Below are positions 1 through 63,118 of a stretch of 63,118 nucleotides of DNA, in pieces. The notes under the pieces were generated by a model, which saw only the letters and a list, made by a program, of their open reading frames with translations, did no database searches and was not told where the DNA came from. This stretch comes from Methanobacteriota archaeon. Lineage in GTDB: Archaea; Thermoplasmatota; Poseidoniia; Poseidoniales; Poseidoniaceae. The stretch spans positions 1 through 63,118 of the forward strand of contig PBMS01000046.1 in NCBI GenBank assembly GCA_002722695.1, read 5' to 3'. The translations under genes and the position numbers were made by a program. Position 1 is the first letter of the stretch, and every line of letters starts with the position of its first letter.

Positions 1-56
1 CCATGCACGAGATTTCCAAGGTCGAATGACGGTAAAATGTCGTCGATTTTCTTCAT
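1..56 (-). CDS. 5' end of an unidentified CDS running off the left edge (MKKIDDILPSFDLGNLVH...)
   Basis: The reverse complement of nt 56-3 reads ATG AAG AAA ATC GAC GAC ATT TTA CCG TCA TTC GAC CTT GGA AAT CTC GTG CAT with no stop. An AT-rich TATA-like tract lies about 30 nt upstream on that strand. At 18 codons it is too short to identify. Confidence 0.25.
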   Translation of the reverse strand, partial: MKKIDDILPSFDLGNLVH

Positions 57-84
57 TGAATCGAAGTTTGTGGACGGTCAGTCT

Positions 85-130
85 CCGTTTTATGCATATT
101 TAGTACCTAATATGCTTATTGAATAAACCG
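85..130. promoter_or_regulatory. AT-rich divergent intergenic tract with tandem TATGC(A/T)TATT boxes
   Basis: This is the only strongly AT-rich stretch at this end of the window. TATGCATATT (91-100) and TATGCTTATT (111-120) repeat with a 20-nt period. On the minus strand it reads AATATGCATAAAA about 30 nt upstream of the ATG at nt 56. Confidence 0.3.
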
Positions 131-216
131 TTCAACTTTCTCTTTGAGCAACCGACGCACGATGCACCTCCAACCCCAATGTGCACCGAGGTTGGCTCAA
201 CCCCCGTCATACACAT

Positions 217-226
217 CCTCATAAGC
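217..226 (+). promoter_or_regulatory. candidate TATA box (CCTCATAAGC) for the decarboxylase gene
   Basis: CCTCATAAGC is centred about 33 nt upstream of the ATG at 255, which would give a near-leaderless mRNA. The same decamer core recurs upstream of two other genes (29397, 52238). Confidence 0.3.
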
Positions 227-254
227 GGGATGCGGGCAACGCCGTTTGAGGCCC

Positions 255-1670
255 ATGGAGACCGCTGCCTTCATCGATGAAGTCGCAACACGGCTGGTGG
301 ACTACCTCGAATCCAAAGACCCCAACGAGCGGGTCAACCCATCCAGAAGCCTCGCGAGCATGCGCAGAACCCTTGACCTCCAGCTGCCGCTTGAGGGACA
401 CGGGATGGATGCCGTTTTGGACGACTTGGACGCGTTCATCGCAAACAGCGTCAAAACCCACCGACCCGAATTCATGAACCCCTTGTGGGGCGGCTTGACG
501 CTCCCTGCGCTGGCCGGGGAAATTGTTGCCTCCATGACGAACAACTCAATGTACACTTACGAGCTGTCGCCCATCGCTACGGTTATTGAACAGACGGTTG
601 TCAAACGAATGTGCGAAATGGTGGGCTTCCCCGATGGATTTGGTACGTTCACCACCGGTGGTTCAAACGGAAACATGCTCGGGATGCTGTGCGCTCGTGA
701 GCACTTGATTTCAGGTTCCACAAAAAATGGCTTTGACGGTCGGTCAACGGTGATCTTCGTTTCTGCAGAAGCGCACTATTCGGTCCTCATGGCGGCCAAC
801 GTCATCGGCATTGGCCATCAAAACATCATCAAGGTCCAATGCGATGAACACGGGCGGATGGACCCCGACAGGCTCCAGGAGGAAATTGCCTTTGCACGCC
901 AGGAAGGCATGCGCCCGTTGTGCATCGTGGCCACAGCTGCAACAACCGTCCGTGGTGCTTACGACGACCTAGAAGCACTTTCGGACATCGCCCACCGGGA
1001 AGGTCTGTGGCTTCACGTCGATGCGGCTTGGGGCGGCACGTGCTTGTTCTCGAACAGGCATCGCACATTGATGGACGGTGTGGACAAGGCCGACAGTGTT
1101 TGTTGGGATGCGCACAAAATGATGGGGGTGCCGCTGATATGCAGTGCGTTTTTGGTGAAGAAACCCGAGGTGCTTCGGAGACTCTGCGATCACACCAACG
1201 TGGCGCACTACCTGTTTCACGCCGACGCTGAACTTGACGACCTCGGTCGCTACTCGCTCCAGTGCGCCCGACGAAACGATGCTCTGAAATTGTGGCTCGA
1301 TTGGCGTGCGCGGGGCGATGCAGGGTGGGCCCGAATGGTGGACGAGCGCATGGCAGACGCCGACCACCTCCAACAAAACATCGAGGACCACCCCTCGCTT
1401 GAGATGATGTCCAGCCGCATGTGGACCAACGTCTGCTTCCGATACACGGTCGACGATGACGACGTGGACTTAAACGACCTCAACACCGACCTACGCAACC
1501 GATTGATTCAGGAGGGGTCGTTTATGGTGAGTCGTTCCAACATTGGAGACGACGTTGTGCTTCGAATGATCGTCGCCAACCAAAACCTCGACCGGGATAC
1601 ACTCGATCGATTCTTGGCCCGTGTGGTCCATCACGGCCAGGAAATCTTACGCGGTCTCCCAGCAGCCTGA
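255..1670 (+). CDS. group II PLP-dependent amino-acid decarboxylase (GAD/CSAD-like)
   Basis: Group II decarboxylase pattern: NPLWGG...ALAGE..AS..N.SMYTYE.SP, TTGGSNGNMLGM, and the PLP-lysine motif DAHKMMGVP. The track ORF starts at a TTG (246), and the first ATG is at 255. Confidence 0.85.
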   Translation: METAAFIDEVATRLVDYLESKDPNERVNPSRSLASMRRTLDLQLPLEGHGMDAVLDDLDAFIANSVKTHRPEFMNPLWGGLTLPALAGEIVASMTNNSMYTYELSPIATVIEQTVVKRMCEMVGFPDGFGTFTTGGSNGNMLGMLCAREHLISGSTKNGFDGRSTVIFVSAEAHYSVLMAANVIGIGHQNIIKVQCDEHGRMDPDRLQEEIAFARQEGMRPLCIVATAATTVRGAYDDLEALSDIAHREGLWLHVDAAWGGTCLFSNRHRTLMDGVDKADSVCWDAHKMMGVPLICSAFLVKKPEVLRRLCDHTNVAHYLFHADAELDDLGRYSLQCARRNDALKLWLDWRARGDAGWARMVDERMADADHLQQNIEDHPSLEMMSSRMWTNVCFRYTVDDDDVDLNDLNTDLRNRLIQEGSFMVSRSNIGDDVVLRMIVANQNLDRDTLDRFLARVVHHGQEILRGLPAA

Positions 1671-1684
1671 CGAATTCATGACGG

Positions 1685-2836
1685 ATGTTTATTGAGCGCG
1701 TTGCCCATCCTGAGCCCATGAGCGACCACCCACCGGTACGGACAGCGTTGTACGAGGAGCATTTGGCGTTGAACGCCAACATGGTTGATTTTCACGGTTT
1801 TGAGCTCCCCATTTGGTACTCCAACATCAAAGAAGAGCACCTCGCGACTCGGTCGGGAGCGGGTCTGTTTGACGTGTCCCACATGGGTTCGTTTCGATTC
1901 AGCGGTGATGGCGTCCGCACGTGGCTGGAGACCATCGCAACGCAGCGCATCACCTCCATCGCACCGTCGCGATGTGCGTACACACATTTCCTTGATGCTG
2001 ACGGTTGTCTCATCGACGACATGATCTTTGCAGTCGTGAGTGAGCATGAAATTCTTGGCGTTCCCAACGCCTCAATGATCGACGTGATGTGGTCCTGGTT
2101 CACCCAACACCTTCCCACCGACGGGTCGGTTTCCATGGAGAACCTCTCCGACCAAACGTCCATCATGGCCCTTCAGGGCCCTGGCGCCCGAGATGTTCTC
2201 GATGCGGCCATGGGTGATGGCCAACACGTTGGCCGATTCAAATGGCGAGCTCTGACCGACAACGACCTCAAAACCACGGGGTGGATTCAAGGAACGGGCT
2301 ACACGGGTGAGCCGGGTTACGAAATCTTCGTGCCCAACGATGATGCGCCAACACTGTGGCGAGCGCTGGTGGAGCACGGAGCCACTCCCATTGGTCTTGG
2401 TGCTCGGGACACACTTCGACTGGAAAAGGGGTACTTGCTCTCTGGCGTGGACTTTTGCTCACCCTCGCTGGCCCCGGCGGAAGACGACGGATTCTTGGCT
2501 CGGGACTCTTGGGAAACCAACGTACCGTTTGGACTGGATTTGGACCACGATTTCATCGGAAAGCATCGAGTGGTCAGTCATGCTGAGACCGACGAGCGAT
2601 GGTGGGGCATCAAGTATCTGGAGAAAGGCCCACTGCCGCGCCCTGGAAAATCCGTGACCTCCCCTGAGGGCGTTCCGATCGGTCGACTCTCGTCGGGTGC
2701 TCCCTCCCCAAGCCTGGGCAACATCGGCATCGGCTTGGGCTATTTGGCTGGAGTGAGCGAAGGCGATGAAGTCATGGTTGTTGCAAGTCCCCGTAAATCG
2801 GTCAGGGCCGTGGTTGTCCGGCCACCGTTCTACTGA
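1685..2836 (+). CDS. gcvT: glycine cleavage system T protein (aminomethyltransferase)
   Basis: RTALYEEHLALNANMVDFHGFELPIWYS...EHLATRSGAGLFDVSHMG is the canonical GcvT N-terminus, and the length is right. An alternative start is the ATG at 1718 (MSDHPP...). Confidence 0.9.
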   Translation: MFIERVAHPEPMSDHPPVRTALYEEHLALNANMVDFHGFELPIWYSNIKEEHLATRSGAGLFDVSHMGSFRFSGDGVRTWLETIATQRITSIAPSRCAYTHFLDADGCLIDDMIFAVVSEHEILGVPNASMIDVMWSWFTQHLPTDGSVSMENLSDQTSIMALQGPGARDVLDAAMGDGQHVGRFKWRALTDNDLKTTGWIQGTGYTGEPGYEIFVPNDDAPTLWRALVEHGATPIGLGARDTLRLEKGYLLSGVDFCSPSLAPAEDDGFLARDSWETNVPFGLDLDHDFIGKHRVVSHAETDERWWGIKYLEKGPLPRPGKSVTSPEGVPIGRLSSGAPSPSLGNIGIGLGYLAGVSEGDEVMVVASPRKSVRAVVVRPPFY

Positions 2837-3978
2837 AGGTTCACGAACACCGGCTTCATGGCGGCCAACCAGCGCTGGTGCTCTCGTTCCCCAGTTGCCC
2901 GCAACTCGACGGAGGCGTCACGCATGGAGCGCAAGGCTTGGCCCACCGCTTCGGGTTCGCCCCACGGTGCACTCGCTCCAATGCGTTCATCCTCAACGAG
3001 GTCCGCCATCAAGCAGTCAGCGTTCACCACGCTCGGCACGCCCCGAGACGCTGCGTCGAAGACCTTGACGGGCAACGCACCTTGCACGATGTTGCCCCTG
3101 AGCGGTGAATACATGGCGTACATGACGTCAACACTCTCCAGCAGCTCGGGCAGTTCATGTTGCGAGAAGGCGCCGGTCACCTCGGCCTCGAGCGCTCCTT
3201 CCTCGACCTCATGCATCAACAGTGCCCGAACTCGTGCCGCGGCCGTTCCGTCGCCCGCAACCCGTATGTTGGGCCGTTCAAAGGCGGGGAGGGTCTTTAC
3301 GGCCTCCACGAGGAGTTCGAACGATTTGATGTCTCGGACTCGACCGATGTAGCCCACCGTCCAAGCCTCAACGGGGGTTTGCTTGGGTGTTCCAAACGGG
3401 GGCATCGGGCGGTTTTCAACGACTTTACTGTCCAACCCATGATGCGTCAACCACTCCACGAAGCCTCGGTGTCCATCGGAGCGAACCTGTTCGCTGGAAG
3501 CGATGATCACCTCCGCCTGTCGGGCCCGAGATAGCATTTGCTTTTTCATCCGTCCACTGACCGCTTTGCGCAGTGCGGATTGGGGTGAATCGAACCGGAC
3601 CCAAGTGTGCTGGAGGTCATGCATGTCAAAAACGAACGGCACACCGAGGCGCGATTTGAGCTCGCTTCCCACTCGCAGTGTGTCTGCATCATGGCAGTAC
3701 ACCAAACCAGGTGGTTCGTTGAGGAGCGTTCGCACGACGGTGCGCTGGAAACGACGAATCCCTCGATAGGTGCCAATCGTTCCGCCGTAAGCCACCTTTC
3801 CAACTCGGTACCGCATGATGCGAACACCCCGATGGTTTTCGCTCATCGGGTGATGTTCTTTGCGATCAAAAGCGTGCACGGTGACACGGAAACCGGCTTG
3901 TTGCATCCAGACGGCGTGGCGCAGAACACGCGGGTCCGGAGCGCACGCGTTGGTCACCACCATCGCCACTCGGACCAT
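2830..3978 (-). CDS. GT-B fold glycosyltransferase (GT4 / glycosyl transferase group 1-like)
   Basis: N-terminal MVRVAMVVTNA... Rossmann start and a C-terminal half with the G(Y)IGR...K....L.EA pattern and ...VFDAASRGVPSVV (E/x7E-region-like). The gene is antisense to the surrounding gcv genes. Its 3' end overlaps the gcvT stop by 7 nt. Confidence 0.75.
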   Translation of the reverse strand: MVRVAMVVTNACAPDPRVLRHAVWMQQAGFRVTVHAFDRKEHHPMSENHRGVRIMRYRVGKVAYGGTIGTYRGIRRFQRTVVRTLLNEPPGLVYCHDADTLRVGSELKSRLGVPFVFDMHDLQHTWVRFDSPQSALRKAVSGRMKKQMLSRARQAEVIIASSEQVRSDGHRGFVEWLTHHGLDSKVVENRPMPPFGTPKQTPVEAWTVGYIGRVRDIKSFELLVEAVKTLPAFERPNIRVAGDGTAAARVRALLMHEVEEGALEAEVTGAFSQHELPELLESVDVMYAMYSPLRGNIVQGALPVKVFDAASRGVPSVVNADCLMADLVEDERIGASAPWGEPEAVGQALRSMRDASVELRATGEREHQRWLAAMKPVFVNLQ

Positions 3979-4090
3979 GGTTCACGGAGGAGACATTGGA
4001 ACATAGGCTGTTCCCTCTTTCCAAGTGTAACGAAGCAATGGATTATGAGCGTCGCGCGTATCGTTTTCTCCGACCCCAGCGAGGGGGAGC

Positions 4091-5473
4091 GTGAACGACG
4101 TGGTTGACCAACTGCCGAACAGAGGCCGAGAGGCAGAAATGTTGCTGGAAATGGGACTCGATTCCATGGAAGATTTGTTCTCGGATATTCCGGAGGATGT
4201 GCGCTTCAATGGCGACCTTCCACTGCCCGGTCCCCAATCTGAAGAGGAGATCATCAGCGATGCTCGTCGTCTGCTGGGCGCCAACATCGACATGGGAAGC
4301 CGCCCCTCTTTCCTGGGAGCGGGCTTGTACCGAAATTACGTCCCCGCCGCTGTCTTCCAACTCGTTACGCGGGGCGAATTCCTCACCGCCTACACGCCGT
4401 ATCAGCCGGAGGTGAGTCAGGGCATGCTCCAGGCCATGTGGGAATTCCAAACGCTGATCTCCGAACTCGTCGGTCTGCCCATCGCCAACCTATCCCTTTA
4501 CGACGGTTCCACTGCAGCCGCCGAGGCGTTGACCTGCGCCGTGCGTGTCCACAACCGAAAAGCCAGCCAACCCAACACGGTGTACGTGTCTGCTTTGACC
4601 CCACCCGACAAACTCTCCGTCATGCACAACTACTGCCAAGGAGCTGAGATCGAGATTCGCACTCTGGCACACAACGCCGACGGGACCCTCGACCTTGAGG
4701 CTCTCAACGAAGCGGCCGGATCCTGCGGTGTTTATCTCGAACAACCCAATCCGTTGGGTGTTTTGGACGAGGGACTGACCACCGTGAAATCGATCATCGG
4801 CGATCACACAGCGCTCATCGTTGGTGTACAACCCGTGTCGTTGGGCGTCGTTGAAGCCCCTGGCCATTACGGCGCCGACATCGTGGTGGGCGAGGGTCAG
4901 CCGTTGGGCAGCCCCGTCACCGGCGGCGGCCCGTTGTACGGCATCTTTGCGTGTTCCAAACCGTACCTGCGCCTGATGCCCGGACGCATTGTTGGTCGAA
5001 GCATCGACGTCGACGGGAAAGAGGCCTACTGCCTGACCCTTTCAACCCGAGAACAGCACATCCGGCGGCATCGCGCAACGTCCAACATCTGCACCAACGA
5101 GACGCTCATCGCCCTCATGGGCGCCATGCACATGGCGCTCCTGGGTCCTGACGGGCTCAGAGACCTTGCAAACCGAAACATGATGGCGTGCCAGAGGGCC
5201 AAGGAAGTCCTCTCAGCCACACCCGGGGTTCGCTTGGTCCACGACGCACCTCATTTCAACGAATTTGTCATTGAAGTTCAGGGTTCAGCAGCCCAGTGCC
5301 TGGCTTATCTCGACAGCAACGGCATCATCGGGGGCTTGGACATGAGCCGCTGGTACGAGGAAGCCACCAGCCAAATTTTGATCACCACAACCGACCAAAC
5401 CACGCTGGCAGACATTGAGTCGCTTTCGGCTCAATTGGCGTTGTGGTCGACCCACATGGAGGTGCTCGCATGA
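4091..5473 (+). CDS. gcvPA: glycine dehydrogenase (decarboxylating) subunit 1
   Basis: EMLLEMGLDSMEDLFSDIPEDVRF, FLGAGLYRNYVPAAV and TAYTPYQPEVSQGMLQAMWEFQT are diagnostic P-protein alpha-subunit motifs. It has a GTG start preceded by the GAGGGGGAG SD. Confidence 0.92.
   Translation: MNDVVDQLPNRGREAEMLLEMGLDSMEDLFSDIPEDVRFNGDLPLPGPQSEEEIISDARRLLGANIDMGSRPSFLGAGLYRNYVPAAVFQLVTRGEFLTAYTPYQPEVSQGMLQAMWEFQTLISELVGLPIANLSLYDGSTAAAEALTCAVRVHNRKASQPNTVYVSALTPPDKLSVMHNYCQGAEIEIRTLAHNADGTLDLEALNEAAGSCGVYLEQPNPLGVLDEGLTTVKSIIGDHTALIVGVQPVSLGVVEAPGHYGADIVVGEGQPLGSPVTGGGPLYGIFACSKPYLRLMPGRIVGRSIDVDGKEAYCLTLSTREQHIRRHRATSNICTNETLIALMGAMHMALLGPDGLRDLANRNMMACQRAKEVLSATPGVRLVHDAPHFNEFVIEVQGSAAQCLAYLDSNGIIGGLDMSRWYEEATSQILITTTDQTTLADIESLSAQLALWSTHMEVLA
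5458..5464 (+). promoter_or_regulatory. Shine-Dalgarno GGAGGTG for gcvPB
   Basis: GGAGGTG lies 5 nt upstream of the ATG at 5470, inside the 3' end of gcvPA. The ATG overlaps the gcvPA TGA (ATGA). Confidence 0.6.
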
Positions 5474-6969
5474 GTCGTTTGTTTGAGCACAACGGAGCCG
5501 TGAACACCGGCTACAGCCAACCCACGCCCATCCAATGCGAATCACCACCCGCCGTTCCTGCAGGACTGGTGCGCAACCGAGCTGCACGATGGCCACGCCT
5601 CTCCGAGCCGGAAATGGTACGCCATTTCACCTGGCTGTCCAAGCGCAATTTCGGAATCGACACGGGGTTCTATCCGTTGGGGTCGTGCACAATGAAACAC
5701 AACCCTCGGGTCAACGAAGTCATTGCGCAACTCCCGGGAATCGCAGACATTCATCCTCACCAACCAGAGCATCACCTTCAGGGGTTGTTGTCCATTTTCT
5801 ACGAGATGCAGCACATGTTGGAAGTCTGTGCTGGAATGGACCAAGTCACGCTTCAGCCCGTGGCCGGTGCGCAAGGAGAATTCACCGCCGTGCGCTGCAT
5901 TCAGGAATACTTCCGCCATCGAGGCGAAGCGCAACGAACCAAGGTCATCGTTCCTGACTCCGCCCACGGAACCAACCCTGCGAGCGCCGCGATGTCCGGC
6001 TTTGAAATCGTGGAAATCCCCAGTTTGGAAGACGGGCGAATGGACCTTGATGCCCTTGCCGCCGTCGCCGACGAGACGACTGCGGCGATGATGATCACCA
6101 ACCCCAACACGCTGGGTCTTTTCGAAGCGGACATCAAAGCCGCCAGTGAAATCGTGCACCAAGCGGGCGGGCAGATGTACTACGACGGTGCCAACTTCAA
6201 CGCCATCTTGGGCATCACATCGCCCGGTCTTATGGGCTTCGATGCTGTTCACTTCAATCTGCACAAGACGTTTTCACAACCGCACGGTGGCGGAGGGCCC
6301 GGTTCCGGTCCCATCGGCGTCAAAGCCCATCTGGCACCGTTCCTGCCCGGACCACTGGCTGCTCGAAGGCCGGCCTCTTCGGGTGAATTGGCTCAAGCCG
6401 TTGATGAGCACTGGTACCATTGGGAGCAACCCAAACACAGCATAGGAAAAGTCCAGCAGTGGCACGGAAACGCCGGGGCCGTCATTCGATGCTGGGCGTA
6501 TTACCGACGATACGGATCGGGTCTCAAGGCGATGTCCGAACACGCCGTTCTCAACGCCAATTATTTGCGCCACGCCATTCATAGAGAGGCCAAGAAAGCT
6601 GGTGTTGACCACCTGTTTGTGGACGGTGCAGAAACGGACGTTGCCAAGCACGAGTTTACTTTGTCCATGCAACCCGCCAAAGAGGCGCTCGGTGTCTCGG
6701 CGATGGACGTTGCAAAGGGGTTGTTGGATCGAGGGTACATGGCGCCGACGGTTTACTTCCCACTGGTCGTTCCTGAGTGCATGATGATCGAGCCGACCGA
6801 AACCGAGTCAAAGGACACGTTGGACACCTTCGCTGAGCACTTCGCTCAAGTCCTCAAGACCGATGCTGAAGCACTGCACGAGGCTCCCACCACGACCCCC
6901 GTGCGGCGGGTGGATGAGGTCTACGCCGCACGCAACCTTTGCCTGCGTCATCCGTACGAGGAAGCCTGA
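5470..6969 (+). CDS. gcvPB: glycine dehydrogenase (decarboxylating) subunit 2
   Basis: PRLSEPEMVRHFTWLSKRNFGIDTGFYPLGSCTMKHNP, SAHGTNPASA and HFNLHKTFSQPHGGGGPG (PLP lysine) are all present. The start was trimmed from the track GTG 5443 to ATG 5470, based on the ATGA overlap with gcvPA and the strong SD. Confidence 0.92.
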   Translation: MSRLFEHNGAVNTGYSQPTPIQCESPPAVPAGLVRNRAARWPRLSEPEMVRHFTWLSKRNFGIDTGFYPLGSCTMKHNPRVNEVIAQLPGIADIHPHQPEHHLQGLLSIFYEMQHMLEVCAGMDQVTLQPVAGAQGEFTAVRCIQEYFRHRGEAQRTKVIVPDSAHGTNPASAAMSGFEIVEIPSLEDGRMDLDALAAVADETTAAMMITNPNTLGLFEADIKAASEIVHQAGGQMYYDGANFNAILGITSPGLMGFDAVHFNLHKTFSQPHGGGGPGSGPIGVKAHLAPFLPGPLAARRPASSGELAQAVDEHWYHWEQPKHSIGKVQQWHGNAGAVIRCWAYYRRYGSGLKAMSEHAVLNANYLRHAIHREAKKAGVDHLFVDGAETDVAKHEFTLSMQPAKEALGVSAMDVAKGLLDRGYMAPTVYFPLVVPECMMIEPTETESKDTLDTFAEHFAQVLKTDAEALHEAPTTTPVRRVDEVYAARNLCLRHPYEEA

Positions 6970-7009
6970 AGTCAGGAAGGATTATTCCGAAACTGTTCGA
7001 GGGCATCTT

Positions 7010-7678
7010 GTGGAAGAACCACCGGCCCCCTGGACCGAAGTCGAGGTTGAAGCCCAGTACACCGTGACGCTGTTCGCCTTTTCGTGGGCATTGCTCCCTG
7101 TGATGTTCATGTTGATGATGACGGTGTTCGACCGTTACGAGAACCACCGGCTTCCTCTCGCAGCTGCTGCCTTGTTGATGCTCGTGCTGGCGTTTGTCAG
7201 CGGGGTCGGCCAGCGTCGATCGGCGTGGTCCGAAGGGCGTGTTCAACTCGCCACAGCATCCCTCGTTGGCGCGGCAGCCAGTCTGGGTCTGGTCTGGGGT
7301 CTGAATCTTGTTGAATGGTGGTGGGTGCCCTACGGTTTGGTGTTTGGAAGTGTAGCGACGATGTTTGTTGCGTTGAATCGTTTGGCATCGTGCACAACCC
7401 CCACCATCCGGTGCGCTTGGCCGGCTCAATCCCGCCTGCCGATGACAGCCTTTGATGGATGGCGAATCCACCACGGCGCATGGACCAACGGCACCATGGG
7501 CAACAACCACCTTTCCGACGGAACGATTCTCACGCTTTTCGGCCAGGTGGACAACGACGCCACGTACCTCTGCATTGACCGGTTGTGCCCTGTGGAACTC
7601 CGTCCAAAATGGGACGCTCTCGGGGTTGATTTCGGTCAACTTGCCATCGTCTCAAACGCGCTCGACGGCGAGGAATGA
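7010..7678 (+). CDS. hypothetical polytopic membrane protein
   Basis: Four hydrophobic helices (FAFSWALLPVMFMLMMTVF, LAAAALLMLVLAFVSGV, LVGAAASLGLVWGL, WWWVPYGLVFGSVATMFVAL) are followed by a soluble tail of about 100 aa. The track ORF (6863) overlaps gcvPB by 107 nt, and the GTG at 7010 is the first in-frame start after the gcvPB stop. The start is uncertain. Its stop overlaps an ATG at 7675 (ATGA). Confidence 0.5.
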   Translation: MEEPPAPWTEVEVEAQYTVTLFAFSWALLPVMFMLMMTVFDRYENHRLPLAAAALLMLVLAFVSGVGQRRSAWSEGRVQLATASLVGAAASLGLVWGLNLVEWWWVPYGLVFGSVATMFVALNRLASCTTPTIRCAWPAQSRLPMTAFDGWRIHHGAWTNGTMGNNHLSDGTILTLFGQVDNDATYLCIDRLCPVELRPKWDALGVDFGQLAIVSNALDGEE

Positions 7679-7734
7679 GGTCCGGACGGCCATTGGTTGA
7701 ATCAGTCATCATAAAGAACCATCCGCGACGGCGG

Positions 7735-8220
7735 ATGGCCATGGATGTAACCATTTTGTTGGGGTCCTCTTCTGACCTACCCATCGCCCAAAAATGCACG
7801 AAAATTTTGGAACATTTCGATGTTCCTTACCAGCTCCGAGTCGCCTCGGCACATCGCTCTCCTAAATTCGTTGAGCAAATCGTGGGCGACGCACTTGATG
7901 ATGGCTGTTCCGTGTTTATCGCCATGGCCGGTTTGGCCGCCGCCCTTCCCGGGGCGGTCGCAGCGTTGACCACCAAGCCGGTCATCGGTGTTCCGTGTGG
8001 CGGCCGTGTTCCCTACGACTCCCTCCTGTCCATCGCTCAGCTCCCACCCGGCGTTCCCGCCGCCACCGTTGGTGTCGACCGAGGGGACAACGCAGGCTAC
8101 CTTGCTGTCCAAATGCTCGCCCTTTCCAATGCAAAGTACGCTTCCGCCCTGGAGCAAAACAAACTCGATCAAATTGACCGCGTAAAGGCCCAAGACAAAG
8201 AAGTCAACGGCGGTGCCTGA
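7735..8220 (+). CDS. purE: N5-carboxyaminoimidazole ribonucleotide mutase (class I PurE)
   Basis: MAMDVTILLGSSSDLP...ASAHRSPKF...AMAGLAAALPGAVAALTTKPVIGVP matches the PurE pattern (SAHR = class I). The upstream ATG at 7675 would add 20 non-conserved residues, so either start is possible. Confidence 0.88.
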   Translation: MAMDVTILLGSSSDLPIAQKCTKILEHFDVPYQLRVASAHRSPKFVEQIVGDALDDGCSVFIAMAGLAAALPGAVAALTTKPVIGVPCGGRVPYDSLLSIAQLPPGVPAATVGVDRGDNAGYLAVQMLALSNAKYASALEQNKLDQIDRVKAQDKEVNGGA

Positions 8221-8221
8221 G

Positions 8222-9169
8222 ATGTTTGACGCTGAGGAATTCATTGCCGAGAGCATTGAATCCCTCAAAGCGACCATCGACGATGTGGCCATCATCGCAT
8301 GCTCTGGTGGTGTGGATTCCACGGTTGCTGCCGTGATCGCCAATCAAGCCGTCGGCAACCTGCTTCACTGCGTTTACGTCGACACCGGTTTCATGCGAAA
8401 AAACGAGACCGAGCAAATTGAAGCCCTCCTCGAAGAGCAAGGCATCAACCTGATCACCGTCAAAGCGGCGGACCGCTACTTTGAGGCGCTTCAAGGGGTG
8501 ACCGAGCCCGAGCATAAACGGAGGGTCATCGGTGAGTTGTTCATTCGAATTTTTGAAGACGAACAGAAAAAATGCGGTGCAAAATACCTCGTCCAAGGGA
8601 CGATTGCACCCGACTGGATTGAGTCGGGAGGCGGTGTGCGAGACACCATCAAATCGCATCACAACGTGGGCGGTCTCCCCGAGGACATGACCCTTCAAGT
8701 TGTGGAGCCTCTGCGAGAACTCTACAAGGACGAGGTTCGTGAGTTGGCTCGAAACCTGGACATCAACGTCGCCGAGCGACAACCGTTCCCCGGCCCCGGG
8801 CTTGCGGTACGAACCCTGGGCGAATTGACGCCCGACCGCGTGGCCGTCGTTCGCGAGGCCTGCGCCATCGTCGAAGAGGAGTTTGAGGCGGCTGCAGAGC
8901 GGGGCGAGATGGACCTTCCTTGGCAATACTTCGCAGCCTTGCTTCCGGTTCGAAGTGTGGGCGTCCACGGCGATGTTCGCGCTTACGGCGAAACCATCGT
9001 CGTTCGGGCCGTGCAATCCATGGACGGCATGTCAGCACGCTATTCCGAGATTCCCCACAAAATTCTCCAAACCATCAGCACGCGCATCACCAACACGGTG
9101 AAGGGTGCTGCCAACCGGGTGGTGTACGACATCACGCACAAACCACCCGGCACCATCGAATGGGAGTGA
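8222..9169 (+). CDS. guaAB: GMP synthase subunit B (ATP pyrophosphatase domain, archaeal split type)
   Basis: MFDAEEFIAESIESLK...ACSGGVDSTVAAV (SGGVDS PP-loop)...KSHHNVGGLPE...PFPGPGLAVR...YDITHKPPGTIEWE. No glutamine amidotransferase domain is attached, which fits the split archaeal enzyme. The ATG lies 1 nt after the purE stop. Confidence 0.9.
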   Translation: MFDAEEFIAESIESLKATIDDVAIIACSGGVDSTVAAVIANQAVGNLLHCVYVDTGFMRKNETEQIEALLEEQGINLITVKAADRYFEALQGVTEPEHKRRVIGELFIRIFEDEQKKCGAKYLVQGTIAPDWIESGGGVRDTIKSHHNVGGLPEDMTLQVVEPLRELYKDEVRELARNLDINVAERQPFPGPGLAVRTLGELTPDRVAVVREACAIVEEEFEAAAERGEMDLPWQYFAALLPVRSVGVHGDVRAYGETIVVRAVQSMDGMSARYSEIPHKILQTISTRITNTVKGAANRVVYDITHKPPGTIEWE

Positions 9170-9216
9170 ATCCCTTCGGGCATACCTTCTTGAACAAGAC
9201 CAAGCGAGGATTCCGT

Positions 9217-10611
9217 ATGTCTGCAATGGATGCATCCGACGCTGGTGTCGTCGGCTTGCTGGTGGCCGACGAGGTCGCGCCCGGGAGAAAAACAAGGATT
9301 CTCGGATCCGTGTTCGTGGTGTTGCTTCTGATCGGTCTCATGGTCGGTGCGAACACCCTCATGGGCAGGGAGGAATCCGATACGTCCTTTGTCGAGGGTC
9401 AACCGCTCTCCAGCAACTGGCGACCGTACTCTGTGGTGGCACCCATCGACACGGGCATCAACGTCTACCACGACCATTTCCGTACAAACGAGACCTATCC
9501 GGACTGGCTTCTTGACGGACTGGGTGTGACCAAAACATGCACCCCTACCTTCAACGGCACGTGGGAGGAACGGTTTGACGCGGACAAAGAAACATGTTGG
9601 GACACCATCACCACCTCCGACATCGTTTACTTCAAGGGCACAAAAATCATCGGAACTTCACCCGATGGGAACACAGACGTGCATATTCTCGACGATCCCT
9701 CAGACGGCCACGGTACGGCCGTGACCGGTGCAGTGCTCGACGCAAACCCAGATGCAGTCATCTTCTTTGTCGAGGGGTTCTCCACCGCAGCTGTCCTTGC
9801 GGCCGGCAATCAACCTCTCGTTGACATTGTCACAACTTCGTTCGGGGCCATCGGCTCGCTGCCCGTCCCCGGCATCGAAACCGGAACTTACCAAACGGTC
9901 GTGGTGAACAACAAAATCCACACCGGTGCAGCCGACAACACGCCCTCTCCAGCGGTCCAAGACGCCACCGCCGGTCCGCCATGGTCCATCGGAATTGCAG
10001 GCTACGCTGAGGAAGGGGACGACCAGAAGGAGACCATGAGCGGGTCCTACCCCGACATCGCTGCCGATTGGACCCAGATGCTTCCAAACCACGACGATGT
10101 GGACGGGTACCACGAAACGTCGGGTACATCGTTCGCAACACCCAGAACCGCGGGTATTCTCTCCTTCGTGCTCGAGCATCTTCGAGAAGAGGCTGGGGAC
10201 CACGGCTCAGGTGCATCCTCTGAAGACCGCAACGGTTCCCTTGTCCACGGTGTGTGGCCCGATTCCAATCCCAACGCCGGTGCCGAAGTGGAAATCACCA
10301 ACGCCGTGATTCGAGACGCTCTCAACCTTTCAGCGTGGTACCCCTCGTTCACCACGTGGGATCCTTCGGCCGGAACAATGCCGATTTCACCCGTTGCGCC
10401 CTGCACTCAGGTCGGCTGGGGCGTGGTGAACATGTCGAACATCCCACCGATGATCAAGCATCTCAACGGCACGGAATCAATCCCTGACCGCCCGGGCGAT
10501 GTCGTCCTGTGCATGCAAATCAACCAGGAGGCGCGAGAGGCGTATTGGGGTGTTTATCCTTCGGAGGAGCAACCCCTGCGTGTCTTGCAAACGGCCACTC
10601 GAGACGACTGA
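9217..10611 (+). CDS. membrane-anchored subtilisin-like serine protease (peptidase S8)
   Basis: The catalytic triad motifs are DTGINVYHDHF (Asp), DGHGTAVTGAVL (His) and SGTSFATPRTAGI (Ser). An N-terminal signal-anchor ILGSVFVVLLLIGLMVGA is present. The start was trimmed to ATG 9217, which has a GAGGA SD 6 nt upstream. The track start at 8920 lies inside guaAB. Confidence 0.85.
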   Translation: MSAMDASDAGVVGLLVADEVAPGRKTRILGSVFVVLLLIGLMVGANTLMGREESDTSFVEGQPLSSNWRPYSVVAPIDTGINVYHDHFRTNETYPDWLLDGLGVTKTCTPTFNGTWEERFDADKETCWDTITTSDIVYFKGTKIIGTSPDGNTDVHILDDPSDGHGTAVTGAVLDANPDAVIFFVEGFSTAAVLAAGNQPLVDIVTTSFGAIGSLPVPGIETGTYQTVVVNNKIHTGAADNTPSPAVQDATAGPPWSIGIAGYAEEGDDQKETMSGSYPDIAADWTQMLPNHDDVDGYHETSGTSFATPRTAGILSFVLEHLREEAGDHGSGASSEDRNGSLVHGVWPDSNPNAGAEVEITNAVIRDALNLSAWYPSFTTWDPSAGTMPISPVAPCTQVGWGVVNMSNIPPMIKHLNGTESIPDRPGDVVLCMQINQEAREAYWGVYPSEEQPLRVLQTATRDD

Positions 10612-10679
10612 TGTCCGAAATGGGTGCCGTTGAGACCTCGAACCCAGCCTTCAAACAACCATGCAGTTGCGTGATTTTA

Positions 10680-10752
10680 CGCCGATTGTGGGGCTCGAAC
10701 CCACGACCTTGGGATTAACAGTCCCACGCTCCACCAGCTAAGCTAAATCGGC
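10680..10752 (-). tRNA. tRNA-Asn (anticodon GTT)
   Basis: The minus strand reads GCCGATT-TA-GCTT-AGCTGGTG-GAGC-G-TGGGA-CTGTTAA-TCCCA-AGGTC-GTGGG-TTCGAGC-CCCAC-AATCGGC-G. This folds as a full cloverleaf with the GTT anticodon in a 7-nt loop. No CCA is encoded. Confidence 0.9.
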
Positions 10753-10775
10753 AAAGTTGGCGACAGGCCTCCCCT

Positions 10776-12110
10776 TTATGACGCCTTCGTTGATGCAAAA
10801 TCAATCACTTCGAGCAGTCGGTGCACATGCTCAGGTTCAGATTCACCAACGGTGCACATTGCTTTGAGTGACACCAGTTCTGATTCCTTCAACGGACGGT
10901 TGTGGTGAAACGTGAACAGTGGATCGTTCTTGGCGATGTTCGTTCCCTTCGATGCCTCAATGAGAAAGCCCACGTGCGTATCGATCGGGTCGTCCAACTC
11001 AAAGCGGCCAGCTCCGTGGTTTCGTGCGAGTTGGGCCATCGCCATGGCGTCGTAACTGGAAACGTAGCCTGAGTGCTCAGCGAGGATGGTGGTCTGATGA
11101 ACCGACGACCCAAGCACCTTTTCTGGCGTTGAAATCAAGGTCTTCGCCGTCAACGGTTCGACCCCCTGTTGAACGCACATGGCTCGGAAGACATCGAGCG
11201 CCTCTCCGTTGGTCAACACCAACTCCATCCGCCTCCTCCCTTCGGCGAGGTCGACATCCTCGAAGGACATCGCCAGCAATTCAGCCCCCTGGAGGACAAC
11301 AAGTTCCCGAGTGTCCGCTGAACCTTCGCCCTGCAGGACCTCGATGCTGCCGAGGACTTCCAGTGCATTACCGATGTGAGATCCGATGGGTTCTGACATG
11401 GTCGTGAGTTGCGCAACGGTTCGTATGCCGAGTCCTTCGGCTGTTTGGACCATCGAATGAGCAAGTGCTCGTGCCTCATCCACGGTTTTCATGAACGCGG
11501 CCGACCCCGTTTTGACGTCGAGCACCAACGATTGCAGCCCCTCAGCAGCCTTCTTTGAGATGATGGACGCCGTGATGAGCGGAACGCTGTCGATGGTGTC
11601 CGTCACATCCCTGAGTGCGTACAACACGCCATCCGCAGGCGCGATGGCGTCGTTTTGGACCGCAATGCAGCAACCAACAACGTCGACGGCGGCGGTCATG
11701 GCATCTGGACTCAGCGCACAGGTGAACCCCGGAATCGACTCCAATTTGTCGATGGTACCCCCGGTGTGTCCCAGGCCCCGTCCAGCCAGCATGGGGACGC
11801 GGCACCCGCACGCCGCCAGCGCAGGCGCGAGGATGAGTGACATTTTGTCACCCACCCCACCGGTGCTGTGTTTGTCCACAACCGGGGGTCCCGCCGGCCA
11901 AGTCAGGCGCGCTCCGGAATCGATCATCGCCTCGGTCAAAATAACCGTGTCCGCAGTGGTCATTCCGTGTTTGTGAACAGCTTTGAGCCAACGCGTCGCG
12001 GTCTCGGTTGAAATCGTTCCGTTGGCGACGTTGGCTGCAAAGATCTGCAGTTCCTCAGCGGGTTGGGATTCACCTCGCAGGACCGCTTTGATGAGGTCTT
12101 CCACATCCAT
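10776..12110 (-). CDS. deoA: thymidine / pyrimidine-nucleoside phosphorylase
   Basis: VDKHSTGGVGDKMSLILAPALAACG, LGHTGGTIDKLESIPGF and a length of about 440 aa match the thymidine phosphorylase family. This is shorter than the roughly 500-aa archaeal AMP phosphorylases. A GAGGGAG SD overlaps the upstream stop. Confidence 0.85.
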   Translation of the reverse strand: MDVEDLIKAVLRGESQPAEELQIFAANVANGTISTETATRWLKAVHKHGMTTADTVILTEAMIDSGARLTWPAGPPVVDKHSTGGVGDKMSLILAPALAACGCRVPMLAGRGLGHTGGTIDKLESIPGFTCALSPDAMTAAVDVVGCCIAVQNDAIAPADGVLYALRDVTDTIDSVPLITASIISKKAAEGLQSLVLDVKTGSAAFMKTVDEARALAHSMVQTAEGLGIRTVAQLTTMSEPIGSHIGNALEVLGSIEVLQGEGSADTRELVVLQGAELLAMSFEDVDLAEGRRRMELVLTNGEALDVFRAMCVQQGVEPLTAKTLISTPEKVLGSSVHQTTILAEHSGYVSSYDAMAMAQLARNHGAGRFELDDPIDTHVGFLIEASKGTNIAKNDPLFTFHHNRPLKESELVSLKAMCTVGESEPEHVHRLLEVIDFASTKAS

Positions 12111-12119
12111 CTAGCTCCC

Positions 12120-13067
12120 TCAAATCAAACCGATTTCTTTGAGGCGTTGATGCAGGTAATCCCCTGCGTTGATGGAGGCGTAGTTTGCCTCCCCTCCCGT
12201 CATGGCCACGAAGTCAGGGTGAGGCGTAAGGTCAACCTCGTTCCGGGGGTGGACGAACATCGGCATGGAGTAACGACGCGTGTTGGCGTCCTTTGGATTC
12301 ACGACGCGATGGGTCGTTGATTTGAACAAACCGTTGGTGAGGTTCTGCAGCATATCGCCTGAGTCAACAATGATGGCGTCTTGATCTCCCTTCACTTGAA
12401 TCCACGTGCCGTCGTGGTCCATGACTTCCAAGCCGTCTGCGGTTGCTGTGACCAAGAGCGTGATGAAATTGATGTCCTCGTGAGCAGCGGAGCGCACGGC
12501 GCCTTCCGGGGTGTTTTCGCTCAGAGGGGGATAGTGAATCATGCGCATGATGGTGTTGCCTTCGGTCGACATGTTTGAGAGCCAATCTTCCGGTTTCCCA
12601 AGGTAGAGCGAACAGGCTGAGAGCAGGTGATGCGCCAGCGTTTCCATACCGGAAAAAAGCGTTTCCGTCACGTCTTGAAACCCGCTTACATGGGCGGACG
12701 GCCAGATGTTTTGCGGGTAGGTCGGGACGGTGCCATCAAGCGGGTAAGGCCGGCCGGATTGCCAGAATTCCTTGAGGTCGGGTGCGGGGTTGTCCTTTGC
12801 ATGTTCAACACCAAAGGCGGTGTAGCCACGCTGGTGGGCCATCTCAGGACGTAGATACATTCGTTTGGTTTGTTCATCCATGTCGAAGAAGGCATCGCAT
12901 TGCTCGTAGGTGTTGTCGATCAGTTCCTTTGGTATGCCGTGATGGGTAAGCGCAAAGAAACCGATGTCCTTGAGAGCGTCGCCCACCTCGTTGACGAAGC
13001 GTTGTCGCTCATTCTGATCGGCCGAGGTGGCCAAACGAAAGTCGATGGAGGGTATACTCCGAGGCAT
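12120..13067 (-). CDS. 2-oxoglutarate/Fe(II)-dependent oxygenase (isopenicillin-N-synthase-like)
   Basis: The N-terminal IPSIDF...FGFFALTHHGIP segment is DIOX_N-like. The facial triad is HEDINFITLL (HxD) plus STTHRV, followed by RYSMPMFVHP (2OG-binding RxS). Confidence 0.85.
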   Translation of the reverse strand: MPRSIPSIDFRLATSADQNERQRFVNEVGDALKDIGFFALTHHGIPKELIDNTYEQCDAFFDMDEQTKRMYLRPEMAHQRGYTAFGVEHAKDNPAPDLKEFWQSGRPYPLDGTVPTYPQNIWPSAHVSGFQDVTETLFSGMETLAHHLLSACSLYLGKPEDWLSNMSTEGNTIMRMIHYPPLSENTPEGAVRSAAHEDINFITLLVTATADGLEVMDHDGTWIQVKGDQDAIIVDSGDMLQNLTNGLFKSTTHRVVNPKDANTRRYSMPMFVHPRNEVDLTPHPDFVAMTGGEANYASINAGDYLHQRLKEIGLI

Positions 13068-13073
13068 GCGGCC

Positions 13074-13838
13074 TCAATCCCTGTATGCGTTCAACTTCGC
13101 CAGCAAGCGCAGGGTCTCGATGTAGATCCAGATAACGGAGATCAGGATGCCGAAGGCGGCGTACCACTCCATGAGCTTCGGTGCGCCGTTGCGAGTACCG
13201 GATTCGATGAACCCAAAGTCGCTGATGAGCGTCAATGCTGCCACGACCAAAATGAAGCACGTCAGGCCGATACCGATGGGCCCAGAGCTGTGGAGGAAGG
13301 GCACGTCGTATGGCGAGAACAATCCGAGAACGAAGGAGGTGAGGTAGAGGAGCATGATGCTCACGACCAGTCCAGAGATGATTTTGTTGAAAGCGGGTGT
13401 GGGGCGGATGATTCGAGAAGCGTACATGACGTACATCGTACCGGTGATGGCCATGGTTCCAAACACGGCTTGGAGCGCAATGCCGCTGTAGGCCGTCAGT
13501 TCAAGCGCAAGCGACATCGACCCGACGGCCATGCCTTCGAGGAGCGCATAGAGACTCATCAAGGTGGCAGGGTTGGCGGGGCGAGTCAGGAAAATCACGA
13601 GGGCCAAGATGAATCCACCGACAAAGCCAATGAGCATGAAGGCGGAAATGTACAGGCCTCCGTTGCCGTTGTTGATGGCGTTCATGCACAACACGGCCGA
13701 GACCAGAGCGCTGGCGATCGTGAGAGAAAGAAGGTAGCCGATTTTCTTCATGCTGCCCTCGACCGTCATTCGGTCGAACCCAGTGAGGTTTGGCCAGAAT
13801 TTGTTGGACAGGACGGGGTTGCTGCTGCGGATTTCCAT
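13074..13838 (-). CDS. Bax inhibitor-1/YccA-like membrane protein (BaxI_1-type)
   Basis: MEIRSSNPVLSNKFW... N-terminus followed by about 7 hydrophobic helices. The start was trimmed to ATG 13838, because the track start at 14051 overlaps the upstream giant gene. There is a 32-nt gap to the upstream stop. Confidence 0.7.
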   Translation of the reverse strand: MEIRSSNPVLSNKFWPNLTGFDRMTVEGSMKKIGYLLSLTIASALVSAVLCMNAINNGNGGLYISAFMLIGFVGGFILALVIFLTRPANPATLMSLYALLEGMAVGSMSLALELTAYSGIALQAVFGTMAITGTMYVMYASRIIRPTPAFNKIISGLVVSIMLLYLTSFVLGLFSPYDVPFLHSSGPIGIGLTCFILVVAALTLISDFGFIESGTRNGAPKLMEWYAAFGILISVIWIYIETLRLLAKLNAYRD

Positions 13839-13870
13839 GGCTATCAGCGTTGTCTCGCCGAGGTCCTGTT

Positions 13871-16800
13871 TCAATGTTGCTCTGTTCGTGTGTGTTGAGC
13901 GACCTGTTCCTGATAGTAGGTGACCAGCTGGTCCATCGTCCATCCTTGAGCGAGGTACTGCTCGACCATTTCTGCCGTCCAGCCCGGCACCTTGGCCAGC
14001 ATTTCTGGTGTGGCGCCCGAAACGCTCGCATTCAAGACCGGCTGCTGCCAACCTTGGTTGTCAACCGTTCCACCGCTCACTTCGGCAAACGCAGCTTCGC
14101 TGATGGCGTCCTTCACGTTTTCGGATTCGGTGCGCATGCCGCGAAGAATGACGTAGGCTCCGGCCGAGAGCACCAGCGCCAAGATCATCAGAATCAGGAA
14201 GAACGACTCAGCAGAATCGCCCGCACTGCTTTCTGTGCTGTCGCCAACGAGTGCTGCGCGTTGTTCGGAGGAACATCCTTCCGCATCTGTGGCCACGCCA
14301 ACGGGCGTGTCGGGGCACTGGTCGGCTCCGTTGAGAATGCCGTCGTCGTCGAGATCGGTGTCCACCACGATCGTACCGGTTCCGCCGGTGTCGTCCACGG
14401 GTTGAATGTCCACACCAGCAAGGTCACAACCAAGCACCTCGCTGTCGTTGGTCCCGTCGAGGTCGGCATCCCACTGCGTGAGTGCGGCGAGCGGTTCAAC
14501 ATCGTCCATGCTGGAGTTAAGGGCGGTTGCTAGGGCCCATGCGACCTCAAGGTCGTCGGTGATGCAATCCCCGTCCGTGTCGGCGTTGTTGGGGTCGCCA
14601 CCGTGAAGTTGTTCGGCGAAATTGCTCAACCCGTCTTGGTCGCTGTCCATCATCGATTCGTCCATGAGAGCATCGCCCACCACGCTTCGTTGGGTTCGGT
14701 TGAGCCCGTGGGCAACCTCCCACGCATCGGTGAGTCTGTCCTGGTCGGTGTCGGTGGCGTTGTCCAATCGATGCCAGTCTTCGTACCATGAATTCATGTA
14801 AACGCCTGCAATCGCTTCGCTGGAGAGCACAAGCCCCATCTCTCGGTTGCGAACAAGCGCAGAGTCGCCCCAATTGATGGAGGACACGAGAACGTGTTCA
14901 CCGTCAACGATGACGCCTTTGTTGTGCAGTTTCGTGACGACTTCATCGCTGCTCATGACGATGGCCGCCGTGTCGTAGCCGAGGGTGTGGTTCCATTCCT
15001 CATTGAAGCGGTCGACCACGCTCTGAATGTCCTCGTCAAGGTAAGCGCCGTTCAAAATAAGCCGCAACCGAACGTTGCGCTGCGCCGCTTTCTCGAGCGA
15101 TTCAAGAATGGGGTTTTCCCCCCATCCCCACGACCAGTCCATGTCAAGGTACTGAAGTGAGAGTAAAATTTCCTCGTCGGCGCTGTCCAAAACAGCCACC
15201 AGATCATCGATGCAGTTGTCCGGGCACACGAGCAGTTGTGCGTCCACGTCGCCTTGGATGCTCGCAGCCGTCTCGCCAACGATGGCGGACGCCGATGGCA
15301 TCGTCCAGCCGGTAGGAGCATCGGTGGCCACGACCGGTGTGATGTGCTCGCGGGCTTGATTTTCATCGAAGGCAAGATGAGCAGCCACCATGGTGGCCAG
15401 GCCCGCATCGTCCACGATGACGCCCCAGTCCCGATTCCCAGCTTCACCGGGCATCGGATGGGACGAAGATTTCCAATTGCCTGAACCGACCCAAACGCTG
15501 GCGTTGTCCTTGACCGCAACTTTGCTGTGGATGTACGCATAGGGGTTCTCGCCCGTGTCGCCAAACCAACTCACCTGTGCACCGGACGCAAGGAGTTCGG
15601 TGGCCATGCCACGCTGCGTGTCGAGGTCGTATTGATTCCACCAGCTGTCGCCGTAATCCAGCACGACGGTCACCTCGACGCCTCGGTTTTGTGCATCGAT
15701 CATGGCTTGAACGAGGTGAACCTCGTGAAGCAGGTACATGTGAACGTGGAGGGAACTCGAAGCGTCGTTGATCCATGCCAGCAGGTCCGTTAGCCCGTGT
15801 TCAGGTCCCAGAAGCGGGGTCACCGATGCTGTCGTGCTGATGCTTGTGTCAATGCAGAACGTGCTGCCGCCCAAACGACTCCACTGCTCGTGCCAGTCGG
15901 CCACCGTGTCGGTGTCGGGCGTGTCTCCGCAGCCGCTTCCACGGAGGTAAATCAAATTGTCAAGGTTGGCCAGAGGTTCGGCCAAGGCGATGCCGTTCCA
16001 CCCGGGAACGGACACGGGCCCGTTGCCGTAGACGATGGTGTCGACCTCAGCACCCGACCCGTCCAACAGTTGTAGGGCAGCACCAGAATTGGGGAAGTAG
16101 AAATTCCGGTCAAGTGCCCCGTCGGCGTCGACCACGTTTCCGTCTTCGTACACCCTGACGGCGTCTGCATCGTTGGCGAGAAGCACGCTTGAGCCCGGTT
16201 GAATCATCAGGTTGCTGACGGTGGCGTTGTAGGAGCTGAGCGAACCGGTTGTGGTGCGCATCGTCCAACCGTTGAGCACCGCCAGTTTCTCGCCTTGGTT
16301 GCTGATTTCGATGAACTCCATGTCGCTGGAGATGTCCGTTGAGGCCGACGGCATGAAGCGTGTAAATCGCAAGTCGTCCTTGGTGGCGAAGTCCGCCGGG
16401 TTGGGTTCGGCTTGACCGGGTGTTGGCCAGAGTGCATGTTGCCAATCATCGCTGTCTTGCTCCCCCGGCATGAGCGTCTGGCAGTCCGTGATGACCGTCC
16501 AAGAGGCGCCGTCCACAGAACCTCCATCCGGGTGGAGAAGATCAAAAGCGTCGCCAAGTCCCGTGAGAATGTACTCGTCCATGGTGAACACGGCGCGTTC
16601 GTCGGGGTTCAGCAGAACCTTGGCGGTGTGATTGCCCTCGGTCCAGAGGCTGTCGAGGCGCATGAAGCGTCGTTCACCCTCGGCGTTGATCACCGACCAC
16701 CGACTGATGTTGAGAGGCGTGGCACCGGTGTTGTGAACTTCGACCCAGTCCTCGGTGGGTTGGATGGAGTCGTCGTTGCAGTACGGGAGGACTTCGGTGA

Positions 16801-18757
16801 TGGCAAGGTCGGTGGAACCGGTGTAGGGTGCCCAAACAGGGTTCACTTCCCCTGGGGTTACCCACGCTGACAAAATCCAATTTCCGGTGGCGTTGGCGGC
16901 GTCGGGTCCAACGCCGGCGTGCGTGCTGTTGGGGGCGACGAGGGATTCGCCTTCGACGGTGTCGGACCACGAAACGGTGTCAACGGCGGCTCCGTTGATG
17001 TCGACCAGTCCGATGGAATCCGATGAGGTGTGTTTGAGGTAGAAACTGCTTGTACCGTTCAACGCGATGAGCACGGCTTCTCCGCCTTTGACGACGGTTG
17101 TGTCCTGCAACGGCATGTTGAACTCGTGCAGGGTCAGCGAGCGTGAAGCCGCTTGAAGTTTCCAACCCGCAACATCAACGTCCATCGTTCCGTAGTTGTA
17201 AAGCTCTATCCATTCACCCATCGGCCACATTTGGCTGTCGGAGCCGACGGCGTCTGGAAGCAGCTCAGAGAAACGGACGGTTGTGGCCGAAGGCATGCTT
17301 CCCGGTTCGGGCTGCCCGGGCGTCTTCCACGCAGCAGGGGTCCAAGAATCGGCTGGGTCGCTTCCTCGAATCAGCGCCATGTCCTCTCCGTAGTCGGTGG
17401 TGTAGTCGGCGGTGTCCACGACAGTTCCCGTCATGTCTCTTAGGAAGACGTGGTTGTAATTGTCCCAAAGTTGTGTAAAACTCGTAAACTGGACCAATCG
17501 TCGACCGTCGGGGTCGATGAAGGTCGCCCCTTGCGTGGTGTTGAACACGAGGGTGCCCGGGTCGATGTGGGTGATGTTGCCCAGCCCGTCCATGATGCTC
17601 CACCCCATCAGGTCGATTGAGTTGGTGCCAGTGTTGTGAATTTCGACCCATTCGCCGTCCGGGAATGCAGCACCGTCGTTGGTGGCGTTCGGGAGGATTT
17701 CCGTAATATGGACGTCTCCAACCTGTCGTGCCATCAGTTCCATCGGCAACGGGTTCATGGCTTCGGGGGTCGGGTAAGGTGCGTTGACCCAGGGTGTGTT
17801 TGGCTGACCTGCGTCCATCAGCGCAAAGCCTTGAACGGTTGACGTCCACGAAATCTCCTGGGACTTGCTGCCGTTGGGCCATTTCAGCGTGATGCTTTCG
17901 ACGCCGTTGTTGAGCAACCCGTAGCCTGTGGTTGAATTGACGGCGACGATCCGATGCTGGCCGGGGCTGATGAACATGCTCTGAGATGCGTTAACGAGGT
18001 GTGCGCTGTTGAACGGGAATGCATGACCAGCGGCGTCCTCAATGCTGTAACCCGTCAAGTCGATGTCCGATGTTCCCGTGTTCAGGATTTCAATCCATTC
18101 ACCGCCAGGCCACGATTCATTGTCGTCGCCGGGCCACGAATTGGCCATCACTTCGGTCATGATGATGTCACCCGGGATGAGGTTGTTCGAAACCGTCGCC
18201 GTGTTGACTTGACCCGGTGTCGGGTTGTTGGTTTGAACCCAGTTTGCGGTGGCGCTGCTTGGGTCTTGCTGGTAGCTCTTGCCGGATGTTACGCTTCCCC
18301 ACGTGGCCTGGTGGAGGTTGTTGTTGTTGCTGTCCACGAGGGTCATGGACATCCCGGTGTTGGTCATGTAAAAGCCGGAAAGTCCGTTTCGAGCGATAAC
18401 GACGTACTCCCCAGCGCTGATGGTCCATGTTGAGGCGTTGCCACTCTGGTAGCCGACGATGGTGGTTGAATTGAAATCCAAGCTTTGCGATGCGCTGTTC
18501 GTGACCTTCCATCCCGTCAGGTCCACGTCAAGGGTTCCGCTGTTGTACAGCTCCAACCATTCGCCACCGGGGTAGGTGGCGTCGTCGTACCCGTTCGGAT
18601 TTGGTATCACTTCATTGATGCAAATGGAGCCGGTGCACGCCGTTGACCGACCCGCCGTGTTGACACTCGCTTCAGAGGGCAGCGTGGTCAACAACGGGGA
18701 GGTCAGCGAAAGCAAAAACAAAACGATGAGGCTGGAGGCGGTTAGGGTCTTTTTCAT
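13871..18757 (-). CDS. membrane-anchored surface protein: signal peptide + 6 lamin-tail domains + double-HKD phospholipase D/nuclease module + TSP3-like Ca-binding repeats + TM + cytoplasmic tail
   Basis: Signal peptide MKKTLTASSLIVLFLLSL. There are six LTD cores: GGEWLELYN, GGEWIEILN, DGEWVEIHN, MGEWIELYN, TEDWVEVHN and DMEFIEISN, each followed by a ...L.GW.. segment. The HKD motifs are YIHSKVAVKDNASVWVGSGNW (nt about 15470-15529) and LHNKGVIVDGEHVLVSSINW (nt about 14860-14926). D-rich repeats include DTDQDRLTDAWE, DSDQDGLSNFAE and DTDGDCITDD. The TM helix is FFLILMILALVLSAGAYVIL. The start was trimmed from GTG 18766 to ATG 18757. Confidence 0.9.
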   Translation of the reverse strand: MKKTLTASSLIVLFLLSLTSPLLTTLPSEASVNTAGRSTACTGSICINEVIPNPNGYDDATYPGGEWLELYNSGTLDVDLTGWKVTNSASQSLDFNSTTIVGYQSGNASTWTISAGEYVVIARNGLSGFYMTNTGMSMTLVDSNNNNLHQATWGSVTSGKSYQQDPSSATANWVQTNNPTPGQVNTATVSNNLIPGDIIMTEVMANSWPGDDNESWPGGEWIEILNTGTSDIDLTGYSIEDAAGHAFPFNSAHLVNASQSMFISPGQHRIVAVNSTTGYGLLNNGVESITLKWPNGSKSQEISWTSTVQGFALMDAGQPNTPWVNAPYPTPEAMNPLPMELMARQVGDVHITEILPNATNDGAAFPDGEWVEIHNTGTNSIDLMGWSIMDGLGNITHIDPGTLVFNTTQGATFIDPDGRRLVQFTSFTQLWDNYNHVFLRDMTGTVVDTADYTTDYGEDMALIRGSDPADSWTPAAWKTPGQPEPGSMPSATTVRFSELLPDAVGSDSQMWPMGEWIELYNYGTMDVDVAGWKLQAASRSLTLHEFNMPLQDTTVVKGGEAVLIALNGTSSFYLKHTSSDSIGLVDINGAAVDTVSWSDTVEGESLVAPNSTHAGVGPDAANATGNWILSAWVTPGEVNPVWAPYTGSTDLAITEVLPYCNDDSIQPTEDWVEVHNTGATPLNISRWSVINAEGERRFMRLDSLWTEGNHTAKVLLNPDERAVFTMDEYILTGLGDAFDLLHPDGGSVDGASWTVITDCQTLMPGEQDSDDWQHALWPTPGQAEPNPADFATKDDLRFTRFMPSASTDISSDMEFIEISNQGEKLAVLNGWTMRTTTGSLSSYNATVSNLMIQPGSSVLLANDADAVRVYEDGNVVDADGALDRNFYFPNSGAALQLLDGSGAEVDTIVYGNGPVSVPGWNGIALAEPLANLDNLIYLRGSGCGDTPDTDTVADWHEQWSRLGGSTFCIDTSISTTASVTPLLGPEHGLTDLLAWINDASSSLHVHMYLLHEVHLVQAMIDAQNRGVEVTVVLDYGDSWWNQYDLDTQRGMATELLASGAQVSWFGDTGENPYAYIHSKVAVKDNASVWVGSGNWKSSSHPMPGEAGNRDWGVIVDDAGLATMVAAHLAFDENQAREHITPVVATDAPTGWTMPSASAIVGETAASIQGDVDAQLLVCPDNCIDDLVAVLDSADEEILLSLQYLDMDWSWGWGENPILESLEKAAQRNVRLRLILNGAYLDEDIQSVVDRFNEEWNHTLGYDTAAIVMSSDEVVTKLHNKGVIVDGEHVLVSSINWGDSALVRNREMGLVLSSEAIAGVYMNSWYEDWHRLDNATDTDQDRLTDAWEVAHGLNRTQRSVVGDALMDESMMDSDQDGLSNFAEQLHGGDPNNADTDGDCITDDLEVAWALATALNSSMDDVEPLAALTQWDADLDGTNDSEVLGCDLAGVDIQPVDDTGGTGTIVVDTDLDDDGILNGADQCPDTPVGVATDAEGCSSEQRAALVGDSTESSAGDSAESFFLILMILALVLSAGAYVILRGMRTESENVKDAISEAAFAEVSGGTVDNQGWQQPVLNASVSGATPEMLAKVPGWTAEMVEQYLAQGWTMDQLVTYYQEQVAQHTRTEQH
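14762..15830 (-). other. duplicated PLD-family (HxK(x)4D) catalytic module
   Basis: There are two HKD motifs in one chain. HKD1 has H at 15527-15529, K at 15521-15523 and D at 15506-15508. HKD2 has H at 14924-14926, K at 14918-14920 and D at 14903-14905. Each is followed by the GS.N / SS.N segment typical of the PLD superfamily. Confidence 0.8.
15990..18628 (-). repeat. array of six lamin-tail-domain (LTD) modules (protein-level tandem repeat, about 140 aa period)
   Basis: A recurrent pattern of [IV]x[IF][TN]E[VIL]xP..........P.GEW[ILV]E[ILV].N.G....[DN][ILV].GW is seen six times. Confidence 0.8.
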
Positions 18758-18775
18758 GAGGTTCACGTCCGATGT

Positions 18776-20278
18776 TCAAATGAAGCCAAAACTGTCGAAT
18801 TTTTGGGCAAAAGTGTAGATCATGATGGGCACGAGAATAATGCCCATTCCGTGTGAGCGACGGATGCCGATTCGTGGCGGGAGCAGGCCGATGATGGTGC
18901 CGACGATGAGGACGCCAATCCCGACGAATCCTGTTGAGAGCCAAACGAGGGCGACGACAAAGAGGATGACACCCATCACCATTTGCTGCAGTGGAATGGC
19001 AGCGTGCAATCGAAGCATCCCCATTCCAACATAGCGCATCATGGGCATGGCAAGAAGGCCAGCGGCGAGGGTAACCGCCAACAAGCGAATAAAATCGGAG
19101 GTTGGTTCAAGGGAGGACCACGTCTCGATGGGGTACATCATCTTCAACGCCAAGGTTGCACCTGAACGGGAACGGCTGATGATGTAGAGGAAACCGAGGA
19201 CCATCACGGTGACCGCAGTGTTGGTCGCCGAAAGGATGGCGATGATCTCCAAATCCTGTTTGGTCTGGGGGCCTTCAACGCCCTCTTCGGCTTCGGCCTT
19301 TGCGATTTCCAGGAGTTCATCGTCGCTCAGTTCAGTCAACCGACGTGTTTCCCAATCCATGCCGAAACCTTGCTTCCCCTGGGCTTTTGCCGCCAGGTTC
19401 CGCCCGCCCATCACGAGGACGGTGGCTTGCGAGGCGGTCATTCCGGGCAGCACCCCCATGGAGGCACCAGCCACGCTCGACCAGAAGCAGGGGACGACGA
19501 GGGGTCGGGTGGGCGGCAGGGCCCAATTTTCACGCTGTGGGGGGAGGTGCGAGGTCGTTGCGTAGATGTCGAGGAGATTGGCAATACCGAACAAACCGGC
19601 CAAGCTTGGCAGCAGCAGGCTGGCATCGGGCATGCCGATCGGGGAGCGTGCGGGCAAGGTGAACACACCCCATCCATACATGCCTGCCAGCAGGAAGAAG
19701 GCCGTGGCTGCGAGAAACCCTGCAAAACGCGAGTCGCGACCGAGCACGCCTCGAGTTGATTTCTGCATCCACATCGGCCAGTCGAGCCGGGTGGTCTCGG
19801 TGGCCAAGAGCAAAAGCGAGATGGCGAGGAGGACGAAGGGAAGGACGGATCGGAGGTCGTCGTACCATCCCAGTTCTGGGCCAAACGCGATGCGAGCCAA
19901 CACGATCAACGGCAACGACAGGAACAGCCCCAATTGCGAGCCTCGAGCCGACCAGGCAACGCCTCGCGCAGCATTACCGGAAAGCAGCATGCGATGGCCG
20001 GGAAGCAGGGACAGCGCGGTGTCCCCATCCGGTGCCCCAATCAGAGCCGACGGTATGTAGTTGAGGAAGGTGTGAACGGTGCCCGTCGACACGATGATGG
20101 CGGCCACCGAAGCAAGAGGTATGCCCAAATCCAACAGAGCGGGCGAGAGCGCCAACAAAATCAGGGCGACGTTGTTCACGTGAAAACCAGGAATGAGTCC
20201 GGTCAGTGAACCCAGCATCACGCCGAAGAACAAAGCGCCCAACAACCATGCAAGGTCCAAGAAATACCCCTCGAGCAT
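18776..20278 (-). CDS. TctA-family (DUF112/COG1784-like) polytopic membrane protein
   Basis: GSLTGLIPGFHVNNVALILLAL...IPSALIGAPDGDTALSLLPGHRMLLSGNAARGV resembles the TctA/DUF112 signature. There are at least 10 hydrophobic helices with a central soluble loop. It lies 9 nt upstream of the LTD-PLD gene. Confidence 0.65.
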   Translation of the reverse strand: MLEGYFLDLAWLLGALFFGVMLGSLTGLIPGFHVNNVALILLALSPALLDLGIPLASVAAIIVSTGTVHTFLNYIPSALIGAPDGDTALSLLPGHRMLLSGNAARGVAWSARGSQLGLFLSLPLIVLARIAFGPELGWYDDLRSVLPFVLLAISLLLLATETTRLDWPMWMQKSTRGVLGRDSRFAGFLAATAFFLLAGMYGWGVFTLPARSPIGMPDASLLLPSLAGLFGIANLLDIYATTSHLPPQRENWALPPTRPLVVPCFWSSVAGASMGVLPGMTASQATVLVMGGRNLAAKAQGKQGFGMDWETRRLTELSDDELLEIAKAEAEEGVEGPQTKQDLEIIAILSATNTAVTVMVLGFLYIISRSRSGATLALKMMYPIETWSSLEPTSDFIRLLAVTLAAGLLAMPMMRYVGMGMLRLHAAIPLQQMVMGVILFVVALVWLSTGFVGIGVLIVGTIIGLLPPRIGIRRSHGMGIILVPIMIYTFAQKFDSFGFI

Positions 20279-20287
20279 GCGTTCACC

Positions 20288-22039
20288 TCAGGATTGATTG
20301 TTCACGTGCTCTTCTCGGTCGGAGACACCGTCGTCGTTGCTGTCTTCGGAGGTCGAGGACGTGCCGATTTGATCTTCAAGCGTGTCGCCCAGTCCGTCGC
20401 CGTCGCTGTCCAGCACATCGGCTTGGTCCAGAGTGTAGACCAGACTCATGCCGTCGTCGCTCTGCACTTGCCGCAGGCGGCCGGACCAGGTCATGGACTG
20501 GTCGAGGTGGTACTCGTCGACCCCGATGGCTTGACTCTGGAGGTTGAGAACCACCGAATCGTTGGAACCTTCTCGGACGAGGTGCCACTGGCCGTCCGTT
20601 TCGATGGCTTTGCCGTTGAGCAGAACGTTTTGGTCTCGGGCATAACTCCACTGGGTCGCTCCATCGTCCCAGAGGAGGGTCCGGGATGAGGGGACCGTTC
20701 CAAGCGTGTAATCGTGGACGACCAGTCGTATTCGCATGTCCTCGTCGTCCCACGACACCGAGACGTTGGCGATGATGTTCTGGCCGGTCTCCAGCCAGGC
20801 CGTGCGGGGTCCGGGAACGGACACCGCCACGGTGGTCCAACCGGGTGTGTAGGCCGCAGCGTCCACAAAATACGCTTCTTCATTTTCAACGCCGGGCTCC
20901 ACGGCGTACTTGACGTAGGCCGAGAGCGTGTAGGTCGCTTCCGGGTCGGCCACCATTCCGACGGGGTCCGCCGACAGCATGGCGAGGAGTCGGATGGGTG
21001 TTTCTGGATTGATGAGCGTCGGGGAACCACCCTCGTTCGCGTCGATGCACCAACCGTTTTCGGATTCAGACCACAGCAGACGACCTTCCACGGTTTCCAC
21101 AGTGTTGTGGACCGAAGTTGCCTCGTCCCTCGCTCGGTCTGCATCGCTGGGCAGCAAGCAAATGCTGGTTCCGCTTGGCCCGTACAGACGCCAGATCTCC
21201 GACCCGTTGGCCAGCGTCCCGGTCATGGTGACGGTCTGGCCGGATTGGTAACTCCACGTCGCCTCAGCGTTCCAGTCGAGCTGGGGAGGAGAAATGAGGT
21301 GGTTCCTGTCGACAAGAATCTCAGGCCCTTGGACCTGCAAACTCCACCGGAGGTCCCGCGTTTGATAATTGAGGGTGCCCGTGACTTCGATCTTGGAACT
21401 TGCTTCGATCCAGTCACCGATGGCCGAACGGATGATCAGGTGCATTTGGTGCTCAGAATTGCCGTAGTTGGGATGATCGCCAAGGTATGCGGACGTGAAG
21501 GTGGAGTCGGGTGCAATGGCCTCTCCAATGAAGCCCGTGAGGCTGATCACTTTTCCGTCGTAGGCGGCCGGATTTTGAGCCACATCAGCGATCGCCAGCC
21601 TCTCCACCTCGGGCAGGTCGGCCGATGTCCATTCCATCGCTCCCGCTCCAAGCGACTGAATCCATATTCTGCCGTCGTACTCAATGACGTCACCCATGAC
21701 GGTCACCGTTGTACCAATGGGCGGCATTTCGCCCGGACGATACCATCGGGATTCCACCACGCCTGTTCCATCGTCAATGATGGCGTCAACCCGATCGTCC
21801 CCCGAGGCGTAGGGGTCTTCCACCCAAGAGATGAGAGTGCCCTCAACCTTGACGACTTCGTTTTTGTATTCCAGCAACTGGCGGATTTCAATGACCTCGG
21901 GCTCGCGGACGTAGGCGTACCAGTTGAGCGTGGCCACGAGGAACATGGCAAGGGCAAACATCACCCACAATTGCTGGCCCCGCGTCTCGGGGTCGTCGTT
22001 GGTGATGCGGTCCATAAGTCCCTTCACCGCATCGGCCAT
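20288..22039 (-). CDS. hypothetical N-terminally anchored extracellular protein with OB-fold-like modules and C-terminal TSP3-like acidic repeats
   Basis: N-terminal TM LWVMFALAMFLVATLNWYAYV. Repeated V.V.G.L....D....D...DDGTG....R......G..V.V.G.V..Y.G patterns are tRNA_anti/BOF-like. The C-terminus reads DSDGDGLGDTLED...DSNDDGVSDREE. There is no recognisable catalytic motif. Confidence 0.65.
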   Translation of the reverse strand: MADAVKGLMDRITNDDPETRGQQLWVMFALAMFLVATLNWYAYVREPEVIEIRQLLEYKNEVVKVEGTLISWVEDPYASGDDRVDAIIDDGTGVVESRWYRPGEMPPIGTTVTVMGDVIEYDGRIWIQSLGAGAMEWTSADLPEVERLAIADVAQNPAAYDGKVISLTGFIGEAIAPDSTFTSAYLGDHPNYGNSEHQMHLIIRSAIGDWIEASSKIEVTGTLNYQTRDLRWSLQVQGPEILVDRNHLISPPQLDWNAEATWSYQSGQTVTMTGTLANGSEIWRLYGPSGTSICLLPSDADRARDEATSVHNTVETVEGRLLWSESENGWCIDANEGGSPTLINPETPIRLLAMLSADPVGMVADPEATYTLSAYVKYAVEPGVENEEAYFVDAAAYTPGWTTVAVSVPGPRTAWLETGQNIIANVSVSWDDEDMRIRLVVHDYTLGTVPSSRTLLWDDGATQWSYARDQNVLLNGKAIETDGQWHLVREGSNDSVVLNLQSQAIGVDEYHLDQSMTWSGRLRQVQSDDGMSLVYTLDQADVLDSDGDGLGDTLEDQIGTSSTSEDSNDDGVSDREEHVNNQS

Positions 22040-22108
22040 GCATCTGCGTGCAAACGACCATGCTTAGGCGTTGTCTTCTTCGTCGCTGGTCGGGTTCCCG
22101 AGAAGGGC

Positions 22109-22114
22109 TATAAA
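22109..22114 (+). promoter_or_regulatory. candidate TATA box (TATAAA) for the HD-domain gene
   Basis: GGGCTATAAAGAAACG lies 25-30 nt upstream of the ATG at 22139, which matches archaeal leaderless promoter geometry. It sits in the 99-nt divergent intergenic region. Confidence 0.4.
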
Positions 22115-22138
22115 GAAACGACTGGACGGCAAGCCATC

Positions 22139-23440
22139 ATGAACGGTCGAGACCGCGTGATTCGCGACGAGATTCACCGGGACATTTTGGTCCCTGCTGC
22201 TCACGCCGTCATCATCGACACGCCTGAGTTTCAGCGTCTACGAGCCATTCAGCAACTTTCGACGTGCGAATACGTCTTTCCAGCCGCCACCCACAATCGC
22301 TTTGCCCATTCCCTTGGCGCCTATCACCTTGCAGGATGTCTGGCTGCGCACCTCAACGATGTCCACCCCGGTCTGATTTCCGAAGACGATGAGGAACTCG
22401 TTCAACTTGCAGCGTTGCTTCACGACATCGGCCACCCACCCTATTCCCACCTCCTCGAAACCCCCCGGGTCTACGCCACCTTTCGCTCGCACGAGGCCTG
22501 GGGTCGCGACATTTTGGAATCCACATCCACCGCCATCGGCGTCGCGGTGCGAGAGGTGCTGGGAGAGCGCCGTTTGGGTCGACTGTTTGCACTGATGGAC
22601 GGGGCTGATGAACACGATGGGCAACCCATTCCCAGATTCATGAAGGAAATCGTCAGCAGCCAACTTGACGTGGATCGGATGGACTACATGATTCGGGATC
22701 AAGCCAACACGGGTGCACAAATTGGAGGCTTTGACAGCGCACGCGTCATCCGAGCCCTCCGGGTCGGAGACGATGGACGCATGTACGTGAAGCGGTGGGG
22801 GCTACCGGCCATCGAAGCCTACCTCGTCACACGGTACCACATGTACCAGCAGGTCTACTTCCACAAGGTCAACATGCTCACGCAGGCTTACCTCGTCAAC
22901 ATGCTCGAGCGAGCCAAGGAACTGGCAACGACCGGGGACCTCGTGGTCTCAAAGGAACTTGAGCACATGCTGCTCAACGAAGCGTTGTCCCCCGACGAGT
23001 ACGTCCTGCTCAACGACGCTCACATCAAGGTCGCTCTCCCCGCTTGGGCCAACCACAGCGATGCAAAACTCTCGGGCTACGCCGGCCGGCTCCTGGCGCG
23101 AAAGAATTTCCACAAATCCCTCCGCATCGACCATCTCACCGTGGAAATGTGCGATGTGGTCATCCCGCGGATAGGTGCATCTCTTTCCGAGATGGGCTAC
23201 GATGTTGAATTCGACTTGATTCAGGCGACCATCCGAAAGCGAGGCTACCTCCCCTACAACGGCGGTATTTTGCTGGAAGACGGGCGAGACGCATCCGAAC
23301 ATTCGGCGTTGATTCAATCGTTGGCCCAGCCTCACGAGCGGTGTCTCATCTTCGTCCCGGAAGCCGTTCGGGACGAATTGGAGCGGAACGTTCGTGAATG
23401 GATCAAACCGTCTCAATCATCCCTTGCTCAATTTGACTGA
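22139..23440 (+). CDS. HD-domain phosphohydrolase (SAMHD1/COG1078-like, putative dNTP triphosphohydrolase)
   Basis: TPEFQRLRAIQQLS...THNRFAHSLGAYHLAG, LLHDIGHPPYSH and DVDRMDYMIRD are the three conserved blocks of this HD family. The first 475 codons of the track ORF (20714-) are an antisense shadow of the 20288-22039 gene. Confidence 0.85.
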   Translation: MNGRDRVIRDEIHRDILVPAAHAVIIDTPEFQRLRAIQQLSTCEYVFPAATHNRFAHSLGAYHLAGCLAAHLNDVHPGLISEDDEELVQLAALLHDIGHPPYSHLLETPRVYATFRSHEAWGRDILESTSTAIGVAVREVLGERRLGRLFALMDGADEHDGQPIPRFMKEIVSSQLDVDRMDYMIRDQANTGAQIGGFDSARVIRALRVGDDGRMYVKRWGLPAIEAYLVTRYHMYQQVYFHKVNMLTQAYLVNMLERAKELATTGDLVVSKELEHMLLNEALSPDEYVLLNDAHIKVALPAWANHSDAKLSGYAGRLLARKNFHKSLRIDHLTVEMCDVVIPRIGASLSEMGYDVEFDLIQATIRKRGYLPYNGGILLEDGRDASEHSALIQSLAQPHERCLIFVPEAVRDELERNVREWIKPSQSSLAQFD

Positions 23441-23481
23441 GCGGGCGAAGGTTCATGATGCGATTGTTTGAGTCCAGCACG

Positions 23482-23555
23482 GGGCCCGTAGCTTAGTTGG
23501 TTAGAGCGCCCGGCTCATAACCGGGAGGTCAGGGGTTCAACTCCCTTCGGGCCCA
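23482..23555 (+). tRNA. tRNA with CAT anticodon (elongator Met or Ile2)
   Basis: GGGCCCG-TA-GCTT-AGTTGGTTA-GAGC-G-CCCGG-CTCATAA-CCGGG-AGGTC-AGGGG-TTCAACT-CCCTT-CGGGCCC-A, 74 nt, a clean cloverleaf. It is not an initiator type, since it lacks the AGCGGG acceptor. Confidence 0.9.
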
Positions 23556-23650
23556 CCTCTTCAGTGGCTTGCAAGGTTGCCTTCATTTCGCACAACAGAC
23601 CCATAATGGTTATGAGGTGGGGGGGGTTGGGAAGAACGATTGGTGAGACT

Positions 23651-24586
23651 ATGTCGGCATGGAAGCGAGTCGCTGCTTTGATGGGAATTTACCTCTGTTC
23701 GCTTATGGTGGTCGCTGTTCCAGCGGCCGCACAGGTGTCCGGTGCTGCGGTTTCCATGACCTGTGCGCCTGGTCAAATCCAGGTCGAAGTCAAACCCGGT
23801 GCCACCCTCACGGGCTACACCACCTGCACGGTGTCCAACCCCACGGCCTATGTGGAAAAGGTCGCTATACAGGTCACCAGCGATGGATTGGCCACCGCCG
23901 CTCCCGGCGACATGTACGTTGGAGCGAGTCAGGAAGTTGATTTCCAAGTCGTCGTCCGAGCCAACCCCTACATGCAGATGCAATCCCGCCAGCTAACCGT
24001 CTCCGCCTCGGTGCAGGAAATTAACAACCTCCCACCTCCCAACACAGCTTCCTCGCAAGTCAACGCTCTGATCAACATCATGCAGTTCAGCATCGTCCAA
24101 GTTGAAGCGGTTGAACCCTTTGTCCAACTGATGCCGAAGACCGACAAGAACTTCCAGTTCAAGGTGTACAACTTCGGAAACCAAATCGACCGAATGAAAA
24201 TCGGCGTAACCGAGAACACTCGTGAAACCTTGGAAGAGGCCGGCTTCACCGTCAACCTCCCACAAACCGTGGTCACCATCGAGCCCAACACCGCTCCTGA
24301 AACCGCTCGCATCATGGTCCGCACACCCAAGAATCAAGGCTGGTCCGACGCCTACCACGTGCTCGAGTTCTACGCCGAGTCCGAGTTCGCTTGCCAGAAC
24401 GGCGGCTGCAACCGAGAGTCCCAGATGATCACCGTCTACGTTCGTGGCGTGTACCTGCCCGGCTTCGAAATCGTTCCGGCCATCTCCATGATTGCACTGG
24501 CTGGGGCCGTTGCTGGGCGTCGCTTCCTCAACACCGAAGAAGAGGGTGAGGAAGAGGCCTGGCGAGAATCGGCCCCCGGTCTCTGA
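23651..24586 (+). CDS. secreted hypothetical protein with PGF-CTERM-like anchor
   Basis: Signal peptide MSAWKRVAALMGIYLCSLMVVAVPAAAQ. The body is beta-rich. The C-terminus has LPGFEIVPAISMIALAGAVAGRR followed by an acidic tail of 21 aa. The start was trimmed to ATG 23651, which has GGTGAG 3 nt upstream. Confidence 0.7.
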   Translation: MSAWKRVAALMGIYLCSLMVVAVPAAAQVSGAAVSMTCAPGQIQVEVKPGATLTGYTTCTVSNPTAYVEKVAIQVTSDGLATAAPGDMYVGASQEVDFQVVVRANPYMQMQSRQLTVSASVQEINNLPPPNTASSQVNALINIMQFSIVQVEAVEPFVQLMPKTDKNFQFKVYNFGNQIDRMKIGVTENTRETLEEAGFTVNLPQTVVTIEPNTAPETARIMVRTPKNQGWSDAYHVLEFYAESEFACQNGGCNRESQMITVYVRGVYLPGFEIVPAISMIALAGAVAGRRFLNTEEEGEEEAWRESAPGL

Positions 24587-24676
24587 CGCACTGTTCTCAA
24601 ACAGCCACCCTGTGATTCACACAGGCGTTGATTTGATAACACCGGTTGGCAAACAACACGATAACGGGGACTGACC

Positions 24677-25909
24677 ATGGGTGGATTACTGGACAAAGCA
24701 AACGCTGCTAAAGAACCTGAAACGGACATAAAAACGGTCGAACCTGAGCCGGTTGTCCAAGAAAAAGCAGCCCCCGCCTCCAAAGCAGCTTCTCCCTCCA
24801 AAGCAACACCTGCGATGTCCAGTGCGTCGGGTTCTCCTGACAACGCCACCAAACTCAACCTTGCGGGCTGGGTAATCATTCTCGTTGGGGCCATCCTTTC
24901 GTTGCAGGGCGGCTCTTGGGGCTTCGCTGTTGTGGCGGTCGTTCTCATTCTTGGAATCGGTGCCATCGTGCAGGCCGACAGGATGCGTGGGAGCGTCAGC
25001 AAACCCAAGCTCTACGGAAGCATCGTTGTGGCTCTGCTGATCGCCACCACACCCTACGCTGCCGTCATGCTCGTTCCAACAAACGCTTCGATGGCCATCT
25101 CCGAGGTGGAACTCAACGAAGAAACCGATGAGCTCTCGTTCAAAGTCCGTGGCACCATGTCGTCGGTGGACGTTTCAATCGAAGCCGACGGCGTTGAGAT
25201 GTGGACCGGTTCAGGTGATGTCAGCAACGACATGAAGAAATTCAAGGTCCCACTCGCAGACTTCTTTGCCGGCAACGGTGAAAACCACGCCGGAACCGAA
25301 GTCGTGGAGTACATCATCAAGGGTGCTGGTTCGAACGGTCAAGAAGGCGAAATAAAAATCCCGTCCCGTTTCACGACACGAGAGGCTCAGGATGCTGGCG
25401 TCCGAATTGCTGAGCTTCACGACAGCAACGATGCAGAAGAATACGTTGGTATCACGATGGAAATCCTTGTTGGCCTCCTCAGTCCGAATGAAGATGCTGT
25501 GGACGGTGGCGGCTTCAGTGCAGTGGGTTTACGACCGATGAATGCAGACTACCAAGTTCAGGTAACCGTTAGCGGTGGGGAAACGTGGACTGAGAGTTTG
25601 ATCTCCGTGGATGGAGACATGGCGACCTGGTCGCCTCAGGGCGGTGGAACAGGGAGCGGTTCAACCGCAGGATGGTTCGGACTCACAGGCTCGGGCACCG
25701 ACAATTCCGGCGTCTTTTACCTCGATAAATCAGAATTTTACGAAGGCGCAGGATGCTACACGTTCACCGTTGACATCACCAACACGCTCGGAGATCAATC
25801 CGTCTTCACGTCGGAATACAGCTGGAACATCGATCTTTCATCGGGCGAACGGGACAGCAACAATGATCCCGTTCGACCCAAAGGCGACGGCGTAACCACG
25901 ACCTGCTGA
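24677..25909 (+). CDS. hypothetical membrane protein (low-complexity K/P/A/S N-terminus, 3 TM, extracellular beta-rich domain)
   Basis: The N-terminus is EKAAPASKAASPSKATPAMSSASGSP. The TM helices are LAGWVIILVGAILSL, WGFAVVAVVLILGIGAIV and LYGSIVVALLIATTPYAAVMLV. The frame has a coding-like composition, and there is no competing frame. Confidence 0.65.
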   Translation: MGGLLDKANAAKEPETDIKTVEPEPVVQEKAAPASKAASPSKATPAMSSASGSPDNATKLNLAGWVIILVGAILSLQGGSWGFAVVAVVLILGIGAIVQADRMRGSVSKPKLYGSIVVALLIATTPYAAVMLVPTNASMAISEVELNEETDELSFKVRGTMSSVDVSIEADGVEMWTGSGDVSNDMKKFKVPLADFFAGNGENHAGTEVVEYIIKGAGSNGQEGEIKIPSRFTTREAQDAGVRIAELHDSNDAEEYVGITMEILVGLLSPNEDAVDGGGFSAVGLRPMNADYQVQVTVSGGETWTESLISVDGDMATWSPQGGGTGSGSTAGWFGLTGSGTDNSGVFYLDKSEFYEGAGCYTFTVDITNTLGDQSVFTSEYSWNIDLSSGERDSNNDPVRPKGDGVTTTC

Positions 25910-25958
25910 ACAGGACGATATTACAGCCGTCGGCACCGCCAGACGTACGTCTTAACCG

Positions 25959-26207
25959 TCATTGTTTCGAACGAACCAACGACCAGTTGTCCCTGCGGAG
26001 ACCTTCCAAAGCGACGCCTGTCAGCGCACCCCACAGCCACGCAGCCCCCACGTCAAGGGCGAACATCACCAGCATTGCAGCGGCCGCAAGAATCCAATGA
26101 TGAACCCAAACCCGTTTCGTTCGGAGGTGGAACTTCAGACGTTCAGTGGCCCATCTCGCCGCTGCAAACGAACCGATGATGGAAACCGAATACACAGCGA
26201 AGTCCAT
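25959..26207 (-). CDS. small hypothetical membrane protein (about 82 aa, 3 TM)
   Basis: MDFAVYSVSIIGSFAAA...WILAAAAMLVMFAL...AWLWGALTGVAL. A TTATAC box (plus-strand 26229-26234) lies about 25 nt upstream of the ATG at 26207, suggesting a leaderless mRNA. Confidence 0.45.
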   Translation of the reverse strand: MDFAVYSVSIIGSFAAARWATERLKFHLRTKRVWVHHWILAAAAMLVMFALDVGAAWLWGALTGVALEGLRRDNWSLVRSKQ

Positions 26208-26287
26208 GGACACTCCCTGGCCCGTGCAGTATAACCCGTTTGTGGTGGCTTTTCAGTCCCACACTGCGGACCGATGGCTGGTTCGCT

Positions 26288-27997
26288 TCACTGGGCGTCC
26301 CCGTCTGCGGTGCTCTCGGGCTGTTCGCTCGTGTTGGGTGCCAGTTCTTCCACCGTATCGTAGGATTTCTCATCCGTCTGGGACTGACGAGCCACGATGA
26401 CGGCTAAGCCGACAAAACCCAAGGCAGCGGCGAGGATGATCAGAATCGGAGCGTCTTCGTCTTCCTCCGCGTACTCCCACGTCACCACCGGAGATGCGGC
26501 ACCGGCAGAAACAACGACGCTGTCGGCAATGCCTTGCAAGGAGTCCGGAAGCAGCGGCTTGCAGGTGAGCGTTTCATCCCCTGCGGTGTATCCATACCAT
26601 GTGAACGGAACGTCTTTTGTTTCCCCGGGAGCAAGACTGACTTTCATTTGCGTGGTGTCCGCTGGTGTGTTGTCGTCCGAAAGGTAACACCACACGTCGA
26701 TGCTGTTCGCTGCCGCTGCACCGGTGTTCGCTACGGTCACCATGCCTGAGACACTCTTGTTGGCCACACCTTGGGTGGTCTCGGGAGCGACGGCGGTCAC
26801 CTCAACGAACGGTAGGGCGACCTCCAGTGTTGCAGTGGATGTTTTTGGCGCGTTGATGGTGGTGGAATACACACCCCAACTGCTCGAGACGGAGAGCGTA
26901 ATTTGTGCGTCCTCCTCGTGAAGCACGCCGTCGCCGTCCATCCATTCAACGATTCGCTTGTGTTCATTGGTTGGCCCGTCCTCAACAAGCACGAGATGTC
27001 CGTTTTCATCGGTGAGGTCGTTCCAGTCCGCAGCTCCCCAACCCATGTCGTACACGTCCACGCTCCCGTTCGGGAGATTGGTGCTGAGTGCACGCTGGGA
27101 GAGCACACGAATCCAAGCGTCCGTGGTGCCTCCGGTTCCCTGGCTGTTGGTGTAAACGATGGAGGCGTTGTCGTGCAAAACGATGTCCTCGTCGGTGCGG
27201 GAACCGTCCAGCATGCTGTTGATCACCGAGACCGACGCAGTGGTGGCGGCGTCAACCGGTGCGCTTCCGACCAACTCTGACGTGTCAAATTGGCACAACG
27301 ATTTGCAGTGGATTTCAGCGCCGAGCAGAGTGCTGCTGGTAACCGTTAAGTCGCCGTGTGCGTGGATGTGGAAGCCGGATTGGAACCAATACAGCGGTGC
27401 GTTCACGGCGTCAATGTCCTGTGCGTAGACGGTTTCGGTGTTTCCTCCACCATAGATGGCCTTGGCCCACATAAGGTAGGTCGGCGTGAAGTAGTAGGAA
27501 TCGAACGAGAGGGTTAGATTCGTTCCGTTGAGTGGGGCGTCAAACTGCACGAGGTCGTGGCCGGAGGCGTTGACGGTTTGCTCGCCCAACGTGACCTCCA
27601 TCTTCGCACCCTCGGCGACGACGTGGTCAAACTTCAGTTGCAGGACGCCGTCGTCAGCAAGATCACCAAAGTTGAGCGTGAGAACCGCGTAGATGCTGTT
27701 CACCATCAGTCCAGCGTTGAGGTCGTCGCTGAGCAGAGCTCCGTTCGTCACCACGAGTTGCCCGCCTTCTTCGACGGTGATGGACGAGCCCGTCGCCATG
27801 CTGATGTTGGCGTTTACGGTCAGGGATGCACCGCTCTGGACAACCACATGCCCGTCCATCGCTCCGTCCTCGTCCCAAATCTCAGACTCGGAGACGGTGT
27901 GTGTGCCCCCGTCTCCTGGGGGCACGGCTGCCGCAATCGGCAGACTGAGCAGTAGGAAACAGAGCACAACAGACAACAAACGTTCGGAGGTTCGCAT
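26288..27997 (-). CDS. hypothetical cell-surface protein (signal peptide, beta-helix/CARDB-like body, C-terminal TM anchor)
   Basis: Signal peptide MRTSERLLSVVLCFLLLSLPIAAA. A CARDB-like segment reads VTVANTGAAAANSIDVWCYL...VSLAPGETKDVPFTW. The C-terminal TM is ILIILAAALGFVGLAVIVA, followed by an acidic tail. The start was trimmed from GTG 28036 to ATG 27997. Confidence 0.72.
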   Translation of the reverse strand: MRTSERLLSVVLCFLLLSLPIAAAVPPGDGGTHTVSESEIWDEDGAMDGHVVVQSGASLTVNANISMATGSSITVEEGGQLVVTNGALLSDDLNAGLMVNSIYAVLTLNFGDLADDGVLQLKFDHVVAEGAKMEVTLGEQTVNASGHDLVQFDAPLNGTNLTLSFDSYYFTPTYLMWAKAIYGGGNTETVYAQDIDAVNAPLYWFQSGFHIHAHGDLTVTSSTLLGAEIHCKSLCQFDTSELVGSAPVDAATTASVSVINSMLDGSRTDEDIVLHDNASIVYTNSQGTGGTTDAWIRVLSQRALSTNLPNGSVDVYDMGWGAADWNDLTDENGHLVLVEDGPTNEHKRIVEWMDGDGVLHEEDAQITLSVSSSWGVYSTTINAPKTSTATLEVALPFVEVTAVAPETTQGVANKSVSGMVTVANTGAAAANSIDVWCYLSDDNTPADTTQMKVSLAPGETKDVPFTWYGYTAGDETLTCKPLLPDSLQGIADSVVVSAGAASPVVTWEYAEEDEDAPILIILAAALGFVGLAVIVARQSQTDEKSYDTVEELAPNTSEQPESTADGDAQ

Positions 27998-28097
27998 GGT
28001 CTTCTCAGAGCGCTGCGGCGAATAAGGGTTCTTCACACCGGAGCGGTCAACCCCTCGCCACGAAGGCCTTATTCATCGTCCGGGCGTCAGCCGATTC

Positions 28098-29372
28098 ATG
28101 AAGAACGCAACGGTAGTTGTGGTGGGCGGGGGAGGTCGTGAACACGCCCTTTGCCTTTCTCTTGACGCGTCGCCCCTGGTCGATTCCATCCATTGCGTTC
28201 CAGGCAACGCCGGCACCGCTCGTCTCGCAACCAATCACGCGTGCGACATGTCGATTGAGGCGTTGTTGGACGTGTTCGGACGGGTCGGGGCAAATCTGGT
28301 TGTGGTGGGGCCCGAGGCACCGCTGTGCGAGGGTCTGGCCGATGCGTGTTCGGATGCTCACATTCCGTGCTTCGGACCGGTTGCAGCCCTGGCACATTTG
28401 GAAGGCTCCAAGCTTCACGCCAAGCGAACCATGGAGCAGGCAGGCGTTCCCACCGCAGACTACCAACGATTGGATCACCACAGCGACGTAAACGCTGCTC
28501 TCGACGCCTTCTCAGGAGCGCCCTGGGTGGTGAAGAGAGACGTCCTCGCAGGCGGCAAAGGCGTCGTGGTCACCGAAGACAGGGACGAAGCAGCTTCCTT
28601 CATCGAGGCATCGATTCGCAGCGATGGATTCGTTCTCCTCGAGGCGTTCCTTCCGGGTGAGGAAGCCAGCATGCTTGTGGTGATGGACGGCACGGCTTTC
28701 CACACCCTACCGCCAAGTCAAGACCACAAGCGTGCCTACGACGGAGATTTGGGACCGAACACAGGTGGCATGGGTGCGTATTGCCCCGCACCGGTGATCT
28801 CAGAAGCTGTCCATGAGAAAATCATACATCGAATCGTTGAGCCCATGCACGCTTACCTTTCGGCCAACGAAACGCCCTATCGAGGCGTGCTCTTCATCGG
28901 TTTGATGATCGATGACAACGACGACCCTTTCGTGGTGGAATTTAACGTTCGTTTTGGCGACCCTGAATGTCAGGTGACCTTGCCGTTGGTGAAAACGGAC
29001 GTCTTCAGCTTGCTTTACGGGGCCGCAACCGATGGCCTGCATGCGCTGTCACTCGAGGTCCATTCGGGCAGCTCGGTGACCGTTGTGTTGGCGTCCGAAG
29101 GCTACCCGGCAGCCCCCATCAAAGGTCGTCCAATCCACGGTTTGGATAAGGCGTTGACGACCACTGCGTACGGGGAAAAATGGGTGAACTTTGCAGGGGT
29201 CAGCACCTCAGAAGACGGAGGCTACATCGCCTCCGGCGGCAGGGTTCTCTCCTGCACAGCGTTGGGTGCCGACCTTGCTGAGACCCAAAAAACGGCGTAC
29301 AGCTTGATGTCAGCACTGCAACTAGAAGGGGGCCATTACCGCTCAGACATTGCCCATCGAGCCATGCGCTGA
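28098..29372 (+). CDS. purD: phosphoribosylamine-glycine ligase
   Basis: VVVVGGGGREHAL...CVPGNAGTA, an ATP-grasp core (VVKRDVLAGGKGVVV) and GMGAYCPAP match PurD, and the length of 424 aa is typical. Confidence 0.92.
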   Translation: MKNATVVVVGGGGREHALCLSLDASPLVDSIHCVPGNAGTARLATNHACDMSIEALLDVFGRVGANLVVVGPEAPLCEGLADACSDAHIPCFGPVAALAHLEGSKLHAKRTMEQAGVPTADYQRLDHHSDVNAALDAFSGAPWVVKRDVLAGGKGVVVTEDRDEAASFIEASIRSDGFVLLEAFLPGEEASMLVVMDGTAFHTLPPSQDHKRAYDGDLGPNTGGMGAYCPAPVISEAVHEKIIHRIVEPMHAYLSANETPYRGVLFIGLMIDDNDDPFVVEFNVRFGDPECQVTLPLVKTDVFSLLYGAATDGLHALSLEVHSGSSVTVVLASEGYPAAPIKGRPIHGLDKALTTTAYGEKWVNFAGVSTSEDGGYIASGGRVLSCTALGADLAETQKTAYSLMSALQLEGGHYRSDIAHRAMR

Positions 29373-29396
29373 ACGGGTTGAAAATCATCGATGTTT

Positions 29397-29406
29397 CCTC
29401 ATAAAG
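29397..29406 (+). promoter_or_regulatory. candidate TATA box (CCTCATAAAG) upstream of the giant aglB ORF
   Basis: This is the same CCTCATAA core as at 217 and 52238. It would give a 5' UTR of about 90 nt. Confidence 0.25.
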
Positions 29407-29518
29407 AAAAGGGCTACTGAGGGACCGACCTCTCGTAGGTAACCCATCATCTTCAAAAGGGGTTCAGAAGTGGCCAACGACGCCAGCCTTGAGGCTGGAC
29501 CTAAAATGAGGGATACAA

Positions 29519-32500
29519 ATGGAAGAACAATTGGATACGAAGGCGGTTCAGCCAAGTGCCACAATGGGGTTGCTGCTCGCACCCTTGGCCGTGCTGCTCG
29601 CTCTTGCCACCACCCGGGTCGTGGGCATTGACTACGACTTGACGTTGAACAACATGACGCCGATGCTGGTTGTCGCCGTCGCAAGCATGGCCGCTTTGCT
29701 GCCACGCATCCTGAAAGAAACTCAACCCCATTTGTCCACCTCCACCGTTTCCCTCGGCGTGTTGGTGTTGGCCATCGTCGGTGCCGAGTTGCTTTACATG
29801 TTCGCAGACGTCGACGCCGTTGCTGCATTGATGTTCGCCATCATCGTCGTGCTCGGCTCAAACCTCGACCTTCGCGGTCGACACGAATGGATGACGACGA
29901 TGGTGTTCACAGCCGTCGGTTTTTGGATTGCTGTTTCCGCAGCAGGGGACGCCTACGCTGCCCTCCCAACCACCTACACCATGGCCAGCGGTGAACTCGT
30001 TTCAACAATGAATCTGGAGCGTCAAGCCACGGCCTACGTTTTCTTTGCCTACTGGACCATGTTTGCACTCGCTGGCTTGTTGGCTGGTGTGCTCGCACGA
30101 GGAAACCTCAACCCGGGTGCCGAAGACGGCTGGTTTTCTTTCCTGGGCCAAACCAAAGGATTCAATCGATCGGCAACGCCGCTGATCCTCGCTCTTGTCG
30201 TGTCGATTCTCGCCTTTGCGGGTTCGCTGTGGCACTTTAACTCGGTTGAGGTTTTCAACCAGTTGGGCATCACCACTGAAGACGGTTACCACGGCTACGT
30301 GGGGTATTGGAGCGCCTTCTTGACCGGTGTTGTTGCGTTGATGATCGCAGGCATGGTTGCCGAGCGGTGGTACACTCGATCGATGCTTCTTGGATCCATG
30401 TGGGTGCTGTACCAAGTCTCCGCATCGTTCGAGGCCGGCATGTGGTACAATGAAAACTTGGACGGAACATGGGGCGCTTTGATTTGGCTCGCCATCACGT
30501 TCTTCCTGTGCGTCGGTGTGTACTCAATCGGCAATCACGAGCGATACGGAGGCTGGGCCAACCGCGGTGAGCACGAACCTTCCCAGGCTCGCTTGTTCCT
30601 GCGAGCCCACGGTGCCGGCATGATGATCGCTCTGGCGTTCATCGTTGGCCTCGCCATCCGCATCCAGTGGTACGCTGTGCCGTCAATGAATGCGTTTGGA
30701 ACAGGAAACTGGGACATGACCGGAGGCTCCGACCCATGGTACATGAAGCGAGTTGTGGACTACATTCTGGCCAACAACGCTCACCTGGTGGTCGACCCCG
30801 ACCGGTTCTACCCCATCGGTGGTATCAACCCCCGTCCGCCGCTGTTTTCGTGGTCCATGGCCCTTGGCGCCATGGCGGTCGAACCCTTCTTGGGTTCACC
30901 TGAAAATGCGGTCTGGTGGAGCATGCTTGCTCTGCCAGCCGTTTACGGCGCGCTCACGGTGTTCCCCATCGCCAGCATGGCCCGGGATCATTTCGGCAAA
31001 GGCGCCGCTGTTCTGGCTGCTTGGCTCATCGCCTTCATGCCAGCCCACGTGACCCACTCGACATGGGCACTCGCCGACCACGATTCGTTTGTGATGCTCT
31101 TCATCTCGATCGGATTCATGTATTGGCTGCGAGCGGTGAAGTACGCTGGCTCAGCCCGTCTCACCAAGACCACAACCCCCCATCCGCTGTCCTTTGTTCG
31201 TGCGTTCCACGACGTGGCCGAACAGCGCAAGGCGGCCATGGCCAACGCGGTCCTCGCCGGCGTTGCGTTCGGTATCGTTGCGCTTGGCTGGAAAGGGTTC
31301 GTGGTCGGCCCGTCCATTCTTTTCCTGGCTTACGCATTGCAGGTCGCTCTGAACATGTTCCGCCGCCGAGACTCCACGGTCCTCAGCGTGATGTTCTTGG
31401 TAATGCTGACGACCACGTTCTTGATGGCCTTGCCCTTCTACGCACACCCTCAGCTCAACCTGGTGTTCGATTCGACCGGATTGCAGCCGTTCCTGTTCAT
31501 CTTCGGCTTCACCATCGCCATCGCCTACATCACCACCGGATTCCGAGACAAGCCCTGGTTGCTGGTTCTCGGTACTCTTGGCAGCGTGGCTCTGGTCTTC
31601 TTTGCCGTGTTGTATGCGCTCAAAGTGGCTGACATCTCGGACGCATGGGATGTGTTGTTCACCGGTAGCGGATACTTCACGAAGACCAAGATCTTCGGGA
31701 CTGTTGCTGAAGCCAATGCGCCCAATCGCGCTCAATTGTTTGCCTCCTTCGGACCCATCACGTTCCTGCTCGCTCTCATCATGGGCGGCGGCTTGTTGTG
31801 GCGCGGTCTGCGGTCGCGAAACGGCACCGCTCTCGTGTTTGGTGTCTGGGTCTTTGCGGCGACCTTCATGGCATGGAACGCCGCTCGTTTCATGTTCAAC
31901 GCCACGCCCATCATGGCCATTCTCGGTGCAGCGGGCATCGTTGCCTTTTGGCGATGGGCGGAGTGGAGCAGTTTGGTCCGCTCGTGGAAGAAATTTGGAA
32001 TCCGAACACCGGGCGATCGAATCGCTGGTGCTCGTAAGGCTGTTTGGCGCACACCTCAATTCTCCGCAGTGTTCCTCGTCATGATCATGATTTTCAGTCA
32101 ACAAGCCACCTACGGACTGGACTCCGCCATCCCCGGCACCTCAACCCAAGAGCAGGAAATCGACGAACGCATCTACAACATTGTCCCGGACATCCTCCGA
32201 TTCGATGAATTAGGCTTCTCTCTGTTGGACAACAAAGACGACGATGGTCGTCGATACCTCGGAAGTTTCGGATCGTCGTTCAACGACAACGGCTGGAACG
32301 CCGCCTACCAATGGCTGGAAAATCAAGACAGGCAAATGAAGTACTCGGACAAACCGGCCTTTGTCTCGTGGTGGGACTACGGATTCCAAGCTCTCAGCAC
32401 GGGCCAGCACCCCTCTGTCTCGGACAACTTCCAGTCGGGAATCCCCGCAGCAGGAAACATGCTGCTCGCACGAAGTCAGGACGACTTGACAGCGATGTTC

Positions 32501-35500
32501 ATTTGGCAACTCTCAGAGGGCGATCGCACGTACGCCAGCGACGGTGAGGATTACAAGATGACGGAACGGTTCATCGACACGGTTGACGCCTACCTGACCG
32601 ATGACCAAATGGACGACTTCCAAACCATGCAAATGACCTTTGATGAAACCATGATCGACTTCATCGAGACGCGGTCCTTCAACGTCGTGAAAACCAATCG
32701 AAACATCGTGATGGCGGAGGGTTACACCCACGAGGCCGGTGTTTTCGACAGCACCACCAAGGTCTACAAGATTTACAAGGACTATGAACCCATTCCCTGC
32801 ACGGACGCCGTTTCAACGTCGTGCGTCGGTGATGCTTGGGGTTCAATGGACCAAGCCGACATCACGTTCAACAACAACGTTCGAACTGCATCGGAAACCG
32901 TTGAAGGCCGAACTCACACCATCTTTGGCGATTATTGGTACACCGACGACCTTCTCGACGAATACACCTCGGTTTCAACGTCGATTCATCGAAAGAACGC
33001 ACGCTTGGCCATGGCGGTTCAGCTGTTGACTGAAGCGTTTGATGCTCACCCAACCGCAAGTATACACGATCTGTACCACGACCTCATCAACCTTGAGGGA
33101 CACTACAAAGTTCAAGATTACGAAGGCGCACCCGGCGAAACCATCAGCAGAGACCATGAAATTCGGTACTTCGCTGTCGACGATCGGTTGTACCCTCGAG
33201 CCGGCCGATACACGGCCGATGCGCAGTACAATCGAGGACAACCCATGGGCATCTTTGGTGCTCCCACCATTTTGGCAGGCCAAGACATCACCACCTACAT
33301 GGACGAAGTGTACGAAACCGTGCGAGGCGATTTCCAAGATGAAATGACCCGAGAGGAGGTGGACGAAGCCATGCAGAAGGACTTCCTGAACCAACAAGCC
33401 GGTGCCGACATCGACATGCTGCAGATTGAAGACGTGCGAGTGGACCACAACCCCGCCTTCTTCGACACCATGGTCGCACGAACTTACGTCGGATACGGTG
33501 CGTCCACGTTGGGTCTTGACGTTGGCTCAAGCAATCCACAACCCGCTCAGCACTTCGGGCAGTCGGGCTCTCCAGGGAGCATTCTCACCAATTCGTTGCC
33601 GCTTCCGGGGGCCATGATGAACCACTTTGTGGTCTCCAACTGGTACAGCGAGGTTGAGGAATCATCGATACAGAGCACCAACACCCTCGTTAAAATTCTG
33701 AAGTACTATCCCGGTGCAACCCTGACCGGCCAAGTCACCATGGGCGATAACGGCGAGCCCCTGCCGGGCGTGCGGTTGCTCATTGAGCGAGATGCATTCT
33801 CCGGTGAGAATGGAGAGGACTTGGACGCCGATACATACTGGGTCCCCATCGGATTCGTGGACGCCGACGACGAAGGAAACTATGAGTTCCTCGTCCCCGC
33901 TGGCCGCATCCGAATTTCCGCCTTTGCGGGCATCTTTGACGCCACCGCAGCGCGCGACAACATCCGAGACGGTTCGTACGGGCAGCGACTCGGTGACATT
34001 CTCACCGAGTACAATGAGGACCGAGAGATCAACGAAATCACTGCAATTTTGGGCCAAGTGGCCAACATGACCTGGATGGGCGAATCTCAGTTGAACGTCA
34101 CTTCAGAGGAAGCGAACCGTTCGGTTTCGTTTGACAAGACCCTCGATCTTGCCGTCCAAAGCAGCGGTGTTTCTGGCACCGTCGTTTGGTCCGGTGATGA
34201 AGCGTTCAGCGGTGATCCAATTTCGGAAACCACGTTCATCCTGAGAAACATTTGGTCGATGACGGACAACTACACCGTCGAAACCACCAGCGGTTCATTC
34301 ACCTCTGAAGACTCCCGCATCCTCCAAGGAACGGGCGAAGCGACTCTGGTTGAGAACGGCTCCTTTGACAGCGAAGGCATCGCTCTTGCGAGCAACTTCA
34401 TCGGAACCTTCACTCGAGACATCGGCAACGAGCGCTCGTTCTTTGCCAACGGTACGTGGTCTGGAAACGGTGTGCTTGAAGCTTCGTGGGTCGATGCTAC
34501 CGACGTGGTGGAGTGCGATACGGACAACGAATCCAACGCCATCATGCCCACCAACCAAACGCTTTGTGTCATTGAATCCGGCGACACGCCTTCCTATCGA
34601 CTGGAGGGCACCGTCGAAGCCTTTGGCACCTTTACGTCCGAAGGGACATCCACGCTGAGCCGCACCTACGGAGATGCTGATACCTCTCAAGGAGAAACCC
34701 TCGAGGGAGCCGGACTCTTCGAAGGGACTGGAACCTTCAACGGCACCGGGTTGTTCGTTGGTGTAGGGTCCTTCTCTGGCCCCATGGTGGAACCCGGTTC
34801 CTTTTACAAGACCGGACTTTTGCCAGGGACCTACAACATGATTGCACAATTGGCCAACGGAAAGGAAGTCCTCCTACCCGACCCGGTTGAAATCGGCGTC
34901 GAACCCAGCTACGATCTTGACATGAACATGCCAGGTGCCATCTTCAAGGACACCCTGTTTGACATGAACGGTGAAATCATGCCCAACCAAACCATCGAAT
35001 TTGTTGACGTTGACTTGGGTGAGGAGTTTACCGTGATGATCGACACCGATGAAAACGGCAACTTTTCCTACGGACCGATTCCGGTGGGCGACTACTACTA
35101 CAGAGGTGACGTCGATAACGACGGCTGGTACGACTTCAACGAATCCACGTTCGTCACCGACGCTGTCACGAACATCACGATGGCTTTGAACGTTCCAGAA
35201 ACCGCCGACGTCTCGCTGACGCTCGTTTCCCCGGTCGACCCCGTGTCAGCGGAACCCTTGTTCGATGTGGCCAATCGTACCATCACCTTCCAAAACGAAG
35301 TTGACGTTCTCGATCCGATCAACGTGACGAGTGACGAGAACGGTGAACTCTACGTCGAACTTCTCTACGGCGTCTGGAACATACGCGATGACGTAAACCC
35401 GGAATTTGTGCTCTTCGACCAAATTGAGCTGGAACCAGGAACCGGCGATGTGGTTCAAGACGTCACCTACGCTCAAGCAGCGTACATCAACGGAACGATG

Positions 35501-38500
35501 CGCAACTACCCAGCAACAAGCGTCTTGGAATGGCAAACATGGAACAACGAAACACCCACTGCTGAAAAGTTGGAAACATCGGAAGCGGCTTCCGGATTGA
35601 CCGTGAACGTGGTTTCCGGCGACCTTGAGTTTTCTACGGTCGCCAACGTGACCGGTGACTTCTCGATTCGTGTTCCGTCCGGGTTCACCTACCATCTGAC
35701 CACAGAAAGCGTTGTCACCAACCGTGCTTACGGAAGCTTGGTGAACGTTGAAATCGGCACCGATCTTGATCTCGGCCCCTTGTACATCGAGCCCACCACC
35801 TTGGTCAACGGTGTTGTTTACCTCTACGAAAACACCACCCGCTGGGACTCCAGCCTACCGAGTTGGGAACCCACCGAAATCGTGGCGACCAACGAGGACG
35901 GCCTCCAATGGCGAGCAACCACCAACGAACTGGGAGAGTTTGCATTTGACCTCACCGACGGAACATGGGACATTGACGTCTCCGACGATCGCCTCAACGT
36001 GAGCACCGTGGACGGCTTGTCCGTTTCCTACGTCAGTACGGAGGCCTTGTCGGTGATGGAACTCACCGCTGAGCCGGACATGGTGAACGTGCTGATGCAC
36101 GTCTTCCTCAACTCTGCCGAAGACGGTACGTTTGAGAACGGAACGATGGCAACACCCGCGTTTAGCCTGGACCCGATCGATGAAAGCAAGGACACTCTGT
36201 ACTTCACCTCTGATGATTACACCGAACCCGGTGTCATTACGGTCTCGCTCGCTCCCGGCGGCTACGACCTGACGTTCAACCGAACATCAGCGACCAACGA
36301 AAACGCCACGGACTACGACTTGGTCGGGGAGCAGTTCTTTGACGCTCTGCGAATCGGATTGGACGCCATCGACGAGCCCTTTGAGGTGGCGTTGAAGAAC
36401 ACCTATCTTGTTTCGGGAACACTGACCAACACGACCGGCGATGGCATTGCCAACGACTTCCTGCTTTACAACGAGGCTGGGGATGAATGGTTCAACATCG
36501 GTTCGGACGCAAACGGTTCCTTTGCCGCTTACGTCCCTGCGGGCGAATGGTTGGTCATTGTGGCTCCGTTCAACAACGCAAACCACACCGAAACCTTGCG
36601 ACAACCTCTGACCGTCGCTGCGGAATCGGACCGAACCGGACTTGACATCACCACCTCAATCAGTGTAGAAGTCTCCATGCAACTCATGGAGGCCGTCACC
36701 GAGTCCGCCCTCTCTGACATGACGGTGACGGCCGTCAGTCATGATGGATTTGGCAACGTGACCTTTGAGCGTACCAACGAGGATGGCAACGCCACCGAAT
36801 TGTTGATGCCCGGCACGTGGAGTTTCTACTTCAACCGAACCATCGGCACGAAATCGTGGTTCATGGACACCAGCGACGCACCGTTCACGACCGACGATGC
36901 GGATGAAAACAACTCGCTTGTTTTGGACCCTGTCTATGCAACGCTCGAAGTTGAAATCGGTGGCAAAGTCTACTGGGATCTCAACAACAACAGTGCGCCC
37001 AGCCTCGGTGAAGGCATCCCAGACATGAACGTCACCATCCTCGGCAACAACAACACCGACGTCTCTCAAACCGTCTCGACCGACGAAGAGGGTGTTTGGC
37101 GTGTCTTTGTGCCGATTCGCGACGTCTACAACGTGACCGTGGAAAAGGAAGGCTTCGAGACCGTGTACTACGAAACGGAAAACCAAACAGGCTACACCGT
37201 TCACGACAGCCCAGACTCCACGGACATTGAAGTCAGCGCTGGATTGGTGCTGGTTGAAGGAACCGTAACCGACCAGCTCGACGCTGACCGACTGATCGAT
37301 GCCGACATCGTGTTGTACCCTGTCGCAGGCATTGAGCGAGAGCCAGTCCACGTGGACGGCGGAATGAACGACACCACACTTGAATGGTCAGCCAGTGTTG
37401 AGCCAGGCGAATGGGTGGTTGTCGTGACTCAATCCAATCCAGGAATCAACGGCGGTGGCGTTTCCATTGGACTGCTCGACGCCACGGTCGCCAACGGCGG
37501 CAACGTCAGCATGGTGATGGCGCTCGGTGGCTACGTGGACCTTCTCACGGCGTGGACAGACTTTGAACAAAACACGCACCACGCCGGCAGCGGTGATGAC
37601 GGTGCGGACATGATCCAAGACGATGTTGAGTTGGAGGTCACCTTTGACGAGATGTCGTGGGTCATGAGCGTCCCCACCTCTGGAGAACTCCGAGCCCTCT
37701 TCCCAGAAGGGTCCGTCTCGTTTGACAGTGAGTTCACGACGGTCCAGCACGAATCTGAGCTCGAAATGGAGTACTACGGCGGACAAACCACCACGGTAAA
37801 CGCCGATTCCACCATTGCAGCCACGCTGCAGTTCAACCGTCGTGTCAATTCAGCCTTGGACATCACCTTGGACGTGCCCTCCGTTGTGGACGCCAACGTG
37901 CTTGACGCCGATGATTCCGAACTTGAAGCAATTGTTGACATGACCAACGAGTCCGCCTACAAGAAAATCGAGTTTGACTACAACGTTGTCTACAACGGAA
38001 CAGAAACCTTGGATGTGTTCACCGTTGGAGGCGAGATGAGTCTTGCTCAGGATTCTGATTTGTGGACCGTTGAGTTCTACAACCAAAGCAGCAACGAATA
38101 CGAGGAGACCATCAACGTGGCTCTTGGCATCGGCGAAAACGCTTCGGTCTCAACAACCATCTCGGTGAGAATCTCCCTGCCTGATGTGGCCGATGCGTGG
38201 CATTTGGCCAACGGGCATCGCATGACAATGCGTCTTCAAACCGATCTCGGTGAGTCTTCACAAGCATCGATCAAGATCTTCGTGCCGCAAACGTTTGGAT
38301 TTACCATCTCGGAAGAAACCGAAGAGGTCGGTATGTCGGCTCTCGTCGAGCGTCAGTTCACCTTTGATTTGACCAACGATGGAAACGGTCAGGATTCGTT
38401 CACGATTGCGTTGTTGGAAAGCGGTGTACCTGCCGAGTGGTCGGTCACACCGATGTCCTCAACCCTGACCCTCAACAAGGGTGAAACCCGGACGCAACAG

Positions 38501-39064
38501 TTCACGGTCTTCGCACCGAGCACCTACACAGACGGCGACGACTTTGAATTGGTTGTCTACGTCTCAAGCGAAAACGAAGAGGTCGAACGCAAGGAAGTCA
38601 AGGTCCAAATCAAGAAGGCCGTGATTGCCCTCACACTGGACACCGATCGAATCGCCACGGAGTCCGACCTCATCGCCGGCAAGAGTGGAGCCGTGCGCGT
38701 TCCTGTGGAGAACGTTGGGCTTTTGGACGCACCGTCGGTCATCGTCTACCTTACACCACCCAACGGTGTTGAACTCTCGCAGACCATCTCGGTTCCCGCC
38801 GGTGGCGAAGGGATGGCGGTGTTTGACGATCTGACGTTCAACCAAGGCAACCAGCGCTTCGATTACCGAATCGAGGTGGCCGGTGCTGAATCAGCCAGCG
38901 TTGAATCCCTCCCAGCAGACGGTGATTTCCCGCTTGAGTACAACACCGAGACCACTGCAGACGGTGAATCCGTGTGGATGACCCTTCTGATTGTGGTGTT
39001 GGGCCTGCTCGTGATTTACGGTGGCGTTCGCACCGCCCGCAGCCGAGGCGGAACCCGCTTCTGA
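29519..39064 (+). CDS. aglB: giant oligosaccharyltransferase fusion protein (extra N-terminal TM module + AglB/STT3 core + beta-sandwich array of about 1,750 aa + C-terminal TM)
   Basis: This is a single open frame of 3,181 codons. The WWDYG motif is at nt 32369-32383 (residues 951-955). The first-loop acidic motif is GGSDPWYMKRVVDY. There are about 13 STT3-type helices at residues 370-950 and about 10 further helices at residues 1-370. CarboxypepD_reg-like and CARDB-like repeats lie downstream. The terminal segment is WMTLLIVVLGLLVIYGGVRTARSRGGTRF. Confidence 0.9.
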   Translation: MEEQLDTKAVQPSATMGLLLAPLAVLLALATTRVVGIDYDLTLNNMTPMLVVAVASMAALLPRILKETQPHLSTSTVSLGVLVLAIVGAELLYMFADVDAVAALMFAIIVVLGSNLDLRGRHEWMTTMVFTAVGFWIAVSAAGDAYAALPTTYTMASGELVSTMNLERQATAYVFFAYWTMFALAGLLAGVLARGNLNPGAEDGWFSFLGQTKGFNRSATPLILALVVSILAFAGSLWHFNSVEVFNQLGITTEDGYHGYVGYWSAFLTGVVALMIAGMVAERWYTRSMLLGSMWVLYQVSASFEAGMWYNENLDGTWGALIWLAITFFLCVGVYSIGNHERYGGWANRGEHEPSQARLFLRAHGAGMMIALAFIVGLAIRIQWYAVPSMNAFGTGNWDMTGGSDPWYMKRVVDYILANNAHLVVDPDRFYPIGGINPRPPLFSWSMALGAMAVEPFLGSPENAVWWSMLALPAVYGALTVFPIASMARDHFGKGAAVLAAWLIAFMPAHVTHSTWALADHDSFVMLFISIGFMYWLRAVKYAGSARLTKTTTPHPLSFVRAFHDVAEQRKAAMANAVLAGVAFGIVALGWKGFVVGPSILFLAYALQVALNMFRRRDSTVLSVMFLVMLTTTFLMALPFYAHPQLNLVFDSTGLQPFLFIFGFTIAIAYITTGFRDKPWLLVLGTLGSVALVFFAVLYALKVADISDAWDVLFTGSGYFTKTKIFGTVAEANAPNRAQLFASFGPITFLLALIMGGGLLWRGLRSRNGTALVFGVWVFAATFMAWNAARFMFNATPIMAILGAAGIVAFWRWAEWSSLVRSWKKFGIRTPGDRIAGARKAVWRTPQFSAVFLVMIMIFSQQATYGLDSAIPGTSTQEQEIDERIYNIVPDILRFDELGFSLLDNKDDDGRRYLGSFGSSFNDNGWNAAYQWLENQDRQMKYSDKPAFVSWWDYGFQALSTGQHPSVSDNFQSGIPAAGNMLLARSQDDLTAMFIWQLSEGDRTYASDGEDYKMTERFIDTVDAYLTDDQMDDFQTMQMTFDETMIDFIETRSFNVVKTNRNIVMAEGYTHEAGVFDSTTKVYKIYKDYEPIPCTDAVSTSCVGDAWGSMDQADITFNNNVRTASETVEGRTHTIFGDYWYTDDLLDEYTSVSTSIHRKNARLAMAVQLLTEAFDAHPTASIHDLYHDLINLEGHYKVQDYEGAPGETISRDHEIRYFAVDDRLYPRAGRYTADAQYNRGQPMGIFGAPTILAGQDITTYMDEVYETVRGDFQDEMTREEVDEAMQKDFLNQQAGADIDMLQIEDVRVDHNPAFFDTMVARTYVGYGASTLGLDVGSSNPQPAQHFGQSGSPGSILTNSLPLPGAMMNHFVVSNWYSEVEESSIQSTNTLVKILKYYPGATLTGQVTMGDNGEPLPGVRLLIERDAFSGENGEDLDADTYWVPIGFVDADDEGNYEFLVPAGRIRISAFAGIFDATAARDNIRDGSYGQRLGDILTEYNEDREINEITAILGQVANMTWMGESQLNVTSEEANRSVSFDKTLDLAVQSSGVSGTVVWSGDEAFSGDPISETTFILRNIWSMTDNYTVETTSGSFTSEDSRILQGTGEATLVENGSFDSEGIALASNFIGTFTRDIGNERSFFANGTWSGNGVLEASWVDATDVVECDTDNESNAIMPTNQTLCVIESGDTPSYRLEGTVEAFGTFTSEGTSTLSRTYGDADTSQGETLEGAGLFEGTGTFNGTGLFVGVGSFSGPMVEPGSFYKTGLLPGTYNMIAQLANGKEVLLPDPVEIGVEPSYDLDMNMPGAIFKDTLFDMNGEIMPNQTIEFVDVDLGEEFTVMIDTDENGNFSYGPIPVGDYYYRGDVDNDGWYDFNESTFVTDAVTNITMALNVPETADVSLTLVSPVDPVSAEPLFDVANRTITFQNEVDVLDPINVTSDENGELYVELLYGVWNIRDDVNPEFVLFDQIELEPGTGDVVQDVTYAQAAYINGTMRNYPATSVLEWQTWNNETPTAEKLETSEAASGLTVNVVSGDLEFSTVANVTGDFSIRVPSGFTYHLTTESVVTNRAYGSLVNVEIGTDLDLGPLYIEPTTLVNGVVYLYENTTRWDSSLPSWEPTEIVATNEDGLQWRATTNELGEFAFDLTDGTWDIDVSDDRLNVSTVDGLSVSYVSTEALSVMELTAEPDMVNVLMHVFLNSAEDGTFENGTMATPAFSLDPIDESKDTLYFTSDDYTEPGVITVSLAPGGYDLTFNRTSATNENATDYDLVGEQFFDALRIGLDAIDEPFEVALKNTYLVSGTLTNTTGDGIANDFLLYNEAGDEWFNIGSDANGSFAAYVPAGEWLVIVAPFNNANHTETLRQPLTVAAESDRTGLDITTSISVEVSMQLMEAVTESALSDMTVTAVSHDGFGNVTFERTNEDGNATELLMPGTWSFYFNRTIGTKSWFMDTSDAPFTTDDADENNSLVLDPVYATLEVEIGGKVYWDLNNNSAPSLGEGIPDMNVTILGNNNTDVSQTVSTDEEGVWRVFVPIRDVYNVTVEKEGFETVYYETENQTGYTVHDSPDSTDIEVSAGLVLVEGTVTDQLDADRLIDADIVLYPVAGIEREPVHVDGGMNDTTLEWSASVEPGEWVVVVTQSNPGINGGGVSIGLLDATVANGGNVSMVMALGGYVDLLTAWTDFEQNTHHAGSGDDGADMIQDDVELEVTFDEMSWVMSVPTSGELRALFPEGSVSFDSEFTTVQHESELEMEYYGGQTTTVNADSTIAATLQFNRRVNSALDITLDVPSVVDANVLDADDSELEAIVDMTNESAYKKIEFDYNVVYNGTETLDVFTVGGEMSLAQDSDLWTVEFYNQSSNEYEETINVALGIGENASVSTTISVRISLPDVADAWHLANGHRMTMRLQTDLGESSQASIKIFVPQTFGFTISEETEEVGMSALVERQFTFDLTNDGNGQDSFTIALLESGVPAEWSVTPMSSTLTLNKGETRTQQFTVFAPSTYTDGDDFELVVYVSSENEEVERKEVKVQIKKAVIALTLDTDRIATESDLIAGKSGAVRVPVENVGLLDAPSVIVYLTPPNGVELSQTISVPAGGEGMAVFDDLTFNQGNQRFDYRIEVAGAESASVESLPADGDFPLEYNTETTADGESVWMTLLIVVLGLLVIYGGVRTARSRGGTRF
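33680..38930 (+). repeat. array of Ig/CarboxypepD_reg/CARDB-like beta-sandwich modules inside the aglB mega-ORF
   Basis: Recurrent patterns include ...G.V....G.P.....V........T.D..G.[YF].F..[VL]P.G.[YW]... (for example ATLTGQVTMGDNGEPLPGVRLL...DDEGNYEFLVPAGRIRI and VSGTLTNTTGDGIANDFLL...DANGSFAAYVPAGEWLV). CARDB-like modules occur near the C-terminus (VRVPVENVGLLDAPSVIVYL...VPAGGEGMAVF). Confidence 0.7.
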
Positions 39065-39128
39065 TGTTCACTTTCACGTGGATTTTCAAACAAGGGTTCA
39101 TGAGGACCACAACTGGGTAGCGCAAGCC

Positions 39129-40337
39129 ATGGAAGGGCTGCGAGATGTGGAATACCTTCCCGAGCCATCCGACCGGCGCATCGTGTCTGCGGTGGACCCC
39201 ACGGTGATCGGTTTCCAAGATCAGTGGCGTTCAGAGACCATGGGTTGGGCCCCGTTGACCGTTGAACCGGTGGTTCAACATCAACGAGGGAGATTTTCCA
39301 TCTCAGGTCTGGTTGTGTTTGCGTTGCTGGTCTCGGTAAGCCTCCTGATGTGGCAGAACCAGTGGCTCGTCGTCGAATTACCACTTCCGCAATCCGAGTG
39401 GGCGTTTGAGGAAACAGAACTTCGCGAGGCTCAGGCATCCGGATTGACCGGAGAGGGTGTGCGAGTGTGCATGGTCGACACCGGTATGGACACGAACCAT
39501 GAGGCCTTCAGCGGCGTCAGCGTCCAGTTCAAAGACCTCGTGGGGAATTCTCGAGCACCCGTTGATTACGGTGCTGTGGCGCACGGTACGCTGATGGCCG
39601 GCCTGCTGCTTTCCCAAGACGACCATCAACTCGGTGCGGCACCGAACGTATCGTTCGCCATGGTGGCGGCGCTTTCCGACAACGGCAACGGAGAGAACAC
39701 CGGCCTGGACGACGATGTTGCCGATGCCATTCGTTGGTGTCAATTTGAATTCAGTGCCGACATCATCTCCCTGTCCTTGGGCGGTTCAGAAGAACGAAGC
39801 GGGTCTGAAGGGGGCTCTTCGTCCGCAACTCGGCAGGCAACGGACGCAGGCATTTACGTGGTTGCTGCAGCAGGGAACGACGGCCTTGACGACGACGGCG
39901 ATGTCGCCTCACCCAGCAGCGCACGATTGGCCATATCCGTAGCAGCCTCGATCGAAGGCGGCGGTGTTTGGGCCAACTCTTCGGTTGGCTCACTTATCGA
40001 CCGAGAAGGCGGGGTTCGGGAACATCCGCACATGAAACCCGAGGTCGCAGCTCCCGGCGAGGGAATCATCAGCACGGGCGGAGAAAACCGTTGGTATTCA
40101 AGCAGCGGGACATCGGACGCCACCGTCTTTGTAACCGGAGCTCTTGCGCTCGTCCTCGAGGCGCGACCCATGTTGAAGCCCCAGTCCAACGGCGATGCGT
40201 CGTGCTTGATCGCAGTGAAGGAAGCCTTGATGGAGTCGATGCAAACCGACACGATTGTGCACGACGAGCGAGGAGGATACGGAGTCCTCAATGCGCAGTC
40301 CTGGTTGGAACACACTTCACAAATCACCTCCTGTTGA
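39129..40337 (+). CDS. membrane-anchored subtilisin-like serine protease (peptidase S8), paralogue of 9217-10611
   Basis: The triad motifs are VCMVDTGMDTNHEAF, VAHGTLMAGLLL and SGTSDATVFVTGAL. The signal-anchor is FSISGLVVFALLVSVSLLMW. The start is uncertain: GTG 39021 overlaps aglB by 44 nt, and GTG 39078 or ATG 39129 are alternatives. Confidence 0.8.
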   Translation: MEGLRDVEYLPEPSDRRIVSAVDPTVIGFQDQWRSETMGWAPLTVEPVVQHQRGRFSISGLVVFALLVSVSLLMWQNQWLVVELPLPQSEWAFEETELREAQASGLTGEGVRVCMVDTGMDTNHEAFSGVSVQFKDLVGNSRAPVDYGAVAHGTLMAGLLLSQDDHQLGAAPNVSFAMVAALSDNGNGENTGLDDDVADAIRWCQFEFSADIISLSLGGSEERSGSEGGSSSATRQATDAGIYVVAAAGNDGLDDDGDVASPSSARLAISVAASIEGGGVWANSSVGSLIDREGGVREHPHMKPEVAAPGEGIISTGGENRWYSSSGTSDATVFVTGALALVLEARPMLKPQSNGDASCLIAVKEALMESMQTDTIVHDERGGYGVLNAQSWLEHTSQITSC

Positions 40338-40447
40338 GGTGCGTTTTCTCGAGTACAATCAACCAAGTGGCCGCTTCCGTGGCCCGTTTACGAGTTAAAA
40401 AAAGCGTTTTCTGCATGGTTTACGGGTGAATTTTCGTGATATTCTCG

Positions 40448-40455
40448 ACATAAAT
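40448..40455 (+). promoter_or_regulatory. candidate TATA box (ACATAAAT) for the beta-helix adhesin / STAND regulator transcription unit
   Basis: This AT-rich box sits in the 190-nt intergenic region. The predicted TSS near 40479 would exclude the ATG at 40476 and fits the SD-preceded ATG at 40530. Confidence 0.3.
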
Positions 40456-40516
40456 TGATACTCTAAGATTGCCCAATGAGGCGCAGTATTATATTCGGGG
40501 CGTACATGGGGAAAAC

Positions 40517-40522
40517 AGGTGA
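40517..40522 (+). promoter_or_regulatory. Shine-Dalgarno AGGTGA
   Basis: AGGTGA lies 7 nt upstream of the ATG at 40530. Confidence 0.55.
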
Positions 40523-40529
40523 ATCGCCG

Positions 40530-43500
40530 ATGTCGCAAAAAAATCGTTTGAAATCAGTATCGCTCGTGATGCTCTACATGACCTCGCTCATGCTGGCGAT
40601 GGTGGCTGTACCGTCGGCAACGGCCGTCAACGAAACCACCCAAGGCATTGTCTCGGGCACCGAAACGTGGTCGGGCACCATGAATCTTCAAGGCGACGTC
40701 GAAGTGGCCGAGGGTGCTAAATTGATTGTGAACGCAGGAACCACGGTCAACATTCCCGCCGGCAATTTCATTGATGTTCGGGGTGCCATCTGCATCGGCG
40801 ATGCTGCTTGCGGTGCCAGTGCTGGATCATCCTCTGCCAAGGCTCGGTTCATCTGGTCCACGCCGACCGATGATACGAAAACCGGTCGCTGCCTTGACAC
40901 ACAGAGCAATGTCCTGAACAATCCGGACGCAGCCTGCGGGTCAGGTATGATCATCCGGGACACGATCGACCAGTCCATTACGTCCATCAACTTTGCACAT
41001 TTTGAGAACGCCTACGGCTTTCCCATCTACGTCGCATCCTTGCAATCTGTTCAGTACGGAGCACTGGTGTTTGACGGCTCAACCACGACCGCCAACGGAC
41101 TCTCGTTCACCTCCATCAACACCTCCAACGTTCTCGCAGTGGACTACGCCGCTCCCCTCCTAACGGATTCCACCTTTGAGTTGGGCGTGGACGGCCAAGG
41201 CTACGATGCAGCAGCGGTTCGCGCCTACGACGCAGGCGCCGGTATTCTTTCGACGTTTGAGTTGAAGAACTCCGATTTCACCGGCAACGATGCAGATTGC
41301 GGTCAACAGGGAGGCGGTCGAGCTGTCATCTACATTGAAAACTCCTACATCGATATGGACAATCTCGACATCAAGGACAACGCCTATGGGATTTTGATGA
41401 AGTCAAGTTCAGGTACCCTCACCAACTCCCAAATCAACGTCAAATGCAACGCTGTTGACACCAACTCGCTCAAAAAGACAGGAAACATTGAGCACACGCT
41501 TGAGGTCAACAACAACGACATCACCACGGCCGAGGGTGCTGGCATCACGGCGTACGACGGCGCCAAAGTCTACGCCGAGGGCAACACCATTTCCGGTGCC
41601 TCGGACGGGTCTGGCGTCGGCATCCGTGGCTCTGAGGTTGAACTTCATCGCAACACCATCGGGCCCATCGGCGGGTGGAACGGCTTGTGGATTTACGGCA
41701 CGTCCGACGTGATCGCAGAAAACAACACCATCCAAGAAACGGGCAAAGAGCCCGTCCTTATCGGTGAGTATCACTACCAAGACCAAGGTTGGCAGGTTCC
41801 TGCTCCGTCTGCTGCCCGTTTGTACTTGGCCAACAACGTCATCATGAACAACACCGGAACCTGCAATTCCCAGATGTATGGCGGTGATTTCCCTTGCCCT
41901 GCTGTTCACGTGTTCAGGTCCTCCGCTACGATTCTGGACAACGACATTTCGGGGAACAACGGCGACATCATCCGCGCCAAGGGCTCCCTCATCAACGTCC
42001 AACGAAACACAGCCGACTCGCAGGGCGGCTTTGCAGGGAACGTCAGCGCTCACGACACCAACTACGGCGACAAGTACGGTTCCATCGCTTACTTCTCAGG
42101 AAACACGTGGACGGGTGTTTCACAGGTCTACAACGTCACCGAGTCTCGTGTCACCGTGCAGTCCGAGCAGATTCCGTCCCCGGGCAACGGTGAACTCTAC
42201 CCCGTCAGCATCTCGTGGCTCGGCGCAGAGTGCCCCTTCGTGCAGAACGAGTGTCTCCAGCTGCCCGGAACCGTCGCTCTCCCACCCGCTGAAATGCCTC
42301 TCGCTCTGGAACTCGTCGAAAACGCAACCGTGTTCTCGTTCGCAGATCTCCAGAACTTTGACTCAAGCATGATTCACGTGCAGAATCAAAACACCGCTTG
42401 GGGTTCGCAAGTTCGCGAGGGTGAACTGGTCCGCTACCAGGTCAAGGCAAAGAACTCCAACGTTGAAGGGGCCACGGTCATCATCAAGGACTCTACAGGG
42501 CTTCCGCTCTACGAATTGACCACGGATGCGTTTGGCTTCACTCAGCAAGTTTCCCTTCCCTCCGACTTCTTGTTGGACCGAAATTGGAACCACGTGGTCG
42601 GCGACAAAAACGCCGCCATCCCCGGGACCAACGACGGAACGGGTCAACCCGTTGTGGTGGACGAGGACTCCTGCGCCGACGGCATTGACAACGACGGAGA
42701 CACCTACATCGACGGCGACGACAGCGACTGCATCAACGGTCGAGAGCGTCCATTTTATTCGGTTGAGGCGTTCAAATTCGGCAGCGGCCGGGACGATTTC
42801 TCCTACGTCTTGACGGGTCCGATCGACGACATCATCAATCTCGAAAACCTACGACCCAGCGTCAGCGTGAACGAACCCGATGGCTACTCTTACGCCACAA
42901 CCGTTCGAATCACCGGACAAGCTTGGGACGGAGCAAAATGGCCCTACGCCAACGACAACACCGCCCAGCAGGCGCAGTTTGGCATCGTCAAGCGTGTCGA
43001 AATTCAACCGCCCGGCTCCACCGACTGGTTCTACGCCTCCGATGCCTCGGGCGCAGGCGGCGAAATCACCATGGAAACGCACCCGTTCAAAAATTGGGTG
43101 TACGAGTGGGACGGTGCCGCTCATCCAGAGGGGGAGGGCGACATCACGTTCCGAATCCGATCCTACGACGGATTGGATTACTCACCGGTTGAAGTCCGCC
43201 AGTACAAACTCAATCTTGTTGCACCAACCCTCCTGGTGGACGTGCCGACCCAAGGCAGCGTGCACAACAACGGCAAGGTGCTCTTCCAAGGCACCGCCTC
43301 TGACCCGTATCAGGGCACCTACGGAAGCGACGTCAAGCAGATTTGGTTCAACATTGTCGGTCCAGGCACCACGCAATCCTTCTTCCAGCAGGGTTCAACC
43401 AGTTGGTCCTATGAATGGAACGTTGTTGATCTGCCCACCGGTGAATACACCGTCTCGGTTTGGGCTGCGGACAGCGATTTCTGCATCGGCGAAGCAACGG

Positions 43501-44927
43501 TATCGGATGGGTGCGTGGTTGAAACTCGCACCATCACCATCAACAACGACAACATTCCACCCAATCTCCAACTGTCGTGGATCGGTGCTGAGGACCAGTC
43601 GAGCGGTGGCATCGACGGCGGCACCTTGCGTGCTTCCGACGACACCAAGATCATGGGCGTTGCTCGAGACATCGGTGGATTTGTCACACGTGTGGAAATT
43701 GAAATCACCGATTTGGCCAACGGCTTGGTGCTGAACAACGGACCCCTACCGGTCACCAATTTTGCCGTTGACGGTTCTTGGGTGGCAACTTGGGACACGT
43801 CCAAACTCGTTCACGACAGCGTCTACGCCGTGACGGTACGAGCTTACGACGGCGACGACTACTCCGATGATGTTGTTTGGCGGATGACCGTCAACAACCC
43901 GTTGGATGCTGAAAACATCGATCCGGTGTTCAACGAAACAAACTGGGTCTCAACTTGGACCATCTTCTGCGATCAAAATTCGAACTCCTTCGACAAGTGC
44001 GGTGGCGGTGTTTCTTTTGACCTCGCTGAATTCTTCGAGGACCCCGACGGCACAGGAGAAGCTGGAAACGACCTCGAGTTCTACGTCTTTGACGACGAAG
44101 CGACCATTGAAGACGACTTCTACGACGATTTCATCACCATCACGTCCATGGGTGTGTTGACCTACGACCCGATGACCTACATGGCTCAAACAACCACCAA
44201 CATTCCGGACTGGTCGCTGAATTCCGTTATGGTCTATGCGCAAGACGACCAGGAATCCAAGGCTTTCTCGCTGAAGATGAATTTCCTTGTGGTCGCTGTT
44301 TCCTTCACGGTTGAACGAGTGGACTCGGGTGACATCACCGTCAACGACCCCGCCGAATTCCGAGGAAACGGCCTGCCCGGCAGCACCGTCATCGCTCGAT
44401 TTGCCGATGGAAACGCCAGGTTGAACTCGACACGGGTGCTTTCCGACGGCTCATGGAACATGGAACTGACGGCCGGTCAACTCAGTGGCATTGAGGGTTC
44501 ATCTGAGGTCATCTTTGAGATGGACGGTCAAATTTTCAAGTTCGCTGGTCAAACCGAAAACGCCGAGTTCTCGGTCATGGTTTCCAGCGGCAACGACGGT
44601 GGTTCCGGATTGCTGTTCATCGGTCTCATTGTGGTCGCAGTGTTGGCTCTTCTGGGCGTTGGCGCTTACTTCTTTATCGAGTTTGAAGAACTGCCTGACG
44701 AGGATGAGCTGACAGGAGACGATACGCCGGAGGAGGTTGACCCCTACGCTTGGGCCAAGAACAAGCAAACGCCCGAAATTCCCCAACAGCAGGCCCAACC
44801 AGAAGCCGCATCAGCTCCTGCACAAGCGGCAGCTCCCGCTGCCAGTCAACACCCAGGTTGGCTCTGGGATCAGGCCTCGAACCAGTGGGTGCCCGACCCC
44901 GACTACCAACAGCCACCACAGCAGTGA
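40530..44927 (+). CDS. giant surface protein: signal peptide + parallel beta-helix (PbH1/NosD-like) repeats + Ig-like modules + TM + acidic/PQ-rich cytoplasmic tail
   Basis: Signal peptide MSQKNRLKSVSLVMLYMTSLMLAMVAVPSATA. Beta-helix repeats include NSYIDMDNLDIKDNAYGILMKSS, NNDITTAEGAGITAYDGAKVYAEGNTISG and NNVIMNNTG. A Cys/Asp motif CADGIDNDGDTYIDGDDSDC lies at 42671-42731. The TM helix is LLFIGLIVVAVLALLGVGAYFFI (about 44608-44680). Confidence 0.85.
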   Translation: MSQKNRLKSVSLVMLYMTSLMLAMVAVPSATAVNETTQGIVSGTETWSGTMNLQGDVEVAEGAKLIVNAGTTVNIPAGNFIDVRGAICIGDAACGASAGSSSAKARFIWSTPTDDTKTGRCLDTQSNVLNNPDAACGSGMIIRDTIDQSITSINFAHFENAYGFPIYVASLQSVQYGALVFDGSTTTANGLSFTSINTSNVLAVDYAAPLLTDSTFELGVDGQGYDAAAVRAYDAGAGILSTFELKNSDFTGNDADCGQQGGGRAVIYIENSYIDMDNLDIKDNAYGILMKSSSGTLTNSQINVKCNAVDTNSLKKTGNIEHTLEVNNNDITTAEGAGITAYDGAKVYAEGNTISGASDGSGVGIRGSEVELHRNTIGPIGGWNGLWIYGTSDVIAENNTIQETGKEPVLIGEYHYQDQGWQVPAPSAARLYLANNVIMNNTGTCNSQMYGGDFPCPAVHVFRSSATILDNDISGNNGDIIRAKGSLINVQRNTADSQGGFAGNVSAHDTNYGDKYGSIAYFSGNTWTGVSQVYNVTESRVTVQSEQIPSPGNGELYPVSISWLGAECPFVQNECLQLPGTVALPPAEMPLALELVENATVFSFADLQNFDSSMIHVQNQNTAWGSQVREGELVRYQVKAKNSNVEGATVIIKDSTGLPLYELTTDAFGFTQQVSLPSDFLLDRNWNHVVGDKNAAIPGTNDGTGQPVVVDEDSCADGIDNDGDTYIDGDDSDCINGRERPFYSVEAFKFGSGRDDFSYVLTGPIDDIINLENLRPSVSVNEPDGYSYATTVRITGQAWDGAKWPYANDNTAQQAQFGIVKRVEIQPPGSTDWFYASDASGAGGEITMETHPFKNWVYEWDGAAHPEGEGDITFRIRSYDGLDYSPVEVRQYKLNLVAPTLLVDVPTQGSVHNNGKVLFQGTASDPYQGTYGSDVKQIWFNIVGPGTTQSFFQQGSTSWSYEWNVVDLPTGEYTVSVWAADSDFCIGEATVSDGCVVETRTITINNDNIPPNLQLSWIGAEDQSSGGIDGGTLRASDDTKIMGVARDIGGFVTRVEIEITDLANGLVLNNGPLPVTNFAVDGSWVATWDTSKLVHDSVYAVTVRAYDGDDYSDDVVWRMTVNNPLDAENIDPVFNETNWVSTWTIFCDQNSNSFDKCGGGVSFDLAEFFEDPDGTGEAGNDLEFYVFDDEATIEDDFYDDFITITSMGVLTYDPMTYMAQTTTNIPDWSLNSVMVYAQDDQESKAFSLKMNFLVVAVSFTVERVDSGDITVNDPAEFRGNGLPGSTVIARFADGNARLNSTRVLSDGSWNMELTAGQLSGIEGSSEVIFEMDGQIFKFAGQTENAEFSVMVSSGNDGGSGLLFIGLIVVAVLALLGVGAYFFIEFEELPDEDELTGDDTPEEVDPYAWAKNKQTPEIPQQQAQPEAASAPAQAAAPAASQHPGWLWDQASNQWVPDPDYQQPPQQ

Positions 44928-44936
44928 TGGTTCGTT

Positions 44937-44943
44937 GAGGTGG
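44937..44943 (+). promoter_or_regulatory. Shine-Dalgarno GAGGTGG for the STAND regulator
   Basis: It lies 5 nt upstream of the ATG at 44949 and only 10 nt after the stop of the preceding giant gene, which implies co-transcription. Confidence 0.55.
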
Positions 44944-44948
44944 ACTGC

Positions 44949-47474
44949 ATGGCCGTTCAGGCGAAACCCGGTGTTCAGGAGCGTATTCTGCTCCACTTGT
45001 TGGACTATTCCGACTTCAAAGACAGCATCGAGGTGCCCTTTGCCCTGTCCCAGATGGGCATCGCAAACGCCGTGGCCATCGCTCGTTCCAACGTACCTCG
45101 GGCCATTGCGGGATTGAAAGATCAAGGCATTTTGGTCGAGCGGCAAGCCCACGTGAAGGGTGTTTCGAGGAAGCGGAAAGCCTACTTTTTGACCGACAGC
45201 GGGGTATCGCTGGCTGGCGAGACCTGGGAGCGACTCTCTGAGTTCCCTGTTCGATGCATCTTGGACGACCAACCTGCGATCTCCACCACCCTTGGCGGCG
45301 CCAAATCCGTGCTGCCCTTTGAGATGCGTCCTGTTGATGTCATCCGCTACATCGACGAACACAACTGTTTGGACGTACGGAATCTCTCCGCTGATTTGGT
45401 TGAACGAGACTTGTCAAAGCACGTTGAGAAGCAACTGGTAACGGCTCTTGCCGATCTTCCTCGATTGCGTCATTTTTACGGTCGTGCCACCGAACTGGAC
45501 AACATGGTGAATTTGTTGGAGGCTCGCGCAACCACGCTTCTTGTTCCCGGCATTGCGGGTATCGGAAAAACCACGGTCGCTTCGAAGCTGATCGAGCGGT
45601 TCATGCACCGTCGAAATCTCCTGTACCACCGATGCCAAGATTGGGAAGGTTCTCGCTCCTTTTTTGAGTCGGTGGCCGATTGGCTTTCGAGCATGGGCAA
45701 CTCTGATTTTTCGACTTACCTCGCCGCAACACCCGTGCCTCAACCTGCGGACGCTGCAGGGTTGCTGGTGGAAGCTCTCGAAGGAACGCCCGCTCTTTTG
45801 GTCATTGACGACTTTCACAAAGTCTCGGACACGGTGCTGCACCAAACGTTCCAGGCCATGTCACTTGCCCTTTTGGGAAGCGAGGAGAAAATCGGTTTGG
45901 TGATCTTCTCTCGCTCGTTCAAACCCGTGGTCCCCACCAAAGACGCCGAAGGGAGGATTGCGAGCCTCGTTCTCCCTCTCGACGGTCTGGACCCTGAATC
46001 TGGGCGCAAACTTCTGACGAGTTTTGATTCACTTGAAGACGAGCAATGGCTTCACATCCACGGCTTGTCCCGAGGCCACCCGCTGGTACTGGAACTCATC
46101 AATCGAGGCGCTTCGGCCGGGGCCTTCCACGAAACGCTTGAGAATTACGTGACGGTTGAAATCTTTTCAAAACTCAGCGCAGAGCAAAAGCGCGTCCTGT
46201 CCGCACTGTCCATTTTCCGTGAACCCGTTGCCCTTGAAGCGCTGGCCCAGCAAGGACTCAACACCGACGAACTCGATGGACTTGTGGAATCGGGTCTTGC
46301 TCGACAAGCGGATTCCGAAACGTACGATGTTCACGACTTGATTCGAGAATTTCTTCTCAGGAGTCTGTCGAGTGCACTGCGAGAAGAGTTCCACGCCAAG
46401 TGCGTGGATTGGTATCGAAAACAAACCGCGTCCCAAGACGTGGTCATCGAGCTCATTTACCACACCATCAAATCAGGAAAATACGAAGATGCATCGGCGC
46501 TGGTGGTCAAGGAAGGACGCCAACTGGTGTCGCAGGGCCACATGGAGTTGCTCGGTCTGATTGAGCAAATTCAAACCGGTGAGTTGAACGCCGGGGTGGT
46601 CGTCCGTCTCGCTCAACTGCAAGGCGACATGCTTGCTCTTCTGGGTCGACTCGACGAAGCCGAGACGGTGCTGAGCAACAGTCATGATCGAGCCAAGACA
46701 TCCACCGATGAATTGGTCCAAGCTGAAATTCTTTCATCCATGGCTGACGTCAGCCGAAAGCAAGGCAACAGCGACCTCTCCCTTAGCCGACACAAAATGG
46801 CTCTTCAGCATTACATCTCACTCGGTGATGCTCGTTGGGCGGCCCGAACTTACAACAACATTGGGTACCTTTTACGCCGGAAGAACGAGCGAACCAAGGC
46901 TCTGGAAGCCTACGGCGAGGTTGAGGCGATTTTGGAAAGTTCCGATGATGTGGACCTCATCAACAGCCAGATTACGCTGGCCAGGTCCCTGATCGATCTG
47001 GGTGAAGTTGATCGCGCTCGTGAACACGCCATGGCATCGCACGAACGAACCTCCGCCCTCGGCGATTCAATTCTTCACGCTCGAGCCCAAGCCGTTTTGG
47101 GTCGATATTATTCAAAAGTGGAGCAATCTGAACTCGCTTTGTTCCACTACACGGAAGCCCTTGAGGCAATGACCGAGGCCGGCGACGTTCAGGCCTTGGT
47201 TGAAATCACCATGCTGCTTGGCGAGGTGCTTCACGATGCTGGCCGCACCGATGAGGCTGTGGAACACTACGGTCAAGCGCTCGTTTTGGCCGAGGCCAAC
47301 GACCTGCGGATGCAAATCGGTGAACTCCTGACTCGTTTGGGCGGTGTAGCACCGGACCGCCAAGGCCGAATGGAGTATCTCCAGCGGGCTCTGACGGTGT
47401 TCAGAGAGTTGGGTGCCAAGAATCGCATGCGTGAAGTGCAGGTGCTGGTCCACAGGGCCGTCATGAGCCGATGA
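44949..47474 (+). CDS. wHTH - STAND/Arch_ATPase-type NTPase - TPR signal-transduction regulator
   Basis: The N-terminal winged-helix pattern is ERILLHLLDY...LSQMGIANAVAIARSNVPRAIAGLKDQGILVER. The F.GR..EL lead-in is HFYGRATELDNMVNLL. Walker A is PGIAGIGKTT (45549-45575) and Walker B is ALLVIDDFH. The C-terminal 350 aa or so carries TPR-like repeats (ARTYNNIGYLLRRKNERTKALEAY..., ALFHYTEALEAM...). Confidence 0.82.
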   Translation: MAVQAKPGVQERILLHLLDYSDFKDSIEVPFALSQMGIANAVAIARSNVPRAIAGLKDQGILVERQAHVKGVSRKRKAYFLTDSGVSLAGETWERLSEFPVRCILDDQPAISTTLGGAKSVLPFEMRPVDVIRYIDEHNCLDVRNLSADLVERDLSKHVEKQLVTALADLPRLRHFYGRATELDNMVNLLEARATTLLVPGIAGIGKTTVASKLIERFMHRRNLLYHRCQDWEGSRSFFESVADWLSSMGNSDFSTYLAATPVPQPADAAGLLVEALEGTPALLVIDDFHKVSDTVLHQTFQAMSLALLGSEEKIGLVIFSRSFKPVVPTKDAEGRIASLVLPLDGLDPESGRKLLTSFDSLEDEQWLHIHGLSRGHPLVLELINRGASAGAFHETLENYVTVEIFSKLSAEQKRVLSALSIFREPVALEALAQQGLNTDELDGLVESGLARQADSETYDVHDLIREFLLRSLSSALREEFHAKCVDWYRKQTASQDVVIELIYHTIKSGKYEDASALVVKEGRQLVSQGHMELLGLIEQIQTGELNAGVVVRLAQLQGDMLALLGRLDEAETVLSNSHDRAKTSTDELVQAEILSSMADVSRKQGNSDLSLSRHKMALQHYISLGDARWAARTYNNIGYLLRRKNERTKALEAYGEVEAILESSDDVDLINSQITLARSLIDLGEVDRAREHAMASHERTSALGDSILHARAQAVLGRYYSKVEQSELALFHYTEALEAMTEAGDVQALVEITMLLGEVLHDAGRTDEAVEHYGQALVLAEANDLRMQIGELLTRLGGVAPDRQGRMEYLQRALTVFRELGAKNRMREVQVLVHRAVMSR

Positions 47475-47475
47475 G

Positions 47476-47955
47476 TCATTGCACGGCTTGTGGCCTGTCA
47501 AGGGATAAGAACGTCAATCCGTTGTCGTGAACCACCCAAATCCGGTCAACGCCTGCGAGGGGCACACGCCCTTCGTGGCTGGATGAGCCCGTCCCGCTCA
47601 GTGAGATTTCGGTGTCGAGTGGACCTCCCTCGTCGATGAGAATCAGGGCTGTATCGTGCAGTTCAAGCCAAAACAGAGACTCATCGGCTTCGGATGGCCG
47701 CCAAGCAATTTCCTCAGCATACGACACGTTTCCACCCAGTCGGCTTGCTTCATCCGCCCGCTCAACCGCCGCCGCAATGTCGTCCATGTTGGCTTGAATG
47801 GCTTCCTCGTTCCATCGCAGGCGTGTGTTGGTCTCGATGTCCCAAGCCCAGATGCTGAACATGCTCATCAAAAGGACGCCGAGTAAGAACGTGAAGATGT
47901 AACCGAGTTCGGTCGCTGCGGCACCGACGTCGCGGTTCAACCTTGTTCGCTTCAT
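47476..47955 (-). CDS. class III signal-peptide protein, TadE/Flp-like pseudopilin N-terminus
   Basis: MKRTRLNRDVG|AAATELGYIFTFLLGVLLMSMF has a basic leader, a Gly, then a hydrophobic helix with Glu at +5 and Tyr at +8. Its ATG overlaps the upstream stop (ATGA at 47952-47955). Confidence 0.65.
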   Translation of the reverse strand: MKRTRLNRDVGAAATELGYIFTFLLGVLLMSMFSIWAWDIETNTRLRWNEEAIQANMDDIAAAVERADEASRLGGNVSYAEEIAWRPSEADESLFWLELHDTALILIDEGGPLDTEISLSGTGSSSHEGRVPLAGVDRIWVVHDNGLTFLSLDRPQAVQ

Positions 47956-50186
47956 GCCAACACCTCTCGTGTCGTGACGTCCAAGGACGCCAGTTGAAGC
48001 GTGAATTCAATGACCTCACCGTTGGTGTGCCACACGGCTTCGGCCGTACCGTAGCTTGGATCGGGTACCCATCCAACGTAGTCCGTCAACAAATCAAGGC
48101 GTCCGGGGTAAACGGTCCAGTCTTCACTTGCCTCAAGCCCGACGCCTGCATAGTCTGCGACCGCCGTTCCGTAGGGTTCAGACCAACCGCGTCGCACTTC
48201 ATGGGCGGGGGTTGAAGCCAGTGAGGTGCGGTGCACCATCTCAATGTCCAATTCCAATTCACCCGCCCCGCTTTCACTGGATGCGGTTGGGTGGAGTGAA
48301 GGTATGGTCGCCGCAAATCGTGGACCAGGTCCACCTCGGTCGGAAGGAGGGACCACAACGTAGGGCACGAACTCGGGGTGATTGGTGACCACTGCACCTC
48401 CCGTGAACGCCACCTCCATGCCGTCAACGGACGATGAGAACTGGTACGATAGCCTGGAGAGGTGGAAGGCCCAAACCGTTCCGATGGAGCGGTGGGTGCT
48501 GACACCGTCGCTTCCCAGCACGTCGATGCTAACGCTTGCTGGGTGCCGTCCTTCCGTCCACGCGTTTCGAGTGTCAATTTCACCTCGGCCGCCCATCACC
48601 TCCCACGGTAGGTCGGTGGTGATCCATCCGCTGGCTTGGGTGCCCACGCTCGTGCAACGTTCTGCCCCATCGTGAGGAAGGTGGAGCAAACCGACGTCTC
48701 CTCCGAGCCGAAGGGCTCGCAACGGATGTCCTGAATCCACGCTGAGGGTGTTGTTGCCTTCTGCGAGAACGAGGCGCTCGTGGTCGTCGTTCTCCAGAAA
48801 AACACCGCTTTCTTGGTAGCCACCGGTGAGGTTCCATGCAGACGTGTAGCCAGCGAGTCGTGCAATCAAGCTCTCTTCAGTGGTGTTGTCAAGATTGGCG
48901 TAGGTGAAGCCTCCACCGGACAGCGCGCCGGTGTCGTCGGCCGGCAGGAACGTCATGCCTGCAACTGCGTCGGTGGTCGCGGCGCTTGTCGTGGCGGCCC
49001 ACGTCACGAAGACGTCCCCGTCTGCATCCAGCGCCAAGGCTCCTTCGTCATGGACAGGCGGCCAGTTGAGATGCTCAACACCGCCTGCAGCGACGGAGAT
49101 GCCACCACCTCTCCACGTCAACGTCACAACCTCGTCGCCGGGGTTCGTCATTCGCAGGGTGCCGTTCAGGTTGGGTGGCACGAACTCATGACCCAAATAC
49201 GCCCCGTTGGTCGACGGCCAAGCCGTCAGTCCGAAGTCGTGGCTGAGGTTGGTTTTGAGCAGGAGCCTGGACGGTGAACTTGTGGTGATGTGGGCTACGG
49301 TCTCTTCAACGACCGAGACCTGATGCGAGAACGAGACTGCGGTTCGAGCCAAGCCGCTGGGTGTTGCGTAGTGGATTCCAGTTTGGTCGTTGACGGTGAT
49401 GTGAATTTGATTGGCTGCGCTGCTGAGAAGGTGGAGCGTGGACTGGCCGGCTGGAAGTGGTACCGACCACGCATGACCCCGCTTGTCCGAGGGTTCGGGT
49501 GAGTTGGGCAGGACGTACGTGGCGCCGCCCTGTCCCACCAGAGCAAACACGTTGAGCTCGTGGGATGAGGAGAGCGTTGCTTCCCCGATGGCTGTGAGGT
49601 CGATGCTGGTGGTCTCGTCGACCCTGAGCGAGGTGGAGAGACGCTCCTCTCCGTCCTCGCTCAAAATCACATCAATGGGTCCCAGCGGCATGGCCAAGCC
49701 GGGCGTTACGGTGATGCTGACTCGGTCGATGACGCCCTCAAGTGTGTAGTGGTAGGGTCGGTCGGGACCCAAGCGCAAGTCGCTCAAGCAGACCGCTTCG
49801 ATGAAACTCTCGGGATGGCGAATTTCCACTTGGTCGTCGAAATCAAGAGCACCTCGCGCTCGAAGCGTCATGTCTTCCACCCAGGTCGCTGAGTACCACA
49901 TGCCACCACGCAAACTGTCCCACACCAATTCGCCGTCCACGGGTATGAGGGTGGCCTGCGCTGAATCACCGGGCATGCCACGCTCGCTTAACGCAGCGGT
50001 CTCGTGGGCGAGGAGTTTCATTTGAGACGACATATCGTGGCGCTCAACCGACCCTTCCATCTCCTCGATGACGGGCATCATCGACACCATCATGAGTCCG
50101 ATGATGGAGAGAACACCTCCGAACAACAACACGGTGGCGACGGCGGCTGAAACGCCGTCCTCGTCTCGGCGAAGCGCCCCCCTCAT
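47952..50186 (-). CDS. large (744 aa) class III signal-peptide (type IV pilin-like) protein
   Basis: MRGALRRDEDG|VSAAVATVLLFGGVLSIIGLMMV N-terminus followed by about 700 aa of beta-rich sequence with no other TM. It shares ATGA overlaps with both neighbours. Confidence 0.72.
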   Translation of the reverse strand: MRGALRRDEDGVSAAVATVLLFGGVLSIIGLMMVSMMPVIEEMEGSVERHDMSSQMKLLAHETAALSERGMPGDSAQATLIPVDGELVWDSLRGGMWYSATWVEDMTLRARGALDFDDQVEIRHPESFIEAVCLSDLRLGPDRPYHYTLEGVIDRVSITVTPGLAMPLGPIDVILSEDGEERLSTSLRVDETTSIDLTAIGEATLSSSHELNVFALVGQGGATYVLPNSPEPSDKRGHAWSVPLPAGQSTLHLLSSAANQIHITVNDQTGIHYATPSGLARTAVSFSHQVSVVEETVAHITTSSPSRLLLKTNLSHDFGLTAWPSTNGAYLGHEFVPPNLNGTLRMTNPGDEVVTLTWRGGGISVAAGGVEHLNWPPVHDEGALALDADGDVFVTWAATTSAATTDAVAGMTFLPADDTGALSGGGFTYANLDNTTEESLIARLAGYTSAWNLTGGYQESGVFLENDDHERLVLAEGNNTLSVDSGHPLRALRLGGDVGLLHLPHDGAERCTSVGTQASGWITTDLPWEVMGGRGEIDTRNAWTEGRHPASVSIDVLGSDGVSTHRSIGTVWAFHLSRLSYQFSSSVDGMEVAFTGGAVVTNHPEFVPYVVVPPSDRGGPGPRFAATIPSLHPTASSESGAGELELDIEMVHRTSLASTPAHEVRRGWSEPYGTAVADYAGVGLEASEDWTVYPGRLDLLTDYVGWVPDPSYGTAEAVWHTNGEVIEFTLQLASLDVTTREVLA

Positions 50187-51268
50187 CGGCTGACCTCCAC
50201 GCGCTGGATGTCGACCTCGAAGTAGAGGGGAAGTTGTTGCGAAGAGACACTGAACCCGTCGGCTCCGCTCGCCCGTTCATAAGGCGCAAAGCCGATGTAC
50301 GTGTCCAACGTTCCGGCGGATCGCTCGATGGTGTAGTCGGCCAGCCAGTTGTTGTGGTACTGAGGTGTGATGACGTCGTGAAGAGCGTTCTGGACGTTGA
50401 AGTTCACGTTGTAGGCTTGCCCAGAAAACAGGGTGAGCGGTCCTTGAGACACAAATTGCATGCCCACGTTGGACCCGGACCCGATGCTTCCGTTCGAGAC
50501 GATGTCCGTGAGCAGCATGGACAGGCGAAGTTCGTCGTTGGCCATCCGGTCAAATTCCACCAGCGGCATGGCACTTACTTCCCAAGCACCGTTGGGGAAG
50601 CGCTCCGCTCGAGCGTTGTTCATCAACACGATTTGGTGTTCACCCTGGCCCAACGACGTGGTGATTTGAAGCCCTGAGAGGGTCCAAGTCACGTGTTGAT
50701 GCAGGGGTTGTCCATCAGCATCGTAAACGGTGACAATCATCCAGTGTGCGGCGCTTGCGTTGTGGGTGATGAACACTTCCAGGTGGCTGGCAGGCACTGT
50801 TTTTTCAACGGTCACCCCGGGTGACTCGACACGTATGCTGCGTGCGGTTTCGTTGGCAGCGAGAACACCAACAACCGTGTCGTTGACGTGGCGTAGGTCA
50901 ATGCTCTCTCGGTCCGTTAGGTCAGCGCTGATGGTCCAGTGTTCAACGTTTTGCACAGAGCGTATGGCGGTGGACTGAATGGCAAGTGTGTTTCGAAAGC
51001 CCGTACCCTCAGGAGCGTTTCCAGCAACCTCAAGCCGATCTTCGATCCGATCGGCCAGGCCGGTGGCGGAGTTCCAGTTGGTGTTGTCTTCAAAATCGGA
51101 AAGATACGGGTTCAGGAACACCCACACGCCGCCCATGATGGTGATGACCATGGCCAAGAGCATGACCACGCCCAACACTTCGCTGACGGCGCGTTCATCG
51201 TCGGGTCGACGAAGGACGGTCTGTCGGACGGTGCGTCGGTTCACAAGGTGAACACAACCCCGTATCAT
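50183..51268 (-). CDS. archaeal type IV pilin-like protein (class III signal peptide)
   Basis: RRPDDERA|VSEVLGVVMLLAMVITIMGGV closely matches the archaeal pilin N-terminal domain pattern (D.RAVS.V[IL]GV.LM.A[IM]). An AGGTGA SD lies 8 nt upstream. Confidence 0.8.
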   Translation of the reverse strand: MIRGCVHLVNRRTVRQTVLRRPDDERAVSEVLGVVMLLAMVITIMGGVWVFLNPYLSDFEDNTNWNSATGLADRIEDRLEVAGNAPEGTGFRNTLAIQSTAIRSVQNVEHWTISADLTDRESIDLRHVNDTVVGVLAANETARSIRVESPGVTVEKTVPASHLEVFITHNASAAHWMIVTVYDADGQPLHQHVTWTLSGLQITTSLGQGEHQIVLMNNARAERFPNGAWEVSAMPLVEFDRMANDELRLSMLLTDIVSNGSIGSGSNVGMQFVSQGPLTLFSGQAYNVNFNVQNALHDVITPQYHNNWLADYTIERSAGTLDTYIGFAPYERASGADGFSVSSQQLPLYFEVDIQRVEVSR

Positions 51269-51276
51269 TTAGGCAT

Positions 51277-51282
51277 TCACCT
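51277..51282 (-). promoter_or_regulatory. Shine-Dalgarno AGGTGA for the first pilin-like gene
   Basis: The plus strand reads TCACCT and the minus strand AGGTGA, 8 nt upstream of the ATG at 51268. It lies within the 32-nt gap after the MBL gene. Confidence 0.5.
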
Positions 51283-51300
51283 TGAACGGTCGGAAACCGC

Positions 51301-52113
51301 TCATTTGAGCGGCTTGTTGGGCGCCGTGGTTTCGGTGGCTTCTTGCCCGATGTAGTGCGAAAAGTCTGGCCCGTTTTGTGCGGAAATCCTCAGGTCGCCC
51401 GTGAAGATCTCGTCGATGTAATAGAGAACGGTGGACTCTGCGATGTGAGGGGCGTTGTTCTTCTCACTCAAGTGCGTAAGCGTGATGCTACGGGTTTGTT
51501 CGGTGCACACTTCGGCGAGGAATTCCCCGGTCTGTTGATTTGAGAGGTGGCCACCTCGTCCTGAAATGCGGTCCTTAAGTGAATACGGATAGGGTCCATG
51601 CATCAGCTTGTTGTGGTCGTAATTGGATTCGATGGAGATGTGCTCGCATCCTCTGACGTGGGCGATGAGTTCGTCGGTCCAAGAGCCCAAGTCGGTGATG
51701 ATGGCAGCACGCTCACCGCCATGGCTCGCCACGAACGCCACGTTGTCGGAGCCAGCGTGAGGAACGGGTACGGGAAGAACGGCAAGGTCCTCGCCAACAC
51801 GGACCAAGTCCAGCGCCTCAAAATGGGTCGTGAGTTCGGGCACGAGGTCCAGTTCGAGAGCCGTTCGCTCGTTGGCGAGAACGGGAATGTTCCACTTGGT
51901 TTGAACGAGTTTCGCACCGCCGCCGTGATCGCCGTGGTGGTGGGTGATGAACACGCAGTCTATGTCCTCCGGCGTAAGCTGCAGTCGGGCCAGTCGCTTA
52001 GCGAGTTGGGTCCCGCTGAACCCCTGATCGATGAGGACTTTTGCACGAGGGGTTTCAAGCAAGGTCGAGTTCCCTCGACTGCCCGTTCCCAAATGCGTGA
52101 TGGTCATCGTCAT
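51301..52113 (-). CDS. MBL-fold metallo-hydrolase (YycJ/WalJ-like)
   Basis: ITHLGTGSRGNSTLLE....VLIDQG, the Zn motif ITHHHGDHGGG, VPHAGSDNVAF, SNYDHNKLMHGPYPYSLKDRISGRGGHLSN. No signal peptide or TM is present. The start was trimmed from TTG 52170 to ATG 52113. Confidence 0.85.
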   Translation of the reverse strand: MTMTITHLGTGSRGNSTLLETPRAKVLIDQGFSGTQLAKRLARLQLTPEDIDCVFITHHHGDHGGGAKLVQTKWNIPVLANERTALELDLVPELTTHFEALDLVRVGEDLAVLPVPVPHAGSDNVAFVASHGGERAAIITDLGSWTDELIAHVRGCEHISIESNYDHNKLMHGPYPYSLKDRISGRGGHLSNQQTGEFLAEVCTEQTRSITLTHLSEKNNAPHIAESTVLYYIDEIFTGDLRISAQNGPDFSHYIGQEATETTAPNKPLK

Positions 52114-52237
52114 GCGAACATCGGTCCTTGGACGCGGGAAGGACTTGAACACACCGCCTGTGGCCTTCAAGAAGGAGCCGTTTCCGAGGGTTTGTTGGCG
52201 AACTCAACACCGATTTGTATGAACATTGTTCCATCAC

Positions 52238-52247
52238 CCTCATAAGC
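52238..52247 (+). promoter_or_regulatory. candidate TATA box (CCTCATAAGC) for the TSP3 giant gene
   Basis: This is an identical decamer to the one at nt 217-226. It lies about 58 nt upstream of the ATG at 52302, which itself has a GGTGAG SD. Confidence 0.3.
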
Positions 52248-52301
52248 AATTTGAGCAAGGTGAAAAGAGAGCAGGGCTCAGCCTTTGCCGACGGTGAGTT
52301 C

Positions 52302-55300
52302 ATGCGACGAAGTCAAACGACCATCCTGACCACCTTGGCCGTCATCGCCAGCCTTCTCTTCATGTCCCAATTCCCCGCCATCTCAAGCGTCTCCAACATT
52401 CACCCTGACGATACGGACGGTACGCCCCCGCCCAACACCGATACGGACGGCGATTTGATCCCAGACGTTCACGAAACGTTGTTTGAACAATGGACGAACT
52501 GGACGGCCGTCGACGGTCGAGACGTGGTCATGCAGGGTCTGGACAAGAACAACGCCTCGGATGCCTCCACCGACCGAGACCGGGATGGATTGAACGCAAC
52601 CGAAGAGTTCTGTTGGCCCTACCCCGCCAACTGCACAGATCCCGGGTTTCCGCGAGGACTCACGGGCCAACTCGATGAAAACAGCAATCGAATCTACCTC
52701 GACCCGAGGGTTTCTGACACCGACGGAGACGGCATGCCCGATGGATACGAAGCGTACATGTGCCAGCGAATGGGTGGGTTTGACCCGGTCGCCCTCCGCT
52801 TTTCTTGTCCTTCGTTCGATCCGTTGAACGCAAGCGACCTCACCTTGGACAGCGATAACGACGGATTTGACGTGGACCGGGATGGCATCATGAGCGATGC
52901 AGAGCGCTACACGGCTCCAGAGGAATACGCCTATGGCACACCAATGAATTTCACGGCGGAACTCGATGGTCTGTGGTGTCATGCCACCCTGCCCGAGGGT
53001 TCAGTGCTGAAGAGTTGGCCCTATTTACCGTCCGGCGCCAACGCAACCTTCCACAACCTGCTCGAAGCGTGCACCAATCGTGCAGTGAATACGGTGGGTG
53101 AAGACCTCTGGCTCGGCACCGATCCTCTCCTTGACGATTCGGACCGTTACCTGTGGGACGGCTTTTCAATCCGGTCCCTGTACCCATCGTTCGGCGATGG
53201 TATCCCCGACGGATGGGAGGTCCATTTTGGCCTCAACCCACTGAACCGATCCAACGCACTTGACGATCCCGACCGAGACGGGTGGGACGCCAATCGTGAC
53301 GGCGGTGTTTCAGACGATGTTTCTCGAACATTGACCGCCCTGAAAGTGGGTGAAGCCCTCTCCACGCTTGAGGAATACCTGGTGTATTACGACGAAGGCA
53401 ACACCGTGTACCCCGGATTGAAGTCCACCACGGTGGGCAACTCGGACGAATTTACGACCGTGCCGCTCATCTACGACACCCCGCAAGACGTGATGTCCAT
53501 CATGCACCACGATGTGCGGGCTCTGGAAGAACACGACGGGACCCTCTACGCCATGACCAAATACGGCGTCAGCGTTCTTGGATTGGACGACAACACGCAA
53601 AGCCATCACATGCTTCCACAGGGCGTTCTGCTCCACGATGGATTCCTCGCCACGTCCGACGGGTCGCCGTACGCCGCCGTTCTTGGGACGAGCATCGGTT
53701 TTGCCGTGGTGCCCTTGCTGGCGGACGGGGCCCTCGGTTCCATCGGCACGTGGGACTGGTCGCTCACCGGTCCGCTCCACGCCGTTGCACCGCTTGCAGG
53801 GGAGGATGTGAACCTCCACGCCATCGGGCTGGGGCAAGCAGGTGAAGGCAGCATCGTTGAAATCGACGGCAGTGCCTCCATCGTCTCCGCCTTCGAACTC
53901 GGAACGGGGCTGGTCGCCGGTCTGGCTGAGGCCAACGCATCCGTGTCGTCCATTCAGCATGGTCTGGTGAGCGGCACCACGTTCAACCTCTTCGTGGGTA
54001 CAGACCGGGGCTTGTTCATTCTCGAGACGTCCTCTGCTCGAGACGACGAAGTGGGTGAATGGCGATTTTTCTACACGCCGGAGAGCACACCAATCCAGAC
54101 CAATGTGGACGAAGTCCGCAGTTTGCCGTTGGGGGCAACCGGGAACCCCGCTGAAATCCGCGACATGGTTCTTGACGGCCCGTCGCCCTCCAACGCCCAA
54201 GCCTTGTGGTTCGGGACACCCTCGGGTCTGCACAAGTTGGATTTGAACGACGACTTCATTGAACACGGCGGGCTCATGGTTCACCCGGGCGTCGAGGGTA
54301 AGTTGTCCAGAGAAACCAACAGCATCCATTCCATTCATCCAACAGGTGATGAACTCCTCGTCGGTTCCGAGTGGGGGTTGTGGGCGCTGGCGGGAGACTA
54401 CACCGCTGTCTACGGCCTCCAGGACCAAACCCGACTCCCCGGCCAAATCACCGCCGTCGCAACCTCGGTCGAAGAAGGCAACGTTACGGTGTTTGGCGCA
54501 GCCTCCCCGGGTCAATTTGCCAATCTTCAACTCATGGATCCCGGCGCCAACGATTCGGACGCTGACGGCATGCCCGACGGGTGGGAGGTGGTTCACGGTT
54601 TGGACCCGACCGACCCGTGGGATGCGCTGTACGACAACGACGCTGACGGCTTGGATCTCGATCAGTCGGGCGACATGAACCTTGAGCGACTGTGGACCAA
54701 CCTCGACGAGTACAGGTACACCAAAATGACGCCTGAAGGCTACAACTCCACCGACCCGCGTGATGGCGACACCGACGGCGACGGTGTCGGCGACGGTGCG
54801 GAATACTACGGCTTCTTTTTCGAGCAGAGTAACCTTTGGTGCCACTACACGGTTCAGATGGCCTACGTGTGCGATTCGGTCAAAGGTGAGGCCGCCAACG
54901 CCACCTATCTCGCTCAAGCGAACGTGGACACTGCCACCGATCCGACCAACGAAGACACCGACGGCGACGGCATGCCCGACGGATGGGAAATTCAACATCG
55001 GCGCTGGATTGGCGACGCCTTCACGGGCGGCAACAACTGGAGTCTTGATCCGCTTCGACCCGAGGACGCGAACTGGGACGCTGACGGCGACGGTCTGCCC
55101 AACCTGTGCGAATACCAGTGGTCCGTCGTCCGCCTCATGGGCATCAACGGCGACTTGCTGGAACTCTATGGCGAGTCCCCTGAGGCAGCTGAAGCGTGGT
55201 CGGTTGCGGATCCAAACCTCATCGATTCGGACGGGGACACCTTGCCCGACGGATGGGAATCCAAAGGGCTCTGCTCGTGGGATCCCTCCCGAATCGGAGT

Positions 55301-58052
55301 GAATCCACTCAACGGTTCAGACGCCTTCGAGAACCCCGACGGGGACGGCTATGACGTGAACAGAGACGGCGTTCTCTCGGAGGATGAAGCCTTCGTAAAC
55401 TACCTTGAGTACCACATCCGAACGGATTTGTTCAGTGGAAACACGACGCTGGAAGGCGTCCCGCTTCCGTCGAACTTCACCACAACGCTGTTCGATAACA
55501 TTGGAGATTTGGGTGCACCCGACGACACCTTTGCCGACCGCGCATCGGGGTCGGTGACCGCCGGTCTTTCGACGTACAGCATCGGCGCTGCCGATCCGCT
55601 CAGCGCCGATACCGACGACGACGGCATGCCCGACGGATGGGAGATTTGGTACGCTCGCTGGAACCTATTGGACGATGCTTGGACGCTCAATCCTTTGGAC
55701 TCAACGGACCGTTGGCAGGACGCCGACGACGACGGCATGACCAACTGGGAAGAGTACAACGTGATCTCTCCATCGTATTCTGAAACCGACAACAACCGCT
55801 CTTCGCCCCAGTGGTTTGTGACCACCATCGGTACGGCCTTTGCCCTCCAGCAGTGGCCCGGCATTCCCACAACGGCCTCCTTTGGCGACTTCTTGACCGA
55901 AAATCAAACCAACCTGACCGGTCTCACGGCCGACCCCAACAACGTTGACACCGACGGCGACGGCATGTTGGACGGTGTTGAATTGCTCTTCACGGCATGG
56001 AACGTGACGGCTGCCACGTGGACGCTCAATCCTTTGGTGGCCGGAGACGGTGATTTCGACGGTGATGAGGACGGTCTCATCGACCGCCAGGAGTTTGCGC
56101 TTGCCTCGGAACAACCCGACAACGGCATGGAGCATCCAAGCGATGCTCCGTTGCTCCACGTGGACGGTGACTTCCAACAGCCCACCGAGAAAGCGCAGCG
56201 AGTGTTCAACATTCTCATCTCCAAAGAGACACGAGGGAAACGCTTGCTCAACGACTTCAATGCGTGGCAGCAAGGGGAACCGCCCAACGCCTTCATTTCG
56301 GTTGTCTTGGGCATGTCCGACCCGACCATCCCCGACACGGACGGCGACGGCATGTACGACGGGTTCGAGTACTGGTTTACGTCGTGGGACCTCGACCAGA
56401 ACCGGTGGTCCATCAACCCCCTGATCGACGGCGATGTCAACCTCGACTCCGACGGTGACAGTTTCGACTGCAACGGTGATGGGGAAATCGACGCCAACGA
56501 GACGTTCAGCAATCTGCGCGAATGGGAATCGAGAACGTGGGGCAAATTCCTCAATCGGAACACGGTCCCCGCAAGTTTGGGCATCATCGACTTCGGTGAA
56601 GACGCCATGGCTGCCTATCAGGAAGAACTGGGCTTTACACCGCTCCAAGCCCAGCAGGCGCTGTATCAGGACTTCGTAAAGAAGGGTCAATCGTCCGTTG
56701 ACCGCATGGACAAAATTAATTCCCTGGAAAACGATAACTTCAATCGCAGTCTGCGTGGCGTGGCCGACCCTACTCACTCCGATTCTGACAGCGACGGTAT
56801 CCCTGACGGCTGGGAATACTGTTACGCCATCTACGGCATGGACGATCCGACCACCATCAACCACTGGGCGGCCAACCCTCTGAACCCGTGGGACGCCAAC
56901 TACGACGGCGATCGAGACGGATGGTACGATCGTACGAGCTTCGACATACCCGCAACACAAGGAAGTTGGGAAGACCGAGTCTTCACGCCTTCCGGTGTGG
57001 TCGTGCAAAACGGGGTGGGAGATCTTCCCTTTACCAACTTCATGGAGTACGACAACCAAACCCGTCCGGACCTCAACGACAGCGACGAGGACAGTCGCAC
57101 CTTCATCACCACGGTGGAGAACGGCGCTGTGGTGTCCCACGTGCGCGATTACAACTATTCCGACGGTCGCGAGGTGTTCAAGTACGGGTCAAACCCAAGT
57201 GACAACGACTCCGATGGCGACATGTTGCCCGATTGGTACGAGTACAAGATGGGTTGGAACGAAAGCAACGACAATTTCAGTTCCTACATCGACATTCGAG
57301 TGGTTTGGATCGACGTCGCGACCGGGGGCTCATGCACGACGGACACGAATTCGTGTTTACCGCTGTCCCAAGACGGTTCGGGCGGAACACTCGCACGACC
57401 GGACACGGAGTTTACGTGGTTCACTTTGGACCCGGCTGACCCGAACGACGCCAACGAAGACCCCGATCAGGACGGGAATTGGGACTGTTCGGGGGCAGGA
57501 TGCAACTACGAAGCCTACACCAATTTCCAAGAGTTTTACGCCATCACCACCAGCGATTATTCCTCGCCCAACGCCGTGCGTTTGAGCGGTCTCACTCACG
57601 ACGGCATGCCGGTCTCGGAAGGGTGGCAATTTAGAGCCTCCATTCTCGGTCTTGGCCAGTCCAATGAACTTGTCCTGAATTATCTGAAGATCGACAAATT
57701 TGGAGGCCCAGACAATCAGTACGCCTACATCGTCGACGACAAGGATACCAACTACTTGATCGTGGACGCCTCGGATGACGTGGTCTTGATGGCGGGCAAC
57801 CGCACCGATGCGTGGGACATCTATTACGCCGGGTCCCCGGGTACGCCACCGGTTCGAGACGTGGGCGAGCACGAGTACGGCTGGTACCTGCTCGACTTTG
57901 ATGACGATCATCTTGCTGAAGGGAGCAACCCAAAGAATTGGGACACGGACGGCGATTGGATGAACGATTGGTTTGAGGTGAGGGACGATGAGGAAGACGG
58001 TGTTCGCGGCGATTCTTCACCCATTCGCTACGACTCTCGTCAAACCAGTTGA
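52302..58052 (+). CDS. giant secreted protein with more than 20 thrombospondin type-3-like Ca-binding repeats flanking a propeller-like core
   Basis: Signal peptide MRRSQTTILTTLAVIASLLFMSQFPAISS. It has many D.D.DG.PDGWE units (DTDGDGMPDGYE, DSDADGMPDGWE, DTDGDGMPDGWE, DTDDDGMPDGWE, DTDGDGMLDGVE, DTDGDGMYDGFE, DSDSDGIPDGWE, DSDGDMLPDWYE...). The central region at about 53500-54530 carries Reg_prop-like strands (LFVGTDRGLFILE, LWFGTPSGLHKLD, LLVGSEWGLWAL). There is no C-terminal TM. Confidence 0.88.
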   Translation: MRRSQTTILTTLAVIASLLFMSQFPAISSVSNIHPDDTDGTPPPNTDTDGDLIPDVHETLFEQWTNWTAVDGRDVVMQGLDKNNASDASTDRDRDGLNATEEFCWPYPANCTDPGFPRGLTGQLDENSNRIYLDPRVSDTDGDGMPDGYEAYMCQRMGGFDPVALRFSCPSFDPLNASDLTLDSDNDGFDVDRDGIMSDAERYTAPEEYAYGTPMNFTAELDGLWCHATLPEGSVLKSWPYLPSGANATFHNLLEACTNRAVNTVGEDLWLGTDPLLDDSDRYLWDGFSIRSLYPSFGDGIPDGWEVHFGLNPLNRSNALDDPDRDGWDANRDGGVSDDVSRTLTALKVGEALSTLEEYLVYYDEGNTVYPGLKSTTVGNSDEFTTVPLIYDTPQDVMSIMHHDVRALEEHDGTLYAMTKYGVSVLGLDDNTQSHHMLPQGVLLHDGFLATSDGSPYAAVLGTSIGFAVVPLLADGALGSIGTWDWSLTGPLHAVAPLAGEDVNLHAIGLGQAGEGSIVEIDGSASIVSAFELGTGLVAGLAEANASVSSIQHGLVSGTTFNLFVGTDRGLFILETSSARDDEVGEWRFFYTPESTPIQTNVDEVRSLPLGATGNPAEIRDMVLDGPSPSNAQALWFGTPSGLHKLDLNDDFIEHGGLMVHPGVEGKLSRETNSIHSIHPTGDELLVGSEWGLWALAGDYTAVYGLQDQTRLPGQITAVATSVEEGNVTVFGAASPGQFANLQLMDPGANDSDADGMPDGWEVVHGLDPTDPWDALYDNDADGLDLDQSGDMNLERLWTNLDEYRYTKMTPEGYNSTDPRDGDTDGDGVGDGAEYYGFFFEQSNLWCHYTVQMAYVCDSVKGEAANATYLAQANVDTATDPTNEDTDGDGMPDGWEIQHRRWIGDAFTGGNNWSLDPLRPEDANWDADGDGLPNLCEYQWSVVRLMGINGDLLELYGESPEAAEAWSVADPNLIDSDGDTLPDGWESKGLCSWDPSRIGVNPLNGSDAFENPDGDGYDVNRDGVLSEDEAFVNYLEYHIRTDLFSGNTTLEGVPLPSNFTTTLFDNIGDLGAPDDTFADRASGSVTAGLSTYSIGAADPLSADTDDDGMPDGWEIWYARWNLLDDAWTLNPLDSTDRWQDADDDGMTNWEEYNVISPSYSETDNNRSSPQWFVTTIGTAFALQQWPGIPTTASFGDFLTENQTNLTGLTADPNNVDTDGDGMLDGVELLFTAWNVTAATWTLNPLVAGDGDFDGDEDGLIDRQEFALASEQPDNGMEHPSDAPLLHVDGDFQQPTEKAQRVFNILISKETRGKRLLNDFNAWQQGEPPNAFISVVLGMSDPTIPDTDGDGMYDGFEYWFTSWDLDQNRWSINPLIDGDVNLDSDGDSFDCNGDGEIDANETFSNLREWESRTWGKFLNRNTVPASLGIIDFGEDAMAAYQEELGFTPLQAQQALYQDFVKKGQSSVDRMDKINSLENDNFNRSLRGVADPTHSDSDSDGIPDGWEYCYAIYGMDDPTTINHWAANPLNPWDANYDGDRDGWYDRTSFDIPATQGSWEDRVFTPSGVVVQNGVGDLPFTNFMEYDNQTRPDLNDSDEDSRTFITTVENGAVVSHVRDYNYSDGREVFKYGSNPSDNDSDGDMLPDWYEYKMGWNESNDNFSSYIDIRVVWIDVATGGSCTTDTNSCLPLSQDGSGGTLARPDTEFTWFTLDPADPNDANEDPDQDGNWDCSGAGCNYEAYTNFQEFYAITTSDYSSPNAVRLSGLTHDGMPVSEGWQFRASILGLGQSNELVLNYLKIDKFGGPDNQYAYIVDDKDTNYLIVDASDDVVLMAGNRTDAWDIYYAGSPGTPPVRDVGEHEYGWYLLDFDDDHLAEGSNPKNWDTDGDWMNDWFEVRDDEEDGVRGDSSPIRYDSRQTS
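52716..56369 (+). repeat. dispersed near-identical 36-nt DNA repeats encoding D-T-D-G-D-G-M-P-D-G-W-E
   Basis: Copies are at 52716-52751, 54552-54587, 54954-54989, 55608-55643, 55947-55982 and 56334-56369. They share the core GACACCGACGGCGACGGCATG(CCC/TTG/TAC)GACGG. Confidence 0.8.
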
Positions 58053-58114
58053 TGTCTCGGAGGCACCGACTCCAAACCGCATGGTTCAAATGGGGTTTGA
58101 GGCGTGTTGGCTCC

Positions 58115-61100
58115 ATGCAAGGCGGCGAACAGCAACGGTTCAGCGCCAAAGTTGTTTTTTTGTTGCTCGTCTCCGTCATGGCTCTGACGCCGCTTGGACC
58201 CATGGCAGGGCTCTTCGCCTCAGAGGCCGAAGCCGCTGCTGGGACGCGCCACGTCTACGAATTCAGCGACGGTTCGCTGGAGCACATCGCACTCTATCAG
58301 GGCGCAAACCCCGACATGGGCGCCAGCGTGTCCCTGCCGAGAGGTGCAATGGTCACCGATGTGAGCATGACGCTCTCAGGAGCGTCAGCAACCGGTTGGT
58401 CTCAGGTCGTCGCTGACGATCGAGTTCACTGGAATCGAGGTGTCGCTTCGAACGCCGATGCCCGTTCAGGCGATCTGACCCTTGCAATGGACAACGTAAG
58501 CCGCAATTTCATTCCTCACGGCAACGATGCCTACGTGGACACGAACTCCAACGCCTGGCTTGACAACGGTTCCTACGCCTTGCGTCAACCTCACACCAGC
58601 AACGCCACAGAGGCGCTGTTTTCACAACAATTGACCAAAACATCCTCGAGTTTCATGGCGCAAAGTCAGGGCGCCATACTCAAGCATCATGACTGGCTGT
58701 TCTTGTCAACGTGGTCCTCGTCAACGTTCCACAACATCGTGGAGCGACTGTATCCCAACAACGCCACGCGCGAATCGGTCATCACCTTGGACAAGGCGTC
58801 GTGCACGCTGCCCCAGAAGCATTCATCCTCGTATTACGCCTATTACGGCTTCCGAGACTGGACGGTGACCGATGACGAACGGTTGTTCGGCATCCTCTCC
58901 GGCTATCGTTACACCTACGGCTCCAACGCACCGGTGAACTACCATCGCGTCATGGAGATGGACATCTCGCGAGACGACACGTGGACCTGCATCGATTCGT
59001 ACGACATCTCACCCTCGGTTGGTGAATACACAGGCATCGCTTACGATCGTCAAACGGACAAGGTGTGGGTGGCGCACAACGCCATGAACCGACTCTATGC
59101 GTACGACTTTGCAGGCGACGGTACGTCGACCTACACCCGCAGCCCTGATTTCTACAGCTACACCTCCGCCTCCGGCTCAAGTTGGGAATGCGGCGGCACC
59201 TACGGCAGCAGCACCAAACAAATGCTTCGAGGCTTGGAGGTCAACGGCTCCACGTTTTACATGCGCTGCCAAGAGGATTCGCCCTACAACGACCGCGATC
59301 AAATCGAAGCTTGGTCGGTTTCAGGCTCGTCCTCGGCGCTGATTCCCGAGTCGACCACTCGTCAGATTTCGCGGCTCGGCTACGGCCTGCACTTTGACGG
59401 TGAGCGCTTTGTCACGGTTGATTGTGGCTATTCAACCTGGTCGGGAGCAACCTTGTACTACCGCGAATTTGGAACGGGATGGATGTACGAAACGACCCCC
59501 GCTCCCGGCACCACCACATGGTACGGTGAAGTGGTCCATTCTGGCGAAGACGTGCTGTCGGCCAATGTGGAAACCTATTGGTCGGCAGCGTCCGTTGGCG
59601 ATCGTGTTGACTACTGGATTTCAGCCGACAACGGCACGCATTGGGAAGAGGTGGAATCCGAGTCCACCATTCACTTCGATTACCCCGGCAACGAACTTGT
59701 CTGGAAGGCTCAGCTCATCGGTTCCACCGCCGTGTCGTGGTGGGTTGACATCGAGTACGCCACCGACTACCAGACAAGCGGCGACTGGACATCACCTCCC
59801 TTCAACACCGGTACCAAGGTTGGCAAGGTTCGACCGCAGTGGACGGCCGATGTACCAAGTCAAACCACACTTGTTGTCATGGTTTCCAACGACAACGGGA
59901 CCACGTGGTTAGCCGCCACCAACAATCAGGAAACGAGTTTCTCGACGGAAGCGGCTGGCAACACCCTTCAGTACTTCATCCAGTATCAGAGCACCGATGT
60001 GGACATCACGCCCAGCATTGACCGGTTCGTGCTCGAATACGAGGAAGGCTACCCCGACCGACCCATGTTGGACGTCGGAGGCGATGGCACGTACGATTGG
60101 GAATCGGATATTTTCCTCAACGAATCCGCTGTTGTGGCTTCCGATGACTCTCCAGTCGGCGTGATTGTGAAGTCAGCCCCCACGCTGGTCGACGCGTTTA
60201 ACGACCACGTTCCTGAAAACGGCGACGGCATGGTTGACATACCCATCGGGGTCAAGGCGGCCAGTTCGGGGCGCGTCAAGATTTCAAACATTGACATCAC
60301 GTACGCCATGCTGACCCGTGCTGTGGACGCATCGTTCGAAGGAGGTCTGGCGGCGCCCGACGGCCTGTATCGCAATTTCATAACCCGCGTGGCGCCCGGC
60401 GATGACGTCGACCACGTCAACAAAGCGGTGGTCGCCATTGAGCACACCCACGGTGTCAACCCCACCTTCACGTGGAATCGAGGGGACGTGTGTTCGGTCA
60501 ATTCCGACGCAGGTGGCATCGTGGTGTTTGACGCAGCCAACTGCACGTCAATGGAGGATGCAGACGGCATTGTTTCGATATGGATGCCCACGAAAGTGAA
60601 CTGGTCGTGGGACGATGAACGCAGCACAGAAGCCGTCATCACGGTCGAAGACGACCTTGGTGTTGCGGTGAATCAGTGGACGACCTCCGAGATGGAACTG
60701 ATCGTGGAAAACGACATCCAGCTCGACGGTCTTCGAGTCTGGGAAGAAACCGGCAGGCAACTCTTCCCCATGGATTGGGTTCGAGGAGGATTCAACATCA
60801 GCTTCAGCGGTTCGATCCATTTCCAGGACTCCCAACTCATGCCGCCCGCCGGCAGTTTTTCTCTTAGAGTGGTTGGGCAAAACGTGACCTTCGACGGTGA
60901 GCCAATTGGCGAACCAAGCGTGCTTTACGAAGAGATCAACCCCGCCTTTGGTGCGTACAACATGACGTTCACCTCGCCCATTGAATCTCAACCCGGTGGC
61001 ATGGTGTTCTACGTCCAAGCGGTGAATCTCGAGAACGGCTCCACCTACACCAACCCCAGTTACAACACCATTCGCTTGATTCTTGACGGCAACTCCCCGC

Positions 61101-63118
61101 TGGTCCTCACCACAACCCCCATCGACGGCGAGGAACGTCATGCAGGCGCACCGGGTGTGGGGCAGTCCGTCTCCATCGTTGTTCAAGACACCGTTGACCC
61201 ACCTCGCCAACTGAACCTCCACTATTGGGTGGGTTGCAAGGCGAGTGAAGCCATCGGTTGCACGGATTACAACTTTGATGGCCTGCCCAACGAGGATGAA
61301 TACGAGGTCAGGACGCTGACGTCCCCCGAAACCCGTGCGGGCGGCTTGAACATCTTCGAAGGTCTGATCGACGATTCCATGTTGCTGCACAAACAGCGGG
61401 TCTCATTTTACGTGTCGGGTGAAGACGAGCAGCAAAACGAAATTGCGATGGGACGCGGTCCTGTGTGCCCCGCTTCCTCCGTAACGTGTGGATACCGGCC
61501 CGGAGAGGTTCTCCCGGACTGGGACGCAGATTTGGTCACCTACCACATCCGTCAAGAGTTTGAACCCGAAGTCGATTTGGGCAACTCATCAATCCTCGGA
61601 CATGACGACTACGAACCGCTCCATCCCGGTGTCCCTTACACAGCTCAAATCAAGTTGATCGACGTCAACGGATGGCAGGACATTCAATACGTCCAAGTGG
61701 CCTTTGCCGGAGATTTTGACGACGACGAGTCGTCGATGTACATCTCGCTTGCCAAAGGCGCTGACGACATGCCCGTTGCCGTGATGACCTCTGGGTCTGA
61801 CAACGTCGCAGTGTCCAATCTTTACTCGACCGTCAGTCTGGAAGAAGGTGACGAATCGGTCATCATCATACAAGCGCGGTTTCAGTTGACCTGGCTGTTC
61901 CCCGAGACCTACGACACCGATGGAGCGTCCCACTTCCTCCCGAAAATCAGAGTCACGGACAAACCCTGCAACGACAACGAACTCACCCCGTGCTTCGAGG
62001 TTGAGGAAGGGCTGGGCGACGACTGGTGGAGTTTGGACAACGATTTCCGATTCGACACCGAGCAGGGTAAAATTCGGGCCATTGAACTTCGCAACAGCGA
62101 GAATCACTACAACGATGAAAATTTCGAGACCATCATCGGTGCCGGACAAGCGCTTCGTGTGTCGGGTCGAGTGCTCTTCTCAGAAGACGAGACGCCTGCG
62201 CCTGCAGGGGCGTTCGATGTGGTCTTTGGCGACTTTGAAAACAACTGGCGCACGTCGACACGAGACGATGGTGAGTTCAGTCTGGACCTTCTGGTTCCTT
62301 CCGTTCGTTCCGGGCGTCTTGACCTCCGGTTGAGCATGGACGACATGCCGGGTTTGGCGCTCGATGAAACGCCGTTCTCTCCCCGTGTACGCCTTGCCGT
62401 GGACAGCGTGCGACCGACCATTGACAGCATCACACTCAACGGTGTGGAGGGTGGGTCGCTTCTTTCCATCGGCGACGCAAGCAACCTTCAGGTGATCCTT
62501 GTCACCAACGATGAAAACGGATTTGACATCAACGATGCCGCAGTTTTGCACTACCGCGTGAAGGCCGGTGAAGCCGAGATCACACGAGGCAGTGTTCTCC
62601 TGCCAGGAGACACATCGTTTGGACAGACGTTCTATTGGAGCGGTGCGCTCGACCTGACGGATTCGGGAGCGACAACGTTGCTGCCCTCCTACACCGTGGA
62701 CGTGTGGGTTTCGGGCTCCGACGAAGCGGGCAACCCTTACGACACGGTCTCCAATTCCATGAACGAGCCGTTCTCATCGTGGCCCATGGCCTTGCTGGGT
62801 CCTCGGATTGATTTGCAACATGAAGACACATCGCTTCAGTGGGATGTTCCAAGCCCCTACCAAGGCAACACGGCCACCATGGTCGTGAGCACCCGCAATC
62901 TTGGTGGTGAAGGCCGGGTGGTGTTTGCCCTTCAAGAGTTGGTCGACGGCGGATTTTGGGCAACAATCGAAACGGATCTTATCGAAAATGTAAGAAGCGG
63001 CGGCACTGTGGTCGCATCGCTGCCTGTGGTCGCCGAAGCACCCGCCGGGTCCAGCATCGATTACCGCGTGGTGGTCCTTGTCGACGACGTTGAAATGGAC
63101 CGGCACACGGTTGATTCG
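58115..63118 (+). CDS. giant secreted protein, 3'-truncated by the window edge (at least 1,668 aa)
   Basis: This ORF is not in the ORF track because no stop is reached. I read frame 2 from the ATG at 58115 over nt 58115-60306 and 61382-63118, both without a stop. The roughly 1.1 kb between them was inferred open, because no closed frame-2 ORF appears in the track. The signal peptide is MQGGEQQRFSAKVVFLLLVSVMALTPLGPMAGLFASEAEA. Asp-box/BNR-like motifs are SADNGTHW (59621-59644) and SNDNGTTW (59885-59908). All listed plus-strand ORFs in this span are in other frames. Confidence 0.8.
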   Translation, partial: MQGGEQQRFSAKVVFLLLVSVMALTPLGPMAGLFASEAEAAAGTRHVYEFSDGSLEHIALYQGANPDMGASVSLPRGAMVTDVSMTLSGASATGWSQVVADDRVHWNRGVASNADARSGDLTLAMDNVSRNFIPHGNDAYVDTNSNAWLDNGSYALRQPHTSNATEALFSQQLTKTSSSFMAQSQGAILKHHDWLFLSTWSSSTFHNIVERLYPNNATRESVITLDKASCTLPQKHSSSYYAYYGFRDWTVTDDERLFGILSGYRYTYGSNAPVNYHRVMEMDISRDDTWTCIDSYDISPSVGEYTGIAYDRQTDKVWVAHNAMNRLYAYDFAGDGTSTYTRSPDFYSYTSASGSSWECGGTYGSSTKQMLRGLEVNGSTFYMRCQEDSPYNDRDQIEAWSVSGSSSALIPESTTRQISRLGYGLHFDGERFVTVDCGYSTWSGATLYYREFGTGWMYETTPAPGTTTWYGEVVHSGEDVLSANVETYWSAASVGDRVDYWISADNGTHWEEVESESTIHFDYPGNELVWKAQLIGSTAVSWWVDIEYATDYQTSGDWTSPPFNTGTKVGKVRPQWTADVPSQTTLVVMVSNDNGTTWLAATNNQETSFSTEAAGNTLQYFIQYQSTDVDITPSIDRFVLEYEEGYPDRPMLDVGGDGTYDWESDIFLNESAVVASDDSPVGVIVKSAPTLVDAFNDHVPENGDGMVDIPIGVKAASSGRVKISNIDITYAMLTRAVDASFEGGLAAPDGLYRNFITRVAPGDDVDHVNKAVVAIEHTHGVNPTFTWNRGDVCSVNSDAGGIVVFDAANCTSMEDADGIVSIWMPTKVNWSWDDERSTEAVITVEDDLGVAVNQWTTSEMELIVENDIQLDGLRVWEETGRQLFPMDWVRGGFNISFSGSIHFQDSQLMPPAGSFSLRVVGQNVTFDGEPIGEPSVLYEEINPAFGAYNMTFTSPIESQPGGMVFYVQAVNLENGSTYTNPSYNTIRLILDGNSPLVLTTTPIDGEERHAGAPGVGQSVSIVVQDTVDPPRQLNLHYWVGCKASEAIGCTDYNFDGLPNEDEYEVRTLTSPETRAGGLNIFEGLIDDSMLLHKQRVSFYVSGEDEQQNEIAMGRGPVCPASSVTCGYRPGEVLPDWDADLVTYHIRQEFEPEVDLGNSSILGHDDYEPLHPGVPYTAQIKLIDVNGWQDIQYVQVAFAGDFDDDESSMYISLAKGADDMPVAVMTSGSDNVAVSNLYSTVSLEEGDESVIIIQARFQLTWLFPETYDTDGASHFLPKIRVTDKPCNDNELTPCFEVEEGLGDDWWSLDNDFRFDTEQGKIRAIELRNSENHYNDENFETIIGAGQALRVSGRVLFSEDETPAPAGAFDVVFGDFENNWRTSTRDDGEFSLDLLVPSVRSGRLDLRLSMDDMPGLALDETPFSPRVRLAVDSVRPTIDSITLNGVEGGSLLSIGDASNLQVILVTNDENGFDINDAAVLHYRVKAGEAEITRGSVLLPGDTSFGQTFYWSGALDLTDSGATTLLPSYTVDVWVSGSDEAGNPYDTVSNSMNEPFSSWPMALLGPRIDLQHEDTSLQWDVPSPYQGNTATMVVSTRNLGGEGRVVFALQELVDGGFWATIETDLIENVRSGGTVVASLPVVAEAPAGSSIDYRVVVLVDDVEMDRHTVDS

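Follow-up and report, generated by a model that had tools for sequence, protein, structure and literature searches.

A conserved envelope gene neighbourhood around a giant oligosaccharyltransferase in the archaeal order Poseidoniales

Few archaeal groups are as abundant in the surface ocean as the Poseidoniales. None of them is known to have been cultured, and in consequence next to nothing is known of their cell envelope. Contig PBMS01000046.1 (assembly GCA_002722695.1), a stretch of 63,118 nt from a Poseidoniaceae (Marine Group II, MGII) archaeon that is called the window below, carries four consecutive genes that a sequence-only reading had taken for a self-contained envelope module: a glycosyltransferase scaffold, a processing protease, an adhesin or coat protein and a dedicated regulator. 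The question is whether these genes constitute one functional system or a neighbourhood of another kind.

Gene content and boundaries

Between positions 29519 and 47474, the plus strand of the window encodes four intact open reading frames:

29519..39064, plus strand: aglB, oligosaccharyltransferase of 3181 aa (Pfam STT3 and CarboxypepD_reg)
39129..40337, plus strand: S8 subtilase of 402 aa (Pfam Peptidase_S8)
40530..44927, plus strand: beta-helix type I membrane protein of 1465 aa (Pfam Beta_helix and Big_7)
44949..47474, plus strand: cytoplasmic STAND NTPase of 841 aa with wHTH, NOD and TPR regions (Pfam AAA_16 and TPR_12)

The reading of the frames and the Pfam matches bear out the genes, identities and coordinates first proposed. 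Four genes fall on the same strand by chance in one case out of eight, and their co-directionality is unremarkable by itself. The start of the protease gene, initially placed anywhere from 39021 to 39129, is fixed at the latter position since most relatives have a stop codon closing the frame just upstream of this ATG. The GTG at 39021, which would have overlapped aglB by 44 nt, is ruled out by the same relatives; aglB ends at 39064, and the two genes are therefore separated by a 64-nt spacer. The start of the beta-helix gene at 40530 was correctly identified and is preceded by AGGTGA, while the ATG at 40476 returned by the ORF finder, set within non-coding sequence of extreme conservation, is not shared by three of the loci compared (L024-L026) and is rejected. 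The gap upstream of this gene had been given as 190 nt with a TATA-like box; it measures 192 nt, and the box, TATTATATT at 40487-40495, is real in the sense of being conserved. The STAND gene does begin 21 nt after the beta-helix stop codon at 44927, with a Shine-Dalgarno sequence of its own (GAGGTGG, 44937-44943).

The four products and their relatives

The STT3 domain of AglB (PF02516) is recognized with an E-value of 5.7e-12 and 46.3 bits, above the Pfam gathering score of 24.5. The protein is laid out as an N-terminal domain of ~370 aa with ~10 helices, the STT3 core, an ectodomain at ~1400-3150 and a C-terminal transmembrane (TM) segment, which hydropathy locates at 3152-3170 in addition to many TM helices. 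It aligns to Archaeoglobus fulgidus AglB-L (3waj) over residues 397-807 and 947-978. The acidic residues that an oligosaccharyltransferase carries in its first external loop and its TM3-4 region are present: GGSDPWY at residue 402 pairs with GGNDPWY of the A. fulgidus enzyme, WWDYG at residue 951 matches the position of this motif in 3waj and is nearly invariant in 30 relatives, and the acidic cluster ADHD is nearly invariant among relatives as well. The MGII protein and AglB-L (PDB 3WAJ/3WAK, GT66) thus have in common the STT3 core, the GG(S/N)DPWY, ADHD and WWDYG motifs and an external catalytic domain. They differ in length, 3181 aa against 868-875 aa, and the surplus consists of the N-terminal helices and of an extension of ~1,750 aa, a sequon-rich beta-sandwich with a second membrane anchor at its end. 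The MGII protein is not a member of the archaeosortase-A-associated STT3 subfamily TIGR04154 (169 bits, cut-off 450). Its N-terminal domain was modelled with AF2 and compared by Foldseek with the PDB, where no fold relative was found (best match E 0.08, TM 0.2).

Sequons are concentrated in the extension, with 41 of them between residues 1516 and 2874 and none in 811-1400. There are at least 118 full-length relatives of 3125-3227 aa among the matches listed; in these 118 MGII proteins the extension holds 44.9 sequons where 19.3 are expected (2.3x) and the C-terminal TM segment is always present. A second class of ~2,100-2,800 aa, assigned by source names to MGIII, Thermoplasmata or Methanomassiliicoccales, resembles the MGII proteins in its STT3 domain followed by a CarboxypepD_reg/Ig-like array, its C-terminal TM segment (178 of 186 outgroup proteins) and a roughly twofold sequon enrichment (28.1 observed, 13.2 expected, 185 outgroup proteins). 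These proteins lack the MGII N-terminal domain, their alignments beginning at query residue ~350-400. MGII AglB belongs to a Thermoplasmatota-wide giant class that combines the enzyme with a long, sequon-rich, doubly anchored ectodomain in one chain, and the domain of ~10 helices is an MGII addition to this class. No description of such giants was found in the literature searched on Poseidoniales/Marine Group II AglB, oligosaccharyltransferase, S-layer or giant surface proteins. In the part of the gene table examined for SIMO Bin 19-2, an MGIIb metagenome-assembled genome (MAG), COG1287 is represented by one gene (Damashek et al. 2021, PMC9723583). Going by this partial table, aglB seems to encode the only oligosaccharyltransferase of the order, with a housekeeping role, which argues against its being dedicated to a module.

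The subtilase is recognized by Pfam (Peptidase_S8, E 2.9e-33, 115.9 bits against 21.8). A cytoplasmic N-terminus with a conserved YLPEPxD..I.SA.D peptide is followed by one TM segment, ~35 aa and the catalytic domain, whose D/H/S triad and oxyanion Asn (VDTG, HGT, G(T/S)S, AAAGN) are invariant in 15 orthologues from MGIIa and MGIIb. Pfam detects no I9-type propeptide, and merely ~35 residues separate the TM segment from the catalytic domain. With no propeptide detected and the anchor N-terminal, the active site would be placed at the membrane surface. The top NCBIfam match is the mycosin model TIGR03921, at 91.1 bits for a cut-off of 278.75, and the protein is not a member of that family. It shares with mycosins (MycP, type VII secretion) the trait of a membrane-tethered S8 protease beside large envelope machinery; mycosins are anchored at the C-terminus, in contrast to the MGII enzyme, near which no secretion system is encoded. 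The likely substrates of such a protease, for trimming or maturation, would be envelope proteins anchored in the membrane, and the doubly anchored AglB ectodomain would be the obvious candidate.

The third product consists of a signal peptide, a right-handed beta-helix (~40-540; PF13229, E 1.4e-14, 54.4 bits against 25.9), an acidic Cys-rich/Ca-type repeat, Ig-like domains, a TM segment and a cytoplasmic tail. Hydropathy shows an N-terminal signal/TM segment and a C-terminal one at 1379-1397 of the ORF and agrees, for AglB, the protease and this protein, with the membrane tethering initially proposed. No match was found among PDB sequences. An AF2 model, with a pLDDT of ~90 over the helix (model residues 10-510), retrieved by Foldseek tailspikes, PL6 lyase, AlgG/AlgE4, NosD and PfbA, all weakly (E 5.5e-5 to 1e-2, ~10% identity). 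The matches are as weak for adhesins (PfbA, pertactin) as they are for enzymes (lyases, epimerases, glucanases, tailspikes), and no catalytic residue could be assigned. The name 'adhesin' is thus not established for a protein whose fold is the generic CASH type, common to polysaccharide lyases, epimerases and phage tailspikes, and which is not sequon-rich: 12.0 sequons are observed for 15.0 expected, and for this reason it is no obvious preferred AglB substrate. It may be a surface protein binding or processing carbohydrate. The resemblance to the CASH-type proteins (tailspikes, PL6 alginate lyase, AlgG/AlgE4, NosD, PfbA adhesin) was assessed by fold only, over residues ~40-540. The type I anchor and a conserved tail are features of the family treated here: the tail, DPYAW ... 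HPGWLWDx4-5WVxDPxY, is conserved in both MGIIa and MGIIb. Homologues number 275; the 120 listed measure 1410-1518 aa and those with a named source come from Poseidoniales or Thermoplasmatota. A search for a docking motif common to several proteins yielded only a tail-like WVPDPxY in the pilin-like protein u744, with ~0.06 occurrences expected by chance on a rough estimate.

The STAND protein is the most conserved of the four. AAA_16 scores 33.5 bits against 32.6 and TPR_12 85.9 bits; Walker A (GIAGIGKTT) and Walker B (LLVIDDF) can be read directly from the sequence, and HTH_Crp_2 matches weakly at residues 15-69 (21.2 bits against 27). Residues 173-516 match the TPR-sensor STAND PH0952 of Pyrococcus horikoshii (PDB 6mfv) with E 4.9e-29, and the match to MalT is weak. 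With MalT-type STANDs the protein shares a NOD ATPase and, behind it, a TPR sensor; a DNA-binding HTH effector may be a further common trait, as far as the weak match goes. MalT is held in check by MalK. Here, the TPR sensor of the MalT/PH0952-like switch may dock onto the cytoplasmic tail of the neighbouring beta-helix protein; regulation by the tail of an adjacent membrane protein is, compared with MalT, a purely hypothetical arrangement.

A TPR-STAND architecture also evokes the Avs-like antiviral systems, in which case the STAND would sense infection and the protease act as effector. We consider this highly improbable. PADLOC returned for the block only weak matches to two models, one for TPR and one for subtilases and both of them generic, which, with the architecture itself, are all that favours defence. 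The N-terminal domain is an HTH, by a weak match, and not a nuclease or protease effector, the closest structural relative is the MalT-like PH0952, and the protease domain is extracellular. Moreover, the genes form a universal, single-copy, vertically inherited core, unlike defence islands.

Gene order within and outside the Poseidoniales

The order purD-aglB-S8-beta-helix-STAND is unbroken in 34/34 species-representative loci, wherever the contig reaches, and is also intact in three MGIIb metagenome loci and four deep-lineage loci. The partially surveyed Bin 19-2 keeps it too (Damashek et al. 2021, PMC9723583). Identity to MGIIb and the deep lineages amounts to 33-39% for AglB, 37-43% for S8, 34-38% for the beta-helix protein and 50-56% for STAND. 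The anticipated conservation in relatives is therefore found: the four genes co-occur in the same order in every Poseidoniales locus reaching them. This block is a real, order-specific, conserved envelope neighbourhood made of known families, of which no account as a system was found in the literature searched on Poseidoniales/Marine Group II envelope proteins.

Such conservation is less telling than it appears, because MGIIa and MGIIb have much the same gene order over all of the surrounding ~45 kb, a region that also contains housekeeping genes (purD, deoA, TctA). The synteny comparison consequently has little power, and the unbroken order may reflect inheritance rather than selection. The largely fixed order extends to purD upstream, to an MBL gene and a giant of 1,900 aa downstream, and through the genes back to deoA; in small numbers of loci, purD, the MBL gene and the 1,900-aa giant are almost as fixed as the block. 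Part of the unbroken string, purD has no envelope role. The four genes could accordingly be independent core genes that have stayed together because their region has seen little rearrangement since the ancestor of the Poseidoniales. In that case, N-glycosylation by AglB would be a housekeeping task, and S8 would be one protease among several, nutritional or extracellular, in a heterotroph that degrades protein. The beta-helix protein would be an enzyme of the cell surface that binds or degrades polysaccharides, and STAND a regulator of unrelated targets. Besides the collinearity from deoA to the 1,900-aa giant, this explanation draws on the several subtilases recorded in the portion of Bin 19-2 data considered (Damashek et al. 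2021, PMC9723583) and on the outgroups: at five Thermoplasmatota loci with a giant AglB (2168-2449 aa), MGIII and Methanomassiliicoccales included, no S8, beta-helix or STAND gene is adjacent. It has to contend with the immediate flanks, which have been remodelled several times on both sides, the block never: carS is present or absent, a CARDB gene is inverted, GDH is inserted and a pilin-like trio comes and goes. Likewise at odds with four unrelated genes, both S8 and the beta-helix protein have conserved peptides on the cytoplasmic side, which imply partners inside the cell. The non-coding sequences described next bear on both sides of this explanation, which we deem rather unlikely on the whole.

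Upstream elements, transcription and the reading of the locus

Four conserved non-coding elements accompany the genes:

29435..29518, plus strand: conserved non-coding leader of aglB, nearly invariant in 24 MGIIa loci
39065..39128, plus strand: aglB-S8 spacer with the second motif copy TTCAAACAAGGGTTCA (39085-39100), kept at this place in MGIIa loci
40437..40464, plus strand: two direct repeats TGATATTCT / TGATACTCT, 19 nt apart, candidate transcription-factor site before the beta-helix gene
40474..40522, plus strand: ultra-conserved promoter/5' region with the TATA-like box and the Shine-Dalgarno AGGTGA (40517-40522)

The aglB leader comprises the motif TTCAAAAGGGGTTCA (29452-29466), a palindrome or hairpin CCAGCC-TTGA-GGCTGG (29483-29498) and GAGGG 7 nt before the ATG. 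Its core AGCC..GGCT is invariant in 18/18 aligned sequences, 3 from MGIIb included, and AGCCTNNAGGCT of this leader is found also in the deep lineages L043 and L044. The 15-nt motif common to aglB and S8 occurs in exactly two full copies in 63 kb, with 0 expected. The TGATAYTCT pair is the sole such pair in the window (0.01 expected) and lies at the matching place in 32 MGIIa loci; L027 and L030 each contain a single further match. Both the 15-nt motif and the repeats are absent in MGIIb and the deep lineages and confined to MGIIa. The 40474-40522 region is near-invariant at each position across species with proteins merely 60-90% identical. Rfam recognizes only two tRNAs in the whole window and, at a permissive threshold, nothing credible in the aglB leader, where RNAalifold finds nothing beyond an invariant hairpin of 4 bp, and covariation is absent. 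Single-sequence fold z-scores are -1.2 for this leader, +0.6 for the 40474-40522 region and +0.2 for a third conserved spacer. The weak folds and the lack of covariation suggest that the conserved spacers are DNA-level signals and not structured RNAs.

As aglB, S8 and the beta-helix gene each possess their own conserved upstream element, a single operon is unlikely in MGIIa; the sequence suggests instead three units, aglB, S8 and beta-helix with STAND. Judging from the rare upstream motif they share, aglB and S8 are probably co-regulated, and the STAND wHTH would act on the TGATAYTCT repeats before the beta-helix gene. For four independent genes, the separate elements in MGIIa and the variable spacers (22-409 nt between lineages; 109, 409 and 181 nt in L046) are what one would expect, while the 15-nt motif, in full nowhere else in the window, is not, nor is the operon-like packing of L043, L044 and L045, where the genes stand 22-104 nt apart (43, 34 and 22 nt in L043).

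Transcript data, from the part of the published coastal metatranscriptomes considered here, are sparse, with 7 samples and most values zero (PMC9723583). Two of the samples contain transcripts of all four genes, at 0.16-0.38 coverage per million reads, and of the flanks at 0-0.08 for purD and 0.01-0.05 for MBL (Damashek et al. 2021, PMC9723583). In O1-active samples of this partial set, aglB is up with borderline support (log2FC 2.05, adjusted p 0.06) and the beta-helix gene shows a non-significant change (log2FC 1.9, adjusted p 0.27; PMC9723583).

The module as first conceived, with AglB as scaffold, S8 as its processing protease, the beta-helix protein as coat or adhesin cargo and STAND regulating all three, can now be weighed. 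The invariable co-occurrence (100%) in fixed order across Poseidoniales, the three non-regulatory products that are membrane-tethered with external domains, the comparable coverage that the four transcripts reach in two samples of that partial data set and the tight packing in L043, L044 and L045 are all compatible with it. It is nevertheless improbable in our view: the collinearity is order-wide and not block-specific, AglB of this class is older than the other three genes and is also found where they are lacking, and separate upstream elements are found in MGIIa. The candidate regulator site precedes the beta-helix gene only, aglB and S8 carrying another motif. The beta-helix protein, finally, is not sequon-rich, and its fold matches lend no support to the name of adhesin. 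The interpretation we prefer, and to which we would give about an even chance, is a lineage-specific, chromosomally fixed Poseidoniales envelope neighbourhood that does not amount to an autonomous cassette and whose genes, in MGIIa, probably do not form a single operon. Within this fixed neighbourhood, functional coupling is plausible inside two pairs, one made up of aglB and S8, the other of the beta-helix gene and STAND. A bolder version has only a slim probability: AglB would be both enzyme and product, its ectodomain of 1,750 aa, glycosylated by the catalytic domain of the same protein, forming a glycocalyx or coat that the co-regulated S8 would cut from the enzyme, and the beta-helix protein would be a transmembrane receptor for polysaccharide of the surface or of particles, with its conserved tail gating STAND.

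Conserved order within one slowly rearranging order of archaea is, as this locus illustrates, weak evidence for a functional module. The fusion of a giant oligosaccharyltransferase to a sequon-rich ectodomain is a design that Thermoplasmatota have in common and that does not appear in the AglB literature searched. If the bolder version is true, the beta-helix protein and the TPR-STAND would work as a signalling pair of one receptor and one regulator, an arrangement that is not known to have been described in archaea. For the Poseidoniales envelope, the analysis provides a parts list: a giant, apparently single oligosaccharyltransferase, a membrane subtilase, an order-specific beta-helix protein with a tail, a MalT-like switch and candidate cis-elements.

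Four genes and their surroundings

The ORF list and Pfam on the window bear out the four consecutive plus-strand genes described in the sequence-only reading: aglB, a membrane subtilase gene (S8), a beta-helix surface protein gene and a wHTH-STAND-TPR regulator gene (STAND).

Features of the block and its surroundings
28098-29372: purD, upstream of the block
29435-29518: aglB leader, about 85 nt, non-coding, nearly invariant in the Marine Group II subgroup MGIIa
29452-29466 and 39085-39100: motif TTCAAA(N1-2)RGGGTTCA, 67 nt ahead of the aglB ATG and 44 nt ahead of the S8 ATG
29483-29498: palindrome CCAGCC-TTGA-GGCTGG within the aglB leader
29519-39064, plus: aglB, 3181 aa, STT3 and CarboxypepD_reg-type domains (Pfam)
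39021-40337, plus: S8 ORF, refined start ATG 39129, Peptidase_S8 (Pfam)
40476-44927, plus: beta-helix ORF, refined start ATG 40530, Beta_helix and Big_7 (Pfam)
44940-47474, plus: STAND ORF, refined start ATG 44949, weak HTH, AAA_16/STAND and TPR (Pfam)
47476-51268, minus: three pilin-like genes (159, 744 and 361 aa), N-termini resembling class III signal peptides of archaeal type IV pilins
Downstream of the block, minus: MBL hydrolase gene
52215-58052: giant secreted protein, 1945 aa, TSP3-like acidic calcium-type repeats, 31 sequons vs 15.7 expected
58115-63118 (window end): giant secreted protein ORF, at least 1668 aa, signal peptide; absent from the ORF list because it extends past the window end

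The S8 start is placed at ATG 39129 because a stop codon closes the frame directly ahead of the conserved M-E-G-L-R-D-V-E-Y-L-P-E-P in most relatives; 64 nt separate it from the aglB stop, without overlap. For the beta-helix gene, the ATG 40476 of the ORF finder was rejected, being absent in three relatives (L024-L026) and lying inside 40474-40510, where every codon position is invariant across species with proteins 60-90% identical. The true start is ATG 40530, already proposed from sequence, which is preceded by AGGTGA and fits the lengths of 1410-1518 aa assigned by gene callers to homologues among the matches listed. The proposed STAND start, 21 nt past the beta-helix stop with GAGGTGG ahead, likewise holds.

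Gene order within and beyond Poseidoniales

The protease, used as query on species-representative genomes, gave 34 loci. In every one, within contig reach, tblastn with the window proteins recovered purD-aglB-S8-beta-helix-STAND, followed by converging pilin-like genes. Thirty-three are titled Poseidoniales/Poseidonia, 'Methanobacteriota', 'Euryarchaeota' or Thermoplasmatota; the exception, 'Verrucomicrobiales bacterium isolate ARS100' (L020), has the Poseidoniales block in full, with proteins 73-90% identical, and is presumably a mis-binned contig within a public MAG. These matches assign the window to a Marine Group IIa archaeon. The four genes are kept in all three metagenome loci of subgroup MGIIb, obtained with the protease of locus L033 as query, and in four of four deep Poseidoniales lineages (L043-L046), reached via 50%-identity AglB representatives; AglB there is 33-39% identical to its window counterpart, S8 37-43%, the beta-helix protein 34-38% and STAND 50-56%. 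Genes 304-308 in the published annotation of the MGIIb MAG SIMO Bin 19-2 are arranged identically (Damashek et al. 2021, PMC9723583). Synteny, which had been proposed as the test of a self-contained envelope module, is thus not lacking, since the fixed order recurs in the 34 loci, MGIIb, the deep lineages and Bin 19-2, that is, throughout Poseidoniales.

Independent core genes whose order was simply inherited form the main rival explanation. In its favour, the Bin 19-2 table runs deoA, PLD, TctA, three unknowns, purD, the block, MBL and a 5.7-kb giant, largely as in the window (PMC9723583); these genes were paired by size, order and strand, and purD, MBL and the giant were confirmed by sequence in L043-L046. 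This collinearity places the block inside a slowly rearranging core region; as a test of the block, synteny is weak. Moreover, the uninterrupted five-gene string includes purD, which has no envelope role. Simple inheritance accounts less well for the remodelling of both flanks, where MGIIb and the deep lineages carry an inserted carS ahead of purD, L046 has an inverted CARDB gene, and L043 and L045 show a GDH insertion, yet the string is never broken; numbers are small, and this appears to be a difference of degree. The aglB/S8, S8/beta-helix and beta-helix/STAND spacers measure 43, 34 and 22 nt in L043 and 109, 409 and 181 nt in L046.

The pilin-like trio, a further flank difference, follows STAND in all MGIIa loci and L046 but in no other lineage examined; MGIIb loci have MBL directly after STAND. 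We read it as an insertion or deletion precisely at the block boundary.

A search with AglB residues 1-1200 against 1.84 billion cluster representatives revealed two giant classes. For MGII proteins (3146-3228 aa) the alignment begins near residue 10. A far more numerous set of roughly 2,100-2,800 aa, many annotated 'carboxypeptidase regulatory-like domain-containing protein', is alignable only from residue ~350-400; in a follow-up search its source names included Marine Group III euryarchaeote, Thermoplasmata archaeon and Methanomassiliicoccales archaeon. At five second-class loci the neighbours are unrelated to the block, and tblastn did not find S8, beta-helix or STAND there. Giant AglB is therefore older than the block and, outside Poseidoniales, independent of the other three genes. 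The self-contained module of the sequence-only reading is the less likely extreme. Judging from these loci, the block is a Poseidoniales arrangement.

Two outgroup loci merit description. In a Methanomassiliicoccales MAG (L039, 10001-19479), giant AglB again has purD nearby, 1.6 kb away on the other strand, and a CARDB protein after it; this arrangement may reflect an ancient linkage or chance. In a Thermoplasmata contig (L042, 1-10004), giant AglB is associated with giant surface proteins in another way: ahead of it on the same strand come proteins of 8356 aa and 1077 aa, the latter of Ig/PKD type, and a 76-aa ORF overlapping the AglB start by 4 nt.

Elsewhere in the window, 13871-18766 (minus) encodes a 1631-aa protein with six lamin-tail and two PLD domains, whose position beside TctA or deoA is conserved in MGIIb (gene 296 of Bin 19-2); L046 has it as well. 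An ORF at 20714-23440 (plus), with an HD domain in its 3' part, overlaps the ORF 20288-22039 (minus) by 1.3 kb. Since its L043 and L045 relatives measure 437-465 aa, the probable start of the HD gene is near 22100. Two tRNA genes lie at 10680-10752 (minus) and 23482-23555 (plus), and another S8-like ORF (563 aa, weak Pfam match, E 3.6e-6) at 8920-10611.

Protein architecture and candidate regulatory elements

The AglB core is alignable to A. fulgidus AglB-L, including GGSDPWY and WWDYG. About ten extra helices are predicted in an N-terminal membrane domain found only in MGII (residues 1-370, window 29519-30630; AF2, pLDDT 73.5, pTM 0.74), for which Foldseek of the model found no PDB fold relative (best E 0.08). 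N-X-S/T sequons number 0 vs 3.4 expected in the catalytic external domain (811-1400) and 35 vs 13.8 in residues 1401-2600; extensions average 44.9 (range 31-58) vs 19.3 expected in 118 MGII orthologues and 28.1 vs 13.2 in 185 outgroup giants. With a C-terminal TM helix in 118/118 MGII AglB and 178/186 outgroup giants, the ectodomain is sequon-rich and anchored at both ends. Within the stored part of the Bin 19-2 table, one gene is assigned to COG1287 (PMC9723583).

In S8, the triad and oxyanion Asn are invariant in the orthologue alignment, and neither this nor Pfam detected a propeptide domain. Ahead of its single TM helix lies a conserved cytoplasmic peptide, [YL]LPEPxD..I..A.D, kept even in MGIIb. 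Mycosin is the closest curated family, at a score far under its cut-off. The beta-helix protein is confidently predicted to form a right-handed beta-helix over ~500 residues (AF2, pLDDT ~90), whose Foldseek matches to tailspikes, PL6 lyase, AlgG/AlgE4, NosD, GH87 and the PfbA adhesin are weak and generic; its sequons are not enriched (12.0 vs 15.0 expected). In the cytoplasmic tail past its C-terminal TM, DPYAW and HPGWLW[DN]x4-5W[VI]xDxxY are nearly invariant, the latter also conserved in MGIIb. The family has 275 detectable members; 120 among the matches listed are all full length, and those with a named source are Poseidoniales or Thermoplasmatota. The heptapeptide WVPDPxY occurs in this tail (44886, plus) and in the 744-aa pilin-like protein (48071, minus), with ~0.06 chance matches by rough estimate.

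STAND has Walker A and Walker B; among solved structures its best match is PH0952, a MalT-like STAND with a TPR sensor (E 4.9e-29). An antiviral defence system was rejected on this likeness and on PADLOC, which found no defence-system signature.

The block also contains conserved cis-elements. The palindrome core AGCC-N4-GGCT is invariant in three aligned MGIIb sequences too, and AGCCTNNAGGCT of the leader recurs in L043 and L044; the leader is without covariation and its RNA fold is weak. The 63-kb window contains exactly two copies of TTCAAA(N1-2)RGGGTTCA (0 expected), of which the one ahead of S8 is conserved in nearly all MGIIa loci; the motif may define a promoter class for envelope genes. 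A near copy lies at 58085-58097, 31 nt ahead of the second giant secreted-protein gene. Ahead of the beta-helix gene, two TGATAYTCT copies 19 nt apart are followed by TATTATATT; this sole such pair in the window (0.01 expected) holds its position in 32 MGIIa loci and was not found ahead of the gene in MGIIb or deep lineages. Since none of the elements folds better than shuffled controls or matches Rfam, we read them as candidate promoter or operator signals, a reading that would give three units in MGIIa: aglB, S8 and beta-helix+STAND. In such a scheme aglB and S8 would be co-regulated in MGIIa, S8 would act on anchored envelope proteins at the membrane surface, and the beta-helix protein and STAND would form a sensor-regulator pair targeting the TGATAYTCT repeats.

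Expression and envelope biology

According to the Bin 19-2 data tabulated by Damashek et al. (2021, PMC9723583), the four block genes are expressed, at 0.16-0.38 coverage per million reads in FN66 and FN71, with purD at 0-0.08 and MBL at 0.01-0.05. When genus O1 is active, the same tables give increases with log2FC of 2.05 for aglB (adjusted p 0.06) and 1.9 for the beta-helix gene (adjusted p 0.27).

Each of the four products falls into a known family. Two points are new: the oligosaccharyltransferase architecture, which databases already contain but of which no discussion was found in the literature searched, and a gene arrangement specific to the order, together with the candidate regulatory logic proposed for it. 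They are valuable for understanding the cell envelope in this abundant, uncultured order of archaea, in which the four genes would be putatively coupled in function.

Follow-up and report, generated by a model that had tools for sequence, protein, structure and literature searches.

A conserved operon of Poseidoniales encodes a metallo-beta-lactamase superfamily enzyme and three predicted type IV pilin-like surface proteins

Introduction

Archaeal pilins are not always encoded beside the machinery that assembles them, and pilin sets located in trans to their motor have been documented (PMC4858521). In Cuniculiplasma divulgatum (Thermoplasmatota), about 500 kb separate the pilin genes from the ATPase/platform operon; there, the minor pilin CdiPA adjoins the major pilin CdiPB, a 135-aa protein whose filament has been solved (PMC12448462). 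Among the minor pilins of euryarchaeal type IV pili, those of arCOG02911 are described as FlaFind-positive, duplication-prone proteins of 250-550 aa with an all-beta Ig-like structure (PMC4858521).

Haloarchaea offer the closest described gene sets. On pHM500 of Haloferax mediterranei, the gene order is PilB(T2SSE)-PilC(T2SSF)-DUF7287-DUF7288-DUF7261-DUF7266-DUF7289, and pHM500 also has a gene for a Pilin_N pilin with one for a DUF7289 protein of 631 aa behind it. The PilB/PilC-linked haloarchaeal set probably corresponds to the euryarchaeal T4P locus that Makarova et al. 2016 termed 'PilB4-type' (PMC4858521). Salinigranum carries an overlapping six-gene cassette that includes a DUF7266 protein with PKD (681 aa) and a DUF7289 protein with VWA (764 aa), and no motor is found within 9 kb of this cassette.

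Here we describe a related unit from an archaeon of the Poseidoniales (Marine Group II). The window under analysis is the whole stretch of 63,118 nucleotides that contains this unit.

Results and Discussion

Gene organisation of the operon

The unit comprises a gene for a metallo-beta-lactamase (MBL)-fold protein and three genes, B, C and D, coding for pilin-like proteins (Table 1). The minus-strand order, the 32-nt gap, the AGGTGA Shine-Dalgarno (SD) motif, the ORF sizes and the ATGA overlaps given in a preliminary description of this DNA were all reproduced from the sequence, and the N-termini that it quoted for B, C and D are correct as sequence. The stop codon of the MBL gene occupies 51303-51301 and B starts at 51268, with 8 nt between AGGTGA and its ATG. 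No AT-rich promoter-like box is visible in the spacer by sequence inspection, and the corresponding gap in related loci mostly measures 25-61 nt. The MBL reading frame stays open upstream to a TTG at 52170. The ATGA stop/start overlaps lie at 50183-50186 (B/C) and 47952-47955 (C/D), and C and D each have their own SD-like motif 5-6 nt upstream (GGAGGT and GAGGTG, respectively). Of 75 related loci, all 75 have a 4-nt overlap that includes a valid start codon at the B/C junction, and 62 have one at the C/D junction.

Table 1. Coordinates of the operon and of associated features in the window.
Feature	Position	Strand	Description
MBL gene	51301-52113	minus	270 aa from ATG; soluble MBL-fold metallo-hydrolase; first gene of the unit
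MBL-B spacer	51269-51300	minus	32 nt; SD-like AGGTGA at 51277-51282
Gene B	50183-51268	minus	361 aa; pilin-like
Gene C	47952-50186	minus	744 aa; large, pilin-like
Gene D	47476-47955	minus	159 aa; small, highly conserved, pilin-sized; pilin-like N-terminus
Upstream box	52216-52246	minus	about 30 nt, CTTATGAGGGTGATGGAACAATGTTCATACA; candidate operator or promoter element
Second box	52133-52158	minus	GGCGGTGTGTTCAAGTCCTTCCCGCG; from alignment of upstream regions, 12 loci
Convergent neighbour	44940-47474	plus	wHTH + STAND (AAA_16) ATPase + TPR, MalT type (Pfam, NCBIfam)

Each of the three pilin-like proteins has one TM-like segment, located at its N-terminus. A crude FlaFind-like six-frame scan, the kind of check that had been proposed earlier, picked B and C only from the 63-kb window. 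Since the scan singles out these two proteins and the overlaps are conserved across related loci, the arrangement is not due to chance. MBL-B-C-D is a conserved operon of Poseidoniales.

Predicted cleavage sites

The residue at position -1 of the predicted site is A or G in 325 of 326 homologues (B, 104/104; C, 117/117; D, 104/105), the window copies having A27 in B, G11 in C and A12 in D. The +1 residue is invariant within each family, a leader of the form R-[DE]-x-x-[AG] is common to all three, and this pattern is retained in MGIIb. Behind the site come a hydrophobic helix about 22 residues long and then a conserved juxtamembrane motif, and in B and D few regions are as well conserved as the N-terminal segment. 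Without a peptidase site, so strict an A/G at -1 combined with an invariant +1 is difficult to account for. A basic residue (K/R) at -2 is regarded as typical of archaeal SPase III sites (PMC3387779). This position is R in 75% of B homologues and in 40% of D homologues, which otherwise have S, H or G; of the C homologues, 79% have E or D there and none has K or R. Cleavage of C and D is therefore in question, both being without the basic -2 residue. A basic residue is found at -5 in B, C and D alike.

On these grounds B, C and D are predicted to be three paralogous type IV pilin-like surface proteins, in agreement with the N-termini recognised earlier: B resembles both Pilin_N and DUF7289, C resembles DUF7289 and D is a weaker paralogue. 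Of the families that had been proposed for a search (PF07790 and DUF72xx), DUF7289 is matched by homologues of B and C, while the window copies of B and C stay below the gathering scores and that of D has no match. Archaellins and ArlF-ArlG were also considered for the three proteins and rejected, as searches of Pfam and NCBIfam gave no match to PF01917 or to ArlF/G models.

Structure and relatives of the three proteins

B has a leader of 27 aa and a predicted cleavage site RDERA/VSEVLG (A27/V28), followed by a hydrophobic helix (28-52), the conserved motif FLNPYLSDFEDNTNW, a second helix (63-83) and an all-beta Ig/FN3-like ectodomain. Its AF2 model (pLDDT 80; N-terminal helix 26-52), for which Foldseek returned Ig/FN3 domain matches only, suggests a pilin-like layout of N-terminal helices and then Ig-like beta domains. 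The window copy scores 26.1 bits against DUF7289 (PF23960; gathering score 27) over profile positions 1-60 of 238, 20.8 bits against Pilin_N (PF07790), below the threshold of 25.2, and 16.1 bits against TIGR02537 (cut-off 20). Among 35 homologues, 34 match DUF7289 (best E = 1.2e-6) and 30 match Pilin_N at E <= 0.01. Alignment with hhalign to the H. mediterranei DUF7289 protein gave E = 7e-5, limited to B residues 23-87. Across the cleavage site, 17 of 29 residues are identical between B and an H. mediterranei PilA-type pilin, DERAVSEVLGVVMLLAMV of B pairing with DERAVSPVLGVALLIAMTV of the H. mediterranei Pilin_N protein. The top match of the B profile in PDB, Natrinema pilin PilA2 (8gi2), has the same site and is non-significant (E = 0.15). 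A tblastn search of 7.3 Gb of plasmids with the B N-terminus found only four haloarchaeal genes, all at E >= 0.05, three of which carry the annotation 'type IV pilin N-terminal domain' protein. Some B homologues bear the names 'flagellin-like' and 'FlaG/FlaF family', which are JGI labels only.

C has a leader of 11 aa, a predicted site RDEDG/VSAAVATV (G11/V12) and an N-terminal helix (9-35 in the AF2 model). Residues 120-570, about 450 in all, make up a multi-sandwich region that is entirely beta. Its C-terminal region (576-744) is highly conserved and could not be placed by AF2. Against DUF7289 the window copy scores 18.1 bits (gathering score 27; profile positions 2-71 of 238), and 29 of 31 homologues match at E <= 0.01 (best E = 7.3e-9); no match to Pilin_N or TIGR02537 was found in Pfam and NCBIfam. 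C aligns with B in the same register (hhalign, E = 3.4e-4). In a set of 1.84 billion representative proteins, the C family is limited to some 13 full-length clusters at 50% identity. Precomputed PF23960 matches are present on many homologues.

In D, the pilin-like N-terminus RDxxA/AATELGYIFTFLLGV is followed by the juxtamembrane motif WAWDIETNT..RWN and a stretch prone to form a helix; the C-terminal region is short. The earlier reading of this N-terminus as pilin-like is upheld, and its placement of the cut after G11 is not: the homology register and the conservation pattern, in which G11 is variable, make A12 (RDVGA/AATELGY) the likely site. The N-terminus appears to be a weaker paralogue of that of B, in the same register (hhalign, E = 0.004). 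The window copy has no family match in Pfam and none to Pilin_N or TIGR02537. Weak matches to DUF7266 (PF23928) occur in 4 of 30 homologues (best E = 1e-3), and hhalign of D against the H. mediterranei DUF7266 protein was not significant (E = 0.16).

Comparison with known pilin sets

The trio shares with the haloarchaeal PilB/PilC-linked set the same N-terminal module (leader, A/G site, helix and P..D-x-E-D motif), as well as overlapping, coupled genes in which small and very large members occur together. It differs from that set in having three genes rather than five or six, with DUF7287, DUF7288 and DUF7261 absent and a different gene order, in matching only the first ~70 positions of DUF7289 (B and C), in the acidic -2 residue of C and in its unrelated ectodomains, which contain no PKD, VWA or DUF7305. 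Moreover, an MBL gene always leads the Poseidoniales operon, unlike the MBL-less haloarchaeal DUF7289 cassettes. B carries the DERA/VS..LGV...LLAM N-terminus of the haloarchaeal PilA-type adhesion pilins (PF07790), but those pilins are about 150 aa long, far shorter than B and C, and the leader of B is long. Compared by published description, arCOG02911 resembles B in size and Ig-like ectodomain, and the trio in the duplication into B and C, although C exceeds the stated size range. The likeness to CdiPA/CdiPB of Cuniculiplasma, from the same phylum and with the motor encoded apart, is one of arrangement. Because its relatives in salt-loving archaea adjoin pilus motors, the trio is a lineage-specific version of a known, uncharacterised kind and not a new machine.

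Conservation and assembly machinery

No T2SSE ATPase or T2SSF platform was found by Pfam among ~30 ORFs of the window or in a 10-kb extension, and a tblastn search with H. mediterranei PilB/PilC against the window and 97 related loci (1.85 Mb) gave nothing better than E = 0.4. Peptidase_A24 has no match in the window, where no Pfam-less ORF resembles a polytopic peptidase. Overall, neither the ~83 kb at the locus nor the surroundings of ~100 related loci revealed a motor or a peptidase, in contrast to the haloarchaeal PilB/PilC-linked set, and no major pilin candidate is present at the locus besides D itself. The absence of these genes from the window, reported in the preliminary description, is thereby confirmed, but its presentation as an oddity was overstated, since trans-encoded archaeal pilins are documented and the Salinigranum DUF7289 cassette likewise has no nearby motor.

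The earlier proposal of a minor-pilin or tip-adhesin cassette with machinery elsewhere is the best-supported reading, given the DUF7289/Pilin_N homology and the documented trans-encoded pilins. On balance, and with moderate confidence, we consider B-C-D to be a complex of minor pilins or adhesins that depends on machinery acting in trans. The three proteins would be inserted into the membrane, where an ArlK/PibD-type peptidase of the cell would cut off the leaders from the cytoplasmic side. A FlaI/FlaJ- or PilB/TadC-type motor, with its genes at another place in the genome, would then gather the N-terminal helices into a bundle. What results could be a complex of the minor-pilin or tip type, or else a short pseudopilus, with the large beta-sandwich ectodomains of B and C displayed as adhesins, and translational coupling may supply the three subunits in fixed proportion. 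For MGIIa genomes, flaB/H/I/J loci and extra flaI/flaJ/tadC genes have been reported (PMC6864105, PMC6336850, PMC6461757).

The synteny of MBL-B-C-D, together with ~20 kb of adjoining genes for surface proteins, extends over the two families of the Poseidoniales. The conservation that had been proposed as a check is thus observed, without a specific link to pili, because synteny takes in the entire neighbourhood. The cassette is likewise present in Thalassarchaeaceae/MGIIb, a family in which flagellar/pilus motor genes are reported to be often absent and fla genes to be missing from most genera or MAGs (PMC6461757, PMC6864105), which puts the need for a motor in question. Order-wide conservation of the unit, MGIIb included, its position within a fully syntenic block of surface-protein genes and the lack of both a major pilin and a motor nearby are consistent with a motor-independent envelope complex, a serious though less probable alternative. 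B-C-D would then be uncleaved or partly cleaved single-pass anchors in a stoichiometric complex that organises or tethers the surrounding giant glycoproteins, as a core Poseidoniales cell-envelope module and not part of a pilus. A parallel is offered by ArlF/ArlG, which have pilin-like N-termini yet serve as anchors. The -2 residues of C and D fit this reading, the tight translational coupling suggests an equimolar complex, and the conserved C-terminus of C, unmodelled when folded alone, behaves as expected of an interface. Against it stand the strict -1 and +1 residues of all three families, the near-canonical B, which closely resembles pilins forming real filaments, and the occurrence of homologous families in PilB/PilC operons; moreover, the absence of motors is reported for genera or MAGs and is not tied to any genome carrying the trio.

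It appears improbable that B-C-D, processed and assembled by type IV machinery, makes up a bindosome-like capture device. Class III signal peptides are known on archaeal non-pilin surface proteins (PMC2910488, PMC3387779), MGII are polymer-feeding heterotrophs (PMC6336850), and the central region of C gave weak Foldseek matches to proteins that contain CBMs, lectins or jelly rolls. The TM-scores of these matches are, however, at most 0.14, B, C and D contain no solute-binding-protein or CBM Pfam domain, and the operon has no transporter.

The MBL-fold enzyme

The first gene product belongs, as judged from its sequence, to the metallo-beta-lactamase superfamily, with scores of 58.4 bits against Lactamase_B (cut-off 22.7) and 59.1 bits against Lactamase_B_2 (cut-off 27) in Pfam; its HHHGDH (HxHxDH) motif (residues 58-63) is intact, and it is invariant in 12 orthologues. 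The gene is immediately upstream of B in all loci reaching that far. PDB profile matches span only the first ~90 residues and include beta-lactamases, Apyc1 and beta-CASP RNases. The label 'YycJ-type' applied to it previously is not borne out by any curated model, none of NCBIfam coming near its cut-off (best 33 bits versus 100). The protein is a co-transcribed soluble enzyme, generic for its superfamily.

In bacteria, ComEC joins an MBL domain to a polytopic channel in the membrane. The earlier analogy with ComG/ComEC, in which the trio would be the pseudopilus of a DNA-uptake apparatus and the MBL its nuclease, draws on nothing but the co-orientation and short gap between MBL and pilin-like genes, conserved across the order, and is very improbable, because this MBL is a generic soluble enzyme with no TM segment and no competence domain in Pfam, NCBIfam and PDB profile searches, the scanned ORFs nearby include no ComEA-like DNA receptor, channel or ATPase, and haloarchaeal DUF7289 cassettes occur without an MBL.

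Candidate regulatory elements and flanking genes

Two boxes precede the MBL gene (Table 1). The upstream box is located between the MBL gene and a divergently oriented giant TSP3-repeat gene; it is kept in 12 diverse loci, with a recognisable copy in a divergent locus (L104). It contains the palindrome GGAACAATGTTC (52221-52232), which occurs once in the window, a frequency that for a 12-mer is not beyond chance. The second box ends 20 nt upstream of the MBL start and is a candidate promoter of the MBL-B-C-D transcript.

The syntenic block around the unit comprises an STT3 giant, a subtilase, a beta-helix protein, the STAND regulator, the TSP3 giant and another giant. Only housekeeping genes are found in the 10 kb that adjoin the window on its left. 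The MalT-type STAND neighbour, outside the operon, is syntenic and adjacent in every locus, and may regulate the block.

Organization and conservation of the MBL-B-C-D unit

On the minus strand of the window, a gene for an MBL-fold metallo-hydrolase (MBL) is followed by three co-oriented ORFs, B, C and D, whose products each carry a single TM-like segment, N-terminal in every case; no TM segment was found in MBL. A crude FlaFind-like six-frame scan of the window, used together with the cleavage-site rule given in PMC3387779, returned B and C only. Taken with the gene arrangement, this shows that the four-gene layout and the pilin-like N-termini noticed in the preliminary description are real and did not arise by chance. 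By the names of its homologues, the window belongs to Poseidoniales (Marine Group II), nearest to Poseidonia/MGIIa.

Positions and features of the unit, of the surrounding surface genes and of compared loci (window coordinates unless a locus is named)
Feature	Position	Strand	Size	Remarks
Lamin-tail/PLD-like protein	13871-18766	minus	1631 aa	
Cell-surface block	29519-63118			also in L018-L106
Block member			3181 aa	STT3 (oligosaccharyltransferase) domain
Block member				subtilase
Block member			1483 aa	beta-helix protein, C-terminal TM anchor
Block member				STAND/TPR regulator
Block member			1917 aa	Asp-rich TSP3-like repeats
Block member			>1670 aa	ORF, runs off window end
MBL-B-C-D unit	47476-52113	minus		four co-oriented ORFs
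D	47476-47955	minus	159 aa	own GAGGTG 5-6 nt upstream
C/D overlap	47952-47955	minus		ATGA
C	47952-50186	minus	744 aa	own GGAGGT 5-6 nt upstream
C-terminal region of C	47952-48460	minus	~170 residues	residues ~576-744
B/C overlap	50183-50186	minus		ATGA
B	50183-51268	minus	361 aa	
MBL-B spacer		minus	32 nt	AGGTGA 8 nt ahead of B start
MBL-fold hydrolase	51301-52113	minus	270 aa	counted from ATG
Conserved box 2	52133-52158			MBL/TSP3-giant intergenic; GGCGGTGTGTTCAAGTCCTTCCCGCG; ends 20 nt before MBL start
Conserved box 1	52216-52246			MBL/TSP3-giant intergenic; CTTATGAGGGTGATGGAACAATGTTCATACA; holds palindrome GGAACAATGTTC
Expanded MBL-B spacer	L104 ~8600-9000		at least ~300 nt	high-GC divergent lineage
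Salinigranum cassette	L098 4869-12018			DUF7287, DUF7288, DUF7261, DUF7266+PKD+malectin (681 aa), DUF7289, DUF7289+VWA (764 aa)

At 90% clustering, databases hold 213 homologues of B, 494 of C and 919 of D, all unnamed, 'hypothetical' or 'flagellin-like', and a scan of GTDB species representatives placed relatives of C in 162 species. An exhaustive HMMER search with the C profile against 1.84 billion representatives gave only 134 matches (about 13 of them full-length 50%-identity clusters), all forming one family, and one cluster carries the name Thalassarchaeaceae (MGIIb). The MGIIb locus and three further divergent loci keep the identical block, with identities of 28-43% for B, 33-43% for C, 41-53% for D and 49-66% for MBL. 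A 4-nt overlap with a valid start codon joins B to C in 75/75 loci and C to D in 62 of the 75. MBL-B-C-D is conserved throughout the order and, since the MBL-B gap is short (mostly 25-61 nt across related loci) and no promoter is visible in it, is probably a co-transcribed operon. The apparent loss of MBL in the divergent Poseidoniales locus L104 proved to be a gene-calling artefact, the opposite strand having been called, and tblastn recovers the gene at 61% identity. The grown MBL-B spacer of this locus contains tandem copies of a ~30-nt motif (…CCGTTCAGACCCTCGCCCC…).

The unit lies in a cell-surface block. Both Poseidoniales families keep the synteny of this block in all related loci, up to the point where each locus ends. 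In all loci reaching far enough, the order is giant2 and the TSP3-giant, both transcribed away from MBL, then MBL, B, C and D, then, in the opposite orientation to the unit, the STAND/TPR regulator, the beta-helix protein, the subtilase and the STT3-containing giant. Within the block, B and C evolve fastest, as is expected of exposed proteins; among B, C and D, the pilin-sized D is the best conserved. The whole Poseidoniales block, with a C 77% identical, is also found in NZEQ01000036.1, titled 'Verrucomicrobiales bacterium isolate ARS100'; the contig has probably been mis-binned, or the MAG wrongly labelled.

Pilin-like N-termini and predicted structures

In the window, residues 11-80 of C match Pfam DUF7289, and residues 26-81 of B score 26.1 bits with DUF7289 (cut-off 27) and 20.8 bits with Pilin_N (cut-off 25.2). 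When homologues were scanned singly, DUF7289 was recovered in 34/35 B and 29/31 C proteins, and Pilin_N in 30/35 B proteins. Profile-profile comparison aligned the N-termini of B and C (E = 3.4e-4) and, in an identical register, D with B (E = 0.004); an assignment of D to DUF7266 received no support from profile or homologue scans and was rejected. The cleavage site was surveyed in 120 listed homologues per family, 326 of which have a recognisable site motif: A or G stands directly before the hydrophobic helix in 325 of these, and the residue after the predicted site is invariant among the homologues surveyed (V in B, V in C, A in D). A leader R-[DE]-x-x-[AG] is common to the three families, and the MGIIb copies retain both the A/G site and the leader pattern.

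The segment DERAVSEVLGVVMLLAMV of B is identical at 17/29 positions to DERAVSPVLGVALLIAMTV of a Haloferax mediterranei Pilin_N pilin. Searched against PDB sequences, the B profile placed the Natrinema pilin PilA2 first, at the same place and not significantly (E = 0.15), and the C and D profiles gave nothing meaningful. A tblastn search of 7.3 Gb of plasmids with the B N-terminus found only four haloarchaeal genes, all weak (E >= 0.05), three of which bear a type IV pilin N-terminal domain annotation.

The AF2 model of B (pLDDT 80) comprises a helix at 26-52, a conserved linker, a second helix at 63-83 and then Ig/FN3-like beta-sandwiches, and that of C (pLDDT 65) a confident all-beta region at 120-570. 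Foldseek searches of both models against the PDB found no match across the whole fold (TM <= 0.19) and domain-level matches only, to Ig/FN3/lamin-tail or jelly-roll folds, from which no function could be assigned. The C-terminal region of C, modelled at pLDDT below 40 and matching nothing in Pfam or the PDB, is among the most conserved parts of the protein and rich in invariant G, P, W and R (e.g. DRGGPGPRFAAT); it may serve as an interface and need a partner in order to fold.

Haloarchaeal cassettes and pilus machinery

On H. mediterranei pHM500, PilB (T2SSE + PilB3_C) and PilC (T2SSF) are followed by DUF7287, DUF7288, DUF7261, DUF7266 and DUF7289 genes, adjoined by a Pilin_N pilin and then a 631-aa DUF7289+DUF7305 protein. 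Residues 23-87 of B align with the DUF7289 protein of this species, including the juxtamembrane P..D-x-E-D motif (E = 7e-5). A plasmid of Salinigranum marinum (NZ_CP100462.1) bears six overlapping pilin-like genes, annotated as hypothetical, PKD or VWA proteins, with no pilus motor within 9 kb, and is the haloarchaeal counterpart of the motor-less Poseidoniales arrangement; unlike the Poseidoniales unit, the haloarchaeal cassettes have no MBL gene. The neighbourhood of PilB/PilC, the alignment of B and the Salinigranum cassette therefore identify DUF7289 and DUF7266 as pilus-locus families, in which proteins of great length are usual and some cassettes have no motor close by. These uncharacterised Pfam families are thereby tied to PilB/PilC operons and extended beyond haloarchaea. 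The families concerned had been catalogued before, and the Poseidoniales set is a new, order-specific member; the literature searched contained no mention of DUF7289.

The preliminary description had reported no ATPase, platform or peptidase nearby, and this holds: T2SSE, T2SSF and A24 peptidase genes are absent from the window, from the 10 kb on its left side and from every related locus scanned, among them 80 of species representatives and four divergent ones, which led us to reject a motor next door. The absence is no oddity for archaea. Pilins of euryarchaeal ATPase/TadC modules are often encoded in trans, and the arCOG02911 minor pilin is an all-beta protein of 250-550 aa prone to duplication (PMC4858521); in Cuniculiplasma, of the same phylum, pilins lie ~500 kb from the motor (PMC12448462), and the Salinigranum cassette itself has none within 9 kb. 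Published accounts report flaB/H/I/J loci for all MGIIa, together with extra flaI/flaJ/tadC genes, and describe them as missing from many MGIIb (PMC6336850, PMC6461757, PMC6864105).

Possible roles of B, C, D and MBL

We cautiously favour the view that B-C-D is a minor-pilin or tip complex, or a short pseudopilus, displaying adhesive ectodomains. The three proteins would be trimmed by the cell's prepilin peptidase and incorporated in trans, via their N-terminal helices, by a FlaI/FlaJ- or PilB/TadC-type motor whose genes lie elsewhere, with translational coupling setting the B:C:D proportions. This view is weakened by the basic -2 residue being present in B only (C is acidic there and D variable), by the absence of a major pilin and by the occurrence of the trio in MGIIb, where independence of a motor is possible. 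As the main rival, the pilin-like helices could be anchors of a motor-independent envelope complex inside the conserved surface-protein block, a possible but on balance doubtful explanation. The core reading of the preliminary description, a pilin-like cassette with its machinery elsewhere, is upheld as the best supported one. It is unlikely that the trio is no pilus part at all and forms a motor-independent core envelope module found across the order, in which co-opted pilin-derived helices anchor a stoichiometric B-C-D complex organising the surrounding giant glycoproteins, with soluble MBL as functional partner; if true, pilins would have been exapted as anchors in some of the most abundant surface-ocean archaea.

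The position of MBL at the operon head across the order suggests a functional tie with B-C-D. Because the whole ~22-kb block is syntenic, synteny is weak evidence for this link at the family level and somewhat stronger at the order level. MBL, a soluble enzyme, has its HHHGDH motif intact, and searches with NCBIfam, PDB phmmer and a 12-sequence profile yielded generic superfamily matches only, over the first ~90 residues. No curated subfamily supports the YycJ-type label once given to it, and the ComG/ComEC analogy is likewise unsupported, MBL not being ComEC-like; DNA uptake by the trio and MBL is accordingly most improbable. A bindosome-like capture role for the trio also has little in its favour and seems improbable.

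Marine Group II archaea, still uncultured, count as some of the most abundant archaea of surface oceans, and ideas on how they attach to particles and algae derive almost wholly from a non-canonical 'flagellum' operon and thrombospondin-like genes. The MBL-B-C-D operon, not mentioned in the MGII literature searched, adds conserved, order-wide pilin-like proteins with large ectodomains to this surface repertoire and supplies three specific candidates, B, C and D, for adhesins or tip subunits. Setting the presence of the trio against any absence of the motor in MGIIb would be a clean comparative test of whether pilin-like proteins can work without a type IV motor.

Intergenic boxes and a further unusual gene

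Both boxes between MBL and the TSP3-giant are kept in 12 diverse loci, and box 1 is recognisable even in the very divergent L104. They could act as an operator and promoters for the divergently transcribed genes, and the wHTH-STAND regulator encoded alongside may bind them. The palindrome was rejected as a regulon motif, since it occurs once in the window. Elsewhere in the window, a 1631-aa protein combines six lamin-tail domains with two PLD-like (phospholipase D / nuclease) domains; this architecture is unusual and looks like that of a secreted enzyme.
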